From NCBI GenBank assembly GCA_040285855.1, contig JAUFOQ010000013.1, positions 496,001 to 560,000 of the forward strand: a stretch of DNA of 64,000 nt, given 5' to 3'. Below are positions 1 through 64,000 of this stretch, piece after piece; within the stretch, counting starts at the first letter, position 1, and every line of letters begins with the position of its first letter. The translations under genes and the position numbers were made by a program. A model generated the notes under the pieces. That model saw only the letters and a list, made by a program, of their open reading frames with translations. It made no database searches and was not told the origin of the DNA. This DNA comes from Eukaryota sp. GEM-RC1 (lineage: Eukaryota).

Positions 1-231
1 ACAATAGTTCTAAAACATGAAGAAAATTTTGTCTAGTGAGCTGAATTACTCCTTAATTTCTTTAAAACTCAGTACATATACCGTTTTCCATTTGGTTGAT
101 TCTTCTACAATGTAGTTGAAATCTTCTATAAGCAGCTATAAAAAAATTAACAATGGTAGATCAATGGGAAATCGAGAGGTGTATAATATCCGAAATGTGC
201 AATTTGAAAGTCAGTACTGTACAGTAATGGC

Positions 232-980
232 TAGGAATGTTAAATAGTTCAGTTCAGTTAAAAAAAATTGTGAACTGAACTATATGAACTGGAGCAAATA
301 TACCATTGTTTCCACAATGATATACCTAAGATCAAATCAACAAGTCATCAACAAGTACATGTAGTACACAATCGTTGCAAAGTTTAATAAAGCATCATGT
401 GAAAAACACACTGTAATTAGACATCAGCAATTAACCATGAGTGCAAGCAAACATGCGATAGAACGGAATCATCACTTAACCGGGGTCTTTTTTTACATGC
501 AATCAGTCCTGCAAGTAAAAACAAACGCTCAGACGCAACACTACTGGCTTGAATTGTTGCATTTCTCCAGCAAAGCGTTGACAATCTAGGGTAGACGTTG
601 TGATATAAGGTCCAATAGTGTAAAGGACTGGATGAAACATCACAAGTAGCTTCTGTGATATACTTGTTAAACACTTGCTTTCGACGATCTTCTTCTTTTT
701 CTGCTACTTCTTCCGCTTTCGGCTCTTCGCTGTAAATTTACCATTAAGAAAGGTAAATTTACCTAAAAAAACGGTAAATTTGATGTTTATACACTTACGT
801 TCTTACGTGGCTTTTAGTTGACCATTTCATAACACTATTGGGATACTTCATCCTACGTTCCTTATATGTGGTAAAAAAGTGTGTTTATGTAGTAATAAAA
901 AAATGGAATAAAATGTAAGTTCATTTAGTTCAGTTCAGTTCACGGAGGTGTGAACTGAACTGTACTAATTAAAATTCCTA
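232..980 (-). mobile_element. Non-autonomous, internally deleted hAT DNA transposon
   Basis: Imperfect TIRs (taggaatgttaaatagttcagttcagtt at 232; reverse complement ending ...aaaattccta at 980). 8-bp TSD gtaatggc/gtaattgc with 1 mismatch. Internal ORF 417-674 has the hAT dimerisation motif (PLHYW..YPRLS..ASSVASERLF..RL..CLHSW). Confidence 0.85.
417..674 (-). pseudogene. hAT transposase C-terminal dimerisation domain remnant
   Basis: Motifs W..YP.L, SS..SERLF, R.RL and CLHSW. Confidence 0.8.
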
Positions 981-1011
981 GTAATTGCTTTTAACTAAAT
1001 TTCTTGGTCGT

Positions 1012-2592
1012 ATGGAGTGTAAGCTCTGTTGCGAGTCCTTCACCAAGGATAATCTTCCTGTTATAATCTGTACAGACGGTCATACAGTTTGTCAACGATG
1101 CTGTTCCAAACTGAGAGCTTGTCCTTACCGCTGTAAGACGTTCTTACCCAATCCCATTATCAATCGAGAGCTTTTCTCACTTTTATCATCGGAAAATCTT
1201 ATCAAAAAGGGTTTAGAAGTGGATCGCTTGTTCCGTTTCGCCGGACTTTCTGATTCCGATGATCTTATACCTTTGATGAACTTCATCCTCAAGAATATGA
1301 CTATTGTCTTCCCACAATTACAACTGATTTTCCATCTGATTTTCGTGCAGCCGTTACTAACTTTGCGTCCCGTTTTTATGCTAAATTCCCTTTTCTCAAG
1401 TACATATCTATGGACAACTTGCTCATAGCTGGCGGTGCTGTTCAGAAAGTTATCTGTGGTCAAGATCTTGAGGACGTCTACTCAATCAGTGACATTGACT
1501 TCTTCATCTATGGAATTAACTCGACTGATCAAGCCACCGCAAGAGTCAATCAGTTCATTAATGAGTTAAAGGAACATTGCTCCTATGTAGTAAGAGGTTC
1601 GCATTGTATTACGGTAGACGCAGGATGCCAGATAATTCTCCGTCTTTACTCCTCTAAGTCAGAGATTCTACATGGCTTTGATCTAGGTTCAAGTCAAGTT
1701 GGTTTTGATGGGAAACAGTTGTATACCACTACTCTTGGTAAGTTGTCATATACTTATATGATTAATATTGTAGATCCCTCAAGAAGATCCACTTCTTATG
1801 AATATAGATTAGGAAAGTATTTAAAGCGTGGTTTTAAGATCGTCCTTCCTAATCTTGATGTGAAGAAGATGAGAAACAAAATTCAGGAAGATTCTTTTTT
1901 CAGTGGCTTACCTTATCTTCTATTGGAGTTTGAAGAGAGTCATGGCGAGGGAAACAATATTGTCGTGGAGAATGTGGAGAGTGACAGTAAAGTTTCAGTC
2001 AAATCAGACTATGGACTGACAAACACAGTGAAGCCTAAAGATGCTGAAGGAAATATTTTCGATTCCCCTAAGCGTAATTGTCTTGATGAGCTCTTACCCG
2101 TTTTGTTTCAAAATGTTCAATCAATAGTTACTGGAAAGTTACAGTTTTTTTCATTGTCATTTCCCTTGGAAAAAGGTTTCACTGATGTTCGTCATATTCC
2201 TTTCTTTTGGGGTTTGGATACTACAAACAGCTTTGCAGATATTTCAAATTTCTACAAGAGTAGAACACTTGTGTCAACTAAAGGTGACCTTAAAATTACT
2301 TCATTGAAAAAGTTCTTCAATGTGGTTCCAATATCTGAAGTAATTGATCTCTTTTATTCACCAAACATCTCTTTTGCACGAAAACTTCAGTATCTTGAAA
2401 ATTTAAAAGAAAAAACAAATCAAGGAAGTTGTTAAGTGTGTTCAACAGAACCTTTTTGAGTCAAGAAGAACTCTAACATTTATTACTGAGAATCCTGGTA
2501 CCCAGCTCACGTCATCAATCAATCCGATTATTGATGATCCCATTTCTTATTACGGTGATTATTTTACCTCTAATCCCATGGATCAGATGTAG
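1012..2592 (+). pseudogene. RING finger fused to a nucleotidyltransferase-like domain; two frameshifts (about 1268 and about 2412), pseudogene or assembly error
   Basis: ATG at 1012: MECKLC..ICTDGHTVCQRC..CPYRC. A frame switch gives ..KFPFLKYISMDNLLIAGGAV..SDIDFFIYG..QIILRLY..EILHGFDL. A second switch gives ..ENPGTQLTSSINPIIDDPISYYG..TAG at 2592. Confidence 0.7.
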
Positions 2593-3879
2593 ACTAGATC
2601 ATTTAGTGCCACTTGTTTCAAGAAAAGCTATCCAAAAGCAACTTCACCTGTTTGTTTCTGCAATATACTTAACTAAAGTTATTCTAAGGATGAGTTTTGC
2701 ATGTAAGTTTCATTGAAGTGAACCACACATCTTTAATGATATTAAAATTTCTTTTTGTTACAACTTTAAATTTGAGTCAACAACATTCGTCTAGGTGAAG
2801 TTATTAAAACAAACAAATTACAGTGTCATACATTCATAAAAGGTCTGGTCCAGTAAGCTTTGTGTTTGTTGTTAGGCTGATCTCAGATAGCCCGTAACTG
2901 ATGAAATGGTTAGCCACAGGTGTTAGTGAAGTATTACTAGTACGTATAATTTGATTTATAACCCTTTTTTAGACACCCTTTGCCTTCCCATTCACACCTT
3001 TATGTATTAAAATTGCTTCAGTGCAGAGTTTTGAGACCAATCTCTTACTCGTGACATACATGTATTAGTAGTTTTCGTTACATAATTTGATGAGAATTTT
3101 ACTGCCCCTTAAATGATCTCGTTCAGTATGATTGAATAGTAGAATGATAGGACATTGTCGAAAAGAAATGATGCAGAAACAAGCGAAATAAACTTGCTAA
3201 TTACACAGGTCCGTATTTTAGAGTATTTTGGTGTTATTGTATACCTGTCAAGTGATTGATCACCCTCAGTTTTGTACACTTTATTGAAAAAATTCCGCCT
3301 GTTTTATGCAGTTATCCTCAGTTTCAGACACGACATGCCAGACCATATGCATGTAGTTAAGATTTAATCACATTTTGAGTGTTTCAATTTTGAGCACATA
3401 AAATAACTTATATATACCAACAATACACCAATATAACACGTTCTGTTGCAGATACTCACCATACACTGCAATTCTTGATGAAAAGCGCGTGAGCACTTAA
3501 GAATATACAATTATCACATGAGTCAACTTGAACCACATCAACTTCATGTTGATCAAATCTCCTTCATTCTCTTCTGTATCTAACTTCGATGCTTCAAGGT
3601 CATTATCTCCAAATACATCGACTCCTCACTCGGAAAACTTCCTTGAAAGCCTTCCTGATAATTGACTAACACACAGTCATGAGCTCGTTGACTGCTCATT
3701 CGGTCACGTTTTTCGTACAGATCACTTACAAAGGCGAGTAGATATTTTGAGCACAGAGTGTTAGGATAAGTAAATTGGCTCCAACTTTAATGTCCTTAAG
3801 GAAACGTTTAATTTCAAAACCAGAGACGAAATTACAACAATAAGTACTAGTACCTGTAAATAGTTAACTTAATAGTAAT

Positions 3880-4119
3880 TATGAAATTGATTTGAGTAAG
3901 TGAAAACCTAGATTGAGGACGGTTTTGGAAAAAATTAGGAATGTTTCAGTTAGTGAGGTTAATCTTGGGGGTAACTATATTGGTAATGAAGGTGCCATTG
4001 CATTGGCTGATGCTTTGAAGGTGAATACCACTGTTACTGAGATTGATCTTCGGAGTAACTCTATTGACTCTGAGACTGAACAACTCATCAAAAGAATCTC
4101 AAATAAACGGATCAAGTGA
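3880..4119 (+). pseudogene. Diverged solitary LRR cassette of the same family (N-cap, one full LRR, C-cap)
   Basis: EIDLSK*KPRLRTVLEKIRNVSVSEVNLGGNYIGNEGAIALADALKVNTTVTEIDLRSNSIDSETEQLIKRISNKRIK parallels the TRIM-LRR N-cap, repeat and C-cap. Confidence 0.7.
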
Positions 4120-4799
4120 TAATTCTCTTTTGTTAATTAACTACTTGTCAATTGATGACGTTTACTTTCTCCATCATCATCTTCAGTATGTATTCTTATT
4201 GAAATATTGTATAAAATTTAGAAAGTTCATTTTCATACAATAAACTTCTGGAAATCTTTGGATATGTTTGTCCTATTGCCAAGTTTTATAATGATGTTTC
4301 AACTTACTAACCTATCCTAAACCTACTAGTATTTAGTCATTGCTGGAGCTGTGTAACTTTACTCCAACTCAAGTCACTCGTAGACTTCACTTCACACTAA
4401 AGTTATTGATATTTTCATTTGCAAGATTCCTCCCGTTTGATTTGGCTGTCACGTCTTGATGGAAGATGATTATGAAGTACTTGATGAAGTTCAGCGGTTG
4501 CCTCAGATTCTTTCAAGAAGGATGTGTGAAATGATGTTTGTAATAGTACGAGATGTATTTGTGAGACACAATTACCAAAAATTGTACTTATGAATTAAAG
4601 TTATGAAAGATTTGTTGATTAATGTACAGTCCATAAATCTTGCTACTAGTACATTAAACCATCAATGGTACATCATAATTCACAAGAACTCGAACTCTTA
4701 TAAATAACAATTAACTGAAATCTGGAAAAGAAAAATCGTTGAAAATACACTTTGATTTTATACAAGAAACTCAACTTAGTCCAAAAACACCTTAAATAT

Positions 4800-5585
4800 T
4801 TACAATAATTTTAAATCTTTCGGAGTTGAATAATCAAAAACTATTGTCGTCCAAGTAAACCAACCACAGAACAAAAGCGTAAAGAAATTCCTAGACAAAT
4901 AAGTCATACAAAAGAACCCAACACAATTGAGAATCAACACCCAATACTCAGCTTTCATCTTCTTACTAACAAAAGGCAGAGTCATGATGAAGGAGAGCAA
5001 AGTGGAGAAAGCAAAGACAACCATTGCTCTGATCAATCCCTTAGAAACGACCATTCCTCCACACTTAGGAGAGAACATTCCACGAGAAGAAAGTATAGAA
5101 AGGGTAAGAAGGAGAAGCCAGACGATGGAAGCTTTGAGGGGTTTGACTGGGGTGTCTTTGGAGCGGGTGAAGAAGCATTTACAGAACTCCAGACCAAAGA
5201 AGGAAATCCACGTGGCAAGAACAATGAGTTGTCTGTTAGTGATACCGTGATAACATTGGAAGTGAGGATCTGAAGGAGGGAGGGATGGTTGGAGGAAGAC
5301 TAGGTAGGAAGCAAAGAGAGTGGCAGTGAGAAGAGGGATGATATGGCTAATGAGGGAGACGAAACGAACTGATATAGAGCGTTCAGGTTTAACATAGACA
5401 GAGAGTGATTCTTCTGATGGTATGTCAAATGGTTGAGCAAAGGTAGCTCGTTGACCATTAATGAAGATCTTGACTGAACGATTCTTTGGAAGAAGACTAT
5501 GAGCGAATGAGATTACGTCTGAAGACGTTTTGATGGGAGTTTCATGCACACCCTTTAATAATCCTGAGAAATGGAGCGTGGTCAT
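4800..5585 (-). CDS. Multi-pass membrane protein, possibly a divergent TECR/Tsc13 (steroid 5-alpha-reductase family)-like protein
   Basis: Intact ORF from ATG at 5585. A soluble N-terminus of about 70 aa is followed by several hydrophobic segments, with spacing reminiscent of TECR (VYVK..SIS.R.V....I.PLL; QL..LATW..F; Y....L..VGF..MT). Confidence 0.55.
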   Translation of the reverse strand: MTTLHFSGLLKGVHETPIKTSSDVISFAHSLLPKNRSVKIFINGQRATFAQPFDIPSEESLSVYVKPERSISVRFVSLISHIIPLLTATLFASYLVFLQPSLPPSDPHFQCYHGITNRQLIVLATWISFFGLEFCKCFFTRSKDTPVKPLKASIVWLLLLTLSILSSRGMFSPKCGGMVVSKGLIRAMVVFAFSTLLSFIMTLPFVSKKMKAEYWVLILNCVGFFCMTYLSRNFFTLLFCGWFTWTTIVFDYSTPKDLKLL

Positions 5586-5900
5586 AAGCAAGAAATTAAG
5601 ATTCTAGGCACACCTTTGAAGATTTGACTAGAACTATGGTACTTCAATTACTGATTCTGACATGATTCATCCAACATGACGTGATGGATGAGTCAACAGA
5701 TATCTGCTTGGATATCTACAGTATAACTTCTTAAAGGTTCGCATTCTTGGAAGTGACATTTTTCTTGTCATTGTTTCAAATCTGATTTTACGGGATTCAC
5801 TTCAGTAGCTGAAGCAACTTCCGTTACCTTGAATTTCTCTCTATATTGTTTAAATCAGAACGAACTTTCTGCATGAGTTCCAAAAGTAGTAATTTTAAGT

Positions 5901-6519
5901 CTAATTATTGAAGAAAACGATGTATAAGACAAGGACTGATTTTGGGTCATCAAATTGATGGAATTCTTCCGTTTTCTTGACACGAGTTAATTGTGGTAGA
6001 GGTAGAATGAATTGATTGAATTTTTCTGAGTAACGTTCAAGATTACCTGCCGTAGAAAACATACCTTCATCAACATCATTGATAACATCTTTTCCAAAGT
6101 TCAAGATAAATTTGTGGCAATTTTCAAATTTTCCAGCATCAAGATTCTTTCGGAACTCCACTCGTTGTTTGATTTGATCAGCCAAAGTATCAAAAAACAT
6201 AGAGTCTTCACTTAAGGAAGTTTCATCGAGCTCACAGTAAAACGGTGTAAACCCATCATACGTAGAAGTAGATAAAAAAATAAGCTTCTGTGTCAAGTGA
6301 CGGAGAAAAATATCCACAGAGTTGAAGCAGTGCTGAGCCATACCAGCAACCAGCAAAGCCACGATGGTACCTAGCTTTTGGATCTTCTGAGTCACCAATA
6401 AAACCAAACTCAAAGTCAAAGTCGATTTGAGCAGATTCGTCGTCCTTAGATCCTCGCCACAAAATGTTTTGAGAGTGGATGTCCCCACGGTAGATGTTAT
6501 TTTTGTGAAGGAAGGTCAT
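5901..6519 (-). pseudogene. Protein-kinase-like fragment, frameshifted
   Basis: FLHKNNIYRGDIHSQNILW...QIDFDF resembles the catalytic loop and DFG region; it continues in another frame (5901-6488). Confidence 0.55.
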
Positions 6520-7734
6520 ATACTGACAATAAAAGGGGTTTATATCTTATTACGTATTTAGAGAAGTGGAACGTAACAACTAGTGTTGTTTGAAAAGTGT
6601 AAATCAATTTTAGATGTTTATGTAGTATGTATATCGTTACTTACAAGTAGCAATAGCAGTTGTACTGATTAGAAAATTGGTATAATGTAGTTGTCAAAAA
6701 GCATTTAAAGTCATAATATAGTATGATAGACAATACCATAAGTGGTAAACGGTGGTCAACGAGCAGAAGGTTATAGTAGTAATAACTTCATGACAGACAA
6801 CATGTTCTTAGATCTAACTAGTCAACTTTGGTTCTACTTTAGAACTACACCAATCCCTAATGACAGTACAATATATAGGTTGTGTTGGAGAATACTTCAA
6901 TATCGGTATCTTGACGAGGAATAATTTCAAAGACTTTGTGCATACGTGGCCCAAGTGAATTGCACCAAGAAACCCAAGAAATTCAATGCACTCCAAATGA
7001 TCAAGCATTTGTTTCAAAACGTTCTAATCACGGTCTAATCGATTACATCGACAAATTGCTGCTCAACTTTCAGATTTGGGGGAACTAAAGCAAAAGTATG
7101 ATTTTTTAATCAAATGTTAATGACGTAACTAATATGTGTGGCTCAAATTTTATGCTGTTTGGAGTTACATCAGATCCAATTTTTCAATAAGCACTGTCAA
7201 TGTCATTTGTAATTTAGTACAGTTATTTTGAAATTTTAATAGACATGGAAGTTGGAAAAAATCAACATTTTAAACCTTTTGCGTTGGAGATATTTACTCT
7301 GTTAGCTGTTAAACTGATCATGTAGTTGATTTTATCTGTAACTGAAAGATGTTGATGGCCAACTATTCACTACAATGAATACAATGAATACAAGTTTACA
7401 CGAAGCAGACATCGGATTTATTCTGATGATTGAAAAAACCAAATTTCGAATATCCCCGAATATTTTAAGACTGTATATGAATTATTTATGGTGTGCATAC
7501 ATTTGAGCGTAACAATATTTACACAACTTTTTGTTGGTTTACTTATCATAAAAGGCTGTCGTATGATGTGCTTGTCTATACAAACAAAACCTTTTATGAA
7601 GGTAAAACTCCAATTAAGGTCTGCCCAAAGGCTTGAATTAATGAAAAGGTCGACTATAAGAAAATGTGGTGTGTTTTGTCACATTTTGTCACACAATTAA
7701 GATTTTAAATTACATTTGTCACATTTCTAGTTTT

Positions 7735-8165
7735 AGCCTGTTGATCCTTGTACATTGTAATTCCAGGTCTATTTCTAAAAAAAATTGGTGATGAATTTTC
7801 TGCTGTTGAAGTGGCTGAAAAAGGAAACATTCAAAGTACTACCACTTAAGTAACCAATTGAATGTTGACAGGTACAATTCTTTTGTGTTTCAACCTTTTG
7901 CGATGTCGATATATGATGATATTGGACCAGCTGCACAAGGTTTTTTAACCTCCTTTGGAAAAGATAGGTTCTGAGTACGGTGAATTTTCAATGAAGATGT
8001 TTGGTTGAGTAGGTTTACGTTTACGTTATTTCGTTCCATGCACAGATACTTTAATTCCATTTTAGGTATTTTGCTCAATGATGGACATAAGATTCATAGT
8101 TTAGATACTTTAGTCAGTGTATGTTAGTTATTAGTTTCTGTAAATCCAATTATTTCACTGATCGA
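7735..8165 (+). mobile_element. Decayed 3' fragment of an RLE-type non-LTR retrotransposon
   Basis: Clear nucleotide similarity to the inserts at 16006-16589 and its copies (ctgttgatccttgta..gaagtggctgaaaaagga..caaccttttgcgatgtcgatatatg..). Confidence 0.8.
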
Positions 8166-8571
8166 ATTATTTTAAAAACTGTTGATCATTGAGTCCAGTT
8201 ATTCCATCTTAATTCATTGTTTCGATATCCAAAAACAAAAGCAGTAACGTAAAATAACAAGTAATTGGATTTTTTCCATAGATCTAGAAATCCATCGTAG
8301 TCTTTCTGTGAAACTTCTTGATAAGCATCTGTTTGTCTGCGAAAACCTTGGGTATTGAGAGATTACCTTTAGTTGATTACATTGTTAACACAAGAAGAGA
8401 TAAAGACTGCGATGGTGAAGTCTTAGACATTGGTGTTGACGATTAGTAGGTTCCTTTCAATTAATTTTTGGTCTTACTAAATGGCATCACAAATAGGATT
8501 CCTTTTATTACAAAATATGGAATCTGGATGTAAATTAGTTTTCATTAAATGATATCATATTTACTGCAACT

Positions 8572-9055
8572 TTAGTACTGGTATAATGTAGAAAAACCGG
8601 GTTGTTTATAATCTCTGTGGTGACTTTTTACATGAGAGAACAGATTTTGATAGCCCGATTTTGCGGCTATCCAGATGACAACATCGATGTTCTTTTTCTT
8701 ACATTCAACGCATCCCCAAGGTTCAGTTCCGCGAGCAGAAGCAGGGCCAACAAGTTGTGGATCAAGTAGCCGAAAGTAATGTTCAGCAACAAGTTTTGGT
8801 TTGATAGTCATCAAGAAAAAAAAGAACAACTAAAATTTCTTTAGCCATTTTGTTCCATGATGGTGTGCTCAACTGTTTGTATCCTTGGTTACAAAACTGA
8901 GACAGTACTGTACGAATTGAAATGAAGAAAGTTCGATATTTGCAAATGAAAACACAACAATTTGGCATGAAAATATATTGTCACAATATTGCAATATATT
9001 GCAATATTATTGCATATTGCGATTTGAGACAATACATATATTGTTGACCCAGCTG
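8572..9055 (-). mobile_element. hAT-like element end with BED zinc-finger remnant
   Basis: ORF 8572-8829: HYF..WGCVEC..SGYQNLFSHVKSHH. Clustered caatat/atattg subterminal repeats at 8980-9045 end in ..gacccagctg. Confidence 0.55.
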
Positions 9056-11498
9056 CTGACAATAAATAAATAAATTATATTTATTGCAATAAATAAAATA
9101 AAAATATATTTTTTAACATCCCTGATTTGAGCTCGAGTACGGTTTAATTGTGGGCGAGATTGTAGAGGGATTGGTAAACCCAATTGGTTATGATGAGATC
9201 TAGGAGCCATAGTCAGTACAAGGGAGGAGTGTTTTGACTTTATACTCATTAATAGTCAGATAATTAAAAATAGTAAATAATGATTTAATTTAATGTTTTA
9301 TATGAATACGTCAAATAATAAGTTATTTTCAGAAACGGAACTCTATTCAGTCGGGCTCAAATTTAGAGCCCCTATCAATTGGGGCTCTATTCGGTAGTTG
9401 ACTGTATATACATAATAGCACTCCGTGTTTTAAAAAGCTCTATTAGCTCTCAATATTTTTTATGAAGAAAAAGCTGATGTGAGAATTACTGCCAATGAAT
9501 GTTGCTCTTATGATATTACGTTCTAGTTTTTGTGTTTTTCTTTCTGTTTTTGTTCCATAAATCCATTAATAGTAACGTTGAATAAACTGTCAACTGTGGT
9601 CTATCCTCTGAATAGTGACACCCCAGGTCGAGAAGCCATGATTTTATGTGGTTTGAGCTTGAACACAACTGGACGTTGCCAAATTGAACGGTTAAAATCA
9701 GAGCTTCAAGAAATCATCAAAAAGGATCCTGATCAGTTTTATATCGCATTGAACGATTTGTAGTAATAGTGAAATAGAGTTTTCACATTGGTAATAAATC
9801 AAACAGATTATGCAAAACACTTCTATAGATATGTATTGTTCCAAGAATATACACAACACCAACCACAATTATATAAACCAAAATATGAAATTAATTCAAT
9901 CCACACTGAAAATTTCTTCAGAAAATTAGAGTAATCAAAATTAGTCTGCTCCACACTAATTAAACCAATTACTATAGTTGTATCTTTAGGTCATTTCAAA
10001 AGTATATTTAAAATGTATATTGATCAGAAAACCTCCTTGTCAAGTAAGTGGACATAAACAATGACGTGGAAATATACTGTGTAACGTCACGGCACATAAA
10101 AACTTGTGACGCAACGTGACGCATCTTGTGTCATTTACTACAAAAGACTGAGAGTTCAAGACGTCATATTTGATTACTTTACCACTTTGAATGGTAGGTG
10201 TAAACGTGAGCAAATATTAGATAATAACAATCATGTCCATAACTCGTAAAAACACTGCAGTTTTGAGGTGTTAGAGATAGACAGAGTTGACTCACTGACA
10301 AATCTTTTTTCAAGATTTCAAACAATGACAGACTCTCGAGAAGAAACTTTAAAGTAACGGTAAGACACCCTCGACTCTTCACTGTTCATGTGTTGGAAGA
10401 TCGATCAACGGGACCCTCATACTAGGGTAGAATGTAATCCAAAGAAGGAAGGGGGACGTGTGGAAATGTAAGAGACATGTGAGAGGACATATAAGCAACG
10501 CCATACTACCATTAAAAGTATCTTTCACGGCGACTTGAGGATGTAAGAGAGTGTGTGGAAGAGAATTCTCCCTCCCCATTATGAAACACTTCTCTCAATA
10601 GGGAATGCTGTTTTGAAAGCATTGTGGTTGCTGCGCCATCGTTTTAGTCGTGTTGGTTCTGTAGTAACGTCTTAATGGTTCTATCTATGGATATCCTTCC
10701 ACTTCCTCTCCTTGTGTCTCTTAACGTCAGCTTCATCTCCTTCGCCATCCTTTCCTCCCCCTTTACACTGTCATAGCTTCTCGTCGTCTTTCCGTCTCCT
10801 GACTCATTGATCTTCACATGGTTCTGTTATGATCTCTTCTTGGTGACGTCATCTACTACTATACCAACTTATCTTTCATATTCTTAAGATCACGTGTTCT
10901 TGTATTCTTGAAGTATTTTACTTTTAAGCATTACAGTGTCAAGCGTAATCATTTACTTCATTAAGAATAGCTATTTCCTATCTGCTTTTTCTCTTGAACT
11001 TTACTTTTCAGGGAAGTAAACGAAGTTCTATACACTTTATTATACTTGGTTTTTGATTCAATCACCATAAACTCTACATACTCATTGTACAAGATATCAC
11101 TGTTTTACTTGGCTCTAATTGTTGAGTATACAAGTATTTGTTATTGTTATTGAGGGTTATTTACTGAATTATTTGACAATCTGAATTGTTTATCACAATG
11201 TTTTTCTTTTAAAACCCAGTGTTATTTTTAGTATTCAGATTGTCTTATTTAATTTTATTTAAATACTTGCTTAATGTGTAGTTATATTCGATGGAGGAAG
11301 GAATTTTTCACCATTCAGAACTTCGCTTATTTTAAATTCATTTCTGTGTAATAATCGTTCACTTTTTTTAAAACATAAGTATTATTTATTATGGAATTAT
11401 TAGTTTGTTTAATATTTATTGGCACTTTATCATTTTGAAAAGAGGAAGCTCTTTACGACGATCATTCTAAATTATTATTCAGTCGTCATAATGATTCG

Positions 11499-12067
11499 TT
11501 ATTGAGAATTGACCAGTGTCAAACGTTTCCTTGTACGTTTAAATTTTTCTTGTTCTTTAAGTAATTCAGTGTCTGTCCATTGATTATCAGGAGCAAAGTG
11601 TTTAAAAACTGGGTTCAGTTCAGCAGTTGTTGATCCAATGATTGCGGATGACAAACCACGTATAATGCCAGAGTTTTTTAAATTAATTTTCATTACTGTG
11701 AGTAACAGATCGATATCTATGGTCCTGTTATGAACTTCATCAACAATGGCGAAGTAAGTGCAAAAATAACTGGTGACAATGTACATTTTCCTGATCCAGT
11801 TGAACCAGTGTTCATATAGGGCAAATCATTACTCCGATCAGAATTACAATAACACTTGATTAAATGGTTTAATAGTTCAGTAAAACTGTTCTTTCGAATG
11901 GGAGTCGAGACAAAGGATAATTTATGATCTCGTTGAGCATGAAACAGAACATTCATCAAACTAGACAATGTGAAATGGTCTCTACTAGCATATTGTTTCC
12001 AGTGAGTTATGATAGTTGGAGTAATTTGAGTAATAATGTCACATTTTAAATCCATCAGCTCAGACAT
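11499..12067 (-). pseudogene. DEAH-box helicase remnant
   Basis: TGSTGSGK Walker A (ORF 11717-12067) and AIVDEVHNRTIDIDLLL..LSSA (ORF 11499-11786) lie in different frames and abnormally close together. Upstream ORFs at 12417-13703 may be pieces of the same decayed gene. Confidence 0.6.
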
Positions 12068-14872
12068 AAGATCATCGAAATTGGTAGGATGGTTTACATC
12101 AATTGATTCAGTAGCATCAACAGCATTAACTTCAAGGAGAATATTTGTAATATCTTTGGGTGTTTTTCAACATCTTGTAATAAATCAATAATTTTGGCTT
12201 CGTTTGTCATATATATCAAAGCAACTTTAATTGTTTGTCATATGTTCTATTGAATATATAGCTAATGAAAACAAATGGGAAGTTCATTAGATTCACAAAG
12301 GGTTCAAAACAATTTTCAAGTTCTGAAATGGAAATAATGTAACTTTAGTAACCTAGCATAAATACCAACAGATGAATTGAAGAAATTTGTTGATTTCGGT
12401 AATTCTTTTGATTAGTTTAATCTGAAAACAAATATGTCTTGGCAAACACATAAAAGCGATAGAGTGATCGAAAAATCAAGATATCTTGTAGCTTTGCATC
12501 AACATTGAGTAATCGGGAAGCATAGTTTTCAATTCTTTCAGACGTGTCAATAGATATATTATTAAAATCCTCCACTCTTTCATATTCATCAGCTACGTCA
12601 GTTGTTTGTTCTGAAGCGATAGCTTGGCAATCAACAGCTTCACCATCTTCTACAATATCATTAAGTAGCTTAGTCACATATTTTTTGTTAAATTCGTTTG
12701 GTGTTGCCAGTTGAAGCCAAGTTTTTTACTTTTTTTGCTGAGTCAACTGTGAATGGGTAAAGAGAATCTGGAGTTGGAAAGGTGTCAAATAAATAGACAT
12801 TATCAAATACATGTGACACACTGTTAGAGCTATGTTCAACATTGTTGTTAACGAAAGACAACATGCAGGATTTACAACAGGAATGAATTTCGAGAATTCA
12901 AGAGTATGAGCAGTTAAACAGCATTGGACGGGTCTGGTCAAATCATGCTGTCGTGGAAGTATATCGGGCTGTTGGAGGAGCATACATTGGTTACAAATGG
13001 CGTAACTTGAACATATTTTATCCATGGCCAAATGTTTTTGTGCAGAAAATTGTAGAAGTTGTTGCGATGGTAAAACTTTCAAGGGACGACAAGTCAATGG
13101 ATGTGAAAACTTCATTATGATATTCTACAAAATTTAACAAAAACAGGATCCACTTTTGCGGCATTCATAGATTCAAAGAAGGATTTAATGTACATATACG
13201 TTTTGAACAGAAAGTCTTTTCATTGGTAGATCAAAATGGACAAGGGCATTGTATAGTTGAGACTTACATTCAGTAACAAAAATGGGATCAAGATCAGTCA
13301 TTGCTTCTGGAACAGACTTTGTAGGATTCAATTGACAGTGTTCCAAGCAAGTACATATACGCTGTCCTGTAATGTTCTTCACAGGATGGATTACAGACTC
13401 ATGTGAAATTAATGCACATCCTGGGTGATTGGGGTTTGGAGGTGGACCGGTGTCTGAATCTACATCACCATCCATTATGAGATTTATTAACCATCTATGA
13501 GATGGAGAGGCATTAGATTCAGTAACACGTACAAAACAACAATAGCTCAAGGCATGACTCTTATTATTAAGCATGTTATCCCTATTTGTTGTATTTGGGG
13601 AATTGGGAGAATTGCTTTTTGAAACAATGGGGAAGATGTATCCGAAACAATTTGATGCTTCAAGTGGAAACTTTTTCATCACGACTTCTTTTGTTATAAA
13701 CAACTGTATGGTTGTTACTTTAGTGTGAAATGATTAAGCCCTTCTCCATTCATCGTCACTGGAGAGTATGTCTTAAAACTTTGAAGAATATGTCTTATGT
13801 ACAGTAGTCTTTGTCCAACATTCATTTGATCCATCTGCATATTGTATACATCACAAGGTACCGAAGTTAAGATATTGTGTTGTTTTTAACATAGATACTT
13901 CTATCATTTATAAAATAGTTTTGAATTTTGATTGATTGATTTCATACACACATTTGCGACGACATACTTTAAGCTATTTCAATTCTTGTGAAAGTCACTT
14001 TCAATTTTTACAGCCGAAAGCTGGCTGTATGATCATTATACAGCCAGTAGTCGCTGTGAGGCCATGATGTCATCCTTATAATCTACATAATTCTTTTGAT
14101 TTAGATTAAAATAATTCATTTACACATGAATTTTTATATATTTAAACCTAATCTAATTGATTGAAAAGTAAGAGTCGGTTTGAAAGTTGTATTGAGTTCG
14201 AACCTTGCCAAAATGGTTTGTGAAGATTGATCTTCTTTAATATAGTAAAATCGAAATTATATTAAAATTTATTGATCTATATTTCGATTAGAAATAAACG
14301 GTAGAGAACCACCATTCGACACAAACAATTCTTGGATTTTTAAATAGGTTTTTGGGAAACTTATAGTATGACCATACAAATTTCATTAAAATCACATTCT
14401 TCTGCTTTTAAATTTAATTTTTCAACTACATTGGTATTAACAAATCTACCAACACCAAAATTCAACTTATTTTCAGATGCATTTCTCAAATACATATCGT
14501 GGTATGCAGTGCTTTGAATGTTGGCTGTTGTATTCGGATGAATATGTTTTTGTATTCCTTTCCCCAATTAGCAACCATTACAGAGTGTTTTGTACTTACA
14601 AAGCTTTCTGGGTTCAGCTGTTCTCATTAGATCAGTTCTCGTAACATCCTTCCTTCTTTGAATTTGTAATTCTTTTCAGTAGGGGAAGGAATTTCACCCA
14701 CTCATAATTTCAATGCTAGTCAACAACCAGAATTTCAATGCTAGTTAACAATCAAAATTTCAATCAGTTAAACTGATCTGGACTACAGTAATTTTTTTTG
14801 TGACATCGCTATGTTAGGTATATGTCTTTGAACGTACACTACACTACGTGTGGTTCGTGTTCAGAAAATCAA

Positions 14873-15675
14873 TCATAGAATCAATCGCTTTAAAGTCGCG
14901 ATCTCTCCTGAACTCTCTACCATTGATTTTAACGACTGTTGTGTTTGACTGTTGATTGAGTTGTAATCTAGATTGATCGTAGAAACTGAAGAATTCACCT
15001 TCAAAGCTTCAGCAATTGCAATAGCTCCTTCAGGACCAATTGAGTTGTTACCTAGATCGATCGTAGAAACTGAAGAATTCACCTTCAAAGCTTCAGCAAT
15101 TGCAATAGCTCCTTCATTACCAATTGAGTTGTTATATAGATGGATCGTAGAAACTGAAGAATTCACCTTCAAAGCTTCAGCAATTGCAATAGCTCCTTCA
15201 TTACCAATTGAGTTTTCAGCTAGATAAATCTCAGAAACTGAAGAATTCACCTTCAAAGCTTCAGCAATTGCAATAGCTCCTTCATTACCAATTGAGTTGT
15301 TCCATAGATAAATCTCAGAAACTGAAGAATTCACCTTCAAAGCTTCAGCAATTGCAATAGCTCCTTCATTACCAATTGAGTTGTTATCTAGATAAATCGC
15401 AGAAACTGAAGAATTCACCTTCAAAGCTTCAGCAATTGCAATAGCTCCTTCATTACCAATTGAGTTGCCACCTAGATAAATCTCAGAAACTGAACAATTC
15501 ACCTTCAAAGCTTCAGCAATTGCAATAGCTCCTTCACTACCAATTGAATTGTGCCTTAGATAAATCGTAGAAACTGCAGAATTCACCTTCAAAGCTTCAG
15601 CAATTGCAATAGCTCCTTCAGGACCAATTGAGTTGTAATCTAGATTGATCGTAGAAACCTCATATTTCTCACCAT
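14873..15675 (-). pseudogene. LRR cassette, terminal unit of array 1; no in-frame ATG; unique C-terminus
   Basis: The open LRR frame begins at EVSTINLDYN. The ATG homologue is out of frame because of a 2-bp insertion (aaat-at-gag). It ends SLKSMVESSGEIATLKRLIL. Confidence 0.85.
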
Positions 15676-16005
15676 TTCATCTCAACAATTTTAATAATGA
15701 AACTGTACATTGGGAATTCGATGGTAAATGTATAGTAGAAATTACCAATTCTTCAGATACTAATGAAGTTCTGTTGTTGTTGTGAACAATAACAAAAGTA
15801 CCAGTAAATAACGTGTGTTATTCATTAGGGCAGTATTTAAAATCTGTACTTGAACATTTGCTAAACTACTATGATATTTGACTCTGTCACGGAGTTTTGT
15901 TTGGAATAATTTTTGGTCTGAGGAAAATGATTTTTCAAGTGTGTATTATACTCAACGATTAATTATGGTACTTTTGATGAGAGATTAATTATGATTAATG
16001 ACAAA

Positions 16006-16589
16006 ACTATATGTTTAAGGCTAATGGTTTTCATGGAAAAATTGAACCTTTACTTGCTAATCTTTCTGATCAGCCAAAAGTTGATAGAAGTCGTGGTGAT
16101 TTGATTGGTCCTTGGTTATCTTGTTAGGATATTATCATGGATTTCACGACTGTTGATCCTTGTAATTCAAGATCAATTTCCAAAATTTTTGATGATGATT
16201 TTTCTGCTCTTGAAGTGGCTGAAAAAGGAAAAAATACAAAGTACTGTCACTTAATTAACCAATTGAATGTTGACAGGTACAATTCTTTTGTGTTTCAACC
16301 TTTTGCGATGTCGATATATGGTAATATTGGACCAGCTGCACAAGGTTTTTTAACCTCCTTTGGTAAATTGTGTTCTGAGTATGGTAAAGTTTTTAATGAA
16401 AATTTTTGGTTGAGTAGGTTAACGTTTGCGTTGTTTCGTTCAATGCACAGACATTTTAATTCAATTTTAGGTAAGTTGTTCGGTGATGGACAGAAGGATC
16501 ATAGTTTAGATACTTTAGTTAGTGTCTGTTAGTTATTAACTTCTGCAAATGCATTTATTTCACTGATTGATCATAAACCCCGTTTTTTT
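16006..16589 (+). mobile_element. 5'-truncated RLE-type non-LTR retrotransposon fragment in cassette spacer (copy 1)
   Basis: EP..RGDL..DFTTVDP..AEKGKNTKY..FQPFAMSIYGNIGPAAQGFL..FW..RL.FAL.R. Flanked by an atgacaaa duplication that is single-copy in empty spacers. In-frame TAG. Confidence 0.8.
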
Positions 16590-16626
16590 ATGACAAATGT
16601 GATTTTTATATACAATGAAAACTTGT

Positions 16627-17489
16627 TTAAAAAGATATTCTATTTTTGTGTAGTGATTTTAACGACTGTTGTGTTTGACTGTTGATTGAGTTGTTATGTA
16701 GATAAATCGTAGAAACTGAAGAATTCACCTTCAAAGCTTCAGCAATTGCAATAGCTCCTTCACTACCAATTGAGTTGTTACCTAGAGAAATCGTAGAAAC
16801 TGAAGAATTCACCTTCAAAGCTTCAGCAATTGCAATAGCTCCTTCACTACCAATTGAGTTGTTACCTAGAGAAATCGTAGAAACTGAAGAATTCACCTTC
16901 AACGCTTCAGCAATTGCAATAGCTCCTTCACTACCAATTGAGTTGTTACCTAGAGAAATCGTAGAAACTGAAGAATTCACCTTCAACGCTTCAACAATTG
17001 CAATAGCTCCTTCATTACCAATTGAGTTGTCACCTAAACCAATCGTAGAAACTGAAGAATTCACCTTCAAAGCTTCAGCAATTGCAATAGCTCCTTCATT
17101 ACCAATTGAGTTGTTCCATAGATAAATCTCAGAAACTGAAGAATTCACCTTCAAAGCTTCAGCAATTGCAATAGCTCCTTCATTACCAATTGAGTTGTTA
17201 TCTAGATAAATCGCAGAAACTGAAGAATTCACCTTCAAAGCTTCAGCAATTGCAATAGCTCCTTCATTACCAATTGAGTTGCCACCTAGATAAATCTCAG
17301 AAACTGAACAATTCACCTTCAAAGCTTCAGCAATTGCAATAGCTCCTTCACTACCAATTGAATTGTGCCTTAGATAAATCGTAGAAACTGCAGAATTCAC
17401 CTTCAAAGCTTCAGCAATTGCAATAGCTCCTTCAGGACCAATTGAGTTGTAATCTAGATTGATCGTAGAAACCTCATATTTCTCACCAT
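16627..17489 (-). pseudogene. LRR cassette, no in-frame ATG, KNRISF end
   Basis: Open LRR frame (ORF track 259 aa from TTG); same 2-bp insertion at the 5' junction. Confidence 0.85.
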
Positions 17490-17819
17490 TTCATCTCAAC
17501 AATTTTAATAATGAAACTGTACATTGGGAATTCGATGGTAAATGTATAGTAGAAATTAACAATTCTTCAGATACTAATGAAGTTCTGTTGTTGTTGTGAA
17601 CAATAACAAAAGTACCAGTAAATAACGTGTGTTATTCATTAGGGCAGTATTTAAAATCTGTACTTGAACATTTGCTAAACTACTATGATATTTGACTCTG
17701 TCACGGAGTTTTGTTTGGAATAATTTTTGGTCTGAGGAAAATGATTTTTCAAGTGTGTATTATACTCAACGATTAATTATGGTACTTTTGATGAGAGATT
17801 AATTATGATTAATGACAAA

Positions 17820-18401
17820 ACTATATGTTTAAGGCTAATGGTTTTCATGGAAAAATTGAACCTTTACTTGCTAATCTTTCTGATCAGCCAAAAGTTGATA
17901 GAAGTCGTGGTGATTTGATTGGTCCTTGGTTATCTTGTTAGGAAATTATCGTGGATTTCACGACTGTTGATCCTTGTAATTCAAGATCAATTTCCAAAAT
18001 TTTTGATGATGATTTTTCTGCTCTTGAAGTGGCTGAAAAGGAAAAAATACAAAGTACTGTCACTTAATTAACCAATTGAATGTTGACAGGTACAATTCTT
18101 TTGTGTTTCAACCTTTTGCGATGTCGATATATGGTAATATTGGACCAGCTGCACAAGGTTTTTTAACCTCCTTTGGTAAATTGTGTTCTGAGTATGGTAA
18201 AGTTTTTAATGAAAATTTTTGGTTGAGTAGGTTAACGTTTGCGTTGTTTCGTTCAATGCACAGACATTTTAATTCAATTTTAGGTAAGTTGTTCGGTGAT
18301 GGACAGAAGGATCATAGTTTAGATACTTTAGTTAGTGTCTGTTAGTTATTAACTTCTGCAAATGCATTTATTTCACTGATTGATCATAAACCCCGTTTTT
18401 T
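17820..18401 (+). mobile_element. RLE retrotransposon fragment (copy 2)
   Basis: Near-identical to 16006-16589 with the same flanks. Confidence 0.8.
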
Positions 18402-18438
18402 ATGACAAATGTGATTTTTATATACAATGAAAACTTGT

Positions 18439-19553
18439 TTAAAAAGATATTCTATTTTTGTGTAGTGATTTTAACGACTGTTGTGTTTGACTGTTGATTG
18501 AGTTGTTATGTAGATAAATCGTAGAAACTGAAGAATTCACCTTCAAAGCTTCAGCAATTGCAATAGCTCCTTCAGGACCAATTGAATTGTTATATAGATA
18601 AATCTGAGAAACTGAAGAATTCACCTTCAAAGCTTCAGCAATTGCAATAGCTCCTTCACTACCAATTGAGTTGTTACCTAGAGAAATCGTAGAAACTGAA
18701 GAATTCACCTTCAAAGCTTCAGCAATTGCAATAGCTCCTTCACTACCAATTGAGTTGTTACCTAGAGAAATCGTAGAAACTGAAGAATTCACCTTCAACG
18801 CTTCAGCAATTGCAATAGCTCCTTCACTACCAATTGAGTTGTTACCTAGAGAAATCGTAGAAACTGAAGAATTCACCTTCAACGCTTCAACAATTGCAAT
18901 AGCTCCTTCATTACCAATTGAGTTGTCACCTAAACCAATCGTAGAAACTGAAGAATTCACCTTCAAAGCTTCAGCAATTGCAATAGCTCCTTCATTACCA
19001 ATTGAGTTGTTATATAGATAAATCTGAGAAACTGAAGAATTCACCTTCAAAGCTTCAGCAATTGCAATAGCACCTTCATTACCAATTGAGTTATTACCTA
19101 GATCGATCGTAGAAACTGAAGAATTCACCTTCAAAGCTTCAGCAATTACAATAGCTCCTTCATTACCAATTGAGTTGTTCCATAGATAAATCTCAGAAAC
19201 TGAAGAATTCACCTTCAAAGCTTCAGCAATTGCAATAGCTCCTTCATTACCAATTGAGTTGTTATCTAGATAAATCGCAGAAACTGAAGAATTCACCTTC
19301 AAAGCTTCAGCAATTGCAATAGCTCCTTCATTACCAATTGAGTTGCCACCTAGATAAATCTCAGAAACTGAACAATTCACCTTCAAAGCTTCAGCAATTG
19401 CAATAGCTCCTTCACTACCAATTGAATTGTGCCTTAGATAAATCGTAGAAACTGCAGAATTCACCTTCAAAGCTTCAGCAATTGCAATAGCTCCTTCAGG
19501 ACCAATTGAGTTGTAATCTAGATTGATCGTAGAAACCTCATATTTCTCACCAT
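18439..19553 (-). pseudogene. LRR cassette, no in-frame ATG, KNRISF end
   Basis: Open LRR frame (343 aa from TTG). Confidence 0.85.
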
Positions 19554-19883
19554 TTCATCTCAACAATTTTAATAATGAAACTGTACATTGGGAATTCGAT
19601 GGTAAATGTATAGTAGAAATTAACAATTCTTCAGATACTAATGAAGTTCTGTTGTTGTTGTGAACAATAACAAAAGTACCAGTAAATAACGTGTGTTATT
19701 CATTAGGGCAGTATTTAAAATCTGTACTTGAACATTTGCTAAACTACTATGATATTTGACTCTGTCACGGAGTTTTGTTTGGAATAATTTTTGGTCTGAG
19801 GAAAATGATTTTTCAAGTGTGTATTATACTCAACGATTAATTATGGTACTTTTGATGAGAGATTAATTATGATTAATGACAAA

Positions 19884-20467
19884 ACTATATGTTTAAGGCT
19901 AATGGTTTTCATGGAAAAATTGAACCTTTACTTGCTAATCTTTCTGATCAGCCAAAAGTTGATAGAAGTCGTGGTGATTTGATTGGTCCTTGGTTATCTT
20001 GTTAGGAAATTATCATGGATTTCACGACTGTTGATCCTTGTAATTCAAGATCAATTTCCAAAATTTTTGATGATGATTTTTCTGCTCTTGAAGTGGCTGA
20101 AAAAGGAAAAAATACAAAGTACTGTCACTTAATTAACCAATTGAATGTTGACAGGTACAATTCTTTTGTGTTTCAACCTTTTGCGATGTCGATATATGGT
20201 AATATTGGACCAGCTGCACAAGGTTTTTTAACCTCCTTTGGTAAATTGTGTTCTGAGTATGGTAAAGTTTTTAATGAAAATTTTTGGTTGAGTAGGTTAA
20301 CGTTTGCGTTGTTTCGTTCAATGCACAGACATTTTAATTCAATTTTAGGTAAATTGTTCGGTGATGGACAGAAGGATCATAGTTTAGATACTTTAGTTAG
20401 TGTCTGTTAGTTATTAACTTCTGCAAATGCATTTATTTCACTGATTGATCATAAACCCCGTTTTTTT
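19884..20467 (+). mobile_element. RLE retrotransposon fragment (copy 3)
   Basis: Near-identical to 16006-16589 with the same flanks. Confidence 0.8.
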
Positions 20468-20504
20468 ATGACAAATGTGATTTTTATATACAATGAAAAC
20501 TTGT

Positions 20505-21451
20505 TTAAAAAGATATTCTATTTTTGTGTAGTGATTTTAACGACTGTTGTGTTTGACTGTTGATTGAGTTGTTATGTAGATAAATCGTAGAAACTGAAGA
20601 ATTCACCTTCAAAGCTTCAGCAATTGCAATAGCTCCTTCACTACCAATTGAGTTGTTACCTAGAGAAATCGTAGAAACTGAAGAATTCACCTTCAAAGCT
20701 TCAGCAATTGCAATAGCTCCTTCACTACCAATTGAGTTGTTACCTAGAGAAATCGTAGAAACTGAAGAATTCACCTTCAACGCTTCAGCAATTGCAATAG
20801 CTCCTTCACTACCAATTGAGTTGTTACCTAGAGAAATCGTAGAAACTGAAGAATTCACCTTCAACGCTTCAACAATTGCAATAGCTCCTTCATTACCAAT
20901 TGAGTTGTCACCTAAACCAATCGTAGAAACTGAAGAATTCACCTTCAAAGCTTCAGCAATTGCAATAGCTCCTTCATTACCAATTGAGTTGTCACCTAAA
21001 CCAATCGTAGAAACTGAAGAATTCACCTTCAAAGCTTCAGCAATTGCAATAGCTCCTTCATTACCAATTGAGTTTTCAGCTAGATAAATCTCAGAAACTG
21101 AAGAATTCACCTTCAAAGCTTCAGCAATTGCAATAGCTCCTTCATTACAAATTGAGTTGTTCCATAGATAAATCTCAGAAACTGAAGAATTCACCTTCAA
21201 AGCTTCAGCAATTGCAATAGCTCCTTCATTACCAATTGAGTTGTTATCTAGATAAATCGCAGAAACTGAACAATTCACCTTCAAAGCTTCAGCAATTGCA
21301 ATAGCTCCTTCACTACCAATTGAATTGTGCCTTAGATAAATCGTAGAAACTGCAGAATTCACCTTCAAAGCTTCAGCAATTGCAATAGCTCCTTCAGGAC
21401 CAATTGAGTTGTAATCTAGATTGATCGTAGAAACCTCATATTTCTCACCAT
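20505..21451 (-). pseudogene. LRR cassette, no in-frame ATG, KNRISF end
   Basis: Open LRR frame (287 aa from TTG). Confidence 0.85.
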
Positions 21452-21781
21452 TTCATCTCAACAATTTTAATAATGAAACTGTACATTGGGAATTCGATGG
21501 TAAATGTATAGTAGAAATTAACAATTCTTCAGATACTAATGAAGTTCTGTTGTTGTTGTGAACAATAACAAAAGTACCAGTAAATAACGTGTGTTATTCA
21601 TTAGGGCAGTATTTAAAATCTGTACTTGAACATTTGCTAAACTACTATGATATTTGACTCTGTCACGGAGTTTTGTTTGGAATAATTTTTGGTCTGAGGA
21701 AAATGATTTTTCAAGTGTGTATTATACTCAACGATTAATTATGGTACTTTTGATGAGAGATTAATTATGATTAATGACAAA

Positions 21782-22366
21782 ACTATATGTTTAAGGCTAA
21801 TGGTTTTCATGGAAAAATTGAACCTTTACTTGCTAATCTTTCTGATCAGCCAAAAGTTGATAGAAGTCGTGGTGATTTGATTGGTCCTTGGTTATCTTGT
21901 TAGGGAAATTATCGTGGATTTCACGACTGTTGATCCTTGTAATTCAAGATCAATTTCCAAAATTTTTGATGATGATTTTTCTGCTCTTGAAGTGGCTGAA
22001 AAAGGAAAAAATACAAAGTACTGTCACTTAATTAACCAATTGAATGTTGACAGGTACAATTCTTTTGTGTTTCAACCTTTTGCGATGTCGATATATGGTA
22101 ATATTGGACCAGCTGCACAAGGTTTTTTAACCTCCTTTGGTAAATTGTGTTCTGAGTATGGTAAAGTTTTTAATGAAAATTTTTGGTTGAGTAGGTTAAC
22201 GTTTGCGTTGTTTTGTTCAATGCACAGACATTTTAATTCAATTTTAGGTAAGTTGTTCGGTGATGGACAGAAGGATCATAGTTTAGATACTTTAGTTAGT
22301 GTCTGTTAGTTATTAACTTCTGCAAATGCATTTATTTCACTGATTGATCATAAACCCCGTTTTTTT
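21782..22366 (+). mobile_element. RLE retrotransposon fragment (copy 4)
   Basis: Near-identical to 16006-16589 with the same flanks. Confidence 0.8.
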
Positions 22367-22403
22367 ATGACAAATGTGATTTTTATATACAATGAAAACT
22401 TGT

Positions 22404-22825
22404 TTAAAAAGATATTCTATTTTTGTGTAGTGATTTTAACGACTGTTGTGTTTGACTGTTGATTGAGTTGTTATGTAGATAAATCGTAGAAACTGAAGAA
22501 TTCACCTTCAAAGCTTCAGCAATTGCAATAGCTCCTTCACTACCAATTGAGTTGTTACCTAGAGAAATCGTAGAAACTGAAGCAATTGCAATAGCTCCTT
22601 CATTACCAATTGAGTTTTCAGCTAGATAAATCTCAGAAACTGAAGAATTCACCTTCAAAGCTTCAGCAATTGCAATAGCTCCTTCATTACCAATTGAGGT
22701 GTTTTCTAGATAAATCTGAGAAACTGAAGAATTCACCTTCAAAGCTTCAGCGATTGCAATAGCTCCTTCATTACCAATTGAGTTGTAATCTAGATTGATC
22801 GTAGAAACCTCATATTTCTCACCAT
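22404..22825 (-). pseudogene. Short LRR cassette with an in-frame internal deletion
   Basis: ..EGAIAIA-SVSTISLGNN.. lacks EALKVNS; KNRISF end. Confidence 0.85.
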
Positions 22826-22993
22826 TTCATCTCAACAATTTTAATAATGAAACTGTACATTGGGAATTCGATGGTAAATGTATAGTAGAAATTAACAATT
22901 CTTCAGATACTAATAAAGTTCTGTTGTTGTTGTGAACAATAACAAAAGTACCAGTAAATAACGTGTGTTATTCATTAGGGCAGTATTTAAAAT

Positions 22994-23209
22994 TTGAGTT
23001 GTTATCTAGATGGATCGTAGAAACTGAAGAATTCACCTTCAAAGCTTCAGCAATTGCAATAGCTCCTTCATTACCAATTGAGTTGTTATATAGATAAATC
23101 TCAGAAACTGAAGAATTCACCTTCAAAGCTTCAGCAATTGCAATAGCTCCTTCATTACCAATTGAGTTGTAATCTAGATTGATCGTAGAAACCTCATATT
23201 TCTCACCAT
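22994..23209 (-). pseudogene. 3'-truncated LRR cassette immediately downstream of the TRIM-LRR gene
   Basis: Two and a half repeats are fused directly to mid-spacer sequence (cagtatttaaaat|ttgagttg); no C-cap. Confidence 0.85.
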
Positions 23210-23568
23210 TTCATCTCAACAATTTTAATAATGAAACTGTACATTGGGAATTCGATGGTAAATGTATAGTAGAAATTAACAATTCTTCAGATACTAATAA
23301 AGTTCTGTTGTTGTTGTGAACAATAACAAAAGTACCAGTAAATAACGTGTGTTATTCATTAGGGCAGTATTTAAAATCTGTACTTGAACATCTGCTAAAC
23401 TACTATGATATTTGACTCTGTCACGGAGTTTTGTTTGGGATAATGTTTGTTCTGAGCAAAATGATTTTTCAAGTGTGTATTATATTCACCGATTAATTAT
23501 GGGACTTTTGATGAGAAATTAATTATGATTAATGACAAATGTGATTTTTATATACAATGAAAACTTGT

Positions 23569-25356
23569 TTAAAAATCCATTCTATTTTTGTGTAGTGATT
23601 TTAACGACTGTTGTGTTTGACTGTTGATTGAGTTGTTATATAGATAAATCTGAGAAACTGAAGCATTCACCTTCAGAGCTTCAGCAATTGCAATAGCTCC
23701 TTCATTACCAATTGAGTTTGCAGCTAGATAAATCTCAGAAACTGAAGAATTCACCTTCAAAGCTTCAGCAATTGCAATAGCTCCTTCATTACCAATTGAG
23801 TTGTTTCCTAGATAAATCGTAGAAACTGAAGAATTCACCTTCAAAGCTTCAGCAATTGCAATAGCTCCTTCATTACCAATTGAGTTGTCCCATAGATAAA
23901 TCTCAGAAACTGAAGAATTCACCTTCAAAGATTCAGCAATTGCAATTGCTCCTTCAGGACCAATTGAGTTGTTATATAGATTGATCGTAGAAACTGAAGA
24001 ATTCACCTTCAAAGCTTCAGCAATTGCAATAGCTCCTTCAGGACCAATTGAGTTGTTTTGTAGATTGATCGTAGAAACTGAAGAATTCACCTTCAAAGCT
24101 TCAGCAATTGCAATAGCTCCTTCATTACCAATTGAGTTGTCCCATAGATAAATCTCAGAAACTGAAGAATTCACCTTCAAAGATTCAGCAATTGCAATTG
24201 CTCCTTCAGGACCAATTGAGTTGTTATATAGATTGATCGTAGAAACTGAAGAATTCACCTTCAAAGCTTCAGCAATTGCAATAGCTCCTTCATTACCAAT
24301 TGAGTTGTTATCTAGATAAATCGTAGAAACCTCATTTCTCACCATTTCATCATAACAATTCTTCAACTTCGAACTAAGCTCGTTCCAATCAATAACAAGC
24401 TCCTTCTCTTCAACTTGTTGTACAGGACAAACACTTGTAATAGACTTGATTGGTGAAGGAGTGTCATCTAGAAGCCTAGCAGAAGCAACATTGGACTCCG
24501 AAACAACGGAAAGAGAGGCCAAACGACGAGAAGCTTCGGAGTGGATAGAGCAAAGTTCTTCATTTAAAGAGGAAATGATAGCAGATTGGTTGTTAAGTAG
24601 GGTGGAAGTTGTGGTAATGAAGTTTTCGCCGATCTTTGGTTTAAAGATAACAGGCTTACCTGATTTTAAGTCATTCATGATGGTAACAGAGTCTAACATA
24701 GTTTCTTGCAGCATATCAGTTAGAGTTTCTTTCATTTGAGCAAATCCAGATGCCGCTTGTTGGAGAGCATTTTCTGTACACTTTCCGACGGTTTCTACAG
24801 CAACGGCTAGTTCTTGATTGATGGCATTAATGCCATGTTCTACAGCAGATCTTCCTTCGTCAAACGGAAGCAAATTCTTCTTGTGCTGGTCGTGGTCCCC
24901 AAGGATAGCACAAATTGAGCAAAGCGCAACAGAACAAGAAGTACAGAAGAGGTCAAAGGATTTGGACGGATGGATCGGACATTTAGGCACAATGGAGGCG
25001 TGTTTCTTTTGCAGCGGAATTGCAACGTGGGTACGTAAGAGTTTCGGCCGATGAATGTCCTTAAAACATTGGTCGCATAAATCAGCGTCACATTCTGCGC
25101 AATAACAAGTGGCAACAGCTTCATCACACTCAATACAAATAGACTCACCCTGACCAGCAACGAAGGCTTCAACAGCTTCTTTCAACTTGTAGTTAGGACA
25201 CAGCCTTGACTTGTCCACTTCAGCTCTACAAATTGGACATCCGTCATGAGAAACAAGCCACTCCTGTAAATCCGACATACAAAAGGTGTGGCCACACCAA
25301 GTAGTTACCGGATTCTTGAGAATTTCATGACATATATCACATAGATAGTGAGACAT
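23569..25356 (-). CDS. TRIM-like E3 ubiquitin ligase: RING, B-box, B-box, coiled coil, then 8 RI/NLRC3-like 28-aa LRRs plus cap (595 aa)
   Basis: RING CDIC..CGHTFCMSD..CPIC; B-box CIEC..CYCAEC..LCDQC..H..H; B-box CPIH..LFCTSC..LCSIC..H..H; helical linker; repeats of LKVNSSVSxIxLxxNSIGxEGAIAIAEA. Uninterrupted ORF with ATG. Confidence 0.92.
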   Translation of the reverse strand: MSHYLCDICHEILKNPVTTWCGHTFCMSDLQEWLVSHDGCPICRAEVDKSRLCPNYKLKEAVEAFVAGQGESICIECDEAVATCYCAECDADLCDQCFKDIHRPKLLRTHVAIPLQKKHASIVPKCPIHPSKSFDLFCTSCSVALCSICAILGDHDQHKKNLLPFDEGRSAVEHGINAINQELAVAVETVGKCTENALQQAASGFAQMKETLTDMLQETMLDSVTIMNDLKSGKPVIFKPKIGENFITTTSTLLNNQSAIISSLNEELCSIHSEASRRLASLSVVSESNVASARLLDDTPSPIKSITSVCPVQQVEEKELVIDWNELSSKLKNCYDEMVRNEVSTIYLDNNSIGNEGAIAIAEALKVNSSVSTINLYNNSIGPEGAIAIAESLKVNSSVSEIYLWDNSIGNEGAIAIAEALKVNSSVSTINLQNNSIGPEGAIAIAEALKVNSSVSTINLYNNSIGPEGAIAIAESLKVNSSVSEIYLWDNSIGNEGAIAIAEALKVNSSVSTIYLGNNSIGNEGAIAIAEALKVNSSVSEIYLAANSIGNEGAIAIAEALKVNASVSQIYLYNNSINSQTQQSLKSLHKNRMDF

Positions 25357-25966
25357 TTTAAGGAGAAAATGGAACTTGGACTTCAGATTTCATTGTGGAA
25401 AACTAAATTCATTTTGTCGCACGACAATTTTTTTCTCCTTTCAGGTACTTTCTCAACCTCTTCAAACAGTTAAACTACCATTTATAAGCCGACTTCAATA
25501 CCTGATCTTTGCAAAATTTCCATATACCCGATCTAGCTTAACCGGGATCATGCGTTTTTTCTTTTTGACATCCAGAAAGAGTAAAGAACAGAGAGTTTTG
25601 TTGTTGGAATGTTGCTGTTCTTAGGCAGCAAAAGAAACAAAGGCTATACTTAAGACATGAGCTTACTCTTTTTCATCACAAAGCATCTGTTCTTTTCGTT
25701 ATCCTCTTGTGACTACGATTTTAGGTGTGGCTGTAGTTGTTGAATAAATTACCCTATCTTTTGGTATACCTCTTGTAGTTTCTCTCCTTTAAGAACGACC
25801 TTCTCTAAGAGTGTTAATGCTACTATTGTCGTGCCACTGGTTTGAAAGGGTTCTTCTCTTCACATATTCTACGTATTACGATCTCAGAACATGTTCTCTG
25901 GATTTGTCTCTTTCAACATCTGTTAGATTCTCAATTTCCCCGGTTTCTGTTTCCAGTTACTGAAAT

Positions 25967-26452
25967 CAGTGTTGCACGAAACGTTTTCCTATCCCACGTT
26001 TCCGTTTCCGAAACGTTTAAGAAACGTTAATGACTCCAAGGAAACGCATCCGAAACCTCACTAAATGGTTCCAAAACTTGATGATTACCGGTAATGTCTT
26101 ACGTATGTCTTAAGTATGTTCCATTCATTGTACTTTCTTGGTATTTATATGAATGTTACCAATAAAATTGGATGTACAGTAGCAAACCGCTAAAACGAAA
26201 ACACTTGCCGGCATAACTGTAGTTTTTGATCCAATTCTCTCTCTAAATTTCATAACATCGGGTACAATCCATAACAACATGTATGACATCTGCTCATACA
26301 AAAGAACTGGTAAAAATCTATTATCCCAGTCAAATGGAATTTTTTCGAAGATAAATTGTTGGTGGAGAAAAATAGGGACGCAGAACCATAAATGACGTTT
26401 CGGAAACGGAAACGCGTTTCCATATGAATTTCACACGTTTCATGCAACACTA
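25967..26452. mobile_element. hAT-like MITE upstream of the TRIM-LRR gene
   Basis: TIR cagtgttgcacgaaacg versus the reverse complement of cgtttcatgcaacacta, plus inverted subterminal cgtttccgtttccgaaacgt. No clean TSD seen. Confidence 0.7.
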
Positions 26453-28439
26453 CCAAATTTGTAATCCTGTTTGGCAGACTATCTTCTTCTTCAGTAACTC
26501 TCCGTTGCTTCCTATATAGTCTGATGCTTGTAACTATATCATCCTTTCTCCAAACACTTATAATTTACTTCCTCAATGTGACTACGATCATGTATTATCT
26601 GAAGCAAAGTTTGAGGTACCTTAAAATCTCTACTACATCCTATCTAAAACCTGTGTTTCTCCTATCGCTTCGTCACCAAGCATGGGTCGGTTAAAATCGT
26701 TTTTTTTTTCGATTCTTCTCCATTACCTTGGGTTATATCGCACAAAGTAAATAGAATGTGTTATTTGTTTTTCAGCCAAGTTTTGGAGTATAACTACATC
26801 TACTGGTGAAGCAGTGTCACAACTACAGCCCTTTTCTCAATGTTTCACAATCAAGAAACTAATGTTTCTCTGATAAGTTAGTCATTGATTTAAGTGAAAT
26901 CATCAATGTTCAACAGGCCTTTGACTTTTGTGGCTTTATATTGTCTGATGAAGATTTCCTGAATGGTATTAGTCCAATTCAGGTAAACGGTTTGGTAAAC
27001 TTCATTTTAAGTAATGATTCTATAGAGTTTGAGGATCTTTTGAATATTATTGGAGTACTATCGGTTCCAAAATCTAAATCATTCTAATTGCTATCCATCA
27101 ACATTCATTTGGTTATGTTGGGGGTTTAAATTCATTTTGAAACTGAGTTGGAAAGTATTACCCAAGCTTCTCGGAGCGAATATTTTTTAATAGTACATGT
27201 AGATTCTTTTAAATTATTATAGGTATATTTATTGTTATGGTCACGACTCATGGTTCAAATGAGTAGAAAGGATAATCAACAGTTTCTTCAGTTCAATTTC
27301 TTCTATTTTTATAGACATTGAGGGCATATATGTGTACTGCGTGGGATGTCGACGTAAGATGGAAAACGAAAATCCATTAATTTGTTAATGATTGGACATA
27401 TTGATTAGTCCGGCATTTACTTTGAAAATATGATCTCGAACAAACTGGTGGATGTAAATGGGAGATTTTTGTTTCAAGAGAGTTATAGATTTCTAAAAAG
27501 CTCAATTATCATCTGAATTTCAGGTTTTTATGAACATGTAGAAAATTTCACGATGTGATACAAAAACACAAAATCTTGTTGAAATGACGCACAGATATCA
27601 CAAGTTTCAGCATGTAATTGTATTAACTTGGGTCGTCGGAGTAGGTGGGTTTTAATATTTACAATATTATTAAAAATAATAAATTTAATATCTATGATAT
27701 TATGTGACATATGATGAGTGAAGTCTGCAATCCATTAAAGCTGAATACGATGTATAATGAAAGCAGCAGGCATTATATCATAGTAGCAGCTCTGGACAAC
27801 ATACTCCCTGTATGTATAGCGAGGATTTACTCGATGATGAAGCAAAAGTATGCGTCACTCCATTTGACTCCCACAGCCAGTTATCAGACATAACTGGCTG
27901 TATGATAGCCAGCAACATACAATCCCTCAAAGTAACAGAGGTCGTCCACAACGTACTCAACAAAAGGTAAGGTGGTTTTAAAATGTCCCAAGTATAGCCT
28001 CCACCTAAGAAATGTCTGTTTTCATGTTGCAACAATTCATATCATCTTCTTATCATCTTCTTTATACTTAAGTAGACGTATACGTTCACTGCGGTCCTTG
28101 ATAAAAACTGTTACATTTTCACTACCTCATGCATCGCCTACGTTTTTGGAGCTGCTTTCTCCTTCCCTTTTGAAAGAAAATGTAAGCATCTTCGTTTCAC
28201 CAGTATTGTTGTAGTTATAGCGTTGTGTAATTTCATATTAGGTTTTTATCTTCCCCCTTACATCTATAGAGGTTCTTCTCCGTATAAAGGTTCTCCTCTT
28301 TATAGTATGTCCCATTATAGTGCACAAAGACCAATAGTATAATATATTTCTTGTCATCCGTGAAGTTTGCTCCTTAATTTTTTCATTTGATTCCCTCTTG
28401 ATCTCTTCAGAACAATGTATATTTCGCTACGTAGACCTT

Positions 28440-28580
28440 TCAATGACACTTGTCAATCTCTCTTAGTTACTTCAACTGTTGTCGAGTTGATTATTCAAAT
28501 AGCTCCTCTTATTGACTCAGCAATTGCTCTTGCAGAAGTATTTTATTGCAATACTTCAATGAAAACAGTTACTCTGTCTG
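28440..28580 (+). pseudogene. Degenerate LRR relic
   Basis: SLLVTSTVVELII..DSAIALAEVFYCNTSMKTVTL resembles the same repeat class. Confidence 0.35.
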
Positions 28581-29031
28581 TGACTCCCGGTTTTATCGTT
28601 ATGCTATTATTCTCTTTTCACCACTTTCAACTAATTCAATGTTAAACTCAATTGATTTATCTAATTTTAAATAGTTCAAGTATTGAAAGTTTTTTGTTTC
28701 CAGGTTGTTGTGGTTTTTTTCTACAATATTTGATAGTCTGAAGGAGCAGTCATATCTTAATGGAATTTTTTTTTTGAAAATTTTAGCTTCAATAGTGCAC
28801 ATCTCACGGAGTTTTAAAATTCAATGATTTTTTGAAAATGATAACTTCAACGAAATGCTCCTCCGATTTTTAATTCTCTGGAATCTTATGCTTCCTTGTC
28901 AAAATTACTTCTTAAGCCGAACAAGTATCTCAACAACCAAGAACTCGAGTCCTTAGGTCAAACGTTGCAAATACTTGTTCATCTGTTCTAAACTTTCACG
29001 ACATATTTATTAGTTCATTTCAGACTCAGCA

Positions 29032-29514
29032 TTACCCAATCCCAATAGTAACTTGCAGATGTTGCAAAGCTTGTTCAATATCTATTTTAGCTCCTAATCC
29101 TTCAAAATATTTAGAAGCCTCTTGAAAATGTAACCCCATGATCATTCTAGAAAGCACATCCCAAAGAATGTATAGCTTCCGCATTCCCCACGTGTGTAGC
29201 CACTGGTAGATAATTGAAACCTTTTTCAATAGCCGTTGTAACTCCTAGTTCTTTAGAACAACAATGATAAAGAATATAAAATACTTCATAATAACCGAAT
29301 TCTGTGGTTTTTGGAATCACAACAGAGTGTCATTTAGACTTTCACCGACTCTGCAAGAAACAATCTCCCAAATTAATACATTTCCCATATCAGCAGCTCT
29401 TGCAAAATTCTCTTCGACTCCTAAACTTGAACAATAGCAATTTGCTAATTTAAAAATAGAATCAAACGTGATTGTGATTAGCACCTTCATTAAACAAGGT
29501 AAAAGCTTTTTCAT
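29032..29514 (-). pseudogene. Sel1-like repeat protein remnant
   Basis: SIFKLANCYCSSLGVEENF.RAADMGN and KYFEGLGAKIDIEQALQHL occur in broken frames. Confidence 0.55.
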
Positions 29515-30289
29515 AATTCGCAGTCACCAATTTTCTATGGAATAACGGCAGTCCTCCTAGATACAGTTGAATATCAATTTTGAGCTCTTTTTGACGTGAT
29601 GAGCAGAAGTCAAAAGAAGTCTTTGCAGCAATGTAACTCATATAAGCCCCAAGATTAGTATATTTACGGATTTCTTATCAAAATTTAAAAACTGCATTAG
29701 ATTCGAATCAAGTTTCTCCATGATCAATGAAAATTAAAATTTGAAAAGGTCCATAACAGATTCTTTGGAAAAGCGTTGCCAAGAAGAAAGTCTAGCTAAG
29801 CCAATTTCAATCGGTCATACTTGGAAGTACATATCCAATTGAAAAACTCTAAAATGTTTGAAATATCAAATTCAACACAGTTTTGTTAGTGAAAAAGACC
29901 AAAAAATCGATCCAAAAACATTTTCAAATATACCCAAAAATTGATTAGAACATTCAAGACAAATTGGATGTCAAATCGACAAATTGACAAATAAATGCAG
30001 ATGTAAACAAGTACCAAAAATGAATCAACTAATCAAACTTCAATTTTATATACGTGTTTTTAAAAGACACCCACCCGTATTTAGGGCAAGATTCTAAAAT
30101 TTAAAATTAACTGTTTTGGATACATTTCAATTTGTTTCACAAGCCTTCTGTCATTCTCTCAGTGACAAACTCACTTGCTGGAACTGAAGAAGAGAAGGAA
30201 TGATGCAAAGCATACTGACATTTTCAGGAGTAAAGAGTTGACAGGACTGAAAAGAAGATATCATTTAGAAGATGGGCAGAAATGTACTA

Positions 30290-30408
30290 AGTTGATGTCA
30301 GATAGGTATTTTTGTACCCAAACCCTAAATTGCAACCGTTTTATTTCTTTTAGATGCAAGGTTCATGATTCAGTAAGGGATCAATTATATTGTGTGTGTG
30401 ATCTTTAG
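30290..30408 (+). mobile_element. Possible RLE-retrotransposon zinc-knuckle fragment
   Basis: TLNC..ISFRCKVHDSVRDQLY resembles the C..R..HD.VRD.L motif that precedes RLE domains. Confidence 0.35.
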
Positions 30409-30438
30409 TAAACTAACAGATGAACAAATTTTAATTTT

Positions 30439-33400
30439 CTAAGTTTTCAATGATTGCAAAGGATTCATCTTGATATCCGTGATCCCACTGATTTCTGGCT
30501 TTTTAATTTTTGAATTGCGTTTAAAAAACTGTTTAAACTGTTCTTTGTTCCTCATAAAGATATCCTCCGTCAATTCCAACAGAAAAGCAAACACACCAGA
30601 CATACCAGCTACAGTACCAAGGACTGTCCCTGCTAAGGTCATAAAGGTACGTGATGCAGACCTATCAGTCATTAATGCTAAAGAGAATGAATGGAACTGA
30701 AACTCCACTTTAAAACCAGTAGCGTGGTGGAATTGAGTGTTAGAGACAACAGAACCTGCAGAAGCAGATTCAAATCGAAGGTGATATCCTGTATTAGAAT
30801 TGGAGGGTTCAACATTGTCAGTGAAGACAGAAGGAATTAACTCGTATGAAAACACACTAGGATTATTCCCTTTCAAAACCATATTCTGAGGAGCACTCAC
30901 TGAAGAAGAGATGTTAGAGAAGGCGTTAGGAAGTGAAGCAAATGTTGAAATGTTAACAGCGACTGCATTGGCGTACGATGCTTCGTTGTTTGATTGGATA
31001 GAAAGTGAACTGATTGAGTTAGTTAACTGACAATCAAAATCAACTGAAATGAGACACGAATCAACAGAAGTTCCATCACCTATTGATGACGTGATGGTTG
31101 CCGGACAATCCACACCATTAGTTTGCAAAACAAACGACTCATTGGAACAACCAGTTGAATATCCTTGAAATTCTATAACAAAGAAACCATGAAAAGTAAA
31201 GTTTTTGGGTGTTAAAAACACTGGTTCTAAAGTTCGAGTATATGAAATATTGTCATATTGATATTCAAAAAACAAACTGCTTGCCATGAATAGAAGTCCT
31301 GCTATAAATAACCATGAATAAAATCCTCCTAGTTTAGTTTCTCGTTGGATAATTGGTTGGTTGTTTTCGGTATAATGACTTTGATTAAAAAAAATCAAAA
31401 TATCTAAAGAATGGTCCTTCACTTATGACAACGGAAGCAATAATTAACAGCGTCACAGCCAGAATCAGCAAATACAGAGCAATTGTTGAATATTCTTCTA
31501 GTTTTGCTAGTTGAGACGGTGGAAGTTCGGGTTGTTCTGAAATAAAATCTACCGTTGCATCCTCGCTTGAAAGTGGAACAACACTTCCAACAGGGCAATA
31601 CTTATCCTCTGGGCATGGTTCACAGTGAGAAGAACCATAGTTAGGATTATAAGTAGAGAAAGGACATGGGATGCATGACTCAAATCCATTTCCACCAATG
31701 AAATCACTGAAAAACCAGGATCACAAGGTGCAACTAGTGCCATTGCTTGAATAAACACCATAAAGCCCATTCTCACAGGCAACGCAACCTCCAAGCTCAT
31801 CAGCAGCACTACCAATAAAGCAATCAAATTCGCAATCAATAATCAGAAAATCAGAACAGGTCAGATTCATGATTGCAATTGCTGATAAAGGAGATGCTGG
31901 TGATCGCTCCCTGAGGATATGAGAATTACCACCATACCTCACAACTGAGTTTTGAAATGCAACTACGGTATAATCAGTATCAGTAAAGAAATCATTATCA
32001 TTAATGATTCCAAACGTGATACGGGAATCTTCAGTTTCCAATTTGGGAATACTGAAGAAATTTGTGATCCTAGGGATAAAGTCTCTATCATGACCACCAA
32101 AAATTAAAATGTTATTACCAAACTGAATTAAGTTGAAGGTGTGTACCTGGTTTCGGAATCTAAAAGGTTGGTAAAACCATCTTTTTGATTAGAACCATCA
32201 CGTGTTAAGCTATCAGGAGATATTTTCCATAGGTAGGTTTGATTGGCGTTGCGTGAATCATCCCGACCCCCAATCAGCATGACGTATGGATCATCAGTTT
32301 GGGCAACTAGAAGAGAACACCGATCCATTGGAGGAGGCCAGACTTCCTCTGACGTTTGAGAGATTTGAGTCCACCTGCCGGTCTGAAGATTGAGTGAGTA
32401 GAGCTCAGAAGAACGTGACGAAGCAGTGGCACCTCCGTAAACTATTAAAGAATGTTCATACACTGAACAACAAGCATAAGAACGAGGACTTGGAGGTGAT
32501 CCTTCAGTGACAAACCAAGTAAACTCTCGTGACACGTGGTCAAAAAGATGACGTCATTGGTGAGATCAGAAGTTGAAACAGTTTCCCCTCCAAATTGAAC
32601 AATTCTAGTACCATATACAACGCTACAATGACCAACACGGAGTGGTGGTGCATAAGAGCTTTGAACTTCTAGATAATTCCAAGAATACGTCATCAAGTCA
32701 AAATAATAGACATTCATATCACGTATATCACGAGAAAACGGACGACTTCCTCCAAGTACAAACATCTTTGTTCCAACTACAACTGATGAGTGACCAAATG
32801 TCCTTGGCGGAGTCGTTATTGAAGGAGATACAAGGTTAAAGTCAGCATAGGTAGGTGTCATATCTAACAATTCAGGATCGAACTCCAAAATAGAATTCTC
32901 TACTTGATCAAAGTAATCACCACCAAACAGATACAGTTTATCATTGATAACAAACGGAGTAGAACTAGAGTCCAGTCTAAACATTGAACCATCTCTTCTC
33001 ATTCTAAGCTGATCCCATGTCCAAGTTGAGATGTTGTTGTCATTAGTTGAAAGAACTTGTAGGATAGCAAAGTTAGCAACAAAGGGGTAAGTTGTAGCTA
33101 TACCCCAACCTCCAAAGATGAGAAGCTTTTGATTAATGAAAAGTAAGAATCTGAAATTCTTGTTGGTGCACCCGTAATTATGTCAGTTATATTTTCATAA
33201 AGAGAATATACTGAAAGTAAACTGTCATTTAACAAGTCAATCTCTACTGTTGCAATCCAGGTATGAAAATCATAACTAACTACCAAAGCTCTCAGAGTAA
33301 ACACGTGTGGTGACGTTTCAACCATGGACTGTACCACCATGTTTGCACCTTTGCGTCCCACTTCTAGTTCAATGTCTGATAGAGTCTTGACTTCATAAAA

Positions 33401-33820
33401 AGTAAGAGTTTCAAAGTCAAACAGCCATAAAGCTGAGGTAGGTGTAGGTATATAAGGGGAAGTAAGAGCAGGAAGTGTAAGCACGAGAGCAAACTCGTGA
33501 TCATTCAAAGAGAACTGGAAACTAGAAAGTACAGCACGCAGAGGAAGTTGTTGGCCTTGTGGAGGGGTAGATCGCCAACAAAGAGACTCGAAACTCCAGA
33601 TATAGATATCAGTAGAAGGAGCGTTGTTCAGTTCTCCACCGAATTGAATTATTTGAGACTTATAGTGCCACAGACAACCTCCAGAAGGTGGTAATGTACC
33701 AGCAGAGGGATATTGAAGCAAGAACTTAGAGCTCTCGGTTCAAGGAATTAAAGACCAGTCTGGTGAAGAAACCATAATTCAAAGAGATCGTCATCATGTT
33801 GGTCAATGCCACCCCAGAAG
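30439..33820 (-). pseudogene. Kelch-repeat, Cys-rich membrane protein, broken by several frameshifts and stops and by a hAT insertion
   Basis: Kelch GG motifs (IIQFGG, LYLFGG, MFVLGG, IVQFGG, LIVYGG, VMLIGG), CxxC-rich segment (GCVACENGLYG..C..CDPGF) and TM segments in ORF 30439-31422. The coding frame continues beyond the hAT at 34830-34867. Confidence 0.8.
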
Positions 33821-34829
33821 CAGGGATGAGGTAAAAATTATTCCAGTGAGAAATAATTCCCGTATTATATACGGGATTACGGTACGGCTTCTCTTTTTGT
33901 TACGGGAGTACGGACAGAAAATATTTTCCGTAATTTTCTCAGTCTTCTAAATCAAGGGAAAAATCCGGACGCTCCAGCTGACCAGGATCTGAAGACTACA
34001 TCAACAACAATGCATTGCTAGAAAATTACATCTGCATCTTGAATATATTCTTGCTGGAAACAAAGGTTGTTCAACGTCTGTTCAGTATTGCAAAACACCT
34101 CTTGGGTTCGTTTAGAAACAGGTTAACTCCTGAACCACTGGCAATGGAACTGTTTCTCAGATCGAATAAAAAGTTGTGGGATGAAGAAGTTCTTCGTAAA
34201 GCTTTGACTCTGAAACCAATAATAGAAGTACATATAACTGATTAATAGTAATAAACAGTTTATTGATGGAGGCTACAAAAATACATATAATTATAACAGC
34301 TATGAAACTCTAGCCACCCAAAATTCCTGGTCAACAGTACCACAGTTTTAATACCACTTTGTGACAATTGAATTAAAAACTTGGGCATCGAACGGAACAA
34401 AGAAACAACCAAACGGTTATGCCAAATTGATAAGTTAAATTTCTTATTCTGAGACTTACACATAGATCCGAAATCAGTTAAAAACTTAGAAACCATTTCA
34501 CTAATGCTACCAAAAATCGAAATAGCAAGCGGAACAAATACAAATTTTGAATAGAAATTTTGATTGAGTTTAGCATTATTATTTATTTTTGGAATACAAA
34601 TGATTTTTACTTTTTGGCTGTTTCTAGGTGGTTCAAACCTTTGAATTTAATCCATTAACTTAATTGATTAATAGTGATCCTTTGTATCAATTTAATATAG
34701 TTTTGTCATCCTTTGTTTAGTAAATGTACGGAAAGAATATATTCACCGTATATTCCACAGTACGGAATAATTTACGGCAAGACAAAAACAGAGTCCGTAT
34801 TACGGCCATAAATTCTACCCCATCCCCTG
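33821..34829 (+). mobile_element. Non-autonomous hAT element with a nested antisense RLE-retrotransposon fragment
   Basis: TIRs cagggatgaggta / taccccatcccctg. Imperfect 8-bp TSD cccagaag/actagaag. tacgg subterminal repeats. ORF 34015-34245 reads VQRLFSIAK..RNRLTPE..LFLRSNKKLW. Confidence 0.8.
34260..34710 (-). mobile_element. RLE-type retrotransposon 3' fragment, related but diverged family
   Basis: FVFVPLAISIFGSISEMVSKFLTDFG..W..RLVVSLFRSM parallels the ORF at 16137-16532. Confidence 0.7.
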
Positions 34830-34867
34830 ACTAGAAGGCAACAAGGTTCAAGACATGTAAATCGATA

Positions 34868-35036
34868 TGTTTCTGTACCTTATCAATAACGTGTTTTGTT
34901 TTTCAGATAGTCTACACAATAAATATCCAATACTGGGTCACTTAGTTAATTTTACATAATTTACTCAATTTAAGATGTACAAAAAGCAGTTTTGTGTTTT
35001 GACACAAAGACAAAAACTTTGTATTGACAACAACAC
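34868..35036. repeat. Dispersed repeat beginning TGTTTCTGTACC, copy A
   Basis: Aligns with 63837-64000 over the whole available length, with scattered mismatches. Confidence 0.85.
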
Positions 35037-35805
35037 TACAGTGTACATACATCTAATAATCAATATCCTCAAATCCCAGATTACCTATCTGGAAGTTCTG
35101 GTCTACTTTGGAAAACCCAAATCGTAATTAACATGTCTATAAACTCTCTCTTCAGAAATTAATTGTGTATTTCCTAAAACAATTCTGAACATTAGATTTA
35201 AAAAGGCACAATCGTAATTTCAATCACATATACTTGGCTATGTAGAAACCGCAAAAACTAATTTAGCACCACTAGGTCTTCGTAAATTTAACATCGTCAT
35301 ATGTGTTTCTTCTATTGACTGCAATATTCAATTCAACAATTTTGGTAACTCTTTGTGTATCACTATCAGTTTTACTGACTGAATGCAAAAGCACGTTTAT
35401 GAAACATCACTGAGAATAAGTAAAGCATCATATTTTGCATATGATAGACAATGCAGTCGTGATAATAATGAAATTGTACATTGGTAATTCGATGGTAAAT
35501 GTATAGTAGAAATTAACAATACTTCGAATACTAATAAATTTCTGTTGTTGTTGTGAACAATAGCAAAAGTACCAGTAAATAACGTGTGTTATTCACCAGG
35601 GTAGTATTTAAAATGTGTACTTGAACATCTGCTAAACTACTATGATATTTTACTCTGTCACGGAGTTTTGTTTGGGATAATGATTGTTCTGAGCTAAAGG
35701 ATTTTTCGAGTGTGTATTATATTCACCGATTAATTATGGTACTTTTGATGAGAAATTAATTATGATTAATGACAAATGTGATTTTTATATACAATGAAAA
35801 CTTGT

Positions 35806-35907
35806 TTAAAAATACATTCTATTTTTGTGTAGTGATTTTAACGACTGTTGTGTTTGACTGTTGATTGAGTTGTTATCTAGATAAATCGTAGAAACCTCAT
35901 TTCTCAC
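35806..35907 (-). pseudogene. Empty cassette: N-cap joined directly to C-cap
   Basis: VRNEVSTIYLDNNSINSQTQQSLKSLHKNRMYF* with no full repeat and no ATG. Confidence 0.85.
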
Positions 35908-36268
35908 CCTTTCATCTCAACAATTTTAATAATGAAACTGTACATTGGTAATTCGATGGTAAATGTATAGTAGAAATTAACAATACTTCAGATACTAATA
36001 AATTTCTGTTGTTGTTGTGAACAATAGCAAAGTACCAGTAAATAACGTGTGTTATTCACCAGGGTAGTATTTAAAATGTGTACTTGAACATCTGCTAAAC
36101 TACTATGATATTTCACTCTGTCACGGAGTTTTGTTTGGGATAATGATTGTTCTGAGCTAAAGGATTTTTCAAGTGTGTATTATATTCACCGATTAATTAT
36201 GGTACTTTTGATGAGAAATTAATTATGATTAATGACAAATGTGATTTTTATATACAATGAAAACTTGT

Positions 36269-36700
36269 TTAAAAATACATTCTATTTTTGTGTAGTGATC
36301 TTAACGACTGTTGTGTTTGACTGTTGATTGAGTTGTTATCTAGATAAATCGTAGAAACTGAAGAATTCACCTTCAAAGCTTCAGCAATTGCAATAGCTCC
36401 TTCATTACCAATTGAGTTGTCACCTAGATAAATCGTAGAAACTGAAGAATTCACCTTCAAAGCTTCACGGAGTTTTGTTTGGGATAATGATTGTTCTGAG
36501 CTAAATGATTTTTCAAGTGTGCATTACATTCATCGTTTAATTATGGTGCTTTTGATGAGAAATTAATTATGATTAATGACAAATGTGATTTAAATCGTAG
36601 AAACTGAAGAATTCACCTTCAAAGCTTCAGCAATTGCAATAGCTCCTTCATTACCAATTGAGTTGTAATCTAGATAAATCGTAGAGACCTCATTTCTCAC
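36269..36700 (-). pseudogene. Rearranged LRR cassette interrupted by spacer sequence
   Basis: LRR 36269-36467, spacer fragment 36465-36590, LRR 36591-36700. Confidence 0.85.
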
Positions 36701-37062
36701 CCTTTCATCTCAACAATTTTAATAATGAAATTGTACATTGGTAATTCGATGGTAAATGTATAGTAGAAATTAACAATACTTCGAATACTAATAAATTTCT
36801 GTTGTTGTTGTGAACAATAGCAAAAGTACCAGTAAATAACGTGTGTTATTCACCAGGGTAGTATTTAAAATGTGTACTTGAACATCTGCTAAACTACTAT
36901 GATATTTTACTCTGTCACGGAGTTTTGTTTGGGATAATGATTGTTCTGAGCTGAAGGATTTTTCAAGTGTGTATTATATTCACCGATTAATTATGGTACT
37001 TTTGATGAGAAATTAATTATGATTAATGACAAATGTTATTTTTATATACAATGAAAACTTGT

Positions 37063-37587
37063 TTAAAAATACATTCTATTTTTGTGTAGTGATTTTAACG
37101 ACTGTTGTGTTTGACTGTTGATTGAGTTGTTATCTAGATAAATCGTAGAAACTGAAGAATTGACCTTCAAAGCTTCAGCAATTGCAATAGCTCCTTCACT
37201 ACCAATTGAGTTGTCACCTAGATAAATCGTAGAAACTGAAGAATTCACCTTCAAAGCTTCAGCAATTGCAATAGCGCCTTCAGTACCAATTGAGTTGTTA
37301 TATAGATAAATCGTAGAAACTGAAGAATTCACCTTCAACGCTTCAGCAATTGCAATAGCTTCTTCAACACCAATTGAGTTGAAACCTAGATGAATCGTAG
37401 AAACTGAAGAATTCACCTTCAACGCTTCAGCAATTGCAATAGCTTCTTCAACACCAATTGAGTTGAAACCTAGATGAATCGTAGAAACTGAAGAATTCAC
37501 CTTCAACGCTTCAGCAATTGCAATAGCGCCTTCAGTACCAATTGAGTTGTTATATAGATTGATCGTAGAACTGTCATTTCTCAACAT
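37063..37587 (-). CDS. LRR-only cassette ORF, 174 aa
   Basis: ATG TTG AGA AAT GAC start, homologous to the internal MVRNE of the TRIM gene; intact. Confidence 0.7.
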   Translation of the reverse strand: MLRNDSSTINLYNNSIGTEGAIAIAEALKVNSSVSTIHLGFNSIGVEEAIAIAEALKVNSSVSTIHLGFNSIGVEEAIAIAEALKVNSSVSTIYLYNNSIGTEGAIAIAEALKVNSSVSTIYLGDNSIGSEGAIAIAEALKVNSSVSTIYLDNNSINSQTQQSLKSLHKNRMYF

Positions 37588-37946
37588 TTCGTCTCAACAA
37601 TTTTAGTAATGAAACTGTACATTGGTAATTCGATGGCAAATGTACAGTAATAATTAACAATACTTCAGATACTAATAAATTTCTGTTGTTGTTGTGAACA
37701 ATAGCAAAAGTACCAGTAAATAACGTGTGTTATTCACCAGGGTAGTATTTAAAATGTGTACTTGAACATCTGCTAAACTACTATGATATTTCACTCTGTC
37801 ACGGAGTTTTGTTTGGGATAATGATTGTTCTGAGCTAAAGGATTTTTCAAGTGTGTATTATATTCACCGATTAATTATGGTACTTTTGATGAGAAATTAA
37901 TTATGATTAATGACAAATGTGATTTTTATATACAATGAAAACTTGT

Positions 37947-38378
37947 TTAAAAATACATTCTATTTTTGTGTAGTGATCTTAACGACTGTTGTGTTTGACT
38001 GTTGATTGAGTTGTTATCTAGATAAATCGTAGAAACTGAAGAATTCACCTTCAAAGCTTCAGCAATTGCAATAGCTCCTTCATTACCAATTGAGTTGTCA
38101 CCTAGATAAATCGTAGAAACTGAAGAATTCACCTTCAAAGCTTCACGGAGTTTTGTTTGGGATAATGATTGTTCTGAGCTAAATGATTTTTCAAGTGTGC
38201 ATTACATTCATCGTTTAATTATGGTGCTTTTGATGAGAAATTAATTATGATTAATGACAAATGTGATTTAAATCGTAGAAACTGAAGAATTCACCTTCAA
38301 AGCTTCAGCAATTGCAATAGCTCCTTCATTACCAATTGAGTTGTAATCTAGATAAATCGTAGAGACCTCATTTCTCAC
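37947..38378 (-). pseudogene. Rearranged LRR cassette, duplicate of 36269-36700
   Basis: Same two junctions. Confidence 0.85.
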
Positions 38379-38739
38379 CCTTTCATCTCAACAATTTTAA
38401 TAATGAAACTGTACATTGGTAATTCGATGGTAAATGTATAGTAGAAGTTAACAATACTTCAGATACTAATAAATTTCTGTTGTTGTTGTGAACAATAGCA
38501 AAGTACCAGTAAATAACGTGTGTTATTCACCAGGGTAGTATTTAAAATGTGTACTTGAACATCTGCTAAACTACTATGATATTTCACTCTGTCACGGAGT
38601 TTTGTTTGGGATAATGATTGTTCTGAGCTGAAGGATTTTTCAAGTGTGTATTATATTCACCGATTAATTATGGTACTTTTGATGATAAATTAATTATGAT
38701 TAATGGAAAATGTGATTTTTATATGTAATGAAAACTTGT

Positions 38740-39348
38740 TTAAAAATACATTCTATTATAGTGTAGTGATTTTAACGACTGTTTTGTTTGACTATTGATT
38801 GAGTTGTTATTTAGATAAATCGTAGAAACTGAAGAATTGACCTTCAAAGCTTCAGCAATTGCAATAGCTCCTTCACTACCAATTGAGTTGTCACCTTGAT
38901 AAATCGTAGAAACTGAAGAATTCACCTTCAAAGCTTCAGCAATTGCAATAGCGCCTTCAGTACCAATTGAGTTGTTATATAGATAAATCGTAGAAACTGA
39001 AGAATTCACCTTCAAAGCTTCAGCAATTGCAATAGCTTCTTCAACACCAATTGAGTTGAAACCTAGATGAATCGTAGAAACTGAAGAATTCACCTTCAAA
39101 GCTTCAGCAATTGCAATAGCTTCTTCAACACCAATTGAGTTGAAACCTAGATGAATCGTAGAAACTGAAGAATTCACCTTCAACGCTTCAGCAATTGCAA
39201 TAGCTTCTTCAACACCAATTGAGTTGAAACCTAGATGAATCGTAGAAACTGAAGAATTCACCTTCAACGCTTCAGCAATTGCAATAGCGCCTTCAGTACC
39301 AATTGAGTTGTTATATAGATTGATCGTAGAACTGTCATTTCTCAACAT
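38740..39348 (-). CDS. LRR-only cassette ORF, 202 aa
   Basis: Intact MLRNDSS..HYNRMYF. Confidence 0.7.
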   Translation of the reverse strand: MLRNDSSTINLYNNSIGTEGAIAIAEALKVNSSVSTIHLGFNSIGVEEAIAIAEALKVNSSVSTIHLGFNSIGVEEAIAIAEALKVNSSVSTIHLGFNSIGVEEAIAIAEALKVNSSVSTIYLYNNSIGTEGAIAIAEALKVNSSVSTIYQGDNSIGSEGAIAIAEALKVNSSVSTIYLNNNSINSQTKQSLKSLHYNRMYF

Positions 39349-39707
39349 TTCGTCTCAACAATTTTAGTAATGAAACTGTACATTGGTAATTCGATGGCAA
39401 ATGTACAGTAATAATTAACAATAATTCAGATACTAATAAATTTCTGTTGTTGTTGAGAATAATAGGAAAAGTACCAGTAAATAACGTGTGTTATTCACCA
39501 GGGTAGTATTTAAAATCTGCACTTGAACATCTGCTAAACTACAATGATATTTGACTCTGTCACGCAGTTTTGTTTGGGATAATTTTTGTTCTGAGCAAAA
39601 CGATTTTTCAAGTGTGCATTACATTCACAGTTTAATTATGGTGCTTTTGATGATAAATTAATTATGATTAATGGAAAATGTGATTTTTATATGTAATGAA
39701 AACTTGT

Positions 39708-40316
39708 TTAAAAATACATTCTATTATAGTGTAGTGATTTTAACGACTGTTTTGTTTGACTATTGATTGAGTTGTTATTTAGATAAATCGTAGAAACTGA
39801 AGAATTGACCTTCAAAGCTTCAGCAATTGCAATAGCTCCTTCACTACCAATTGAGTTGTCACCTAGATAAATCGTAGAAACTGAAGAATTCACCTTCAAA
39901 GCTTCAGCAATTGCAATAGCGCCTTCAGTACCAATTGAGTTGTTATATAGATAAATCGTAGAAACTGAAGAATTCACCTTCAAAGCTTCAGCAATTGCAA
40001 TAGCTTCTTCAACACCAATTGAGTTGAAACCTAGATGAATCGTAGAAACTGAAGAATTCACCTTCAACGCTTCAGCAATTGCAATAGCTTCTTCAACACC
40101 AATTGAGTCGAAACCTAGATGAATCGTAGAAACTGAAGAATTCACCTTCAACGCTTCAGCAATTGCAATAGCTTCTTCAACACCAATTGAGTTGAAACCT
40201 AGATGAATCGTAGAAACTGAAGAATTCACCTTCAAAGCTTCAGCAATTGCAATAGCACCTTCAGGACCAATTGAGTTGTTATATAGATTGATCGTAGAAC
40301 TGTCATTTCTCAACAT
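39708..40316 (-). CDS. LRR-only cassette ORF, 202 aa
   Basis: Intact MLRNDSS..HYNRMYF. Confidence 0.7.
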   Translation of the reverse strand: MLRNDSSTINLYNNSIGPEGAIAIAEALKVNSSVSTIHLGFNSIGVEEAIAIAEALKVNSSVSTIHLGFDSIGVEEAIAIAEALKVNSSVSTIHLGFNSIGVEEAIAIAEALKVNSSVSTIYLYNNSIGTEGAIAIAEALKVNSSVSTIYLGDNSIGSEGAIAIAEALKVNSSVSTIYLNNNSINSQTKQSLKSLHYNRMYF

Positions 40317-40675
40317 TTCGTCTCAACAATTTTAGTAATGAAACTGTACATTGGTAATTCGATGGCAAATGTACAGTAATAATTAACAATAATTCAGATA
40401 CTAATAAATTTCTGTTGTTGTTGAGAATAATAGGAAAAGTACCAGTAAATAACGTGTGTTATTCACCAGGGTAGTATTTAAAATCTGCACTTGAACATCT
40501 GCTAAACTACAATGATATTTGACTCTGTCACGCAGTTTTGTTTGGGATAATTTTTGTTCTGAGCAAAACGATTTTTCAAGTGTGCATTACATTCACAGTT
40601 TAATTATGGTGCCCTTGATGATAAATTAATTATGATTAATGGAAAATGTGATTTTTATATGTAATGAAAACTTGT

Positions 40676-41181
40676 TTAAAAATACATTCTATTATAGTGT
40701 AGTGATTTTAACGACTGTTTTGTTTGACTGTTGATTGAGTTGTTACTGAAGAATTCACCTTCAAAGCTTCAGCAATTGCAATAGCGCCTTCAGTACCAAT
40801 TGAGTTGTTATATAGATAAATCGTAGAAACTGAAGAATTCACCTTCAAAGCTTCAGCAATTGCAATAGCTTCTTCAACACCAATTGAGTTGAAACCTAGA
40901 TGAATCGTAGAAACTGAAGAATTCACCTTCAACGCTTCAGCAATTGCAATAGCTTCTTCAACACCAATTGAGTTGAAACCTAGATGAATCGTAGAAACTG
41001 AAGAATTCACCTTCAACGCTTCAGCAATTGCAATAGCTTCTTCAACACCAATTGAGTTGAAACCTAGATGAATCGTAGAAACTGAAGAATTCACCTTCAA
41101 AGCTTCAGCAATTGCAATAGCACCTTCAGGACCAATTGAGTTGTTATATAGATTGATCGTAGAACTGTCATTTCTCAACAT
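40676..41181 (-). pseudogene. LRR cassette with frameshifted C-cap
   Basis: A deletion in the last beta-strand gives VTTQSTVKQNSR*. Confidence 0.75.
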
Positions 41182-41540
41182 TTCGTCTCAACAATTTTAG
41201 TAATGAAACTGTACATTGGTAATTCGATGGTAAATGTACAGTAATAATTAACAATAATTCAGATACTAATAAATTTCTGTTGTTGTTGAGAACAATAGGA
41301 AAAGTACCAGTAAATAACGTGTGTTATTCACCAGGGTAGTATTTAAAATCTGCACTTGAACATCTGCTAAACTACTATGATATTTGACTCTGTCACGCAG
41401 TTTTGTTTGGGATAATTTTTGTTCTGAGCAAAACGATTTTTCAAGTGTGCATTACATTCACAGTTTAATTATGGTGCTTTTGATGATAAATTAATTATGA
41501 TTAATGGAAAATGTGATTTTTATATGTAATGAAAACTTGT

Positions 41541-41878
41541 TTAAAAATACATTCTATTATAGTGTAGTGATTTTAACGACTGTTTTGTTTGACTGTTGAT
41601 TGAGCTGTTACTGAAGAATTCACCTTCAAAGCTTCAGCAATTGCAATAGCGCCTTCAGTACCAATTGAGTTGTTATATAGATAAATCGTAGAAACTGAAG
41701 AATTCACCTTCAACGCTTCAGCAATTGCAATAGCTTCTTCAACACCAATTGAGTTGAAACCTAGATGAATCGTAGAAACTGAAGAATTCACCTTCAAAGC
41801 TTCAGCAATTGCAATAGCACCTTCAGGACCAATTGAGTTGTTATATAGATTGATCGTAGAACTGTCATTTCTCAACAT
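41541..41878 (-). pseudogene. LRR cassette with frameshifted C-cap
   Basis: Same deletion; VTAQSTVKQNSR*. Confidence 0.75.
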
Positions 41879-42237
41879 TTCGTCTCAACAATTTTAGTAA
41901 TGAAACTGTACATTGGTAATTCGATGGTAAATGTACAGTAATAATTAACAATAATTCAGATACTAATAAATTTCTGTTGTTGTTGAGAATAATAGGAAAA
42001 GTACCAGTAAATAACGTGTGTTATTCACCAGGGTAGTATTTAAAATCTGCACTTGAACATCTGCTAAACTACTATGATATTTGACTCTGTCACGCAGTTT
42101 TGTTTGGGATAATTTTTGTTCTGAGCAAAACGATTTTTCAAGTGTGCATTACATTCACAGTTTAATTATGGTGCTTTTGATGATAAATTAATTATGATTA
42201 ATGGAAAATGTGATTTTTATATGTAATGAAAACTTGT

Positions 42238-43022
42238 TTAAAAATACATTCTATTATAGTGTAGTGATTTTAACGACTGTTTTGTTTGACTATTGATTGA
42301 GTTCTTACTGAAGAATTCACCTTCAAAGCTTCAATTGCAATAGCTCCTTCAGGACCAATTGAGTTGTTATATAGATAAATCGTAGAAACTGAAGAATTCA
42401 CCTTCAAAGCTTCAGCAATTGCAATAGCTCCTTCAGTACCAATTGAGTTCGCAATAGCTCCTTCAGGACCAATTGAGTTGTTATCTAGAAAAATCGTAGA
42501 AACTGAAGAATTCACCTTCAAAGCTTCAGCAATCGCAATAGCTCCTTCAGGACCAATTGAGTTGTTATCTAGAAAAATCGTAGAAACTGAAGAATTGACC
42601 TTCAAAGCTTCAGCAATCGCAATAGCTTCTTCAACACCAATTGAGTTGAAACCTAGATAAATCTCAGAAACTGAAGAATTCACCTTCAAAGCTTCAGCAA
42701 TTGCAATAGCTCCTTCAACACCAATTGAGTTGAAACCTAGATTGATCTTAGAAACTGAAGAATTTACCTTCAAAGCTTCAGCAATTGCAATAGCTCCTTC
42801 AGTACCAAGTGAGTTGTTAAATAGATAAATCTTAGAAACTGAAGAATTCACCTTCAAAGCTTCAGCAATTGCAATAGCTCCTTCATTACCAATTGAGTTG
42901 TTATATAGATAAATCGTAGAAACCGAAGAATTCACCTTCAAAGCTTCAGCCATTGCAATAGCTCCTTCAGTACCAATTGAGTTGTTATATAGATTGATCG
43001 TAGAACTCTCATTTCTCAACAT
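42238..43022 (-). pseudogene. Chimeric LRR cassette with frameshifted C-cap
   Basis: MLRNESS-type 5' part joined to the deleted cap of the MLRNDSS group. Confidence 0.75.
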
Positions 43023-43380
43023 TTCGTCTCAACAATTTTAATAATGAAAATGTACATTGGTAATTCGATGGTAAATGTACGGTATCATTTAACAATATTT
43101 CAGATACTAATAAATTTCTGTTGCTGTTGAGAACAATAGCAAAGTACCAGTAAATAACGTGTGTTATTCACCAGGGTAGTATTTAAAATCTGTACTTGAA
43201 CATCTGCTAAACTACTATGATATTTCACTCTGTCACGGAGTTTTGTTTGGGATAATGATTGTTCTGAGCTAAAGGATTTTTCAAGTGTGTATTATATTCA
43301 CCGATTAATTATGGTACTTTTGATGAGAAATTAATTATGATTAATGACAAATGTGATTTTTATATACAATGAAAACTTGT

Positions 43381-44271
43381 TTAAAAATACATTCTATTTT
43401 TGTGTAGTGATTTTAACGACTGTTGTGTTTGACTGTTGATTGAGTTGTTACCTAGATCGATCGCAGAAACTGAAGAATTCACCTTCAAAGCTTCAGCAAT
43501 TGCAATAGCTCCTTCAACACCAATTGAGTTGTAATCTAGATTGATCTTAGAAACTGAAGAATTCACCTTCAACGCTTCAGCAATTGCAATAGCTCCTTCA
43601 ACACCAATTGAGTTGAAACCTAGATTGATCTTAGAAACTGAAGAATTTACCTTCAAAGCTTCAGCAATTGCAATAGCTCCTTCAGTACCAATTGAGTTGT
43701 TAAATTGATAAATCGTAGAAACTGAAGAATTCACCTTCAAAGCTTCAGCAATTGCAATAGCTCCTTCAGTACCAATTGAGTTCGCAATAGCTCCTTCAGG
43801 ACCAATTGAGTTGTTATCTAGAAAAATCGTAGAAACTGAAGAATTCACCTTCAAAGCTTCAGCAATCGCAATAGCTTCTTCAACACCAATTGAGTTGAAA
43901 CCTAGATAAATCTCAGAAACTGAAGAATTCACCTTCAAAGCTTCAGCAATTGCAATAGCTCCTTCAACACCAATTGAGTTGAAACCTAGATTGATCTTAG
44001 AAACTGAAGAATTTACCTTCAAAGCTTCAGCAATTGCAATAGCTCCTTCAGTACCAAGTGAGTTGTTAAATAGATAAATCTTAGAAACTGAAGAATTCAC
44101 CTTCAAAGCTTCAGCAATTGCAATAGCTCCTTCATTACCAATTGAGTTGTTATATAGATAAATCGTAGAAACCGAAGAATTCACCTTCAAAGCTTCAGCC
44201 ATTGCAATAGCTCCTTCAGTACCAATTGAGTTGTTATATAGATTGATCGTAGAACTCTCATTTCTCAACAT
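43381..44271 (-). CDS. LRR-only cassette ORF, 296 aa
   Basis: Intact MLRNESS..KNRMYF. Confidence 0.7.
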   Translation of the reverse strand: MLRNESSTINLYNNSIGTEGAIAMAEALKVNSSVSTIYLYNNSIGNEGAIAIAEALKVNSSVSKIYLFNNSLGTEGAIAIAEALKVNSSVSKINLGFNSIGVEGAIAIAEALKVNSSVSEIYLGFNSIGVEEAIAIAEALKVNSSVSTIFLDNNSIGPEGAIANSIGTEGAIAIAEALKVNSSVSTIYQFNNSIGTEGAIAIAEALKVNSSVSKINLGFNSIGVEGAIAIAEALKVNSSVSKINLDYNSIGVEGAIAIAEALKVNSSVSAIDLGNNSINSQTQQSLKSLHKNRMYF

Positions 44272-44629
44272 TTCGTCTCAACAATTTTAATAATGAAAAT
44301 GTACATTGGTAATTCGATGGTAAATGTACGGTATCATTTAACAATATTTCAGATACTAATAAATTTCTGTTGCTGTTGAGAACAATAGCAAAGTACCAGT
44401 AAATAACGTGTGTTATTCACCAGGGTAGTATTTAAAATCTGTACTTGAACATCTGCTAAACTACTATGATATTTCACTCTGTCACGGAGTTTTGTTTGGG
44501 ATAATGATTGTTCTGAGCTAAAGGATTTTTCAAGTGTGTATTATATTCACCGATTAATTATGGTACTTTTGATGAGAAATTAATTATGATTAATGACAAA
44601 TGTGATTTTTATATACAATGAAAACTTGT

Positions 44630-45520
44630 TTAAAAATACATTCTATTTTTGTGTAGTGATTTTAACGACTGTTGTGTTTGACTGTTGATTGAGTTGTTAC
44701 CTAGATCGATCGCAGAAACTGAAGAATTCACCTTCAAAGCTTCAGCAATTGCAATAGCTCCTTCAACACCAATTGAGTTGTAATCTAGATTGATCTTAGA
44801 AACTGAAGAATTCACCTTCAACGCTTCAGCAATTGCAATAGCTCCTTCAACACCAATTGAGTTGAAACCTAGATTGATCTTAGAAACTGAAGAATTTACC
44901 TTCAAAGCTTCAGCAATTGCAATAGCTCCTTCAGTACCAATTGAGTTGTTAAATTGATAAATCGTAGAAACTGAAGAATTCACCTTCAAAGCTTCAGCAA
45001 TTGCAATAGCTCCTTCAGTACCAATTGAGTTCGCAATAGCTCCTTCAGGACCAATTGAGTTGTTATCTAGAAAAATCGTAGAAACTGAAGAATTCACCTT
45101 CAAAGCTTCAGCAATCGCAATAGCTTCTTCAACACCAATTGAGTTGAAACCTAGATAAATCTCAGAAACTGAAGAATTCACCTTCAAAGCTTCAGCAATT
45201 GCAATAGCTCCTTCAACACCAATTGAGTTGAAACCTAGATTGATCTTAGAAACTGAAGAATTTACCTTCAAAGCTTCAGCAATTGCAATAGCTCCTTCAG
45301 TACCAATTGAGTTGTTAAATAGATAAATCTTAGAAACTGAAGAATTCACCTTCAAAGCTTCAGCAATTGCAATAGCTCCTTCATTACCAATTGAGTTGTT
45401 ATATAGATAAATCGTAGAAACCGAAGAATTCACCTTCAAAGCTTCAGCCATTGCAATAGCTCCTTCAGTACCAATTGAGTTGTTATATAGATTGATCGTA
45501 GAACTCTCATTTCTCAACAT
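44630..45520 (-). CDS. LRR-only cassette ORF, 296 aa
   Basis: Intact; 1249-bp period with its neighbours. Confidence 0.7.
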   Translation of the reverse strand: MLRNESSTINLYNNSIGTEGAIAMAEALKVNSSVSTIYLYNNSIGNEGAIAIAEALKVNSSVSKIYLFNNSIGTEGAIAIAEALKVNSSVSKINLGFNSIGVEGAIAIAEALKVNSSVSEIYLGFNSIGVEEAIAIAEALKVNSSVSTIFLDNNSIGPEGAIANSIGTEGAIAIAEALKVNSSVSTIYQFNNSIGTEGAIAIAEALKVNSSVSKINLGFNSIGVEGAIAIAEALKVNSSVSKINLDYNSIGVEGAIAIAEALKVNSSVSAIDLGNNSINSQTQQSLKSLHKNRMYF

Positions 45521-45878
45521 TTCGTCTCAACAATTTTAATAATGAAAATGTACATTGGTAATTCGATGGTAAATGTACGGTATCATTTAACAATATTTCA
45601 GATACTAATAAATTTCTGTTGCTGTTGAGAACAATAGCAAAGTACCAGTAAATAACGTGTGTTATTCACCAGGGTAGTATTTAAAATCTGTACTTGAACA
45701 TCTGCTAAACTACTATGATATTTCACTCTGTCACGGAGTTTTGTTTGGGATAATGATTGTTCTGAGCTAAAGGATTTTTCAAGTGTGTATTATATTCACC
45801 GATTAATTATGGTACTTTTGATGAGAAATTAATTATGATTAATGACAAATGTGATTTTTATATACAATGAAAACTTGT

Positions 45879-46769
45879 TTAAAAATACATTCTATTTTTG
45901 TGTAGTGATTTTAACGACTGTTGTGTTTGACTGTTGATTGAGTTGTTACCTAGATCGATCGCAGAAACTGAAGAATTCACCTTCAAAGCTTCAGCAATTG
46001 CAATAGCTCCTTCAACACCAATTGAGTTGTAATCTAGATTGATCTTAGAAACTGAAGAATTCACCTTCAACGCTTCAGCAATTGCAATAGCTCCTTCAAC
46101 ACCAATTGAGTTGAAACCTAGATTGATCTTAGAAACTGAAGAATTTACCTTCAAAGCTTCAGCAATTGCAATAGCTCCTTCAGTACCAATTGAGTTGTTA
46201 AATAGATAAATCGTAGAAACTGAAGAATTCACCTTCAAAGCTTCAGCAATTGCAATAGCTCCTTCAGTACCAATTGAGTTCGCAATAGCTCCTTCAGGAC
46301 CAATTGAGTTGTTATCTAGAAAAATCGTAGAAACTGAAGAATTCACCTTCAAAGCTTCAGCAATCGCAATAGCTTCTTCAACACCAATTGAGTTGAAACC
46401 TAGATAAATCTCAGAAACTGAAGAATTCACCTTCAAAGCTTCAGCAATTGCAATAGCTCCTTCAACACCAATTGAGTTGAAACCTAGATTGATCTTAGAA
46501 ACTGAAGAATTTACCTTCAAAGCTTCAGCAATTGCAATAGCTCCTTCAGTACCAATTGAGTTGTTAAATAGATAAATCTTAGAAACTGAAGAATTCACCT
46601 TCAAAGCTTCAGCAATTGCAATAGCTCCTTCATTACCAATTGAGTTGTTATATAGATAAATCGTAGAAACCGAAGAATTCACCTTCAAAGCTTCAGCCAT
46701 TGCAATAGCTCCTTCAGTACCAATTGAGTTGTTATATAGATTGATCGTAGAACTCTCATTTCTCAACAT
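45879..46769 (-). CDS. LRR-only cassette ORF, 296 aa
   Basis: Intact. Confidence 0.7.
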   Translation of the reverse strand: MLRNESSTINLYNNSIGTEGAIAMAEALKVNSSVSTIYLYNNSIGNEGAIAIAEALKVNSSVSKIYLFNNSIGTEGAIAIAEALKVNSSVSKINLGFNSIGVEGAIAIAEALKVNSSVSEIYLGFNSIGVEEAIAIAEALKVNSSVSTIFLDNNSIGPEGAIANSIGTEGAIAIAEALKVNSSVSTIYLFNNSIGTEGAIAIAEALKVNSSVSKINLGFNSIGVEGAIAIAEALKVNSSVSKINLDYNSIGVEGAIAIAEALKVNSSVSAIDLGNNSINSQTQQSLKSLHKNRMYF

Positions 46770-47128
46770 TTCGTCTCAACAATTTTAATAATGAAAATGT
46801 ACATTGGTAATTCGATGGTAAATGTACGGTATCATTTAACAATATTTCAGATACTAATAAATTTCTGTTGCTGTTGAGAACAATAGCAAAAGTACCAGTA
46901 AATAACGTGTGTTATTCACCAGGGTAGTATTTAAAATCTGTACTTGAACATCTGCTAAACTACTATGATATTTCACTCTGTCACGGAGTTTTGTTTGGGA
47001 TAATGATTGTTCTGAGCTAAAGGATTTTTCAAGTGTGTATTATATTCACCGATTAATTATGGTACTTTTGATGAGAAATTAATTATGATTAATGACAAAT
47101 GTGATTTTTATATACAATGAAAACTTGT

Positions 47129-48103
47129 TTAAAAATACATTCTATTTTTGTGTAGTGATTTTAACGACTGTTGTGTTTGACTGTTGATTGAGTTGTTACC
47201 TAGATCGATCGCAGAAACTGAAGAATTCACCTTCAAAGCTTCAGCAATTGCAATAGCTCCTTCAACACCAATTGAGTTGTAATCTAGATTGATCTTAGAA
47301 ACTGAAGAATTCACCTTCAACGCTTCAGCAATTGCAATAGCTCCTTCAACACCAATTGAGTTGAAACCTAGATTGATCTTAGAAACTGAAGAATTTACCT
47401 TCAAAGCTTCAGCAATTGCAATAGCTCCTTCAGTACCAATTGAGTTGTTAAATAGATAAATCGTAGAAACTGAAGAATTCACCTTCAAAGCTTCAGCAAT
47501 TGCAATAGCTCCTTCAGTACCAATTGAGTTCGCAATAGCTCCTTCAGGACCAATTGAGTTGTTATCTAGAAAAATCGTAGAAACTGAAGAATTCACCTTC
47601 AAAGCTTCAGCAATCGCAATAGCTTCTTCAACACCAATTGAGTTGAAACCTAGATAAATCTCAGAAACTGAAGAATTCACCTTCAAAGCTTCAGCAATCG
47701 CAATAGCTTCTTCAACACCAATTGAGTTGAAACCTAGATAAATCTCAGAAACTGAAGAATTCACCTTCAAAGCTTCAGCAATTGCAATAGCTCCTTCAAC
47801 ACCAATTGAGTTGAAACCTAGATTGATCTTAGAAACTGAAGAATTTACCTTCAAAGCTTCAGCAATTGCAATAGCTCCTTCAGTACCAATTGAGTTGTTA
47901 AATAGATAAATCTTAGAAACTGAAGAATTCACCTTCAAAGCTTCAGCAATTGCAATAGCTCCTTCATTACCAATTGAGTTGTTATATAGATAAATCGTAG
48001 AAACCGAAGAATTCACCTTCAAAGCTTCAGCCATTGCAATAGCTCCTTCAGTACCAATTGAGTTGTTATATAGATTGATCGTAGAACTCTCATTTCTCAA
48101 CAT
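47129..48103 (-). CDS. LRR-only cassette ORF, 324 aa
   Basis: As its neighbours plus one extra 84-bp EIYLGFN module. Confidence 0.7.
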   Translation of the reverse strand: MLRNESSTINLYNNSIGTEGAIAMAEALKVNSSVSTIYLYNNSIGNEGAIAIAEALKVNSSVSKIYLFNNSIGTEGAIAIAEALKVNSSVSKINLGFNSIGVEGAIAIAEALKVNSSVSEIYLGFNSIGVEEAIAIAEALKVNSSVSEIYLGFNSIGVEEAIAIAEALKVNSSVSTIFLDNNSIGPEGAIANSIGTEGAIAIAEALKVNSSVSTIYLFNNSIGTEGAIAIAEALKVNSSVSKINLGFNSIGVEGAIAIAEALKVNSSVSKINLDYNSIGVEGAIAIAEALKVNSSVSAIDLGNNSINSQTQQSLKSLHKNRMYF

Positions 48104-48462
48104 TTCGTCTCAACAATTTTAATAATGAAAATGTACATTGGTAATTCGATGGTAAATGTACGGTATCATTTAACAATATTTCAGATACTAATAAATTTCT
48201 GTTGCTGTTGAGAACAATAGCAAAAGTACCAGTAAATAACGTGTGTTATTCACCAGGGTAGTATTTAAAATCTGTACTTGAACATCTGCTAAACTACTAT
48301 GATATTTCACTCTGTCACGGAGTTTTGTTTGGGATAATGATTGTTCTGAGCTAAAGGATTTTTCAAGTGTGTATTATATTCACCGATTAATTATGGTACT
48401 TTTGATGAGAAATTAATTATGATTAATGACAAATGTGATTTTTATATACAATGAAAACTTGT

Positions 48463-49353
48463 TTAAAAATACATTCTATTTTTGTGTAGTGATTTTAACG
48501 ACTGTTGTGTTTGACTGTTGATTGAGTTGTTACCTAGATCGATCGCAGAAACTGAAGAATTCACCTTCAAAGCTTCAGCAATTGCAATAGCTCCTTCAAC
48601 ACCAATTGAGTTGAAACCTAGATTGATCTTAGAAACTGAAGAATTCACCTTCAACGCTTCAGCAATTGCAATAGCTCCTTCAACACCAATTGAGTTGAAA
48701 CCTAGATTGATCTTAGAAACTGAAGAATTTACCTTCAAAGCTTCAGCAATTGCAATAGCTCCTTCAGTACCAATTGAGTTGTTAAATAGATAAATCGTAG
48801 AAACTGAAGAATTCACCTTCAAAGCTTCAGCAATTGCAATAGCTCCTTCAGTACCAATTGAGTTCGCAATAGCTCCTTCAGGACCAATTGAGTTGTTATC
48901 TAGAAAAATCGTAGAAACTGAAGAATTCACCTTCAAAGCTTCAGCAATCGCAATAGCTCCTTCAGGACCAATTGAGTTGTTATCTAGAAAAATCGTAGAA
49001 ACTGAAGAATTCACCTTCAAAGCTTCAGCAATTGCAATAGCTCCTTCAACACCAATTGAGTTGAAACCTAGATTGATCTTAGAAACTGAAGAATTTACCT
49101 TCAAAGCTTCAGCAATTGCAATAGCTCCTTCAGTACCAATTGAGTTGTTAAATAGATAAATCTTAGAAACTGAAGAATTCACCTTCAAAGCTTCAGCAAT
49201 CGCAATAGCTCCTTCATTACCAATTGAGTTGTTATCTAGATAAATCGTAGAAACTGAAGAATTCACCTTCAAAGCTTCAGCCATTGCAATAGCTCCTTCA
49301 TTACCAATTGAGTTGTTATATAGATTGATCGTAGAACTCTCATTTCTCAACAT
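48463..49353 (-). CDS. LRR-only cassette ORF, 296 aa
   Basis: Intact, different module order. Confidence 0.7.
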   Translation of the reverse strand: MLRNESSTINLYNNSIGNEGAIAMAEALKVNSSVSTIYLDNNSIGNEGAIAIAEALKVNSSVSKIYLFNNSIGTEGAIAIAEALKVNSSVSKINLGFNSIGVEGAIAIAEALKVNSSVSTIFLDNNSIGPEGAIAIAEALKVNSSVSTIFLDNNSIGPEGAIANSIGTEGAIAIAEALKVNSSVSTIYLFNNSIGTEGAIAIAEALKVNSSVSKINLGFNSIGVEGAIAIAEALKVNSSVSKINLGFNSIGVEGAIAIAEALKVNSSVSAIDLGNNSINSQTQQSLKSLHKNRMYF

Positions 49354-49712
49354 TTCGTCTCAGCAATTTTAATAATGAAACTGTACATTGGTAATTCGAT
49401 GGTAAATGTACGGTATCATTTAACAATATTTCAGATACTAATAAATTTCTGTTGCTGTTGAGAACAATAGCAAAAGTACCAGTAAATAACGTGTGTTATT
49501 CACCAGGGTAGTATTTAAAATCTGTACTTGAACATCTGCTAAACTACTATGATATTTCACTCTGTCACGGAGTTTTGTTTGGGATAATGATTGTTCTGAG
49601 CTAAAGGATTTTTCAAGTGTGTATTATATTCACCGATTAATTATGGTACTTTTGATGAGAAATTAATTATGATTAATGACAAATGTGATTTTTATATACA
49701 ATGAAAACTTGT

Positions 49713-50717
49713 TTAAAAATACATTCTATTTTTGTGTAGTGATTTTAACGACTGTTGTGTTTGACTGTTGATTGAGTTGTTACCTAGATCGATCGCAGAA
49801 ACTGAAGAATTCACCTTCAAAGCTTCAGCAATTGCAATAGCTCCTTCAACACCAATTGAGTTGTAATCTAGATTGATCTTAGAAACTGAAGAATTCACCT
49901 TCAACGCTTCAGCAATTGCAATAGCTCCTTCAACACCAATTGAGTTGAAACCTAGATTGATCTTAGAAACTGAAGAATTTACCTTCAAAGCTTCAGCAAT
50001 TGCAATAGCTCCTTCAGTACCAATTGAGTTGTTAAATAGATAAATCGTAGAAACTGAAGAATTCACCTTCAAAGCTTCAGCAATTGCAATAGCTCCTTCA
50101 GTACCAATTGAGTTCGCAATAGCTCCTTCAGGACCAATTGAGTTGTTATCTAGAAAAATCGTAGAAACTGAAGAATTCACCTTCAAAGCTTCAGCAATCG
50201 CAATAGCTCCTTCAGGACCAATTGAGTTGTTATCTAGATAAATCGTAGAAACTGAAGAATTCACCTTCAAAGCTTCAGCAATTGCAATAGCTCCTTCATT
50301 ACCAATTGAGTTGTTCCATAGATAAATCTCAGAAACTGAAGAATTCACCTTCAAAGCTTCAGCAATTGCAATAGCTCCTTCATTACCAATTGAGTTGTCA
50401 CCTAGATAAATCTCAGAAACTGAAGAATTCACCTTCAAAGCTTCAGCAATTGCAATAGCTCCTTCAGGACCAATTGAGTTGTAACCTAGATCGAGCGTAG
50501 AAACTGAAGAATTCACCTTCAAAGCTTCAGCAATAGCTCCTTCATTACCAATTGAGTTGTCACCTAGATAAATCTCAGAAACTGAAGAATTCACCTTCAA
50601 AGCTTCAGCAATTGCAATAGCTCCTTCAGGACCAATTGAGTTGGTATATAGATTGATCGTAGAAACTGAAGAATTCACCCTTTCATCCTCAACAATTTTA
50701 ATAATGAAACTGTACAT
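49713..50717 (-). CDS. LRR-only cassette ORF, 334 aa
   Basis: Spacer-derived ATG in frame (MYSFIIKIVEDERVNSS). Confidence 0.7.
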   Translation of the reverse strand: MYSFIIKIVEDERVNSSVSTINLYTNSIGPEGAIAIAEALKVNSSVSEIYLGDNSIGNEGAIAEALKVNSSVSTLDLGYNSIGPEGAIAIAEALKVNSSVSEIYLGDNSIGNEGAIAIAEALKVNSSVSEIYLWNNSIGNEGAIAIAEALKVNSSVSTIYLDNNSIGPEGAIAIAEALKVNSSVSTIFLDNNSIGPEGAIANSIGTEGAIAIAEALKVNSSVSTIYLFNNSIGTEGAIAIAEALKVNSSVSKINLGFNSIGVEGAIAIAEALKVNSSVSKINLDYNSIGVEGAIAIAEALKVNSSVSAIDLGNNSINSQTQQSLKSLHKNRMYF

Positions 50718-51041
50718 TGGTAATTCGATGGTAAGTGTACAGTATAAATTAACAATATTTCAGATACTAATAAATTTCTGTTGTTGTTGAGAACAATAGG
50801 AAAAGTAGCAGTAAATAATGTGTGTTAGTCACCAGGGTATTACTTAAAATCTGTACTTGAACATCTGCTAAACTACTATGATATTTGACTCTGTCACGGA
50901 GTTTTGTTTGGGATAATGGTTGTTCTGAGCTAAATGATTTTTCAAGTGTGCATTACATTCACAGTTTAATTATGGTGCTTTTGATGAGAAATTAATTATG
51001 ATTAATGGAAAATGTGATTTTTATATGTAATGAAAACTTGT

Positions 51042-51770
51042 TTAAAAAGAGATTCTATTTTTGTGTAGTGATTTTAACGACTGCTGTGTTTGACTGTTGA
51101 TTGAGTTGTTACCTAGATCGATCGCAGAAACTGAAGAATTCACCTTCAAAGCTTCAGCAATTGCAATAGCTCCTTCATTACCAATTGAGTTGTTTCCTAG
51201 ATTGATCTTAGAAACTGAAGAATTCACCTTCAAAGCTTCAGCAATCGCAATAGCTCCTTCATTACCAATTGAGTTGTTATATAGATTGATCGTAGAAACT
51301 GAAGAATTCACCTTCAAAGCTTCAGCAATGGCAATAGCTCCTTCAGGACCAATTGAGTTGTAACCTAGATAAATCGTAGTAACTGAAGAATTCACCTTCA
51401 ACGCTTCAGCAATTGCAATAGCTCCTTCACTACCAATTGAGTTGTTACCTAGAGAAATCGTAGAAACTGAAGAATTCACCTTCAACGCTTCAGCAATTGC
51501 AATAGCTCCTTCACTACCAATTGAGTTGTTACCTAGAGAAATCGTAGAAACTGAAGAATTCACCTTCAACGCTTCAGCAATTGCAATAGCTCCTTCATTA
51601 CCAATTAAGTTGTTATATAGATTGATCTTAGAAACTGAAGAATTCACCTTCAAAGCTTCAGCAATCGCAATAGCTCCTTCATTACCAATTGAGTTGTTAT
51701 ATAGATAAATCGCAGAAACTGAAGAATTCACCCTTTCATCCTCAACAATTTTAATAATGAAACTGTACAT
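51042..51770 (-). CDS. LRR-only cassette ORF, 242 aa
   Basis: MYSFIIKIVEDERVNSS..KNRISF. Confidence 0.7.
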   Translation of the reverse strand: MYSFIIKIVEDERVNSSVSAIYLYNNSIGNEGAIAIAEALKVNSSVSKINLYNNLIGNEGAIAIAEALKVNSSVSTISLGNNSIGSEGAIAIAEALKVNSSVSTISLGNNSIGSEGAIAIAEALKVNSSVTTIYLGYNSIGPEGAIAIAEALKVNSSVSTINLYNNSIGNEGAIAIAEALKVNSSVSKINLGNNSIGNEGAIAIAEALKVNSSVSAIDLGNNSINSQTQQSLKSLHKNRISF

Positions 51771-52094
51771 TTGTAATTCGATGGTCAGTGTACAGTATAA
51801 ATTAACAATATTTCAGATACTAATAAATTTCTGTTGTTGTTGAGAACAATAGGAAAAGTAGCAGTAAATAATGTGTGTTAGTCACCAGGGTATTACTTAA
51901 AATCTGTACTTGAACATCTGCTAAACTAGTATGATATTTGACTCTGTCACGGAGTTTTGTTTGGGATAATGGTTGTTCTGAGCTAAATGATTTTTCAAGT
52001 GTGCATTACATTCACAGTTTAATTATGGTGCTTTTGATGAGAAATTAATTATGATTAATGGAAAATGTGATTTTTATATGTAATGAAAACTTGT

Positions 52095-53687
52095 TTAAAA
52101 AGAGATTCTATTTTTGTGTAGTGATTTTAACGACTGCTGTGTTTGACTGTTGATTGAGTTGTTTCCTAGATTGATCTTAGAAACTGAAGAATTCACCTTC
52201 AAAGCTTCAGCAATTGCAATAGCTCCTTCAGGACCAATTGAGTTGTTATATAGATAAATCGTAGAAACTGAAGAATTCACCTTCAAAGCTTCAGCAATTG
52301 CAATAGCTCCTTCATCACCAATTGAGTTGTTTCCTAGATAAATCTTAGAAACTGAAGAATTCACCTTCAACGCTTCAGCAATTGCAATAGCTCCTTCATT
52401 ACCAATTGAGTTGTTTCCTAGATAAATCTTAGAAACTGAAGAATTCACCTTCAACGCTTCAGCAATTGCAATAGCTCCTTCATTACCAATTGAGTTGTTA
52501 TATAGATAAATCGCAGAAACTGAAGAATTCACCTTCAAAGCTTCAGCAATCGCAATAGCTCCTTCATTACCAATTGAGTTGTTATATAGATTGATCGTAG
52601 AAACTGAAGAATTTACCTTCAACGCTTCAGCAATTGCAATAGCTCCTTCAACACCAATTGAGTTGAAACCTAGATTGATCTTAGAAACTGAAGAATTCAC
52701 CTTCAAAGCTTCAGCAATTGCAATAGCTCCTTCAGTACCAATTGAGTTGTTAAATAGATAAATCGTAGAAACTGAAGAATTCACCTTCAAAGCTTCAGCA
52801 ATTGCAATAGCTCCTTCAGTACCAATTGAGTTCGCAATAGCTCCTTCAGGACCAATTGAGTTGTTATCTAGAAAAATCGTAGAAACTGAAGAATTCACCT
52901 TCAAAGCTTCAGCAATCGCAATAGCTCCTTCAGGACCAATTGAGTTGTTATCTAGAAAAATCGTAGAAACTGAAGAATTCACCTTCAAAGCTTCAGCAAT
53001 TGCAATAGCTCCTTCAACACCAATTGAGTTGAAACCTAGATTGATCTTAGAAACTGAAGAATTCACCTTCAAAGCTTCAGCAATTGCAATAGCTCCTTCA
53101 TTACCAATTGAGTTGTTATATAGATAAATCGTAGAAACTGAAGAATTCACCTTCAAAGCTTCAGCAATTGCAATAGCTCCTTCAGTACCAATTGAGTTCG
53201 CAATAGCTCCTTCAGGACCAATTGAGTTGTTATCTAGAAAAATCGTAGAAACTGAAGAATTCACCTTCAAAGCTTCAGCAATCGCAATAGCTCCTTCAGG
53301 ACCAATTGAGTTGTTATCTAGAAAAATCGTAGAAACTGAAGAATTCACCTTCAAAGCTTCAGCAATTGCAATAGCTCCTTCAACACCAATTGAGTTGAAA
53401 CCTAGATTGATCTTAGAAACTGAAGAATTCACCTTCAAAGCTTCAGCAATTGCAATAGCTCCTTCATTACCAATTGAGTTGTTATATAGATAAATCGTAG
53501 AAACTGAAGAATTCATCTTCAAAGCTTCAGCCATTGCAATAGCTCCTTCAGTACCAATTGAGTTGTTATATAGATAAATCGTAGAAACTGAAGAATTCAT
53601 CTTCAAAGCTTCAGCCATTGCAATAGCTCCTTCAGTACCAATTGAGTTGTTATATAGATTGATCGTAGAACTCTTATTTCTCAACAT
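52095..53687 (-). CDS. LRR-only cassette ORF, 530 aa (longest)
   Basis: Contains an internal block duplication with 366-bp period. Confidence 0.7.
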   Translation of the reverse strand: MLRNKSSTINLYNNSIGTEGAIAMAEALKMNSSVSTIYLYNNSIGTEGAIAMAEALKMNSSVSTIYLYNNSIGNEGAIAIAEALKVNSSVSKINLGFNSIGVEGAIAIAEALKVNSSVSTIFLDNNSIGPEGAIAIAEALKVNSSVSTIFLDNNSIGPEGAIANSIGTEGAIAIAEALKVNSSVSTIYLYNNSIGNEGAIAIAEALKVNSSVSKINLGFNSIGVEGAIAIAEALKVNSSVSTIFLDNNSIGPEGAIAIAEALKVNSSVSTIFLDNNSIGPEGAIANSIGTEGAIAIAEALKVNSSVSTIYLFNNSIGTEGAIAIAEALKVNSSVSKINLGFNSIGVEGAIAIAEALKVNSSVSTINLYNNSIGNEGAIAIAEALKVNSSVSAIYLYNNSIGNEGAIAIAEALKVNSSVSKIYLGNNSIGNEGAIAIAEALKVNSSVSKIYLGNNSIGDEGAIAIAEALKVNSSVSTIYLYNNSIGPEGAIAIAEALKVNSSVSKINLGNNSINSQTQQSLKSLHKNRISF

Positions 53688-54046
53688 TTCGTCTCAACAA
53701 TTTTAATAATGAAACTGTACATTGGTAATTCGATGGTAAATGTACGGTATCATTTAATAATATTTCAGATACTAATAAATTTCTGTTGCTGTTGAGAACA
53801 ATAGCAAAAGTACCAGTAAATAACGTGTGTTATTCACCAGGGTAGTATTTAAAATCTGTACTTGAACATCTGCTAAACTACTATGATATTTCACTCTGTC
53901 ACGGAGTTTTGTTTGGGATAATGATTGTTCTGAGCTAAAGGATTTTTCAAGTGTGTATTATATTGACCGATTAATTATGGTACTTTTGATGAGAAATTAA
54001 TTATGATTAATGACAAATGTGATTTTTATATACAATGAAAACTTGT

Positions 54047-54741
54047 TTAAAAATACTTTCTATTTTTGTGTAGTGATTTTAACGACTGTTGTGTTTGACT
54101 GTTGATTGAGTTGTTACCTAGAAAAATCGTAGAAACTGAAGAATTCACCTTCAAAGCTTCAGCAATCGCAATAGCTCCTTCATTACCAATTGAGTTTTCA
54201 GCTAGATAAATCTCAGAAACTGAAGAATTCACCTTCAAAGCTTCAGCAATTGCAATAGCTCCTTCATTACCAATTGAGTTGGTCCATAGATTGATCGTAG
54301 AAACTGAAGAATTCACCTTCAAAGCTTCAGCAATTGCAATAGCTCCTTCATTACCAATTGAGTTGTAATCTAGATCGATCCTAGAAACTGAGGAATTCAC
54401 CTTCAAAGCTTCAGCAATTGCAATAGCTCCTTCAGGACCAATTGAGTTGGTCCATAGATTGATCGTAGAAACTGAAGAATTCACCTTCAAAGATTCAGCA
54501 ATTGCAATAGCTCCTTCAGGACCAATTGAGTTGTTATCTAGATGGATCGTAGAAACTGAAGAATTCACCTTCAAAGCTTCAGCAATTGCAATAGCTCCTT
54601 CATTACCAATTGAGTTGTTATATAGATAAATCTCAGAAACTGAAGAATTCACCTTCAAAGCTTCAGCAATTGCAATAGCTCCTTCATTACCAATTGAGTT
54701 GTAATCTAGATTGATCGTAGAAACCTCATATTTCTCACCAT
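54047..54741 (-). pseudogene. LRR cassette of array-1 type, no in-frame ATG
   Basis: Carries the aaat-at-gag 2-bp insertion; KNRKYF end. Confidence 0.8.
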
Positions 54742-55101
54742 TTCATCTCAACAATTTTAATAATGAAACTGTACATTGGGAATTCGATGGTAAATGTATA
54801 GTAGAAATTAACAATTCTTCAGATACTAATAAAGTTCTGTTGTTGTTGTGAACAATAACAAAAGTACCAGTAAATAACGTGTGTTATTCATTAGGGCAGT
54901 ATTTAAAATCTGTACTTGAACATCTGCTAAACTACTATGATATTTGACTCTGTCACGGAGTTTTGTTTGGGATAATGTTTGTTCTGAGCAAAATGATTTT
55001 TCAAGTGTGTATTATATTCACCGATTAATTATGGGACTTTTGATGAGAAATTAATTATGATTAATGACAAATGTTATTTTTTATATACAATGAAAACTTG
55101 T

Positions 55102-55878
55102 TTAAAAATCCATTCTATTTTTGTGTAGTGATTTTAACGACTGTTGTGTTTGACTGTTGATTGAGTTGTTATCTAGAAAAATCGTAGAAACTGAAGAATT
55201 CACCTTCAAAGCTTCAGCAATCGCAATAGCTCCTTCATTACCAATTGAGTTGTTACATAGATAAATCTGAGAAACTGAAGCATTCACCTTCAAAGCTTCA
55301 GCAATTGCAAAAGCTCCTTCATTACCAATTGAGTTGGTCCATAGATTGATCGTAGAAACTGAAGAATTCACCTTCAAAGATTCAGCAATTGCAATAGCTC
55401 CTTCAGGACCAATTGAGTTGTTATCTAGATGGATCGTAGAAACTGAAGAATTCACCTTCAAAGCTTCAGCAATTGCAATAGCTCCTTCATTACCAATTGA
55501 GTTGTTATATAGATAAATCTCAGAAACTGAAGAATTCACCTTCAAAGCTTCAGCAATTGCAATAGCTCCTTCATTACCAATTGAGTTGGTACATAGATTG
55601 ATCGTAGAAACTGAAGAATTGACCTTCAAAGATTCAGCAATTGCAATAGCTCCTTCAGTACCAATTGAGTTGTTAAATAGATAAATCTTAGAAACTGAAG
55701 AATTCACCTTCAAAGCTTCAGCAATTGCAATAGCTCCTTCATTACCAATTGAGTTGTTATATAGATAAATCGTAGAAACTGAAGAATTCACCTTCAAAGC
55801 TTCAGCCATTGCAATAGCTCATTCAGTACCAATTGAGTTGTTATATAGATTGATCGTAGAACTCTCATTTCTCAACAT
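55102..55878 (-). pseudogene. Chimeric LRR cassette with a nonsense codon in the first repeat and a TRIM1-type KNRMDF end
   Basis: GGA>TGA at about 55820; the downstream frame is open for 235 aa. Confidence 0.8.
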
Positions 55879-56237
55879 TTCGTCTCAACAATTTTAATAA
55901 TGAAACTGTACATTGGTAATTCGATGGTAAATGTACGGTATCATTTAACAATATTTCAGATACTAATAAATTTCTGTTGCTGTTGAGAACAATAGCAAAA
56001 GTACCAGTAAATAACGTGTGTTATTCACCAGGGTAGTATTTAAAATCTGTACTTGAACATCTGCTAAACTACTATGATATTTCACTCTGTCACGGAGTTT
56101 TGTTTGGGATAATGATTGTTCTGAGCTAAAGGATTTTTCAAGTGTGTATTATATTCACCGATTAATTATGGTACTTTTGATGAGAAATTAATTATGATTA
56201 ATGACAAATGTGATTTTTATATACAATGAAAACTTGT

Positions 56238-56876
56238 TTAAAAATACATTCTATTTTTGTGTAGTGATTCTAACGACTGTTGTGTTTGACTGTTGATTGA
56301 GTTGTTACCTAGATCGATCGCAGAAACTGAAGAATTCACCTTCAAAGCTTCAGCAATTGCAATAGCTCCTTCAACACCAATTGAGTTGTAATCTAGATTG
56401 ATCTTAGAAACTGAAGAATTCACCTTCAACGCTTCAGCAATTGCAATAGCTCCTTCAACACCAATTGAGTTGAAACCTAGATTGATCTTAGAAACTGAAG
56501 AATTTACCTTCAAAGCTTCAGCAATTGCAATAGCTCCTTCAGTACCAATTGAGTTGTTAAATAGATAAATCGTAGAAACTGAAGAATTCACCTTCAAAGC
56601 TTCAGCAATTGCAATAGCTCCTTCAGTACCAATTGAGTTCGCAATAGCTCCTTCAGGACCAATTGAGTTGTTATCTAGAAAAATCGTAGAAACTGAAGAA
56701 TTCACCTTCAAAGCTTCAGCAATTGCAATAGCTCCTTCATTACCAATTGAGTTGTTATATAGATAAATCGTAGAAACTGAAGAATTCACCTTCAAAGCTT
56801 CAGCCATTGCAATAGCTCCTTCAGTACCAATTGAGTTGTTATATAGATTGATCGTAGAACTCTCATTTCTCAACAT
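56238..56876 (-). CDS. LRR-only cassette ORF, 212 aa
   Basis: Intact. Confidence 0.7.
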   Translation of the reverse strand: MLRNESSTINLYNNSIGTEGAIAMAEALKVNSSVSTIYLYNNSIGNEGAIAIAEALKVNSSVSTIFLDNNSIGPEGAIANSIGTEGAIAIAEALKVNSSVSTIYLFNNSIGTEGAIAIAEALKVNSSVSKINLGFNSIGVEGAIAIAEALKVNSSVSKINLDYNSIGVEGAIAIAEALKVNSSVSAIDLGNNSINSQTQQSLESLHKNRMYF

Positions 56877-57234
56877 TTCGTCTCAACAATTTTAATAATG
56901 AAACTGTACATTGGTAATTCGATGGTAAATGTACGGTATCATTTAACAATATTTCAGATACTAATAAATTTCTGTTGCTGTTGAGAACAATAGCAAAGTA
57001 CCAGTAAATAACGTGTGTTATTCACCAGGGTAGTATTTAAAATCTGTACTTGAACATCTGCTAAACTACTATGATATTTCACTCTGTCACGGAGTTTTGT
57101 TTGGGATAATGATTGTTCTGAGCTAAAGGATTTTTCAAGTGTGTATTATATTCACCGATTAATTATGGTACTTTTGATGAGAAATTAATTATGATTAATG
57201 ACAAATGTGATTTTTATATACAATGAAAACTTGT

Positions 57235-57873
57235 TTAAAAATACATTCTATTTTTGTGTAGTGATTTTAACGACTGTTGTGTTTGACTGTTGATTGAGTT
57301 GTTACCTAGATCGATCGCAGAAACTGAAGAATTCACCTTCAAAGCTTCAGCAATTGCAATAGCTCCTTCAACACCAATTGAGTTGTAATCTAGATTGATC
57401 TTAGAAACTGAAGAATTCACCTTCAACGCTTCAGCAATTGCAATAGCTCCTTCAACACCAATTGAGTTGAAACCTAGATTGATCTTAGAAACTGAAGAAT
57501 TTACCTTCAAAGCTTCAGCAATTGCAATAGCTCCTTCAGTACCAATTGAGTTGTTAAATAGATAAATCGTAGAAACTGAAGAATTCACCTTCAAAGCTTC
57601 AGCAATTGCAATAGCTCCTTCAGTACCAATTGAGTTCGCAATAGCTCCTTCAGGACCAATTGAGTTGTTATCTAGAAAAATCGTAGAAACTGAAGAATTC
57701 ACCTTCAAAGCTTCAGCAATCGCAATAGCTCCTTCAGGACCAATTGAGTTGTTATCTAGATAAATCGTAGAAACTGAAGAATTCACCTTCAAAGCTTCAG
57801 CCATTGCAATAGCTCCTTCATTACCAATTGAGTTGTTATATAGATTGATCGTAGAACTCTCATTTCTCAACAT
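57235..57873 (-). CDS. LRR-only cassette ORF, 212 aa
   Basis: Intact. Confidence 0.7.
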   Translation of the reverse strand: MLRNESSTINLYNNSIGNEGAIAMAEALKVNSSVSTIYLDNNSIGPEGAIAIAEALKVNSSVSTIFLDNNSIGPEGAIANSIGTEGAIAIAEALKVNSSVSTIYLFNNSIGTEGAIAIAEALKVNSSVSKINLGFNSIGVEGAIAIAEALKVNSSVSKINLDYNSIGVEGAIAIAEALKVNSSVSAIDLGNNSINSQTQQSLKSLHKNRMYF

Positions 57874-58231
57874 TTCGTCTCAACAATTTTAATAATGAAA
57901 CTGTACATTGGTAATTCGATGGTAAATGTACGGTATCATTTAACAATATTTCAGATACTAATAAATTTCTGTTGCTGTTGAGAACAATAGCAAAGTACCA
58001 GTAAATAACGTGTGTTATTCACCAGGGTAGTATTTAAAATCTGTACTTGAACATCTGCTAAACTACTATGATATTTCACTCTGTAACGGAGTTTTGTTTG
58101 GGATAATGATTGTTCCGAGCTAAAGGATTTTTCAAGTGTGTATTATATTCACCGATTAATTATGGTACTTTTGATGAGAAATTAATTATGATTAATGACA
58201 AATGTGATTTTTATATACAATGAAAACTTGT

Positions 58232-59404
58232 TTAAAAATACATTCTATTTTTGTGTAGTGATTTTAACGACTGTTGTGTTTGACTGTTGATTGAGTTGTT
58301 ACCTAGATCGATCGCAGAAACTGAAGAATTCACCTTCAACGCTTCAGCAATTGCAATAGCTCCTTCAACACCAATTGAGTTGTAATCTAGATTGATCTTA
58401 GAAACTGAAGAATTCACCTTCAACGCTTCAGCAATTGCAATAGCTCCTTCAACACCAATTGAGTTGAAACCTAGATTGATCTTAGAAACTGAAGAATTTA
58501 CCTTCAAAGCTTCAGCAATTGCAATAGCTCCTTCAGTACCAATTGAGTTGTTAAATAGATAAATCGCAGAAACTGAAGAATTCACCTTCAAAGCTTCAGC
58601 AATTGCAATAGCTCCTTCAGTACCAATTGAGTTCGCAATAGCTCCTTCAGGACCAATTGAGTTGATATCTAGAAAAATCGTAGAAACTGAAGAATTCACC
58701 TTCAAAGCTTCAGCAATCGCAATAGCTCCTTCAGGACCAATTGAGTTCGCAATAGCTCCTTCAGGACCAATTGAGTTGATATCTAGAAAAATCGTAGAAA
58801 CTGAAGAATTCACCTTCAAAGCTTCAGCAATCGCAATAGCTCCTTCAGGACCAATTGAGTTGTTATCAAGAAAAATCGTAGAAACTGAAGAATTCACCTT
58901 CAAAGCTTCAGCAATCGCAATAGCTTCTTCAACACCAATTGAGTTGAAACCTAGATAAATCTCAGAAACTGAAGAATTCACCTTCAAAGATTCAGCAATT
59001 GCAATAGCTCCTTCATTACCAATTGAGTTGTTCCTTAGATCGATCGTAGAAACTGAAGAATTCACCTTCAAAGATTCAGCAATTGTAATAGCTCCTTCAG
59101 GACCAATTGAGTTGTTATCTAGATAAATCTCAGAAACTGAAGAATTCACCTTCAAAGCTTCAGCAATTGCAATAGCTCCTTCATTACCAATTGAGTTGTT
59201 TCCTAGATAAATCTCAGAAACTGAAGAATTCACCTTCAAAGCTTCAGCAATCGCAATAGCTCCTTCAGGACCAATTGAGTTGTTATCTAGATAAATCGTA
59301 GAAACTGAAGAATTCACCTTCAAAGCTTCAGCCATTGCAATAGCTCCTTCATTACCAATTGAGTTGTTATATAGATTGATCGTAGAACTCTCATTTCTCA
59401 ACAT
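58232..59404 (-). CDS. LRR-only cassette ORF, 390 aa
   Basis: Intact. Confidence 0.7.
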   Translation of the reverse strand: MLRNESSTINLYNNSIGNEGAIAMAEALKVNSSVSTIYLDNNSIGPEGAIAIAEALKVNSSVSEIYLGNNSIGNEGAIAIAEALKVNSSVSEIYLDNNSIGPEGAITIAESLKVNSSVSTIDLRNNSIGNEGAIAIAESLKVNSSVSEIYLGFNSIGVEEAIAIAEALKVNSSVSTIFLDNNSIGPEGAIAIAEALKVNSSVSTIFLDINSIGPEGAIANSIGPEGAIAIAEALKVNSSVSTIFLDINSIGPEGAIANSIGTEGAIAIAEALKVNSSVSAIYLFNNSIGTEGAIAIAEALKVNSSVSKINLGFNSIGVEGAIAIAEALKVNSSVSKINLDYNSIGVEGAIAIAEALKVNSSVSAIDLGNNSINSQTQQSLKSLHKNRMYF

Positions 59405-59763
59405 TTCGTCTCAACAATTTTAATAATGAAACTGTACATTGGTAATTCGATGGTAAATGTACGGTATCATTTAACAATATTTCAGATACTAATAAATTTC
59501 TGTTGCTGTTGAGAACAATAGCAAAAGTACCAGTAAATAACGTGTGTTATTCACCAGGGTAGTATTTAAAATCTGTACTTGAACATCTGCTAAACTACTA
59601 TGATATTTCACTCTGTAACGGAGTTTTGTTTGGGATAATGATTGTTCCGAGCTAAAGGATTTTTCAAGTGTGTATTATATTCACCGATTAATTATGGTAC
59701 TTTTGATGAGAAATTAATTATGATTAATGACAAATGTGATTTTTATATACAATGAAAACTTGT

Positions 59764-60204
59764 TTAAAAATACATTCTATTTTTGTGTAGTGATTTTAAC
59801 GACTGTTGTGTTTGACTGTTGATTGAGTTGTTACCTAGATCGATCGCAGAAACTGAAGAATTCACCTTCAACACTTCAGCAATTGCAATAGCTCCTTCAA
59901 CACCAATTGAGTTGTAATCTAGATTGATCTTAGAAACTGAAGAATTCACCTTCAACGCTTCAGCAATTGCAATAGCTCCTTCAACACCAATTGAGTTGAA
60001 ACCTAGATTGATCTTAGAAACTGAAGAATTTACCTTCAAAGCTTCAGCAATTGCAATAGCTCCTTCAGTACCAATTGAGTTGTTAAATAGATAAATCGCA
60101 GAAACTGAAGAATTCACCTTCAAAGCTTCAGCAATTGCAATAGCTCCTTCATTACCAATTGAGTTGTTATATAGATTGATCGTAGAACTCTCATTTCTCA
60201 ACAT
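59764..60204 (-). CDS. LRR-only cassette ORF, 146 aa
   Basis: Intact. Confidence 0.7.
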   Translation of the reverse strand: MLRNESSTINLYNNSIGNEGAIAIAEALKVNSSVSAIYLFNNSIGTEGAIAIAEALKVNSSVSKINLGFNSIGVEGAIAIAEALKVNSSVSKINLDYNSIGVEGAIAIAEVLKVNSSVSAIDLGNNSINSQTQQSLKSLHKNRMYF

Positions 60205-60563
60205 TTCGTCTCAACAATTTTAATAATGAAACTGTACATTGGTAATTCGATGGTAAATGTACGGTATCATTTAACAATATTTCAGATACTAATAAATTTC
60301 TGTTGCTGTTGAGAACAATAGCAAAAGTACCAGTAAATAACGTGTGTTATTCACCAGGGTAGTATTTAAAATCTGTACTTGAACATCTGCTAAACTACTA
60401 TGATATTTCACTCTGTAACGGAGTTTTGTTTGGGATAATGATTGTTCCGAGCTAAAGGATTTTTCAAGTGTGTATTATATTCACCGATTAATTATGGTAC
60501 TTTTGATGAGAAATTAATTATGATTAATGACAAATGTGATTTTTATATACAATGAAAACTTGT

Positions 60564-61511
60564 TTAAAAATACATTCTATTTTTGTGTAGTGATTTTAAC
60601 GACTGTTGTGTTTGACTGTTGATTGAGTTGTTACCTAGATCGATCGCAGAAACTGAAGAATTCACCTTCAACACTTCAGCAATTGCAATAGCTCCTTCAA
60701 CACCAATTGAGTTGTAATCTAGATTGATCTTAGAAACTGAAGAATTCACCTTCAACGCTTCAGCAATTGCAATAGCTCCTTCAACACCAATTGAGTTGAA
60801 ACCTAGATTGATCTTAGAAACTGAAGAATTTACCTTCAAAGCTTCAGCAATTGCAATAGCTCCTTCAGTACCAATTGAGTTGTTAAATAGATAAATCGCA
60901 GAAACTGAAGAATTCACCTTCAAAGCTTCAGCAATTGCAATAGCTCCTTCAGTACCAATTGAGTTCGCAATAGCTCCTTCAGGACCAATTGAGTTGATAT
61001 CTAGAAAAATCGTAGAAACTGAAGAATTCACCTTCAAAGCTTCAGCAATCGCAATAGCTCCTTCAGGACCAATTGAGTTCGCAATAGCTCCTTCAGGACC
61101 AATTGAGTTCGCAATAGCTCCTTCAGGACCAATTGAGTTGATATCTAGAAAAATCGTAGAAACTGAAGAATTCACCTTCAAAGCTTCAGCAATCGCAATA
61201 GCTCCTTCAGGACCAATTGAGTTGTTATCAAGAAAAATCGTAGAAACTGAAGAATTCACCTTCAAAGCTTCAGCAATCGCAATAGCTTCTTCAACACCAA
61301 TTGAGTTGAAACCTAGATAAATCTCAGAAACTGAAGAATTCACCTTCAAAGATTCAGCAATTGCAATAGCTCCTTCATTACCAATTGAGTTGTTCCTTAG
61401 ATCGATCGTAGAAACTGAAGAATTCACCTTCAAAGATTCAGCAATTGCAATAGCTCCTTCAGGACCAATTGAGTTGTTATCTAGATAAATCGTAGAAACC
61501 TCATTTCTCAC
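60564..61511 (-). pseudogene. LRR cassette, open frame of 315 codons but no ATG
   Basis: 5' end reads TGA GAT GAA AGG GTG AGA AAT GAG (ATG>AGG). Confidence 0.8.
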
Positions 61512-61872
61512 CCTTTCATCTCAACAATGTCAATAATGAAACTGTACATTGGTAATTCGATGGTAAATGTATAGTAGAAATTAACAATACTTCAGATACT
61601 AATAAATTTCTGTTGCTGTTGAGAACAATAGCAAAGTACCAGTAAATAACGTGTGTTATTCACCAGGGTAGTATTTAAAATCTGTACTTGAACATCTGCT
61701 AAACTACTATGATATTTCACTCTGTCACGGAGTTTTGTTTGGGATAATGATTGTTCTGAGCTAAAGGATTTTTCAAGTGTGTATTATATTCACCGATTAA
61801 TTATGGTACTTTTGATGAGAAATTAATTATGATTAATGACAAATGTGATTTTTATATACAATGAAAACTTGT

Positions 61873-62820
61873 TTAAAAATACATTCTATTTTTGTGCAGT
61901 GATTTTAACGTCTGTTGTGTTTGACTGTTGATTGAGTTGTTACCTAGATCGATCGCAGAAACTGAAGAATTCACCTTCAACGCTTCAGCAATTGCAATAG
62001 CTCCTTCAACACCAATTGAGTTGTAATCTAGATTGATCTTAGAAACTGAAGAATTCACCTTCAACGCTTCAGCAATTGAAATAGCTCCTTCAACACCAAT
62101 TGAGTTGAAACCTAGATTGATCTTAGAAACTGAAGAATTTACCTTCAAAGCTTCAGCAATTGCAATAGCTCCTTCAGTACCAATTGAGTTGTTAAATAGA
62201 TAAATCGTAGAAACTGAAGAATTCACCTTCAAAGCTTCAGCAATTGCAATAGCTCCTTCAGTACCAATTGAGTTCGCAATAGCTCCTTCAGGACCAATTG
62301 AGTTGTTATCTAGAAAAATCGTAGAAACTGAAGAATTCACCTTCAAAGCTTCAGCAATCGCAATAGCTCCTTCAGGACCAATTGAGTTCGCAATAGCTCC
62401 TTCAGGACCAATTGAGTTCGCAATAGCTCCTTCAGGACCAATTGAGTTGATATCTAGAAAAATCGTAGAAACTGAAGAATTCACCTTCAAAGCTTCAGCA
62501 ATCGCAATAGCTCCTTCAGGACCAATTGAGTTGTTATCAAGAAAAATCGTAGAAACTGAAGAATTCACCTTCAAAGCTTCAGCAATCGCAATAGCTTCTT
62601 CAACACCAATTGAGTTGAAACCTAGATAAATCTCAGAAACTGAAGAATTCACCTTCAAAGATTCAGCAATTGCAATAGCTCCTTCATTACCAATTGAGTT
62701 GTTCCTTAGATCGATCGTAGAAACTGAAGAATTCACCTTCAAAGATTCAGCAATTGCAATAGCTCCTTCAGGACCAATTGAGTTGTTATCTAGATAAATC
62801 GTAGAAACCTCATTTCTCAC
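61873..62820 (-). pseudogene. LRR cassette, open frame of 315 codons but no ATG
   Basis: Same 5' end as 60564-61511; 1309-bp period. Confidence 0.8.
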
Positions 62821-63182
62821 CCTTTCATCTCAACAATGTCAATAATGAAACTGTACATTGGTAATTCGATGGTAAATGTATAGTAGAAATTAACAATACT
62901 TCAGATACTAATAAATTTCTGTTGCTGTTGAGAACAATAGCAAAAGTACCAGTAAATAACGTGTGTTATTCACCAGGGTAGTATTTAAAATCTGTACTTG
63001 AACATCTGCTAAACTACTATGATATTTCACTCTGTAACGGAGTTTTGTTTGGGATAATGATTGTTCCGAGCTAAAGGATTTTTCAAGTGTGTATTATATT
63101 CACCGATTAATTATGGTACTTTTGATGAGAAATTAATTATGATTAATGACAAATGTGATTTTTATATACAATGAAAACTTGT

Positions 63183-63836
63183 TTAAAAATACATTCTATT
63201 TTTGTGTAGTGATTTTAACGACTGTTGTGTTTGACTGTTGATTGAGTTGTTATCTAGATAAATCGTAGTAACTGAAGAATTCACCTTCAAAGCTTCAGCA
63301 ATTGCAATAGCTCCTTCATTACCAATTAAGTTGTTATATAGATTGATCGTAGAAACTGAAGAATTCACCTTCAAAGATTCAGCAATTGCAATAGCTCCTT
63401 CAGGACCAATTGAGTTGTTATCTAGATAAATCGTAGTAACTGAAGAATTCACCTTCAAAGCTTCAGCAATTGCAATAGCTCCTTCATTACCAATTGAGTT
63501 GTTATCTAGATAAATCGTAGAAACCTCATTTCTCACCATTTCATCATAACAATTCTTCAACTTCGAACTAAGCTTGCTCCAATCAATAACAAGCTCCTTC
63601 TCTTCAACTTGTTGTACAAGGCACACACTTTCAATAGACTTGATTGGCGAAGGAGTGTCATCTAGAAGCCTAGCAGAAGCAACATTGGACTCCGAAACAA
63701 CGGAAAGAGAGGCCAAACGACGAGAAGCTTCGGAGTGAATAGAGCAAAGTTCTTCATTTAAAGAGGAGATGATAGCGGATTGGTTGTTAAGTAGGGTGGA
63801 AGTTGTGGTAATGAAGTTTCCTCTTTCAATCTCACC
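63183..63836 (-). pseudogene. 3' half of a second TRIM-LRR paralogue (linker, 3 LRRs, cap), interrupted at its 5' side by a repeat
   Basis: NFITTTSTLLNNQSAIISSLNEELCSIHSEASRRLASLSVVSESN..KLKNCYDEMVRNEV is nearly identical to 24330-24624. The frame closes upstream within the repeat at 63837 onward. Confidence 0.85.
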
Positions 63837-64000
63837 TGTTTCTGTACCTTATCAATAACGTGTTTTGTTTTTAAGATATTCTAGAGAAAAAATATCCAAT
63901 ACTGGGTCGATTAGTTAATCTTACATAATTTACTAAATTTAAGATGTACAAAAGCGGTTTTGTGTGTTGACACAGAGACAAAAACTTTTTTTGACAACAC
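63837..64000. repeat. Dispersed repeat beginning TGTTTCTGTACC, copy B (runs off the window)
   Basis: Matches 34868-35036. Confidence 0.85.

Follow-up and report, generated by a model that had tools for sequence, protein, structure and literature searches.

The NWD NLRs encoded by het-d and het-e of Podospora carry repeats that are 80-100% identical and in which a few hypervariable positions are under diversifying selection. As far as the available sections of the source go, these repeats are gained, lost, shuffled and exchanged between genes, and those of pseudogenes are nearly intact (PMC13449251). In Ectocarpus, recent ROCO paralogs are near-identical save for a reshuffled LRR domain under positive selection, their immune role being described as unproven in the portions at hand (PMC3341825, PMC11378527), and non-coding LRR copies are there proposed, not shown, to act as a reservoir (PMC3341825). 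Next to the vlsE gene of Borrelia lies an uninterrupted array of silent cassettes that conserve the frame and, at their variable sites, show dN>dS (PMC3828179, PMC3585125). The VLR system of lamprey and hagfish, in the excerpted account, starts from an incomplete germline gene and cassettes of 1-3 modules in either orientation, which are assembled somatically in a CDA1/2-linked process (PMC3308329).

The locus described here, one haplotype of a single 64-kb window (the whole stretch of DNA analysed), comprises a TRIM-like gene with an LRR C-terminus and two arrays of headless LRR units, or cassettes. By analogy its best reading is a receptor that shuffles its repeats as fungal NLRs and brown algal ROCOs do, with an adjacent reservoir resembling vls. 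Like the fungal NLRs it shows cassette modules that are at least 82% identical (mean 91%) with five hypervariable codons, repeat gain and loss and inter-locus exchange; unlike them it places ribonuclease-inhibitor-type LRRs on a RING/B-box ligase without an NTPase, and is not an NLR, and its silent copies are dedicated headless tandem units adjoining the gene. Near-identical paralogs with different LRR strings and non-coding LRR copies are features in common with Ectocarpus ROCO, whereas brown algal genes, in the available text, have one LRR per exon and intronic silent copies in place of the intronless ORF and the multi-module, capped copies past the stop codon found here. An expressed-type gene next to a contiguous frame-conserving array, in which variable sites have pN>pS and the remaining sites are constrained, recalls vls, the silence of the units being probable here; vls conversion, as set out in the sections available, is one-way, fast and directed into a single surface-antigen locus, whereas the candidate here is a predicted cytosolic ligase with several heads. 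As to the mosaic character typical of vls, the intact gene has a 3' block in common with a cassette but no interior tract that rises above the null. The parallel to lamprey VLRs drawn in the earlier note extends to LRR modules whose concave face is variable and to LRRs in cassettes close by, but not to defining VLR features, since this gene is complete, and its units are long (1-20 modules), mostly equipped with a C-cap and 3' flank, and all co-oriented. Ectopic recombination has also scrambled protist LRR families in which LRRs are joined to other domains; the part of one such account at hand describes exon-based shuffling among thousands of genes and no headless downstream arrays. Nothing found in the literature searched combines all three of an LRR sensor on a TRIM-type ligase, near-identical repeats with hypervariable positions, and silent cassette arrays beside the gene.

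The intact gene and its paralogs

The intact TRIM-like gene (head 1, P0001) is located at 23569..25356 on the minus strand and was characterised through its ORF, Pfam and an AlphaFold2 model (mean pLDDT 84.8). The earlier note had called it complete, which is borne out by an intronless ORF of 595 aa that encodes a RING, two B-boxes and an LRR region assigned to LRR_6 by Pfam. The protein consists of the RING (residues 6-43), B-box1 (74-110), B-box2 (126-158) and long helices (165-231 and 244-281), which are followed by a disordered linker (284-319), an N-cap helix, nine LRR modules of 28 aa and a C-cap. The RING matches zf-C3HC4 and related Pfam models above cut-off; its sixth zinc ligand is Asp29, where P0003 and P0004 have His, and its last Cys is followed by Arg. 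The two stretches directly after the RING match zf-B_box, and their Cys/His ligands are at least 90% conserved among 35 sequences. A putative coiled coil would lie in the two predicted helices, with a sequence match to TRIM3 over residues 125-232; the Pfam scan returned no match to TRIM_CC. PDB sequence matches include TRIM28 and TRIM3, by fold the protein comes closest to axonemal LRR proteins, NOD2 and ribonuclease inhibitor, and neither Pfam nor the model revealed a NACHT or NB-ARC NTPase domain. The RING sequence suggests that head 1 acts as an E3 ubiquitin ligase, and the LRR end would then probably be its fast-changing binding surface. TRIM/RBCC ligases have the same order of RING, B-box1, B-box2 and long helices, with a C-terminal domain that varies (PMC3503706); an LRR C-terminus sets the protein apart from the TRIMs surveyed, as the words 'LRR' and 'leucine' are absent from the available text of the same source.

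A second intact paralog, P0010, does not differ from P0001 in residues 1-306 and has 11 LRR modules instead of nine, with one signature in common, so that the same RBCC carries two different LRR strings. P0010 also contains an RH dipeptide and a TSGN module that are found in array-1 cassettes and absent from head 1, and its annotated tail matches the translation of the spacer downstream of head 1 at 17 of 18 residues. Read by eye, P0130 carries this LRR and C-cap type on the N-terminus of another family. Among the best 150 RBCC relatives the LRR type occurs in four, all of them named GEM-RC1; skoliomonad-named relatives also occur with other C-termini. In the protein collection searched, the TRIM-LRR architecture was found only in skoliomonad-named proteins. 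Several gene models of the family are short at the N-terminus. No relative was found in metagenome scans with a protein query and a C-cap DNA pattern, nor in a scan of viral contigs.

Two arrays of headless units

Array 1 (14873..23236, minus strand) consists of six headless LRR units with 2-13 modules each, and array 2 (about 35470..62850, minus strand) of 25 units with 1-20 modules each. The two same-strand tandem arrays of the earlier note are thus confirmed by count, with all 31 units on the minus strand and all carrying one junction motif. The modules of all cassettes add up to 268 copies, which span 21,399 bp. The claim that the units differ in their LRR strings stands in so far as 30 of 31 strings have a DNA sequence of their own and no whole unit is an exact copy of another, and has to be tempered by the many near-identical sisters (46783, 45534 and 44285 are each about one change apart). 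Likewise, most units have the 5' homology, C-cap and stop attributed to them, and every intact unit carries its own stop and 3' flank; the homology, however, is only about 30 bp long, starting within the predicted N-cap helix and leaving the units without an N-cap, unit 35924 is a single module, and eight of 31 units are broken (55892, 43036, 41892, 41195, 38395, 36717, 23223 and 15689), variously because they contain a stop, shift frame into the C-cap, are truncated or have had an end replaced. Of the two broken units in array 1, 23223 is truncated and 15689 terminates in foreign sequence. A 30-nt in-frame insertion is present in 13 units, and the structure predicted for a cassette with the resulting 10 aa is still a solenoid (pLDDT 91.4).

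The spacers of array 2 are about 350 bp long, and spacers and ends of several types make this array a patchwork; the spacer of its final unit continues into unique DNA at about 35470. The spacer corresponds to the 3' flank of the head gene, and the example at 23237..23568 (minus strand) is the flank of head 1 itself. The sequence at 63183..63836 (minus strand; head 2), previously taken for a second TRIM-LRR gene heading array 2, comprises the end of the helical region, the linker, four LRRs and a C-cap, and differs from head 1 by six synonymous and four non-synonymous codons over 294 bp. Its homology to the intact gene ceases at about 63836, where it is joined to a 91% copy (63837..63999, minus strand, approximately 165 bp) of the flank that follows array 2 at 34868-35032. 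Head 2 is therefore a 5'-broken paralog fragment rather than a gene cut by the window edge, and array 2 has no intact head within the window. An orphan LRR tail lies at 3939-4120, outside both arrays.

It is barely credible that the arrays stem for the most part from misassembly of a repeat region from long reads. Some neighbouring units do lie about one base apart in 1.25 kb, and two non-repeat genes of the window, a Kelch and a RING gene, are frameshifted; but the absence of any identical pair of units, spacers with up to 12% divergence, arranged in block-like haplotypes that several of them share, and unit-specific insertions, deletions and a target-site duplication all argue for real arrays, in which the copy number of the closest sisters could be off. 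In the Kelch and RING genes, the changes of frame that were inspected resemble frameshifts, several of them in homopolymer runs, rather than GT-AG introns.

Expression of the units is, in turn, very improbable, whether they would be spliced to the RBCC part as alternative last exons or would make LRR proteins of their own that serve as decoys or adaptors. A stop and 3' flank on each intact unit, an in-frame ATG near the start of 19 of 31 units and a phase-1 donor-like site at 24659 that fits a GAG acceptor at the junction of 22 of 31 units would all suit expression, and brown algal ROCOs are reported, in the sections available, to have alternatively spliced LRR exons (PMC11378527). Yet the six units behind the sole intact head all bear a 2-nt insertion at the 5' end, are out of frame for a splice from 24659 and lack a start ATG. 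GAG is moreover a poor splice acceptor. The missing N-cap and the neutral look of new variants (see below) also speak against expression, as does an exact look-up of ten of the 31 unit or fragment ORFs in the protein collection, which found none, a result that repeat masking before gene calling could explain. The units are probably not translated, as their neutral-looking new variants suggest.

Selection on the modules

The cassettes yield 81 distinct modules, on average 91% and at minimum 82% identical, in which codons 2, 4, 6, 7 and 12 are hypervariable with a pN/pS of 0.41/0.054, and the framework codons are constrained (0.017/0.083). The x positions expected a priori to be exposed give 0.28/0.036, a contrast equally high in 893 of 376,740 six-codon sets, which supports diversifying selection on the predicted concave face of the LRR. 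At the five hypervariable codons 27 of 30 possible first- and second-position alleles are present. In the framework, 22 of 152 possible non-synonymous or stop alleles are found as against some 60 expected from spacer age, an expectation which presumes no homogenisation and equal age of spacers and modules; synonymous alleles number 16 of 55 possible as against 22 expected. Homogenisation alone would reduce both classes equally. Alleles that are rare and confined to cassettes are 4 synonymous to 14 non-synonymous, compared with 10 to 5 for common alleles (Fisher p=0.015); the newest cassette variants thus look neutral, with the proviso that rare alleles may include base errors, given the two frameshifted genes. 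Selected sites, a constrained framework and neutral newest variants together make the units look silent yet stocked with selected sequence. Not a single 1-2-bp indel occurs in the 21.4 kb of cassette LRR, and the spacers have several.

A mechanism like that of diversity-generating retroelements was considered because codons 2, 4 and 12 never vary at the third position. It was rejected since Asn codons 8 and 25 are not randomised and selection accounts for the pattern; no reverse transcriptase is present among the ORFs scanned.

Recombination among units and possible exchange with genes

The one junction found in all 31 units indicates that they all go back to one event, in which the 3' end of the gene was duplicated together with about 350 bp of flank. 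Units were subsequently amplified and recombined in register within and between arrays; exact tracts of 148-174 bp are common to four array-2 units and array-1 units. A block of array 2 (54526..55333, minus strand) matches the 3' end of head 1 with its spacer and first cassette (22994-23800) with 16 mismatches in 807 bp, 15 of which lie in the LRR modules before the C-cap, leaving one mismatch and one indel in the remainder. At least one exchange or duplication hence ties the 3' end of the intact gene to a cassette.

The earlier proposal that recombination swaps the recognition surface is upheld in part by the in-register mixing, the shared 3' end and P0010, and finds no echo in the LRR interior of head 1, where the longest exact match to any cassette is 95 bp (shuffled null median 94). 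As four of its seven signatures are also missing from the cassettes, no recent multi-module transfer from cassette to head is visible, and neither the 30-nt insertion nor G14E, both frequent in cassettes, was seen in the head sequences read. Copying from head to cassette alone could account for every selection signal. The same anatomy is, furthermore, what one 3'-end duplication and unequal crossing-over in a repeat-rich genome would be expected to give: the available table for a named relative lists its genome as 48% repetitive (PMC11316075, Table 1), so that tandem debris is to be expected.

Passive debris, in which a chance 3'-end duplication was followed by runaway unequal crossing-over and the units take up selected modules but return nothing that matters, is accordingly a possible, if on balance doubtful, account. 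It agrees with the single junction, the neutral new variants, the broken units, the insertion amplified four times, the want of a multi-module cassette tract in head 1, the orphan tail and N-terminally short family models, and the repeat-rich relative. It would, however, require homologous exchange to run one way for no obvious cause, and it sits less well with the 3' block that head 1 has in common with a cassette, with motifs in P0010 that were otherwise noted in cassettes, and with an LRR sequence free of the small indels found in spacers.

We slightly favour the reading that the 31 units form a silent store of LRR variants which are exchanged with expressed family members by ordinary recombination. 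Unequal crossing-over and gene conversion would move repeat variants between units and expressed heads, and exchanged variants would alter the targets of the predicted ubiquitin ligase. Selection would act on the expressed heads, whose modules may reach the cassettes by recombination, with flow presumably from cassette to head as well; exchange would proceed over generations and not as a programmed switch. The pressure may be biotic conflict with viruses, ingested bacteria or mobile elements, and a role in defence is suggested by the selection pattern. The latent diversity is real, since only five of 46 cassette surface signatures are present in 13 head-like proteins sampled.

The 41 signatures missing from these heads would also suit a programmed system in which dedicated high-frequency conversion of the head, similar to vlsE or VLR, yields clone-specific ligase specificity, as would silent cassettes that adjoin the gene in the same frame, have pN>pS where they vary and are otherwise constrained, a pattern reported for vls cassettes in the sections available (PMC3828179). 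Such a system is distinctly unlikely: head 1 is no visible mosaic of local cassettes, there are several heads in place of a single expression site, and the number and order of units are unstable. Nor were long inverted repeats found in a spacer or at the heads, a canonical G4 pattern, or a recombinase or deaminase among the window ORFs scanned with Pfam. It is likewise unlikely, if by a shade less so, that a free-living metamonad uses a dedicated cassette system in which silent LRR cassettes maintained by selection are copied into a TRIM-type ligase so frequently that cells within one population differ in ubiquitination specificity, which would amount to an adaptive-like repertoire against viruses or bacteria.

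The store of variants favoured here bears on how unicellular eukaryotes recognise intracellular invaders and on whether silent receptor reservoirs exist. As each cassette has diagnostic variants, the direction and rate of transfer are directly measurable. Transfer from cassette to head, if true, would add a cytosolic ubiquitin ligase to the parasite surface antigens and vertebrate receptors that are diversified from cassettes; if there is none, the locus would be a clear case of the passive origin of such arrays.

Array 1 in addition contains four copies of an insertion of 582-585 bp flanked by 8-bp duplications (16006-16589, 17820-18401, 19884-20467 and 21782-22366, plus strand). Pfam and PDB gave it no name and its Atlas cluster is unnamed and mostly eukaryotic; it is likely the 3' end of a mobile element, and was amplified together with the units of array 1.

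The intact TRIM-like gene and its relatives

Six-frame translation of the window yields an intact ORF of 595 amino acids on the minus strand (23569-25356; head 1) and, together with Tandem Repeats Finder, identifies an 84-bp repeat as the building block of many minus-strand ORFs. Pfam detects a RING, two B-boxes and LRR_6 in this ORF. The AlphaFold2 model (mean pLDDT 84.8, pTM 0.50) predicts the RING, two B-boxes and helices at residues 165-231 and 244-281, followed by a disordered linker, an N-cap helix and an LRR solenoid. PDB sequence matches of the N-terminal part include TRIM28 and TRIM3, and the top fold matches of the model are axonemal LRR proteins, NOD2 and ribonuclease inhibitor; head 1 is not an NLR. 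The TRIM-like architecture proposed in the earlier note is thus supported: head 1 can be classed as TRIM-like by the RING and B-boxes that Pfam detects, its coiled coil being a prediction. Its product may act as a ubiquitin ligase.

The closest named relatives belong to Eukaryota sp. GEM-RC1 itself. This organism is a metamonad of the Skoliomonas type, and repeats make up 48% of its published assembly (PMC11316075). Among 1.84 billion representatives this type of LRR occurs in 4 of the 150 best relatives of the RING, B-box and coiled-coil part (RBCC), all named GEM-RC1; other skoliomonad-named RBCC proteins (10 such proteins named) end in non-LRR domains, and the GEM-RC1 name is also borne by LRR proteins that have kinase or other N-termini. 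A TRIM survey (PMC3503706) mentions neither 'LRR' nor 'leucine', and the words 'leucine' and 'ubiquitin' are absent from the genome preprint. In the literature searched, which comprised non-subscription papers, TRIM-LRR, RBCC-LRR and RING-B-box-LRR proteins are unmentioned and such arrays unreported.

Founding and reshuffling of the arrays

Two TRIM-LRR genes had been described as heading arrays of LRR-only units. The counts are correct, with 6 headless units behind head 1 (14873-23236, minus strand) and 25 further up the window (about 35470-62850, minus strand). The second gene is not intact: 63183-63836 on the minus strand (head 2) is a paralog fragment with a broken 5' side, joined to a sequence that copies the flank at 34868-35032 with 91% identity, and array 2 therefore lacks an intact head inside the window. 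All 31 units share one identical junction, starting about 30 bp ahead of the first LRR within the predicted N-cap helix, and run through the LRRs, C-cap and stop into about 350 bp of the head gene's own 3' flank. The final array-2 spacer continues into unique DNA, and the annotated tail of a paralog in the database, P0010, matches the translated spacer at 17 of 18 residues. Because the junction is common to every unit and the spacer is head 3' flank, both arrays can be traced, by sequence comparison, to a single duplication of the 3' end of a head.

Divergence among the spacers now reaches 12%, with a mean of 5.8%. They have a mosaic structure: of the 2,775 pairs of informative sites, 401 are incompatible. 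At least five units (55892, 54755, 53701, 50696 and 43036), judged by eye, begin as one unit family and finish as another, the module register being preserved across the join. Exact tracts of 168-674 bp are common to 28 of the 31 units and some other unit, and tracts of 148-174 bp are shared between four array-2 units and array-1 units. No two of the 31 units are identical, which argues against the arrays being a pure assembly artefact, a reading we consider extremely improbable.

Array-1 spacers carry an insertion, flanked by an 8-bp target duplication, whose four copies arose by amplification along with the array-1 units. The insertion has two further relatives at 7738-8165 and 34380-34571 (86% DNA; 44% protein), and these sequences are likely to be the 3' ends of a mobile element of unnamed family. 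A hAT dimerisation-domain remnant lies at 417-737 (minus strand); another remnant, labelled hAT by eye, occupies 33982-34245 (in 33880-34800), flanked by inverted arms of 18 nt with a distance of 881 nt between them. An orphan LRR tail of another subfamily (3939-4120, plus strand; two modules, C-cap and stop) has no head upstream and is 71-85% identical to array modules at the DNA level.

Exchange and selection among LRR modules

P0010 falls in the same 90% cluster as head 1 and is identical to it over residues 1-306; its 11 modules share a single surface signature with head 1. Array 2 in turn contains an 807-bp block that resembles the end of head 1 (final modules and C-cap) with its spacer and first cassette; of the 16 mismatches, 15 fall in LRR modules ahead of the C-cap. 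Taken together, these comparisons indicate that LRR strings change far faster than point mutation would allow. The sequences further indicate that one head and one cassette derive their ends from a recent common ancestor, and transfer may have run in either direction; that the arrays are a one-way sink is conceivable, if doubtful. The linker haplotype of P0010 is that of head 2 at 4 of 5 sites, and an RH dipeptide and a TSGN module occur in P0010 and array-1 cassettes and are absent from head 1.

Only 5 of 46 cassette signatures are found in 13 head-like proteins, and residues common in cassettes (K2, F6, F7, V12 and T12) are present in none of the 13, so that the arrays hold unused diversity. 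Four of the seven head 1 signatures are missing from the cassettes. No multi-module cassette tract was found in head 1, where the longest exact match to cassette LRRs (95 bp) is at the level of a shuffled null (median 94 bp, 95th percentile 138 bp). These two results speak against the head-cassette recombination proposed in the earlier note; the 3' block that recurs in array 2 may reflect an exchange or a duplication, and the interior has no tract above the null. In the database protein P0130 an N-terminal part resembling the P0097 family precedes cassette-type LRRs and cap, which may reflect an exchange of sensors between families or a fused gene model.

Within the 28-codon module, codons 2, 4, 6, 7 and 12 each encode 6-10 amino acids, and the first four lie on the predicted beta-strand or just past it in the AlphaFold2 model; the beta-strand side of LRR proteins forms the concave ligand face. 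Across the 81 distinct cassette modules, these five codons have a pN/pS of 0.41/0.054, compared with 0.017/0.083 at the remaining codons. Since the codons were chosen after the fact, the test was redone on the six positions that are exposed in the LxxLxLxxNxL motif, giving 0.28/0.036, a level that 893 of 376,740 six-codon sets reach. In the framework 22 of 152 possible non-synonymous or stop alleles are observed against about 60 expected, and 16 of 55 possible synonymous alleles against 22, the expectations assuming spacer age and no homogenisation. Rare cassette-only alleles (three copies or fewer) comprise 4 synonymous and 14 non-synonymous or stop changes, as under neutrality, compared with 10 synonymous and 5 non-synonymous among common alleles (Fisher p=0.015, small counts); the rare class may include base errors, because frameshifts occur in two unrelated genes of the window. 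Of the 31 units, 8 are broken and 13 have an insertion of 10 amino acids, which a structure model places in a loop outside a solenoid that is intact in other respects (pLDDT 91.4). The most economical interpretation is that selection does not now act on the units themselves and that their modules passed earlier through selected genes.

A Kelch-repeat, Cys-rich, membrane-anchored gene (30439-33739, minus strand) has several frameshifts, some in homopolymer runs, and is either a pseudogene or affected by base errors. At 1012-2435 (plus strand) a frameshift separates a RING ORF with a Sina-like Pfam match from a downstream ORF of 390 aa without Pfam family, and the two possibly form one gene; an imperfect palindrome of 60 bp (917-976) lies just upstream of the RING ORF.

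A possible archive and its likeness to known systems

The locus is real and unusual, and constitutes repeat-shuffling receptor diversification in a new form. We lean towards a mechanism in which expressed TRIM-LRR heads have their binding face under diversifying selection, and homologous recombination among 91%-identical modules would shift variants between heads and silent units, without loss of frame since each repeat measures 84 bp. The arrays would then serve as an archive across generations; the units are presumed silent, variants may flow from cassette to head, and the system may function in defence. A programmed switch of the vls or VLR kind seems unlikely; window scans revealed neither a cis signal nor an enzyme for it.

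VSG is a further system to which the locus has been likened. The closest in working are the fungal high-internal-conservation NLR repeats, with nearly intact repeats in pseudogenes (PMC13449251), and brown algal ROCO shuffling works similarly with non-coding LRR copies (PMC3341825). Borrelia vls is alike in layout (PMC3828179). The locus is not a VLR, because its gene is complete and its units are long, capped and co-oriented (PMC3308329).

Expression of the units themselves appears very unlikely: splice phase fits 22 of the 31, but none of the six behind the intact head 1. Two RBCC-only models (P0009 and P0140) stop around head residues 232-234, the position of a donor-like site in head 1 (24659); an intron, a breakpoint or frameshift errors may lie behind this. 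Type-C spacers (e.g. about 51900) contain a short motif similar to the fused branch-point and acceptor motif that Trichomonas introns have, though the terminal AG is lacking; the likeness is probably due to chance.

What the first reader, a model, noticed from the sequence alone, without database searches (positions are those of the whole stretch)
14945..63520. Hypervariability confined to five codons per 84-bp repeat, on the predicted ligand-binding face
The consensus is TTG AAG GTG AAT TCT TCA GTT TCT [x1] ATY [x2] CTA [x3][x4] AAC TCA ATT GGT [x5] GAA GGA GCT ATT GCA ATT GCT GAA GCT. Observed residues: x1 = T/E/A/K/Q/R; x2 = Y/N/D/H/S/G/F; x3 = D/Y/G/W/A/F/R/Q/E/H/C/N; x4 = N/D/Y/E/T/F/H/G/I/A; x5 = N/P/S/T/V/D. 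The rest is nearly invariant even at synonymous sites. These are the x positions of LxxLxLxxN, the concave face where VLRs and plant NLRs bind ligand, and aromatic residues are frequent. The pattern implies scaffold homogenisation with diversifying selection or targeted variation.
Basis: partly seen in the sequence, partly recalled or inferred. Interest (0 to 1): 0.85.

Follow-up and report, generated by a model that had tools for sequence, protein, structure and literature searches.

The report
TRIM-like ligase with spare LRR cassettes
A single-celled eukaryote has one complete gene for a predicted ubiquitin-tagging protein that ends in leucine-rich repeats, plus 33 headless copies of that repeat tail nearby; five surface codons per repeat vary far more than the rest, likely because ordinary recombination and selection keep changing what the protein binds, as is known for fungal and algal recognition genes.

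Summary
Observation confirmed, on the minus strand. Among 80 distinct 84-bp repeats, five codons carry 33 replacement and 2 silent steps; the other 23 codons carry 23 and 15. Four of the five lie on or just after the predicted concave strand; the fifth starts the helix. Relatives are named Eukaryota sp. GEM-RC1 (a Skoliomonas metamonad). Repeats are shuffled within and between arrays, and a tract of about 650 bp at the intact gene's 3' end recurs 31.5 kb away. A targeted mutator is not supported: silent adenines are fixed and new mutations are not enriched at the five codons. Most cassettes show decay, and none of the intact gene's seven inner repeats has an exact cassette copy. Best reading: concerted evolution plus diversifying selection, as in fungal high-internal-conservation receptors, with the cassettes a mostly silent store. 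A programmed cassette system (about 0.12) is not excluded; no RNA or read data were available. New variant of a known kind.

The parts
23569..25356 (-). Intact single-ORF gene, 595 aa: RING, two B-boxes, helical (coiled-coil-like) region, disordered linker, N-cap helix, 9 LRRs, C-cap
   Evidence: ORF; Pfam; present as a predicted protein, P0001; model
24880..25356 (-). RING (residues 6-44; sixth ligand is Asp, His in P0003/P0004) and two B-boxes (about 74-111, 124-159)
   Evidence: Pfam zf-C3HC4, zf-B_box (2 stretches), ANCHR-like B-box; matches to TRIM28, TRIM3, TRIM2, TRIM25, TRIM21; sequences
24514..24864 (-). Long helices 165-220, 223-231, 244-281, TRIM-type coiled coil by position
   Evidence: AlphaFold2, pLDDT about 45-65 here
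23572..24372 (-). N-cap helix (329-339) and LRR domain of the intact gene; first repeat has x1 at 24324-24322, x2 24318-24316, x3 24312-24310, x4 24309-24307, x5 24294-24292
   Evidence: pLDDT about 83-97; strand covers x1-I-x2-L-x3
14873..23223 (-). Array B: 6 headless cassettes (units 30-35; 2-13 repeats); in all six the ATG at the 5' junction is out of frame with the repeats
63183..63836 (-). Truncated head (second half of the helical region, linker) with 4 LRRs; joined upstream to a copy of the array's downstream flank
35463..62837 (-). Array A: 27 headless cassettes (units 2-28; 1-18 repeats), each LRR array + C-cap + stop + about 425-bp spacer
   Evidence: spacers 91-100% identical to the first
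62812..63236 (-). Example of the 425-bp unit tail (C-cap codons, stop, non-coding spacer, 5' junction that restarts in the head's linker)
22994..23639 (-). Tract shared with array A: C-cap of the intact gene, spacer and first repeats of unit 30
   Evidence: 549 bp and 95 bp exact matches to 55074-54526 and 55172-55078
54526..55172 (-). Copy of that tract inside array A (end of unit 8, start of unit 9)
   Evidence: spacer tree pairs j54755 with j23223
55819..55821 (-). Nonsense codon in the first repeat of unit 8
21770..22380 (.). About 595-bp insertion with 8-bp target duplication in four array-B spacers (also 19872-20481, 17808-18415, 15994-16603)
   Evidence: copies 99.3% identical
63837..63999 (-). 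Copy (91%) of the downstream flank 34868-35032, marking a larger duplicated unit that continues beyond the window

Best explanation
The five variable codons lie in 84-bp leucine-rich repeats that end one intact TRIM-like gene and 33 headless tandem copies of its tail; the pattern likely comes from unequal crossing-over and gene conversion that keep the scaffold uniform and shuffle alleles, plus diversifying selection on the predicted substrate-binding face, with the headless copies likely a mostly silent store of variants. Shown: the layout, the excess of replacement changes at five codons, recombination within repeats, one recent exchange between the intact gene's 3' end and the other array, decay in most cassettes. 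Inferred: the protein is a cytosolic E3 ligase whose LRR picks a fast-changing target (bacterial or viral protein); selection acts in intact family members; one illegitimate duplication made the first headless unit (all share the junction except four re-deleted ones) and crossing-over multiplied it; exchange with the cassettes happens over evolutionary time, without a dedicated enzyme.
For: Selection: 33 replacement:2 silent steps at five codons against 23:15 elsewhere; replacement diversity 0.40 against 0.018; spacer 0.054 (80 distinct repeats); omega 11.6 against 0.33 on a tree that ignores recombination, so inflated. Common scaffold variants are depleted of replacements (7:11, p=0.001) while rare ones look neutral (15:5; cassette-only 12:3). 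The intact gene differs from its nearest cassette repeats almost only at x codons, and its two private scaffold changes are silent. Recombination; mosaic cassettes; shared tract with 3 differences in 430 bases against 18-40 for 25 other comparable units. Decay: a nonsense codon, three frameshifted C-caps, core Leu-to-Gln in 3 units, 10-residue broken repeats in 13 units, no in-frame ATG in 14 of 33; cassettes lack the N-cap helix. The same strand sites are among the most variable in 48 GEM-RC1 and 25 Capsaspora LRR proteins.
Against: No expression or population data, so where selection acts is inferred. The intact-gene signal rests on a handful of changes. Rare variants could be residual assembly errors, which would also look neutral. 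58 five-site types sit in the window, 54 of them in cassettes, more than one 9-repeat gene explains; the source must be the wider family or expressed cassettes. 13 cassettes keep an ATG-to-C-cap ORF. Relaxed constraint alone explains variation at exposed sites in part, though not a replacement rate about three times the silent rate. No target is known.
Confidence: 0.63

Rival explanations
1. A dedicated silent-cassette system: the headless copies are donors that are copied into the expressed TRIM-like gene at high rate within a lineage, as in lamprey VLR assembly or Borrelia vls switching (both recalled).
For: One complete gene beside 33 start-deficient or capless cassettes with homology on both sides of the repeats; one recent exchange touches the intact gene's last repeat and C-cap; 54 five-site types are held in cassettes.
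Against: None of the intact gene's 7 inner repeats has an exact copy among 176 cassette repeats (nearest 1-4 nt) and no run of two repeat types is shared. Many cassettes are near-duplicates (units 15-17 differ by 1-2 nt in 1250). No recombinase, deaminase or reverse transcriptase family among 34 window ORFs scanned; the genome could not be searched. Donors may lie in arrays outside the window.
Confidence: 0.12
2. Many cassettes are genes of their own, making LRR-only binders or decoys, and selection acts on them directly.
For: 13 of 33 have an ORF from an in-frame ATG to the normal C-cap, and two more can use an ATG in the spacer; only one nonsense codon in the codons tabulated; N-truncated family members are annotated in GEM-RC1 (P0011, P0029, P0052, P0031).
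Against: They lack the N-cap helix; 9 of the 13 carry broken 10-residue repeats; the ATG is lost or out of frame in 14 of 33; rare scaffold changes look neutral. 0 of 10 ORFs looked up are in the protein collection, weak because the relatives' annotation masked repeats first.
Confidence: 0.1
3. The cassettes are alternative last exons spliced to the head, as in mutually exclusive exon arrays.
For: Each cassette has its own stop and 3' tail; a GT six codons before the first repeat and an in-phase AG exist in most junction types.
Against: The in-phase acceptors are GAG or AAG lying in coding sequence that the head also has; no common YAG acceptor; the intact gene is a single ORF; a transcript would have to pass the first stop and 3' end. 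The organism's splice signals were not determined.
Confidence: 0.05
4. No positive selection: exposed residues are merely unconstrained, and part of the array is an assembly artefact.
For: Exposed LRR sites vary in many proteins; neighbouring genes carry frame breaks that may be assembly errors; units 15-17 are almost identical; reads could not be checked.
Against: Replacement steps per site at the five codons are 3.2 times the silent rate (p=5e-5); third positions of the same codons hardly vary; derived changes and an insertion are shared stepwise among neighbours, which errors would not give.
Confidence: 0.08
5. A targeted mutator, such as adenine-specific retrohoming from a template repeat, diversifies the five codons.
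For: Positions 1-2 vary while position 3 is fixed at x1, x2 and x5, as NNT/NNC codons in diversity-generating retroelements would.
Against: Silent adenines are fixed or nearly so (codon 16: 263 of 263; codon 12: 260 of 263; codon 6: 222 of 227). Rare new alleles are not enriched at the five codons (8 of 28, p=0.11). x3 changes at position 3 where Trp, Arg, Gln or Glu need it. No reverse transcriptase among 34 ORFs scanned.
Confidence: 0.02

Closest known systems
High-internal-conservation repeats of fungal NLR-like genes (Podospora het-d/het-e NWD family; PMC1805685 abstract; PMC13449251 passages)
   Same: Near-identical repeats, four or five surface residues under diversifying selection, repeat gain, loss and exchange within and between loci, pseudogenes taking part.
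   Different: LRR rather than WD40; RING/B-box/coiled-coil head rather than NACHT; tandem arrays of headless tails; no sign tested for a RIP-like mutator.
Brown-algal ROCO LRR exon shuffling (PMC3341825, passages)
   Same: Positively selected concave-face sites; the paper proposes non-coding LRR units as a reservoir under relaxed selection.
   Different: There one LRR per 72-nt exon; here intronless 84-nt repeats, and the spare unit is a whole multi-repeat tail with its stop and spacer.
Tetrahymena 90-bp-exon LRR genes (PMC6564038, passages)
   Same: Protist LRR family reshaped by unequal crossing-over and ectopic recombination.
   Different: Exon-per-repeat with phase-2 introns; direct tandem duplication of whole genes is rare there (about 1.6%).
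TRIM E3 ligases (TRIM28, TRIM3, TRIM25, TRIM21, TRIM5; domain definition in PMC5758549 passages)
   Same: RING, B-boxes, coiled coil, C-terminal substrate-binding domain; fast evolution of that domain as in TRIM5 SPRY (recalled).
   Different: The C-terminal domain is a ribonuclease-inhibitor-type LRR, not among the usual TRIM tails (recalled); the head had no close relative outside GEM-RC1 in a near-length search.
Lamprey VLR and Borrelia vls cassette systems (VLR as described in PMC3341825 passages; vls recalled)
   Same: An expressed locus beside many partial copies that vary at the binding face.
   Different: The gene here is complete, predicted cytosolic, and shows no exact cassette-derived inner repeat; no enzyme or switching shown.

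Membership tests
Ribonuclease-inhibitor-like LRR | 28-29 residue repeat with LxxLxLxxN strand and a helix | tested here: met
   Pfam LRR_6; model pLDDT 87; Foldseek NOD2 and ribonuclease inhibitor, TM 0.82-0.89 to the query
High-internal-conservation repeat receptors | Repeats 80-100% identical in DNA | tested here: met
   87-94% matches in uninterrupted 84-bp arrays
High-internal-conservation repeat receptors | A few surface positions under diversifying selection | tested here: met
High-internal-conservation repeat receptors | Repeat number variation and exchange between loci | tested here: met
   1-18 repeats per unit; shared tract 31.5 kb apart; between strains not testable
NLR (STAND) receptors | NACHT or NB-ARC domain | tested here: not met
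   No such family on the intact protein
TRIM/RBCC | N-terminal RING | tested here: met
   Pfam RING families above cut-off; sixth ligand is Asp
TRIM/RBCC | One or two B-boxes after the RING | tested here: met
   zf-B_box, 2 stretches, E 3e-12; TRIM28/TRIM3 matches
TRIM/RBCC | Coiled coil after the B-box | tested here: inconclusive
   Long helices 165-220 and 244-281 at pLDDT about 45-65; dimer not modelled
TRIM/RBCC | Ubiquitin ligase activity; common descent with animal TRIMs | not tested
   Activity needs the bench; no tree was built
VLR-type cassette assembly | Incomplete germline gene that is completed from cassettes | tested here: not met
   The gene at 25356-23569 is a complete ORF with 9 repeats and C-cap
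VLR/vls-type cassette conversion | Expressed locus is a mosaic of exact cassette segments | tested here: not met
   0 of 7 inner repeats match exactly any of 176 cassette repeats in the window; only the 3' end is shared; cassettes outside the window not seen
VLR/vls-type cassette conversion | Switching within a clone, dedicated enzyme | not testable with these tools
   No genome held, no runs listed
Diversity-generating retroelement | Adenine-specific change from a template repeat | tested here: not met
   Silent adenines fixed
Diversity-generating retroelement | Linked reverse transcriptase | tested here: not met
   None among 34 selected window ORFs; not every ORF was scanned

The most novel reading that the evidence does not exclude
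A free-living metamonad runs a cassette-fed repertoire of intracellular receptors: a TRIM-like ubiquitin ligase whose LRR tail is rewritten by gene conversion from tandem arrays of silent, pre-diversified tails, an antibody-like TRIM21/VLR analogue in one cell.
Probability: 0.12. Interest if true: 0.88.

Novelty: new variant of a known kind. Interest (0 to 1): 0.5.

Why it matters
The codon pattern itself is known and recurs across protists. What is unusual is the carrier and the layout: a TRIM-like ligase with a hypervariable LRR in a deep-branching anaerobic flagellate, and about 35 kb of headless tails beside it. It is a compact, cultivable case in which the 'non-coding reservoir' idea proposed for brown algae can be tested directly with long reads from clonal lines, and a candidate for cell-autonomous defence in a bacterivore. 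If the tails feed the expressed gene at high rate, cassette-based receptor diversification would extend to intracellular ligases of single-celled eukaryotes.

Tried and rejected
No whole genome was held. No sequencing run was listed, no RNA holder listed; this is no evidence on expression, and no reads were laid. No related locus in metagenome contigs by head protein (83 pattern hits, none confirmed) or by a 26-nt scaffold motif (0); none in viral contigs (0). Earlier findings: nothing by place, by sequence or by the headless-array words. The profile-free search of 1.84 billion representatives was dominated by long LRR proteins; a motif scan of the 145 new hits printed no RING or B-box, which does not show that RING/B-box/LRR proteins are absent elsewhere. 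P0129 was checked as a possible concatenated cassette model and is an unrelated protein. The search for fused or shorter forms of the head ('longer'/'shorter') was not run. Solvent exposure was not computed; face assignment rests on secondary structure and the known LRR geometry. A paper search for ribonuclease-inhibitor contact residues gave two listings, not read. I first took the stop in unit 8 for a register artefact; one search showed it is a real in-frame stop and the counts were redone. Rows dropped: 52 terminal or broken anchors, 3 register-shifted repeats, 2 rare-variant rows caused by a 21-bp deletion and, in one version, the C-cap ATC codon.
Full report
What is there. The repeat runs on the minus strand. 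It forms 35 separate units holding 263 strand modules. Unit 29 ends an intact 595-aa ORF at 25356-23569 with RING, two B-boxes and LRR_6 matches; the head matches TRIM28, TRIM3, TRIM2, TRIM25 and TRIM21; the model gives long helices after the B-boxes, a disordered linker, an N-cap helix and nine repeats. Unit 1 has only the second half of the head and is joined to a copy of the array's downstream flank. The other 33 units are headless: 27 in array A (62.8-35.5 kb) and 6 in array B (23.2-14.9 kb). Each is an LRR run, a C-cap, a stop and a spacer of about 425 bp, and restarts in the head's linker just after the N-cap helix.

Relatives. The head's close relatives (65-81%) and two members of its 90% cluster are named Eukaryota sp. 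GEM-RC1 by NCBI. PMC11316075 (passages and section 6) describes a Skoliomonas sp. GEMRC nanopore assembly whose N50 equals a contig length listed for a GEM-RC1 protein, so the organism is likely this metamonad or a close relative. The repeat type is widespread: 297 hits among 7988 candidates, many from GEM-RC1 and Capsaspora. P0014 carries the same tail and C-cap behind an unrelated head.

The five codons. Entropy is 1.9-2.65 bits at codons 9, 11, 13, 14, 19 and at most 0.63 elsewhere (83 distinct repeats). On 80 clean distinct repeats, a per-codon minimal-step count that needs no tree gives 33 replacement and 2 silent steps at those codons, 23 and 15 in the scaffold (p=7e-4); replacement steps per site are 3.2 times the silent rate (p=5e-5); diversity is 0.40 (replacement, five codons), 0.12 (silent, five codons), 0.018 and 0.073 (scaffold), 0.054 (21 distinct spacers). 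The concentration survives correction for choosing the top five. Tree-based omega is 11.6 against 0.33, inflated by recombination and site choice. In both models the strand covers x1, x2 and x3, x4 follows it and x5 is at the helix start; the fold is that of NOD2 and ribonuclease inhibitor. That these side chains face the concave side follows from known LRR geometry. Aromatic residues and His are common: 155, 84 and 71 of 263 at x2, x3, x4. Codons 13 and 14 are the most variable, and 9 and 11 among the most variable, in 48 GEM-RC1 and 25 Capsaspora proteins too, so the site pattern is general.

Recombination. 131 of 325 informative site pairs fail the four-gamete test, at all distances, and 5 of 10 pairs of mainly silent markers fail. 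Cassettes are mosaics of shared runs of repeat types. The intact gene's C-cap, spacer and next cassette start match units 8-9 of array A over 549 and 95 exact bases, with 3 differences in 430 against 18-40 for 25 other comparable units; a Ser-to-Ala marker in the last repeat and the C-cap variant are confined to units 8 and 29. The genes between the arrays are kept, so this was a conversion-like exchange; its direction is unknown.

No targeted mutator. Silent adenines are fixed or nearly so, and rare alleles are not enriched at the five codons (8 of 28, p=0.11).

Are the cassettes silent? Against function: one nonsense codon, three frameshifted C-caps, fragments, core Leu-to-Gln in three units, broken 10-residue repeats in 13 units, no in-frame ATG in 14 of 33, no N-cap helix, and rare scaffold changes at the neutral ratio (15:5) while common ones are depleted of replacements (7:11, p=0.001). 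For function: 13 keep an ATG-to-C-cap ORF. Rare changes may include assembly errors. 0 of 10 ORFs were in the protein collection, weak because repeats were masked before gene calling in the relatives' annotation.

Do they feed the gene? The 3' tract shows that exchange reaches it. But none of its 7 inner repeats has an exact copy among 176 cassette repeats; the nearest differ by 1-4 nt, nearly all at x codons, and no pair of adjacent repeat types is shared. That fits slow exchange with selection in the intact gene better than ongoing templated assembly. Arrays outside the window could change this.

Known systems. Concerted evolution with four selected residues per repeat is described for Podospora NWD genes (PMC1805685, abstract) and such repeats occur in many lineages (PMC13449251, passages). 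Selected concave sites and a proposed non-coding reservoir are described for Ectocarpus ROCO genes (PMC3341825, passages); ectopic recombination for Tetrahymena LRR genes (PMC6564038, passages). TRIM architecture and its role in cell-autonomous defence: PMC5758549 (passages). Local expansion of arms-race genes in repeat-prone DNA: bioRxiv 2023.10.01.560391 (abstract). Searches listed no paper on LRR arrays in Skoliomonas or on a RING/B-box/LRR gene with headless cassettes; 'leucine-rich' does not occur in the main text of PMC11316075; its supplements were not read and subscription journals are not covered. Earlier notes of this scan report the same codon pattern in other protists; they are unchecked and lower the surprise.

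Verdict. Real and selected, mechanism of a known kind; the TRIM-like carrier and the headless arrays are the new part. Interest 0.5.

Noticed in passing
window 985-4119 (+): A second, divergent LRR gene in pieces: Sina-type RING, a 390-aa ORF with no Pfam match that resembles a nucleotidyltransferase of giant viruses (recalled resemblance), and two LRR_6 repeats 73-85% like the array repeats.
   Followed up: partly
window 30439-33739 (-): Kelch / cysteine-rich (Ephrin_rec_like) / membrane gene spread over six ORFs with five breaks, some at homopolymers: pseudogene or assembly indels.
   Followed up: partly
window 21770-22380 and three copies; 7738-8165: About 595-bp insertion with an 8-bp target duplication, amplified with the array-B cassettes; an 86% copy lies at 7738-8165.
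   Followed up: partly
window 417-737 (-): hAT transposase dimerisation fragment.
   Followed up: no
window 63837-63999: Copy of the flank 34868-35032 fused to mid-head: the array is part of a larger duplicated unit that likely continues beyond the window.
   Followed up: partly
P0014, P0013, P0004 (GEM-RC1 proteins): Module swapping in the family: the same LRR tail behind an unrelated head (P0014), a divergent RING/B-box/LRR (P0013), and the same head with a non-LRR tail (P0004).
   Followed up: no
window units 2-18, e.g. 62448-62388: A 54-bp in-frame deletion leaves a 10-residue half repeat that has itself been duplicated up to twice in a row.
   Followed up: partly
window 11499-13733 and 29000-29700 (-): Broken ORFs with no Pfam match (11.5-13.7 kb, those scanned) and fragments resembling Sel1 repeats (29-29.7 kb, by eye, not scanned).
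   Followed up: no

Follow-up and report, generated by a model that had tools for sequence, protein, structure and literature searches.

Do free-living protists diversify their intracellular immune receptors? A locus in the 64,000-nucleotide stretch of DNA analysed here (the window) offers a culturable test of this question: it couples a TRIM-type ligase scaffold with an LRR sensor that is hypervariable, and its truncated tandem copies hold about 250 LRR modules. Beside a TRIM-like gene lie 31 broken copies of its LRR end (cassettes), arranged head-to-tail on the minus strand in two arrays. The original prediction saw in their fixed breakpoint, short homology arm, TGA in place of Tyr and open LRR frames the marks of silent donor cassettes, while conceding that recent duplication would also account for them. 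Here we report that none of these four features requires a programmed mechanism to explain it, and that the inference from them to silent donors is weak. The cassettes probably form a pool of spare modules for the binding surface, unprogrammed and not purpose-built for switching. A literature search, with most subscription journals outside its scope, found no paper describing a protist TRIM-LRR protein or such an array. The main features are as follows.

23569..25353, minus strand: intact TRIM-like gene, 594 aa (ORF, Pfam, structure model of the LRR domain)
14925..23224, minus strand: array 1, six cassettes, all with an AT insertion (+AT) and no in-frame ATG
22997-23224 (truncated), 22404-22840, 20505-21466, 18439-19568, 16627-17504 and ~14925-15690 (3'-truncated), minus strand: the array-1 cassettes
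35806..62838, minus strand: array 2, 25 cassettes (17 MLRN, 2 MYSF, 5 ATG>AGG, 1 +AT)
63183..63819, minus strand: second head, a 5'-truncated TRIM copy without RING or B-box, with four LRR strands and its own breakpoint
63837..63999, minus strand: flank sequence from 34868-35032 in a second copy (91%), fused to the second head

The TRIM-like gene encodes, in the order met in TRIM/RBCC proteins, a RING (residues 5-42), a B-box-like zinc finger (73-110) and a B-box (123-158; all by Pfam), then a predicted coiled-coil/linker, an N-cap helix, nine RI-like LRR strands and a C-cap. Pfam matched RING, zf-B_box (two stretches) and LRR_6, and neither NACHT nor NB-ARC; the coiled coil is suggested by its position after the B-boxes and by its sequence. 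The structure model, built for the LRR domain alone, has the NOD2/ribonuclease-inhibitor fold with a pLDDT of 96. We predict that the protein works as an E3 ligase and that its LRR domain chooses the targets, possibly foreign intracellular proteins. Its nearest relatives carry the labels Eukaryota sp. GEM-RC1 and TZLM1-RC, and the named relatives and the window together hold at least four full-length TRIM-LRR paralogs (P0001, P0122, P0002 and P0004).

Array 1 follows the intact gene on its downstream side and shares its orientation. The head in front of the 25 units of array 2 has lost RING and B-boxes but is 95.8% identical to the TRIM-like gene over 265 bp, and its join to the flank copy at 63837..63999 is a higher-order duplication junction. 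A kelch gene nearby switches frame at homopolymers. The spacers of array 1 also carry an insertion.

16014-16598, 17828-18410, 19892-20476 and 21790-22375, plus strand: four insertion copies of 590-593 bp in array-1 spacers

Flanked by an 8-bp target-site duplication, it represents one insertion inherited by four spacers, and had no Pfam or PDB match. It is likely a 5'-truncated non-LTR retrotransposon, an identity that we take from the target-site duplication together with what is presumably an RLE-endonuclease motif.

The repeat unit is made up of the arm, LRR modules, a stop and the TRIM gene's own 3' flank.

23225..23568, minus strand: 344-bp 3' flank of the TRIM gene, the spacer in every repeat unit
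24325..24351, minus strand: gene-derived arm, 27 bp (DEMVRNEVS), in the N-cap helix region
35333..35343, minus strand: sole non-cassette copy of the 11-mer AAAATTGTTGA, in unique flank 120 bp past the last spacer

Spacers are 90-99% identical to this flank, into which paralog P0122 continues by read-through. The units, which hold from 1 to 18 LRR strands each, relate to one another in a tree-like pattern, with spacer divergence of up to 12% and codon-structured variation; neighbouring near-identical cassettes are 0-6 bp apart. The TRIM and cassette sequences quoted in the original prediction are correct, and the same junction, within the N-cap helix (helix 12-22 of the model), opens all 31 cassettes, the 11-mer being intact in 28 and altered at one or two positions in three. 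This shared start, far beyond chance, reflects one inherited event, because the units descend in tandem and do not stem from 31 independent events; a single founding duplication suffices for it because the unit is the TRIM 3' end plus its 344-bp flank. One fixed breakpoint is right for the repeat unit but not throughout: the second head breaks elsewhere, and units 37947 and 36269 restart their LRR at a second, internal junction. As for the TGA in place of the TRIM Tyr, the sequence is present, but it sits upstream of the ATG and is likely DNA from the flank, with its likely source at 35333..35343 (AAAATTGTTGA recurs at 35343). A search of both strands of the window returned the 28 cassette matches and that single copy; in a post hoc test, the 11-mer occurred in 61 of 20,000 dinucleotide shuffles of the 594-bp flank.

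At the homology arm, 27 gene-derived bp stand at each start, but in 0/31 cassettes are they identical to the TRIM gene, and no part of the unit resembles the gene less. Mean divergence over these 27 bp is 11.6%, against 1.5% for the LRR framework and 4.6-5.8% for the spacer, with allele density (8/27) similar to that of the spacer (79/344; P=0.48), and nine arms carry frame-shifting insertions (+AT in seven, +G in two). The arm is not maintained in the cassettes.

Start codons are more often kept than lost. The MLRN- and MYSF-type units do have an in-frame ATG, as proposed, but they are the majority (17 and 2 of 31, the two MYSF units also bearing the AGG), leaving 12 units with none; in 15/31 the frame runs from this ATG to the normal stop as an uninterrupted ORF of 146-530 aa. 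The +AT insertion does put the ATG out of frame in seven units (six in array 1, plus 54047-54756), and ATG>AGG, noted before at 35806, 60564 and 61873, is also found at 37947-38396 and 36269-36718, five in total. The AGG change and the two arm indels all alter the start within ~30 bp; a GAGGTT>GAGAGT change leaves the MLRN frame intact.

Frames open for up to about 370 codons were found much as described, the longest ATG-less one having 371 codons (18442-19554) and most being open, but not uniformly so. The early stop reported in unit 55102-55893 is real (GGA>TGA at 55821-55819).

55819..55821, minus strand: sole nonsense codon in any cassette LRR module, GGA>TGA

Three units (40676-43037) share a frameshifting 19-bp deletion, two contain stop-bearing spacer DNA, two are truncated (22997-23224 and the last, near 14925), and 35806-35925 retains only one LRR; four structural lesions span LRR to spacer or flank. 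An LRR-breaking deletion of 54 bp affects 19 modules in 13 units, and was not found in the eight related proteins compared. Nonsense alleles in cassettes number one, against 0.8-1.6 expected under neutrality. The comparison of indels suggested earlier yields a weak signal: small deletions in the LRR body are in frame in 4/5 cases (P=0.045), or 4/7 with the arm included (P=0.17), and small indels outside homopolymers are absent from the spacers as well. All P values given here are approximate because the allele counts are of non-independent events. The open frames of the cassettes are consistent with neutrality.

A looser form of the silent-donor idea does receive support, from evidence absent from the original prediction: signatures of selection in the modules, and exchange between TRIM heads and cassettes. 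The modules (84 bp, intron-free, 248 counted in cassettes) are variable at five codons and nearly invariant elsewhere, with four of the five lying on the beta-strand face; codons 17, 19, 21 and 22 (on or just after the strand) and 27 show 39 amino-acid states and 2 synonymous variants. There are 49 distinct strand motifs in the 248 modules, 45 of them absent from the eight related proteins, an incomplete sample of proteins only. Cassette-only residues fall at these 5 of 28 codons in 10 of 21 cases (P=0.002), with just 2 synonymous variants there, and 29 codon-19/21 combinations with 10 cycles among them indicate fine-scale shuffling. The framework lies 1.5% from the gene consensus (189 modules, ~98.5% identity), with an omega of 0.41 (P=0.014) across 30 cassette-only alleles. 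These data support protein-level selection signatures in the cassette modules. Younger changes fit neutrality, both among framework alleles (13 nonsynonymous or stop versus 6 synonymous in a hand count, P=0.28) and in the tail, where 14 alleles in 60 bp (0.23 per site, equal to the spacer) divide 11:3 against a neutral expectation of 10.0:3.3. Alleles found only in ATG-less units divide 7N:4S (P=0.25), and those only in ATG-bearing units 7N plus one stop:4S (P=0.31). Adenine-specific mutagenesis was not apparent: the variable codons fit NNT/NNC/NNG, yet synonymous-site adenines of the framework are mostly invariant. A diversity-generating retroelement was rejected on this absence of an adenine-specific pattern and of an RT domain in the ORFs scanned.

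Exchange is most visible in a single tract.

54526..55172, minus strand: ~646-bp tract comprising the last 71 coding bp, the spacer and the first 231 bp of the next cassette

It is nearly identical to 22994-23639, the TRIM 3' end (99.4% in the spacer part), which points to a recent exchange over ~31 kb, more parsimoniously with the gene locus as source and array 2 as recipient. Rare alleles are shared between the intact gene and unit 55102, and between the second head and unit 51042, whereas synonymous GCG/GTA variants of the framework occur in array 2 alone. The tract and the shared rare alleles support an exchange of DNA between the TRIM heads and the cassettes. No module of the intact gene (0/8) or second head (0/3) is identical to any cassette module, the nearest being 1-3 bp off, and the 25 window ORFs scanned included no recognisable recombinase or deaminase.

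We consider it slightly better than an even bet that the cassettes form a passively amplified pool of LRR modules, derived from one microhomology-guided duplication, from which ordinary recombination swaps modules with TRIM-LRR genes, much as in fungal NLR repeats. In the founding event, flank carrying AAAATTGTTGA would have fused to the gene at a common AATTGTT, and 120 bp of flank would have been lost, a gap that needs a second step in the junction model. Unequal crossing-over would then have amplified the TRIM 3'-end unit. Binding-surface residues may have come under selection during the time that modules spent in expressed TRIM-LRR genes; the frames would stay open through homogenised 84-bp modules and the rarity of small indels. 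Crossover or conversion could hand the gene new LRR combinations with no need of the arm, because array 1 lies downstream in the same orientation with frameworks ~98.5% identical. Part of the data, namely the in-frame deletions, start-clustered changes and 45/49 motifs absent from the related proteins, leans towards stronger selection on the cassettes.

The fixed start, arm and open frames do not discriminate between silent donors and recent duplication. It is rather unlikely that the array is a dead end of pseudogenes whose modules were captured from past and present TRIM-LRR alleles and never returned: the neutral tail, arm and young alleles, the spread of the 54-bp deletion across 13 units, the four lesions crossing LRR and spacer or flank and the lack of any gene module equal to a cassette module all fit, but exchange tracts are present, the window holds 31 cassettes to one intact gene, and direct repeats 98.5% identical would face no obvious one-way bar to recombination. 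A dedicated donor system, with cassettes that selection holds untranslatable yet in frame and whose copying into the TRIM gene is frequent or programmed, as in vlsE, msp2, Pneumocystis msg-I or VLR, is unlikely. The 5'-truncated tandem units adjoining a complete gene, 49 strand motifs, enrichment of cassette-only residues at binding codons, omega of 0.41, in-frame body deletions (4/5) and cluster of start-disabling changes in the arm argue for it; set against these are an arm degenerate in 31/31, a TGA that is likely junction DNA upstream of the ATG, an in-frame ATG kept in 19/31, the 7N:4S ratio in ATG-less-only alleles, at least four full-length paralogs in place of a single expression site, an array 2 that follows a head without RING and B-boxes, and no recognised recombinase or deaminase among the ORFs scanned. 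Just as unlikely is its extension to a cassette-fed, VLR-like repertoire of intracellular receptors in a free-living protist, in which gene conversion would rewrite the LRR face of TRIM E3 ligases from selected tandem silent cassettes to track viral or bacterial proteins.

Expression of the MLRN and MYSF units as free LRR proteins (decoys or competitors), with the other 12-13 units dead, would explain the uninterrupted ORFs in 15/31 units, the MLRN frame spared by GAGGTT>GAGAGT and a framework omega below 1. We regard it as quite improbable, given that in the model these ORFs begin where the N-cap helix ends, 10/15 contain the 54-bp broken module, a short upstream ORF overlaps the ATG, and ATG-bearing-only alleles divide 7N+1 stop:4S (P=0.31); among 17 matches none is cassette-like above 78% identity, a weak point in that the paralog gene models post-date repeat masking. 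Use of the cassettes as alternative last exons spliced to the RING/B-box part is very improbable: an AG ahead of AT-GAA-ATG is in phase 1 and open in MLRN and AGG types (22/31 units), as are in phase 1 all three donor-like GT sites of the TRIM 5' part, including CAG|GTAAG at 24659, but the acceptor is GAG and not YAG, the AG is in phase 2 with a stop in 6/6 units downstream of the intact gene, splicing would drop ~103 codons including the N-cap, and a full 3' flank precedes each unit. That the array is largely an assembly artefact is hardly credible; homopolymer-length differences in spacers (T3/T4 in 8/31, scattered over the tree) and the frame switches in the kelch gene hint at read errors, but these do not give tree-like units, 12% spacer divergence or codon-structured variation, and doubt is limited to the copy number of near-identical units (0-1 differences). 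The passive pool remains our preferred reading.

Among known systems, Pneumocystis msg-I (as described in the available text of PMC5676039) also has promoter- or start-less copies that open with a short homology to the expressed gene, there a CRJE fully identical over 33 bp and one expression site; unlike it, the present locus has identical arms in 0/31 cassettes, frame-shifting insertions in nine and several complete paralogs. Contiguous silent cassettes beside a complete gene, with variable segments in conserved frameworks, are likewise found in Borrelia vlsE and Anaplasma msp2 (PMC4534519, in part) and in Mycoplasma synoviae vlhA (PMC2825196, in part). All three are pathogen surface antigens for which one-way conversion into a single site has been demonstrated, whereas the protein here is predicted to be intracellular. 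The locus shares with silent-cassette systems its multiple truncated copies (31) that match the variable region of a complete gene, but neither a junction element identical between cassette and gene (0/31) nor a single expression site (at least four TRIM-LRR proteins). Even a passive pool shows how such a system could arise from a single accidental duplication.

Lamprey VLR, in the sections available of PMC3308329, resembles the locus in its variable-residue LRR modules in gene-flanking cassettes and in patchwork inside single modules; lampreys have an incomplete germline gene, and its somatic assembly with cytidine deaminases draws on cassettes of 1-3 modules, whereas here the gene is complete (594-aa ORF), each cassette is an entire 3' end that includes stop and flank, and the LRR is RI-like. 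RING, two B-boxes, a probable coiled coil and a C-terminal target-binding domain recall TRIM/RBCC ligases (PMC2533329, PMC5758549). The available text of the former calls the tripartite motif metazoan-specific and that of the latter lists one TRIM37 ortholog in Dictyostelium; neither portion mentions an LRR end on TRIM ('leucine' occurs 0 times in the former). The young LRR genes of Tetrahymena (PMC6564038, in part) are another protist case, in which LRRs expanded clonally through unequal crossing-over and a non-LTR retrotransposon sits next to repeat units, but in 90-bp exons with phase-2 introns, unlike the intron-free 84-bp modules here. Fungal NLR repeats of high internal conservation (Podospora het-d/het-e, NWD family), as presented in the accessible part of PMC12222747, are near-identical and evolve in concert by unequal crossing-over, with a few hypervariable codons on the interaction surface, repeat-number variation, occasional paralog exchange and pseudogenes. 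Here, too, repeats are >80% identical and vary in number, with hypervariable binding-surface codons by counted states; the fungal repeats are WD40 on NACHT, whereas this locus sets an RI-like LRR on a RING/B-box scaffold and keeps its spare repeats as truncated 3' ends, 31 units in tandem.

Tandem arrays of cassettes with a shared junction are a real feature of this locus, in which every relevant gene lies on the minus strand. Six cassettes stand 3' of an intact TRIM gene, and 25 more follow a second, truncated head.

25353-23569, minus: intact TRIM gene, a 594-aa ORF encoding a RING, two B-boxes and, at its end, LRRs (ORF calling, Pfam)
23224-14925, minus: array 1, 6 cassettes
four array-1 spacers: insertion of 590-593 bp with an 8-bp target-site duplication, inherited
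63819-63183, minus: second head, a 5'-truncated TRIM copy, then 25 cassettes
62838-35806, minus: array 2, those 25 cassettes

Each unit consists of a short arm, 1-18 LRR strands of 84-bp modules, a normal stop and a 344-bp spacer, which is the TRIM gene's own 3' flank (90-99% identical). Growth by unequal crossing-over is visible, since adjacent units differ by only 0-6 bp and four array-1 spacers have inherited the same insertion. Spacer length (343-345 bp, e.g. 23225-23568) is constant despite substitution divergence of up to 12%, so that either indels arise very seldom or length is constrained; a coding spacer was ruled out, none of its six frames being long. An in-frame ATG is present in 19 units (17 of the MLRN and 2 of the MYSF class), out of frame in the 7 +AT units and changed to AGG in 5, including all three for which the original prediction had listed this change. 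The 19 ATG-bearing units comprise 15 full ORFs, 1 unit with a nonsense codon and 3 with a common 19-bp frameshifting deletion. Long open frames without an ATG, also predicted, reach 371 codons and are found in 7 of the 12 ATG-less units, the others being truncated (2), single-LRR (1) or carrying spacer DNA with stops (2).

The cassettes do share the proposed fixed breakpoint, with the same junction in 31/31. Because the unit ends in gene flank, a single junction is to be expected of any array that grew by unequal crossing-over from one duplication. The junction 11-mer AAAATTGTTGA opens 28 cassettes, and its one further copy in the window, at 35343, lies in unique flank 120 bp past the last spacer; in a post hoc test it was present in 61 of 20,000 flank shuffles. 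At this junction-like site AATTGTT is common to flank and gene, and the cassette junction is probably a microhomology join of flank to gene at AATTGTT, although the missing 120 bp of flank would call for a second step. The TGA that had been noted where TRIM has Tyr is present, but probably comes from the flank and did not arise as a mutation that silences the cassettes. Its read-through as a code change was ruled out, Trp being TGG in the TRIM ORF and the TGA lying upstream of the ATG. A different breakpoint joins the second head to a copy of flank 35032-34868. At 63837-64000, cut by the window end, is a copy of the flank 3' of array 2, which suggests a further TRIM or array unit upstream.

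The arm matches the TRIM gene exactly in 0/31 cassettes; its mean divergence is 11.6% over 27 gene-derived bases, with insertions in nine units, and its allele density (8/27) is statistically indistinguishable from that of the spacer (79/344, P=0.48). Divergence from the gene consensus is 1.5% in the module frameworks (189 modules) and 4.6-5.8% in the spacers, and the LRR framework would be an easier substrate than the arm for any exchange.

Small indels are rare everywhere in the units, given that the 31 spacers, with 79 minor alleles, hold only two gap columns, both homopolymers. The suggested comparison of spacer and cassette indels is thereby deprived of a neutral baseline, while small deletions in the LRR bodies are in frame in 4/5 cases (P=0.045; 4/7 with the arm, P=0.17). 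Counts for framework, tail and spacer are of alleles, not independent events. One nonsense allele was seen against 0.8-1.6 expected. The 60-bp non-repetitive tail carries 14 alleles at a spacer-like density, 11 nonsynonymous and 3 synonymous against a neutral 10.0:3.3, a count that takes in both heads, and the last codons of the tail vary among genes too. Nonsynonymous to synonymous framework alleles stand at 7:4 in ATG-less units only (P=0.25), at 7 plus 1 stop to 4 in ATG-bearing units only (P=0.31) and at 13:6 for alleles found in three units or fewer (P=0.28). Pointing away from neutrality, as the in-frame deletions do, the 30 cassette-only framework alleles together give an omega of 0.41 (P=0.014), a value that would also result if the older ones among them had come down from genes under selection. 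An in-frame 54-bp deletion breaks the repeat yet has spread to 19 modules in 13 units.

The TRIM LRR domain is predicted (pLDDT 96) to form nine strand-helix repeats between an N-cap helix and a C-cap, with NOD2 and ribonuclease-inhibitor LRRs as structural matches (TM up to 0.89). LRR strands have the consensus LxxLxLxxN. Module variation is concentrated at codons 17, 19, 21, 22 and 27, the first four being exposed positions of the strand in the predicted model. Across these five codons 39 amino-acid states occur but no more than 2 synonymous variants, and 10 of the 21 cassette-only residues fall there (P=0.002). Such a pattern needs protein-level selection, so either the modules were once part of genes that were expressed or some of the cassettes are themselves expressed. 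Among 248 cassette modules there are 49 distinct strand motifs, 4 of which recur in the second head or among 8 related proteins. DGR-type mutagenesis was ruled out, as framework adenines are mostly invariant.

DNA exchange between the TRIM locus or heads and the cassettes is visible. A tract of ~646 bp that runs from the last 71 coding bases of the gene through the flank into the next cassette has a near-identical counterpart at 54526-55172, and rare alleles tie each head to a distant cassette. The simpler explanation for the tract is that array 2 received it from the gene locus, and 0/8 modules of the intact gene are identical to a cassette module; flow from cassette to gene is therefore only putative.

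We favour, at slightly better than an even chance, a model in which the cassettes are a passive pool of modules. That they are dead-end junk is unlikely, and that they are dedicated donors a shade more so; the breakpoint, arm and open frames, which made up the original case for donors, are for the most part accounted for if the cassettes descend from a single duplication. An artefactual origin of the arrays can be dismissed almost entirely.

Expression of the MLRN and MYSF units as free LRR proteins, for which 15 full ORFs are available, is improbable. The MLRN ORF would start, in the predicted model, just where the N-cap helix ends, and 10 of these 15 ORFs include the module broken by the 54-bp deletion. 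With one MLRN cassette as query, none of 17 proteins at E<=1e-60 exceeded 78% identity, a weak point because repeat masking is described, in the available part of 10.1101/2023.05.03.539051, for the relatives' gene prediction. Splicing of cassettes onto the TRIM 5' part is a minor and very improbable rival to the passive pool.

The nearest named proteins carry the label Eukaryota sp. GEM-RC1, which from its name is probably Skoliomonas sp. GEMRC, the free-living metamonad of the same partly available source (10.1101/2023.05.03.539051). RING/B-box relatives are expanded among proteins labelled GEM-RC1 and TZLM1-RC (10/10 clusters looked up). One expanded RING/B-box family (P0137-P0147), from two labelled isolates, has C-terminal domains other than LRR, possibly a TRIM-like radiation arisen independently in metamonads. 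A home-built profile found LRRs in only 4 of 155 proteins (the best 150 of 6171 matches and 5 cluster members), all labelled GEM-RC1; judged by this sample, the TRIM-LRR form seems to be specific to one lineage. When metagenomes were scanned with the RING/B-box alignment, the 266 pattern matches included four distant loci (35-43% identity). Paralogs P0122, P0002, P0004, P0123 and P0124 were compared as proteins, apart from their surrounding DNA; P0121, P0123, P0124 and P0020 are partial, which may reflect gene-model errors. P0121 (236 aa) has the RING/B-box half only, its match ending exactly at a donor-like CAG|GTAAG (24659 in the TRIM gene). P0122 has linker variants in common with the second head and continues into the flank found at 63837-64000. 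As far as the available text of each source goes, the tripartite motif has been termed metazoan-specific (PMC2533329) and a TRIM37 ortholog noted in Dictyostelium (PMC5758549).

The window holds further features.

737-420, minus: hAT dimerisation-domain fragment (Pfam)
985-2590, plus: Sina-type RING ORF (Pfam), then a 390-codon ORF in another frame
3940-4120, plus: lone, short remnant of an LRR that has a related C-cap but no recognisable 5' part
7738-8165, plus, and 34571-34380, minus: older relatives of the array-1 insertion ORF (68% and 45% amino-acid identity)
13733-11502, minus: several 100-180-codon ORFs without Pfam matches, on the far side of array 1's truncated end
33739-30442, minus: kelch-repeat, cysteine-rich, probable transmembrane gene, split by five frame switches into six ORF pieces

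Each kelch-gene frame switch lies at or beside a homopolymer run; long-read undercalls are the likely cause, although the gene may be a pseudogene or use ribosomal frameshifting. The array-1 insertion ORF had no match in Pfam or PDB, and the array copies end, on the strand of the ORF, in a run of T rather than A; with the older copies it likely represents a non-LTR retrotransposon family. The ORFs at 11502-13733 are possibly a decayed transposon. The 390-codon ORF, without a Pfam match, has a motif (GGAV...DIDFF) that we take to resemble a nucleotidyltransferase.

No description of a locus of this kind was found in the literature searched, in which subscription journals were thinly covered. 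In the accessible portions of the papers cited here, LRR expansion through unequal crossover is reported from Tetrahymena (PMC6564038). The Pneumocystis CRJE is identical over 33 bp (PMC5676039), unlike the arm here (0/31 exact), and membership tests place the locus outside both CRJE-type (PMC5676039) and VLR-type (PMC3308329) systems. With vlsE and msp2 (PMC4534519) it has only layout in common. The system that it works most like, on the available text, is that of the fungal NLR repeat domains (PMC12222747).

Follow-up and report, generated by a model that had tools for sequence, protein, structure and literature searches.

A TRIM-type RING/B-box protein with a ribonuclease inhibitor-like leucine-rich repeat domain, and the arrays of headless repeat cassettes around its gene, in Eukaryota sp. 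GEM-RC1

In a 64,000-nucleotide stretch of genomic DNA from Eukaryota sp. GEM-RC1, referred to here as the window, an intact gene encodes a 595-residue protein (P0001) that joins the RING/B-box/coiled-coil (RBCC) head of the TRIM proteins to a C-terminal leucine-rich repeat (LRR) domain of the ribonuclease inhibitor (RI)-like class. Most of the window is occupied by 31 headless LRR cassettes (6 + 25) on the same strand as this gene. We consider it reasonably probable that P0001 is a TRIM-type, likely ubiquitin ligase whose LRR face has been diversified by selection and by recombination with the cassettes, the arrays being a by-product that probably also serves as a reservoir. A preliminary description of the locus had the architecture of the gene right and missed the 31 surrounding cassettes with their hypervariable face. 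The source organism likely corresponds, by name, to the skoliomonad GEM-RC; skoliomonads are bacterivorous anaerobic metamonads whose genomes are 28-55% repetitive (PMC11316075, Table 1).

The RBCC head and the LRR domain of P0001

The gene and its parts are as follows.

23569..25356, minus strand: intact gene in a single uninterrupted frame, encoding RING, B-box 1, B-box 2, coiled coil, linker and LRR domain (P0001, 595 aa; Pfam, AlphaFold)
25228..25341, minus strand: RING finger, residues 6-43 (Pfam, alignment, model superposition)
25270..25272, minus strand: Asp29 (codon GAT), the sixth zinc-ligand position (sequence, alignment)
25027..25137, minus strand: B-box type 1, residues 74-110, C-x2-C-x8-C-x2-C-x4-C-x2-C-x4-H-x7-H (alignment; Pfam below cut-off when taken alone)
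24883..24981, minus strand: B-box type 2, residues 126-158, C-x2-H-x8-C-x2-C-x4-C-x2-C-x5-H-x2-H (Pfam, alignment)
24511..24864, minus strand: predicted coiled-coil region, helices 165-231 (hendecad periodicity) and 244-282 (AlphaFold, periodicity test)
24337..24387, minus strand: predicted helix 324-340 ahead of the first LRR, likely an N-cap (AlphaFold)
23569..24330, minus strand: RI-like LRR domain of nine strands with a 28-aa/84-nt period, and C-cap (repeats, AlphaFold, fold matches)

By its structure P0001 is a TRIM protein. An N-terminal RING finger with Asp as its sixth ligand is followed directly by a type 1 and then a type 2 B-box, and behind these a coiled coil with a hendecad pattern is predicted. 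The RING (residues 6-43; ligands C6, C9, C21, H23, C26, D29, C40 and C43) matches zf-C3HC4_2 in Pfam above the cut-off (E 1.6e-8), and its model superposes on the TRIM25 RING with Z 11.7 and an rmsd of 1.6 over 70 residues, a fit tied by U-box structures; the RINGs of TRIM21 and TRIM69 are overlaid as well. The zf-B_box family is matched in two stretches at E 3e-12, best at 124-159. Profile support falls short for B-box 1 taken alone, which reaches 24.5 bits against a 27-bit cut-off (ANCHR-like_BBOX, residues 74-111, E 2.9e-5) with a complete ligand pattern. In an alignment of 41 sequences, 22 of the 24 zinc ligands are at least 90% conserved (seven of eight in the RING, seven of eight in B-box 1 and all eight in B-box 2), the exceptions being Asp29 and His102.

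A single-sequence AlphaFold model gave pLDDT below 50 for residues 1-341, and residues 1-290 were therefore modelled with the 41-sequence alignment. This model (mean pLDDT 88) contains the RING, both B-boxes and helices 165-231 and 244-282. No Pfam coiled-coil family matched P0001. The hydrophobic periodicity of helix 165-231 at 3.67 was reached by none of 5000 shuffles, compared with p 0.78 at 3.5. At 67 residues this helix is shorter than the main helix of animal TRIMs, which is roughly 110 residues long. Hendecad periodicity is reported for TRIM coiled coils in the excerpted text of PMC4239116. Pfam, the ligand alignment, AlphaFold and the periodicity test together bear out the RING, two B-boxes and coiled coil of the preliminary description.

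That description had also pointed to an Asp at a RING ligand position, in the motif CGHTFCMSD. The motif is present in P0001 and places Asp29 at ligand 6. The substitution is real and less odd than was implied: among 150 RBCC-like matches, 88 proteins fit the RING pattern, and their sixth ligand is Cys in 79, His in 5 and Asp in 4. In the relatives P0003 and P0004 it is His, a single base change away from Asp29. The RING also has Ile8, Trp33, Pro41 and Arg44, at positions through which canonical RINGs bind and prime E2~ubiquitin. Because His or Asp stands at ligand 6 in 9 of the 88 pattern-fitting matches and the residues of the E2 face are kept, we do not favor a dead RING; Asp29 likely still binds zinc. 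As judged from sequence, the likelier reading is that P0001 is an active RING ubiquitin ligase.

The C-terminus is LRR all along. Pfam LRR_6 matches at E 1.4e-26, the repeats keep a 28-residue period, and the RI-like solenoid proposed earlier is upheld by both and by fold matches of about equal quality to NOD2, NLRP3, ribonuclease inhibitor and axonemal LRR proteins, with RanGAP also among them. Single-sequence AlphaFold gave block pLDDT values of about 67-94 across residues 341-580. The seven full internal units of P0001 (196 aa) share a mean identity of 85.5%. The domain was thought to lie outside the usual C-terminal classes of TRIM proteins, and an RBCC + LRR description was indeed not found in a literature search by title and abstract opening, in which subscription journals were thinly covered. 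A MATH domain was not matched at E values up to 1.

The locus had further been read as an NLR-like sensor joined to a TRIM-like effector. The repeat class and the RBCC head agree with this wording and the nucleotide-binding domain is missing: of the features that define NLR (STAND) proteins, P0001 has the C-terminal repeat sensor and lacks the NACHT/NB-ARC domain, for which there was no Pfam match, residues 1-340 being taken up by the RBCC head and linker. Since it has no NACHT, P0001 is not an NLR, and "NLR-like" fits its repeat class alone.

The headless cassettes and the DNA around them

All 279 repeat motifs of the 64-kb window lie on the minus strand. The arrays comprise the following features.

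14873..23215, minus strand: lower array, which follows the gene immediately and has 6 headless LRR cassettes (repeat/frame mapping)
35463..62860, minus strand: upper array, 25 headless LRR cassettes with spacers of ~349 nt (repeat/frame mapping)
63183..63819, minus strand: 5'-truncated gene copy, from residue 245 on, heading the upper array (96% nt identity, 295 nt)

A typical cassette consists of the start of the LRR domain, repeats, C-cap and stop, followed by a spacer of ~349 nt that is the gene's own 3' flank; we infer that tandem duplication of the gene's 3' third gave rise to the cassettes. Of the predicted helix 324-340, cassettes carry only the last few residues. Lower cassettes start at 23215, 22831, 21457, 19559, 17495 and 15681. 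Reading frames are open from the repeat anchor to an intact cap at 34 of 44 anchors in the lower array and 164 of 182 in the upper array, and all eight anchors of the gene are in frame. The arrays are unlikely to be an assembly artefact, because 78 of 183 units are distinct and their higher-order blocks are ordered; single frameshifts may be errors.

Many upper cassettes could be expressed as LRR-only proteins, such as decoys, adaptors or free binders, under selection of their own and not as donors. We regard this as very doubtful. Fifteen of the 25 upper cassettes have a front ATG in frame to an intact cap, and the array has private face changes of several bases, as this reading would predict. 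However, 13 of these 15 ATGs are the inherited internal Met338 of the gene, so that the predicted N-cap helix is missing, and adjoining copies have no ATG or no cap: one upper cassette has an internal ATG only, three have a frameshifted cap and six have no usable ATG. In all six lower cassettes a 2-nt insertion puts the inherited ATG out of frame, and none has another in frame.

Each cassette ends in its own stop and 3' flank downstream of a head, an arrangement that would also suit alternative last exons spliced to the RBCC head. Against this, the gene has no intron at the LRR start. In three spacers a single YAG lies less than 60 nt from the first repeat, and the path from it into the repeats is free of stops in 2 of 31 cassettes. 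Alternative last exons with canonical acceptors are largely refuted by the sequence, and we hold such splicing to be extremely improbable.

Several other features of the window were recorded. The upper cassettes at 51772 and 50719 acquired an in-frame ATG from the spacer, and in many upper cassettes 30 nt of a repeat are duplicated without loss of frame (42270-62829, minus strand). Four lower-array spacers hold an insertion of ~590 nt with an 8-nt target duplication (16040-16590, 17854-18401, 19918-20468 and 21816-22367), of which there is an 86% copy at 7738-8165 and a similar frame at 34260-34646. Its 131-aa frame had no Pfam match and fell into unnamed Atlas clusters at 0.95; by eye it resembles the C-terminal, endonuclease part of non-LTR retroelements. 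Two copies of another element, 165 nt long and 91% identical, lie where the gene copy is truncated (63820-64000) and just past the far end of the array (34868-35032), and the upper array is therefore flanked by direct repeats. Between the arrays, a long gene, in which Kelch-like stretches and others rich in cysteine can be made out by eye, is broken into six frame-shifted pieces (30439-33739, minus strand); it may be a pseudogene, have tiny introns or reflect assembly indels, one break falling at a T-run, and it calls for caution in counting cassette frameshifts. At 985-2435 (plus strand) a Sina-like RING (E 6.9e-6) is followed by a frame change and a frame of 390 aa that has no Pfam match and, by eye, a motif like that of nucleotidyltransferases, and at 417-737 (minus strand) Pfam finds a C-terminal dimerisation fragment of a hAT transposase (E 3.3e-13).

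Variation of the LRR face and exchange between gene and arrays

We compared 183 full 84-nt units, 78 of them distinct. Variation peaks at positions 2, 4, 6 and 7 of the LxxLxLxxN strand motif and at position 12, and it is again these five that are most variable among 36 units of six gene-encoded proteins. For the counts below the face comprises every x of the strand motif, five in all, and the classes were defined after the variation pattern had been seen. Among the 78 distinct units pN was 0.349 and pS 0.056 at the face, compared with 0.016 and 0.086 in the framework without position 12. Minimal changes were 29 nonsynonymous to 2 synonymous at the face and 19 to 15 in the framework (Fisher p 6e-4). 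Common framework variants (5:9, p 0.003) are short of amino-acid changes, and rare ones (14:6, p 0.43) look neutral. These selection tests are counting methods applied to non-independent, recombining copies. None of the 183 units contains a stop, which is weak evidence since only 11 of 252 point changes yield one.

P0001 and P0008 differ at 5 of their first 343 residues, none before 307, and among their LRR cores (9 and 11, respectively) one is common to both. The face residues F7, V12, T12 and F6 are frequent in the upper array and occur in none of 47 gene-encoded cores, which fits either standalone expression or an unsampled donor gene. Invariant third positions of variable codons had suggested DGR-like adenine mutagenesis. 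This was rejected because the synonymous third-position A of four codons (TCA9, GAA13, GAA20 and TCA27) is constant across all 183 units.

Sequence has moved between the gene and the arrays, as the following pair of tracts indicates.

22993..23644, minus strand: gene C-cap, stop, spacer and start of the first cassette, common with 54525-55177 (2 mismatches and 1 indel)
54525..55177, minus strand: copy of the gene 3' end and first-cassette start inside the upper array (tract comparison)

The tract of ~651 nt is thus found at the 3' end of the gene and in a cassette 31 kb away, with a spacer distance of 0.003, as against 0.037-0.097 between the gene's spacer and the other 25 short spacers. The cassettes are mosaics of common blocks, and the four-gamete test fails for 81 of the 136 informative pairs of sites, although such failures may also stem from recurrent mutation, and recombination may inflate pN/pS. 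The tract carries the 2-nt insertion, which all 6 lower cassettes have and 1 of the 25 upper cassettes; movement out of the gene locus into the array is therefore the simpler account, and we consider this direction more likely on the sequence evidence. Transfer from cassette to gene was not seen in the gene's seven full units, none of which matches a cassette unit exactly (the nearest differ by 1-3 nt), and just one of its nine cores equals a cassette core.

These data bear on a reading in which the ligase is real and fast-evolving and the arrays are dead by-products, a coding minisatellite of old variants amplified by unequal crossover with no feedback to the gene. No cassette has a head, and an ATG frame to an intact cap exists in none of the 6 lower cassettes and in 16 of the 25 upper ones. 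The neutral look of rare framework variants and the likely gene-to-array direction of the visible exchange agree with this, and array amplification needs no function, given that skoliomonad genomes are 28-55% repetitive (PMC11316075, as excerpted). Furthermore, no cassette product of at least 90% identity appeared among 7,988 scored candidates, the best reaching 75-78%; repeat masking could, however, account for the missing products (PMC11316075, as excerpted). Set against dead arrays are the shortage of amino-acid changes among common framework variants, the open frames that lead to a cap in most cassettes and the abundance of array-private face variants, and same-register homology makes back-transfer mechanically hard to escape. 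We judge this explanation somewhat unlikely.

At the other extreme, cassette repeats might be copied into the expressed RBCC-LRR gene by a programmed switch, in the manner of lamprey VLRs or antigenic variation. Twice in the window a single complete head stands before many donor-shaped cassettes, and the face is hypervariable. Yet the genome carries this gene in complete form, in contrast to the germline genes of VLRs in the excerpted sources, its repeats are not copies of present cassettes, neither a recombinase nor a signal sequence was seen, and adenine-directed, DGR-like mutagenesis is unsupported. A programmed switch is highly improbable. A related reading, in which maintained donor arrays would be swapped onto the TRIM head so that clones differ in the targets they tag, would make P0001 a cassette-fed cytosolic variable receptor; this we consider quite unlikely. 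If true, it would amount to an antibody-plus-TRIM21-like defence within one gene.

Relatives, known systems and a proposed role

The nearest named relatives of P0001 are proteins labelled Eukaryota sp. GEM-RC1. Residues 1-290 gave 4,792 matches among 1.84 billion representatives, and four of the best 150 bear LRRs (P0004, P0013, P0024 and P0028), all named GEM-RC1. Conversely, among the best 120 of 844 LRR matches P0001 is the only one with a B-box, none of the other 119 having one, and 12 of these others are GEM-RC1 proteins with different heads. In a head tree of 39 rows the five LRR-bearing rows fall inside one eight-row, GEM-RC1-named clade (100/99) that also contains P0003, P0007 and P0009, non-LRR or truncated; P0001 groups with skoliomonad RBCCs (96/93) in this tree, which includes two animal rows and is midpoint-rooted with long branches. 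The heads of P0003 and P0013 are identical at 159 of 190 residues and carry different terminal domains. Because of the single GEM-RC1 clade and these near-same heads with unlike tails, the RBCC-LRR fusion looks young and lineage-restricted, in a genome that appears to swap heads and tails.

As to whether such an architecture is already common, RBCC-LRR was found only in this one GEM-RC1 clade, whereas clusters combining a B-box with LRRs of another class exist. In the Atlas, B-box + LRR_4/LRR_8 clusters comprise 108 members (98%, 91%) and 91 members (48%, 99%), with scores of 0.86; they count against uniqueness as leads only. A pattern scan of metagenomes returned 75 matches, none of them a relative of P0001. 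In the excerpted text of Marin 2012 (PMC3503706), non-animal TRIMs all fall in the MATH-bearing subfamily A, and leucine-rich repeats are not mentioned.

In GEM-RC1-named proteins the RI-like LRR module is also found on other heads, among them kinase, reticulon-like and unnamed ones (P0190, P0197, P0199, P0201, P0203, P0206, P0210, P0223, P0230, P0246, P0249 and P0259). An expanded skoliomonad RING-Bbox-Bbox-helical family has varied tails (P0012, P0014, P0016, P0017, P0019, P0022, P0026, P0027 and P0038); its members are named GEM-RC1 or TZLM1-RC, and in many of them ligands 5 and 6 of the RING are separated by three residues. SPRY-like tails (P0016, P0017, P0019 and P0026) and an RRM-like tail (P0003) were suspected by eye and unconfirmed by Pfam or by the best 60 PDB sequence matches. 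If true, the SPRY-like tails would parallel animal TRIM-SPRY proteins.

P0001 shares with TRIM/RBCC proteins the order of RING, B-box 1, B-box 2 and coiled coil and differs in its RI-like LRR C-terminus and in Asp for Cys at ligand 6; TRIM37-like subfamily A proteins end in MATH, of which P0001 has none. With NLRC3/NOD2-type NLRs it shares the 28-residue RI-like LRR class, NOD2 being among the top fold matches and many of the best 120 of 844 LRR matches carrying NACHT, whereas P0001 has neither NACHT nor NB-ARC. The closest functional analogue in logic, going by the excerpts of PMC8567218, is LRSAM1, which unites LRR recognition, coiled coils and a RING ligase in one chain and coats cytosolic bacteria with ubiquitin. 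In LRSAM1, however, the LRR comes first and the RING last, there is a SAM domain and there are no B-boxes, and those excerpts mention no hypervariable arrays.

In its mode of variation the locus resembles fungal HNWD/het-e genes of Podospora, which as excerpted have near-identical repeats, few positively selected face positions and inter-locus exchange (PMC4986451, PMC13449251). P0001 likewise has near-identical repeats, its 85.5% amino-acid identity over 7 units (196 aa) lying just above the threshold for high internal conservation (over 85% across at least 100 aa), and, by counting methods, diversifying selection at few binding-face positions per repeat, with repeat exchange within and between loci. 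Fungal NLRs of this kind, as far as these sources describe them, have a NOD and a death effector, whereas P0001 has LRRs, no NOD, a RING head and tandem headless cassettes; the fungal repeats are WD, ANK or TPR, no LRR being found in the excerpted survey (PMC4986451). Fungal high-internal-conservation NLR pseudogenes are described there as keeping near-intact repeats (PMC4986451, PMC13449251).

Among protists, Tetrahymena LRR genes with 90-bp exons show ectopic recombination and non-LTR elements beside LRR units (excerpts of PMC6564038), and a brown-algal LRR receptor family with one repeat per exon diversified by ectopic recombination (summary in PMC13449251). The present locus is a further case of protist LRR diversification, with a probable retroelement fragment in four spacers; compared with those accounts it differs in that its 84-nt repeats are intronless and lie in whole-domain cassettes, each closed by a stop and 3' flank of its own. 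Lamprey VLRs, in the sources as excerpted, also have LRR cassettes flanking a gene with a variable concave face, but they are assembled somatically by a program into surface or secreted receptors, whereas P0001 has a complete germline ORF with its cap and is predicted to be cytosolic. What sets the locus apart is its RBCC head, along with its headless, whole-domain cassettes.

We propose that the coiled coil would dimerise P0001 and that binding of a repetitive target by the LRRs would cluster the RINGs and so activate E2~ubiquitin, both by analogy with TRIM biology, with Asp29 likely keeping zinc binding. Amino-acid changes at positions 2, 4, 6, 7 and 12 would retune the predicted target face on a constrained framework, under selection resembling an arms race. 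Cassettes would have originated from tandem duplication of the 3' third of the gene and then have become an unprogrammed reservoir. There has been recent movement of sequence between the 3' end of the gene and an array 31 kb off, and the repeats are mosaic. Since strand and register are common to all repeats, a new in-frame LRR would result if a repeat of the gene underwent crossover or conversion with one from a cassette. The target may be foreign or selfish, such as prey bacteria escaping the food vacuole, viruses or mobile-element proteins, which is the weakest step of the proposal. By analogy the role of P0001 is probably defence, although RI-like LRRs serve non-immune roles too, which speaks against an immune-only reading.

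An 84-nt scaffold that stays fixed except at five variable codons, joined to a ligase, offers a natural template for designed degraders. That a metamonad has a complete RBCC family with two B-boxes and exchangeable tails, one branch of it with a hypervariable LRR, suggests that in single-celled eukaryotes TRIM-type ligases with variable targets either arose again or arose much earlier. If the arrays feed the gene, the locus would allow receptor diversification to be studied on a compact scale in a phagotroph that can be cultured, and would directly test ubiquitin-based pattern recognition in protists.

Follow-up and report, generated by a model that had tools for sequence, protein, structure and literature searches.

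Evidence for Recent Exchange between the 3′ End of a TRIM-LRR Gene and a Distant Array of Headless LRR Cassettes

Can the coding end of a gene for a putative recognition protein recombine with headless copies of itself that lie tens of kilobases away, and if it does, does sequence flow from the copies into the gene or from the gene into the copies? The question is posed by a stretch of 64,000 nucleotides of eukaryotic DNA (the window, 34% G+C) from Eukaryota sp. GEM-RC1, positions 496,001 to 560,000 of contig JAUFOQ010000013.1 (assembly GCA_040285855.1), in which a gene that we call TRIM1 is accompanied by two arrays of leucine-rich repeat (LRR) units. The organism is an anaerobic protist, identified as a skoliomonad metamonad in the available part of PMC11316075, where assemblies are described that are long-read, polished with short reads, and repeat-masked ahead of gene calling. 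An exchange of this kind proves little by itself, as ectopic exchange among repeats is expected; its weight here comes from the partners, a putative recognition protein's coding end and a 25-unit headless LRR array 31 kb away, which do recombine.

TRIM1 and the Tandem Copies of Its 3′ End

TRIM1 (23569–25356, minus strand) is one uninterrupted open reading frame (ORF) of 595 amino acids that comprises a RING domain, two B-boxes, helices, a linker, and RI-type LRRs, and it is exactly the annotated, unspliced protein P0001 of the protein collection. A Pfam search places the RING at residues 5–42 and the B-boxes at approximately 73–110 and 123–158, and it recognizes LRR_6; helices are predicted at 165–220 and 244–282, and these suggest a coiled coil. 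In a structure model built on 13 aligned relatives, the LRRs are confidently predicted to form a solenoid whose fold matches the LRRs of NOD2 and ribonuclease inhibitor. E3 ligases of the TRIM/RBCC type consist of a RING, two B-boxes, a long helical segment, and a variable C-terminal binding domain. TRIM1 has the same N-terminal order, provided that the predicted helices form the coiled coil; its C-terminal domain is an RI-type LRR, and its ligase activity is predicted. TRIM1 is thus predicted to act as a ubiquitin ligase that selects its targets through the LRR face, with diversifying selection acting on that face, and viral or other invader proteins are our likeliest guess at those targets.

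The fusion of RING/B-box and LRR looks young and lineage-restricted, since no LRR family was found at an E value of 1e-6 on RING/B-box relatives labelled TZLM1-RC, a sister species (5 of the 10 looked up). The label Eukaryota sp. GEM-RC1 is borne by all four other proteins matched in an N-terminal search and by both cluster-mates, and none of the 32 matches in a metagenome pattern scan is a TRIM1 relative; two distant loci among the 196 matches of a metagenome LRR scan, at 32–40% identity, were not used. At least four proteins (P0001, P0002, P0004, and P0007) have the full RING/B-box/LRR head. Ahead of the LRRs, P0007 is identical to TRIM1 at 335 of 340 residues, and the two have no module in common; they differ at 27 of 40 hypervariable residues and 6 of 184 scaffold residues. 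P0007 carries TISLGN, otherwise typical of array 1, three times, and 6 of its 11 segments, with none of its 10 adjacent segment pairs, are found in cassettes. The near-identical head, the absence of common modules, and the presence of TISLGN together indicate that the LRRs turn over fast and that genes and arrays share a pool. The same LRR tail is seen on P0002, P0004, P0007–P0009, P0014, P0030, P0099, P0274, P0276, and P0280, which are distributed over at least four contigs of the named relative and are part of a much larger RI-type LRR family.

Array 1 (14935–23223, minus strand) holds six headless cassettes, all with frameshifted heads and the last of them cut in its tail; array 2 (35463–62837, minus strand) holds 25, with several head types. 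The 31 cassettes are contiguous, lack the 5′ part of TRIM1, and are highly similar to its variable region. Each follows the same plan: a head from about codon 334, LRR modules of 84 bp, a tail of 22 codons, and approximately 345 bp of the gene's 3′ flank. Judged from sequence, this plan shows the arrays to be tandem copies of the 3′ end of the gene (LRRs, tail, and flank). Past the last spacer of array 2 the flank continues into non-array DNA (34868–35462, minus strand), and from this the breakpoint at which the short unit was founded can be placed; since the two arrays have that breakpoint in common, they are of one origin. Every cassette is in effect barcoded by its spacer type, head type, and private modules.

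At the head of array 2 stands a 5′-truncated TRIM unit (63183–63819, minus strand) that begins near codon 244, is 96% identical to TRIM1 over 296 nt, and represents a longer duplication unit with a breakpoint of its own. We considered it as a second intact gene and rejected that assignment; it is a truncated duplicate joined to flank (63837–63999) that is also found at 34868–35032. The presence of another unit or gene beyond position 64000 is implied by this arrangement. The junction with the gene's distal 3′ flank is made through 16 filler bases. Residues 245–344 of the unit are 99% like P0007, as against 96% for TRIM1, and P0006, which ends at residue 232, might be the matching 5′ piece.

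Heads could be matched for 30 of the 31 cassettes, the unit at 49359 having been missed by the pattern. An in-frame ATG is joined to an intact frame in 14 and to a broken frame in 4; a further 8 have an intact frame with no in-frame ATG, and 4 have neither. Frames thus run intact to the tail in 22 of 30 cassettes and are broken in 8, and 12 lack an in-frame ATG. None of the 11 cassette ORFs that were looked up is in the annotated protein collection, an absence that repeat masking could explain.

Several irregularities mark the arrays. Array 1 stops abruptly inside a tail (14935–14873, minus strand) against unrelated sequence, and the native distal flank of TRIM1 is therefore missing. Four array-1 spacers carry an insertion of about 580 bp (16006–16586, 17820–18398, 19884–20464, and 21782–22363) with an 8-bp target duplication, and a diverged copy (86%) lies at 7738–8165. 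The insertion's ORF, which has no Pfam match and no convincing PDB match, may correspond to the end of a non-LTR retroelement that encodes a restriction-like endonuclease. Inside an LRR module lies a 127-bp stretch of spacer, at 36465–36591 and again at 38143–38269, the flanking LRR stretch having been duplicated with it; it is likely a template-switch scar.

A Tract Held in Common across 31.5 kb

The original claim was that a TRIM1-like tail and first cassette are shared by loci about 30 kb apart, and exact-match painting, pairwise distances, and approximately unbiased (AU) tests bear this out. Positions 54526–55172 in array 2 match 22994–23639 beside TRIM1, on the same strand (minus) and at an offset of 31,532 bp, over 647 bp with 2 differences. 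Identity is exact for 549 nt (54526–55074 = 22994–23542); a substitution at 55075 and one extra T follow, and the match then resumes for 95 nt (55078–55172 = 23545–23639). The array-2 copy comprises a terminal LRR with a KNRMDF tail, a type-A spacer, a frameshifted head, and two modules; the TRIM1-side copy comprises the last 22 codons of TRIM1, its spacer, and a broken first cassette, and it terminates at a non-homologous join at 22994. A divergence of 0.3% resembles that of the newest tandem copies in array 2, whose type-B spacers show 0–5 differences each, and the exchange is recent by that measure. The tract is thus supported as the trace of an exchange of recent date in which array 2 and the 3′ end of TRIM1 took part, and it shows that homology-directed exchange reaches the coding end of TRIM1 from 31 kb away.

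The spacer within the tract, s54742 (54742–55101), is of type A, that is, the gene's own 3′ flank of about 345 bp joined to a cassette head. In an alignment of 32 spacers (361 columns, 77 of them variable) it differs from s23210, the spacer directly behind TRIM1, at 2 of 360 columns. Its distance is 10–11 differences to the four insertion-bearing spacers of array 1, 25 and 23 to its neighbours s53688 and s55879, and 16–37 to the full set of 25 other array-2 spacers. The pair s54742 and s23210 agree at 8 sites in a state that is not found in any of those 25, and just one of the eight, the atgggacttttg site, is private to the pair. It had been claimed that s54742 bears the diagnostic bases of s23210, unlike its array-2 neighbours. 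The spacer is indeed of array-1 type, but two of the proposed markers, gggaattcg and cattagggcag, are present throughout array 1; ataaagttctg is limited to s22826, s23210, and s54742.

A maximum-likelihood tree of 31 spacers (the truncated s22826 was omitted) agrees. The expected grouping of s54742 with s23210 is recovered at the level of the array, with s54742 joining the five array-1 spacers at 100/100, while support for s23210 in particular is only 90/65; the pairing is weak because only one of the eight diagnostic sites is private to it. Placement of s54742 among its 12 type-B array-2 neighbours, the outcome that would have spoken against exchange, is rejected (p-AU 1.3e-16), and the AU test does not reject array 1 as a clade without s54742 (p 0.17). 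Seven of the eight spacer sites may reflect ancestry shared with the rest of array 1; for the block as a whole, a shared ancestral state is rejected. No inverted repeats that might serve as a recombination signal were found in the spacer, and 13 inverted pairings of one spacer site with the LRR repeat in 53600–56300 (15–17 nt, 87–88%) were taken as chance.

The tract forms part of a larger block of array-1 type inside array 2 (54168–55632, minus strand; about 1.46 kb), with array-1 matches at 54168–54281 and 54526–55172 and exact array-2 matches on either side (55633–55779, 147 nt; 54118–54182, 65 nt). Upstream, the junction appears to lie within 55633–55656 (minus strand), module positions 16–39, in a module whose codon 5 is of array-2 type and which is INLWT-like from position 40 on. 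Downstream, it appears to lie within 54168–54182 (minus strand), the overlap of matches to 15186–15299 in array 1 and 62454–62518 in array 2, and it could reach as far as the tail. Both probable edges thus fall in the same invariant stretch just past codon 5, in accord with the proposal that the junctions are within LRR repeats.

Two cassettes are involved. Cassette X (55102–55884, minus strand) runs from an array-2 MLRNESS head through modules INLCT, EIYLYN, TIHLDN, INLWT, VNAS-QIYLCN, and TIFLDN to an RMDF tail, and its first module carries a stop (55819–55821). Cassette Y (54047–54747, minus strand) has an array-1 head with a 2-bp insertion and no in-frame ATG, seven modules, and an RKYF tail. 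They share 265 bp exactly (54437–54701 = 55324–55588). Cassette X had been said to end with TRIM1 hallmarks, which holds for KNRMDF and VNASVSQIYL (two copies each, in TRIM1 and in cassette X) and not for AESLKV (12 copies). Likewise, of the modules that cassette Y was said to share with the broken unit at 22994–23209, EIYLYNN and TIHLDNN occur in three copies, the third within cassette X, and INLDYN, with 19, is not diagnostic; AESLKV and INLDYN were dropped as markers, being too widespread in the window. What ties the block to TRIM1 in particular is the single spacer site private to the pair, together with RMDF, VNAS, and the modules EIYLYN and TIHLDN.

The block in its entirety is not accounted for by a single event. 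Its VNAS module differs from that of TRIM1 at 3 of 84 sites, more than the rate in the tract would predict (P 0.002), and an extra module of array-2 type intervenes between the VNAS module and the RMDF tail of cassette X. The block also contains modules that are unique within the window (INLWT three times, INLCT, IYLCN, RIDLDY, and RKYF), and INLWT could be traced neither to another part of the window nor to any TRIM-LRR protein that was scanned, so that the donor in its true state is missing. Smaller LRR patches of array-1 type in array-2 cassettes (50241–50398 and 51403–51576) are probably older exchanges. The patches contain EIYLWN and TISLGN, and the cassettes that carry them have RISF tails and spacers of another type.

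Direction of Flow and Competing Readings

The block is most likely an immigrant in array 2, its flow having been from the gene locus to the array. The frameshifted head with the 2-bp insertion is found in 6 of 6 array-1 cassettes, and among the 24 array-2 heads that were matched it appears once; array 1 is also where the two sub-lineages of type-A spacer are located. These distributions place the block's origin near TRIM1 rather than in array 2. The final step, of 647 bp, can be told in two ways that cost about the same number of events. Either the tract was copied into array 2 and a deletion at 22994 came afterwards, or the copying was earlier and a one-ended back-copy, stopping at the 22994 join, came later. 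That the tract stops in array 1 exactly at a non-homologous join is also what a one-ended back-copy from array 2 would leave. We favour the first history because such joins are common here and because s22826, a spacer remnant, shows no difference from the block across 241 nt.

To either side of the block the sequence is again of array-2 type, and the 12 kb between the arrays and the 5′ part of TRIM1 have been kept. A single crossover between direct repeats would delete the TRIM1 head and those 12 kb, so we infer a conversion-like copy, a double crossover, or the insertion of a circle; the exchange was likely non-crossover and spanned 31.5 kb. About 1.46 kb would have been copied from the TRIM1 locus into an array-2 cassette, the near-identical 84-bp LRR repeats serving as homology, and break repair or replication restart may invade any LRR repeat, near or far. 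Our best reading is a young, lineage-restricted TRIM-LRR family whose 3′ ends were tandemly duplicated into headless arrays that now exchange repeats. Repeats and whole 3′ ends would thereby pass among genes and headless copies in a form of concerted evolution, as in the fungal HNWD receptors. The cassettes, on this view, would arise as a by-product without being selected; old repeat variants would be preserved in them and could now and then be fed back. Instability of a generic kind is evident at the locus, which has two different duplication breakpoints, a join left by deletion at 22994, a piece of spacer lodged in an LRR, and a tail that is cut; no motif common to the joins was seen. The exchange is real and recent, and with moderate confidence we read it as most likely unprogrammed and as having run from the gene locus into the array.

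A gene beside 31 headless, near-identical cassettes also invites the suggestion that the arrays are kept by selection as a donor library that rewrites the LRRs of expressed TRIM genes, as vls cassettes do for vlsE, and the event was originally put forward as the type that such a cassette model needs. That is only half right. The exchange does extend to the coding end of the gene, and a library would account for near-identical heads (TRIM1, P0007) with wholly different LRRs; a model of the vls or VLR type, however, requires movement from cassette to gene, whereas here a cassette received sequence, and the eight LRR modules of TRIM1 contain no tract templated by the cassettes of this window. The longest match, 95 nt between TRIM1 and the cassette at 59119, is at chance level: among 500 strings shuffled from cassette pieces the median longest match is 83 nt, and 23% reach 95 nt or more. 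All 27 multi-module cassette rows share 156–611 nt with another unit, whereas the longest match of the TRIM1 LRR body, 225 nt, is to itself. Four of nine TRIM1 variable segments are found in cassettes (0.25 is expected by chance for each), and none of its eight adjacent pairs is found in this window's cassettes, as none of the ten in P0007 is. The frames that remain intact and the lack of annotated cassette proteins would suit a silent library, although masking could explain the latter.

Selection can be read from 227 modules of 100 types. Nearly all amino-acid variation falls at codons 5, 23, 25, 27, and 28, with 36 nonsynonymous (N) to 2 synonymous (S) changes by a count of steps rather than a codon model. 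In RI-type LRRs the strands make up the concave binding face. Codons 23–27 are on predicted strands, and four of the five variable codons are on or just after a strand in the model, so that the variation would lie on the predicted binding face, as a library would have it. Constraint is seen in the scaffold changes that are widespread (8 N : 11 S, p 0.007), and the rare ones outside TRIM1, which include a stop, look neutral (12 N : 3 S, p 0.77); 3 of the 37 scaffold changes, rare and in TRIM1, were left out of both classes. Rare states are not enriched at the five variable codons (6 vs 14, p 0.13), which speaks against a maintained library. The pattern suggests a repeat pool that took its shape in expressed genes and has come to drift in the arrays. 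Silent donors would likewise be expected to show neutral recent mutation over short times.

The comparison may be extended to Borrelia itself. Both loci have contiguous, highly identical cassettes beside a gene (PMC11499132, available part), here 31 that begin at about TRIM1 codon 334 and lack the gene's 5′ part, and the nonsynonymous excess of vls variable regions (PMC3828179, in the portion available) may have its counterpart in the module pool (36 N : 2 S, framework 8 N : 11 S), although rare cassette changes are neutral and are not enriched at the variable codons, and the excess in the pool could be inherited from the genes. In the accessible text of PMC11499132, what defines the vls system is that sequence passes from the cassettes to one expression site and in that direction only. 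Here there are at least four full heads, an array-2 cassette holds TRIM1-side sequence, and TRIM1 is no mosaic of this window's cassettes by the matches given above. Moreover, VlsE is a surface antigen, whereas TRIM1 is a predicted intracellular ligase. These differences, together with the lack of LRRs on the sister-species relatives that were looked up, lead us to consider a selected cassette system unlikely. Equally doubtful is its larger implication, that a free-living anaerobic protist diversifies an intracellular TRIM-LRR ligase receptor from silent cassettes by gene conversion and so maintains an anticipatory immune repertoire; if it did, the 647-bp tract would represent either sequence copied back into TRIM1 or a renewal of the library's stock.

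Flow from cassette to gene need not be programmed. The block may have moved to array 2 earlier, and a break behind TRIM1 may then have been repaired from it, giving TRIM1 its RMDF tail, its spacer, and a broken first cassette. It fits this account that the tract ends in array 1 at a join into mid-spacer with 1–3 bp of microhomology, that array 1 has no INLWT modules, and that the block's VNAS module resembles an older copy of TRIM1's. Two long-range moves are required, however, and the identity of s22826 leaves little time between them; a plain deletion accounts for the join, which is of a kind common here. We regard this history as quite improbable.

It is also conceivable that many units of array 2 are genuine genes that encode LRRs alone and begin at MLRNESS, and that we are observing conversion between ordinary tandem paralogs. 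The 14 of 30 heads with an in-frame ATG and an intact frame would allow it, but that ATG is the internal Met336 of TRIM1, and 12 of 30 heads have lost it or have it out of frame; moreover, a full product could come from neither of the block's two units (cassette X has its stop and cassette Y no ATG), rare changes look neutral, and 0 of the 11 ORFs looked up are in the protein collection. We find this reading very unlikely. Even less weight can be given to an assembly or polishing artefact that put TRIM1-side sequence into array 2. The arrays are long and near-identical, the evidence comes from one assembly, and the frame breaks in a neighbouring kelch-repeat gene could be residual errors; yet the two copies of the tract differ by a substitution, and the block is not a duplicate of array-1 sequence, because it has modules unique in the window and continues past the array-1 cut. 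Finally, the idea that the cassettes serve as alternative last exons, to which the TRIM head is spliced, can be set aside as extremely improbable, for although a donor-like ATG|GTGAGA at the start of the TRIM1 LRRs would join GAG|GTTTCT of array-1 heads in frame, no pyrimidine tract precedes the GAG that would have to act as acceptor, TRIM1 forms a single ORF that has a stop of its own and P0001 is unspliced, and array 2 lies upstream of TRIM1.

Known Systems and Other Features of the Window

A recent and probably unprogrammed exchange out of the gene locus has its closest analogy, in our view, in the HNWD/NWD genes of Podospora (het-d, het-e), where near-identical repeats are exchanged within and between loci, pseudogenes included, and repeat number varies (PMC1805685, available text). 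Repeat exchange here likewise involves non-coding copies (54168–55632, 50241–50398, and 51403–51576), and few surface codons diversify, five as against four per repeat on the HNWD binding face (the same source), with codons 5, 23, 25, 27, and 28 placed on or near strands by the model. The fungal repeats, as that text presents them, are WD40 units on NACHT proteins at dispersed loci (PMC1805685); here they are RI-type LRRs on a RING/B-box protein, headless 3′-end copies stand in tandem beside the gene, and flank DNA moves with the repeats. In TRIM1, Pfam finds no NACHT and no WD40, only RING, B-box, and LRR_6.

The germline VLR gene of lampreys is incomplete and is assembled somatically. TRIM1, an uninterrupted ORF of 595 codons, differs in this respect; the likeness is in the LRR modules held in flanking cassettes (PMC3341825, in the part available). 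The same part of that source describes recent ROCO paralogs of the brown alga Ectocarpus that are near-identical save for a reshuffled LRR domain, with one exon per repeat and spare repeats in introns, whereas the locus studied here has intronless 84-bp repeats and extragenic 3′-end cassettes. There, too, non-coding LRRs as a receptor reservoir are still a hypothesis, presented without direct proof (PMC3341825). Tetrahymena offers a further likeness in young, species-specific protist LRR genes with ectopic recombination and a nearby non-LTR element; their repeat units are 90-bp exons separated by introns (PMC6564038, as far as its available text goes), unlike the intronless, headless arrays of GEM-RC1. 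Literature searches, which most subscription journals lie outside of, returned nothing on point for this locus or for a TRIM-LRR cassette system, and no paper joining Skoliomonas with leucine-rich or TRIM with Excavata and LRR.

The remainder of the window holds unrelated features. Between the arrays, 30439–33800 (minus strand) resembles a gene for a kelch-repeat membrane protein, with several frame changes and no obvious introns; either it is a pseudogene or it contains residual assembly errors. A fragment of a hAT transposase dimerisation domain lies at 417–737 (minus strand; E 3e-13), and 985–2435 (plus strand) carries a RING fragment (Sina_RING) followed by a 390-amino-acid ORF in another frame. 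The atlas clusters nearest to that ORF have PF26128 (Gad2) in 92–94% of their members, with very high scores, and the top cluster is 90% viral, mostly Nucleocytoviricota. An isolated, older LRR fragment at 3939–4066, on the strand opposite to the arrays, is 72–84% like their modules.
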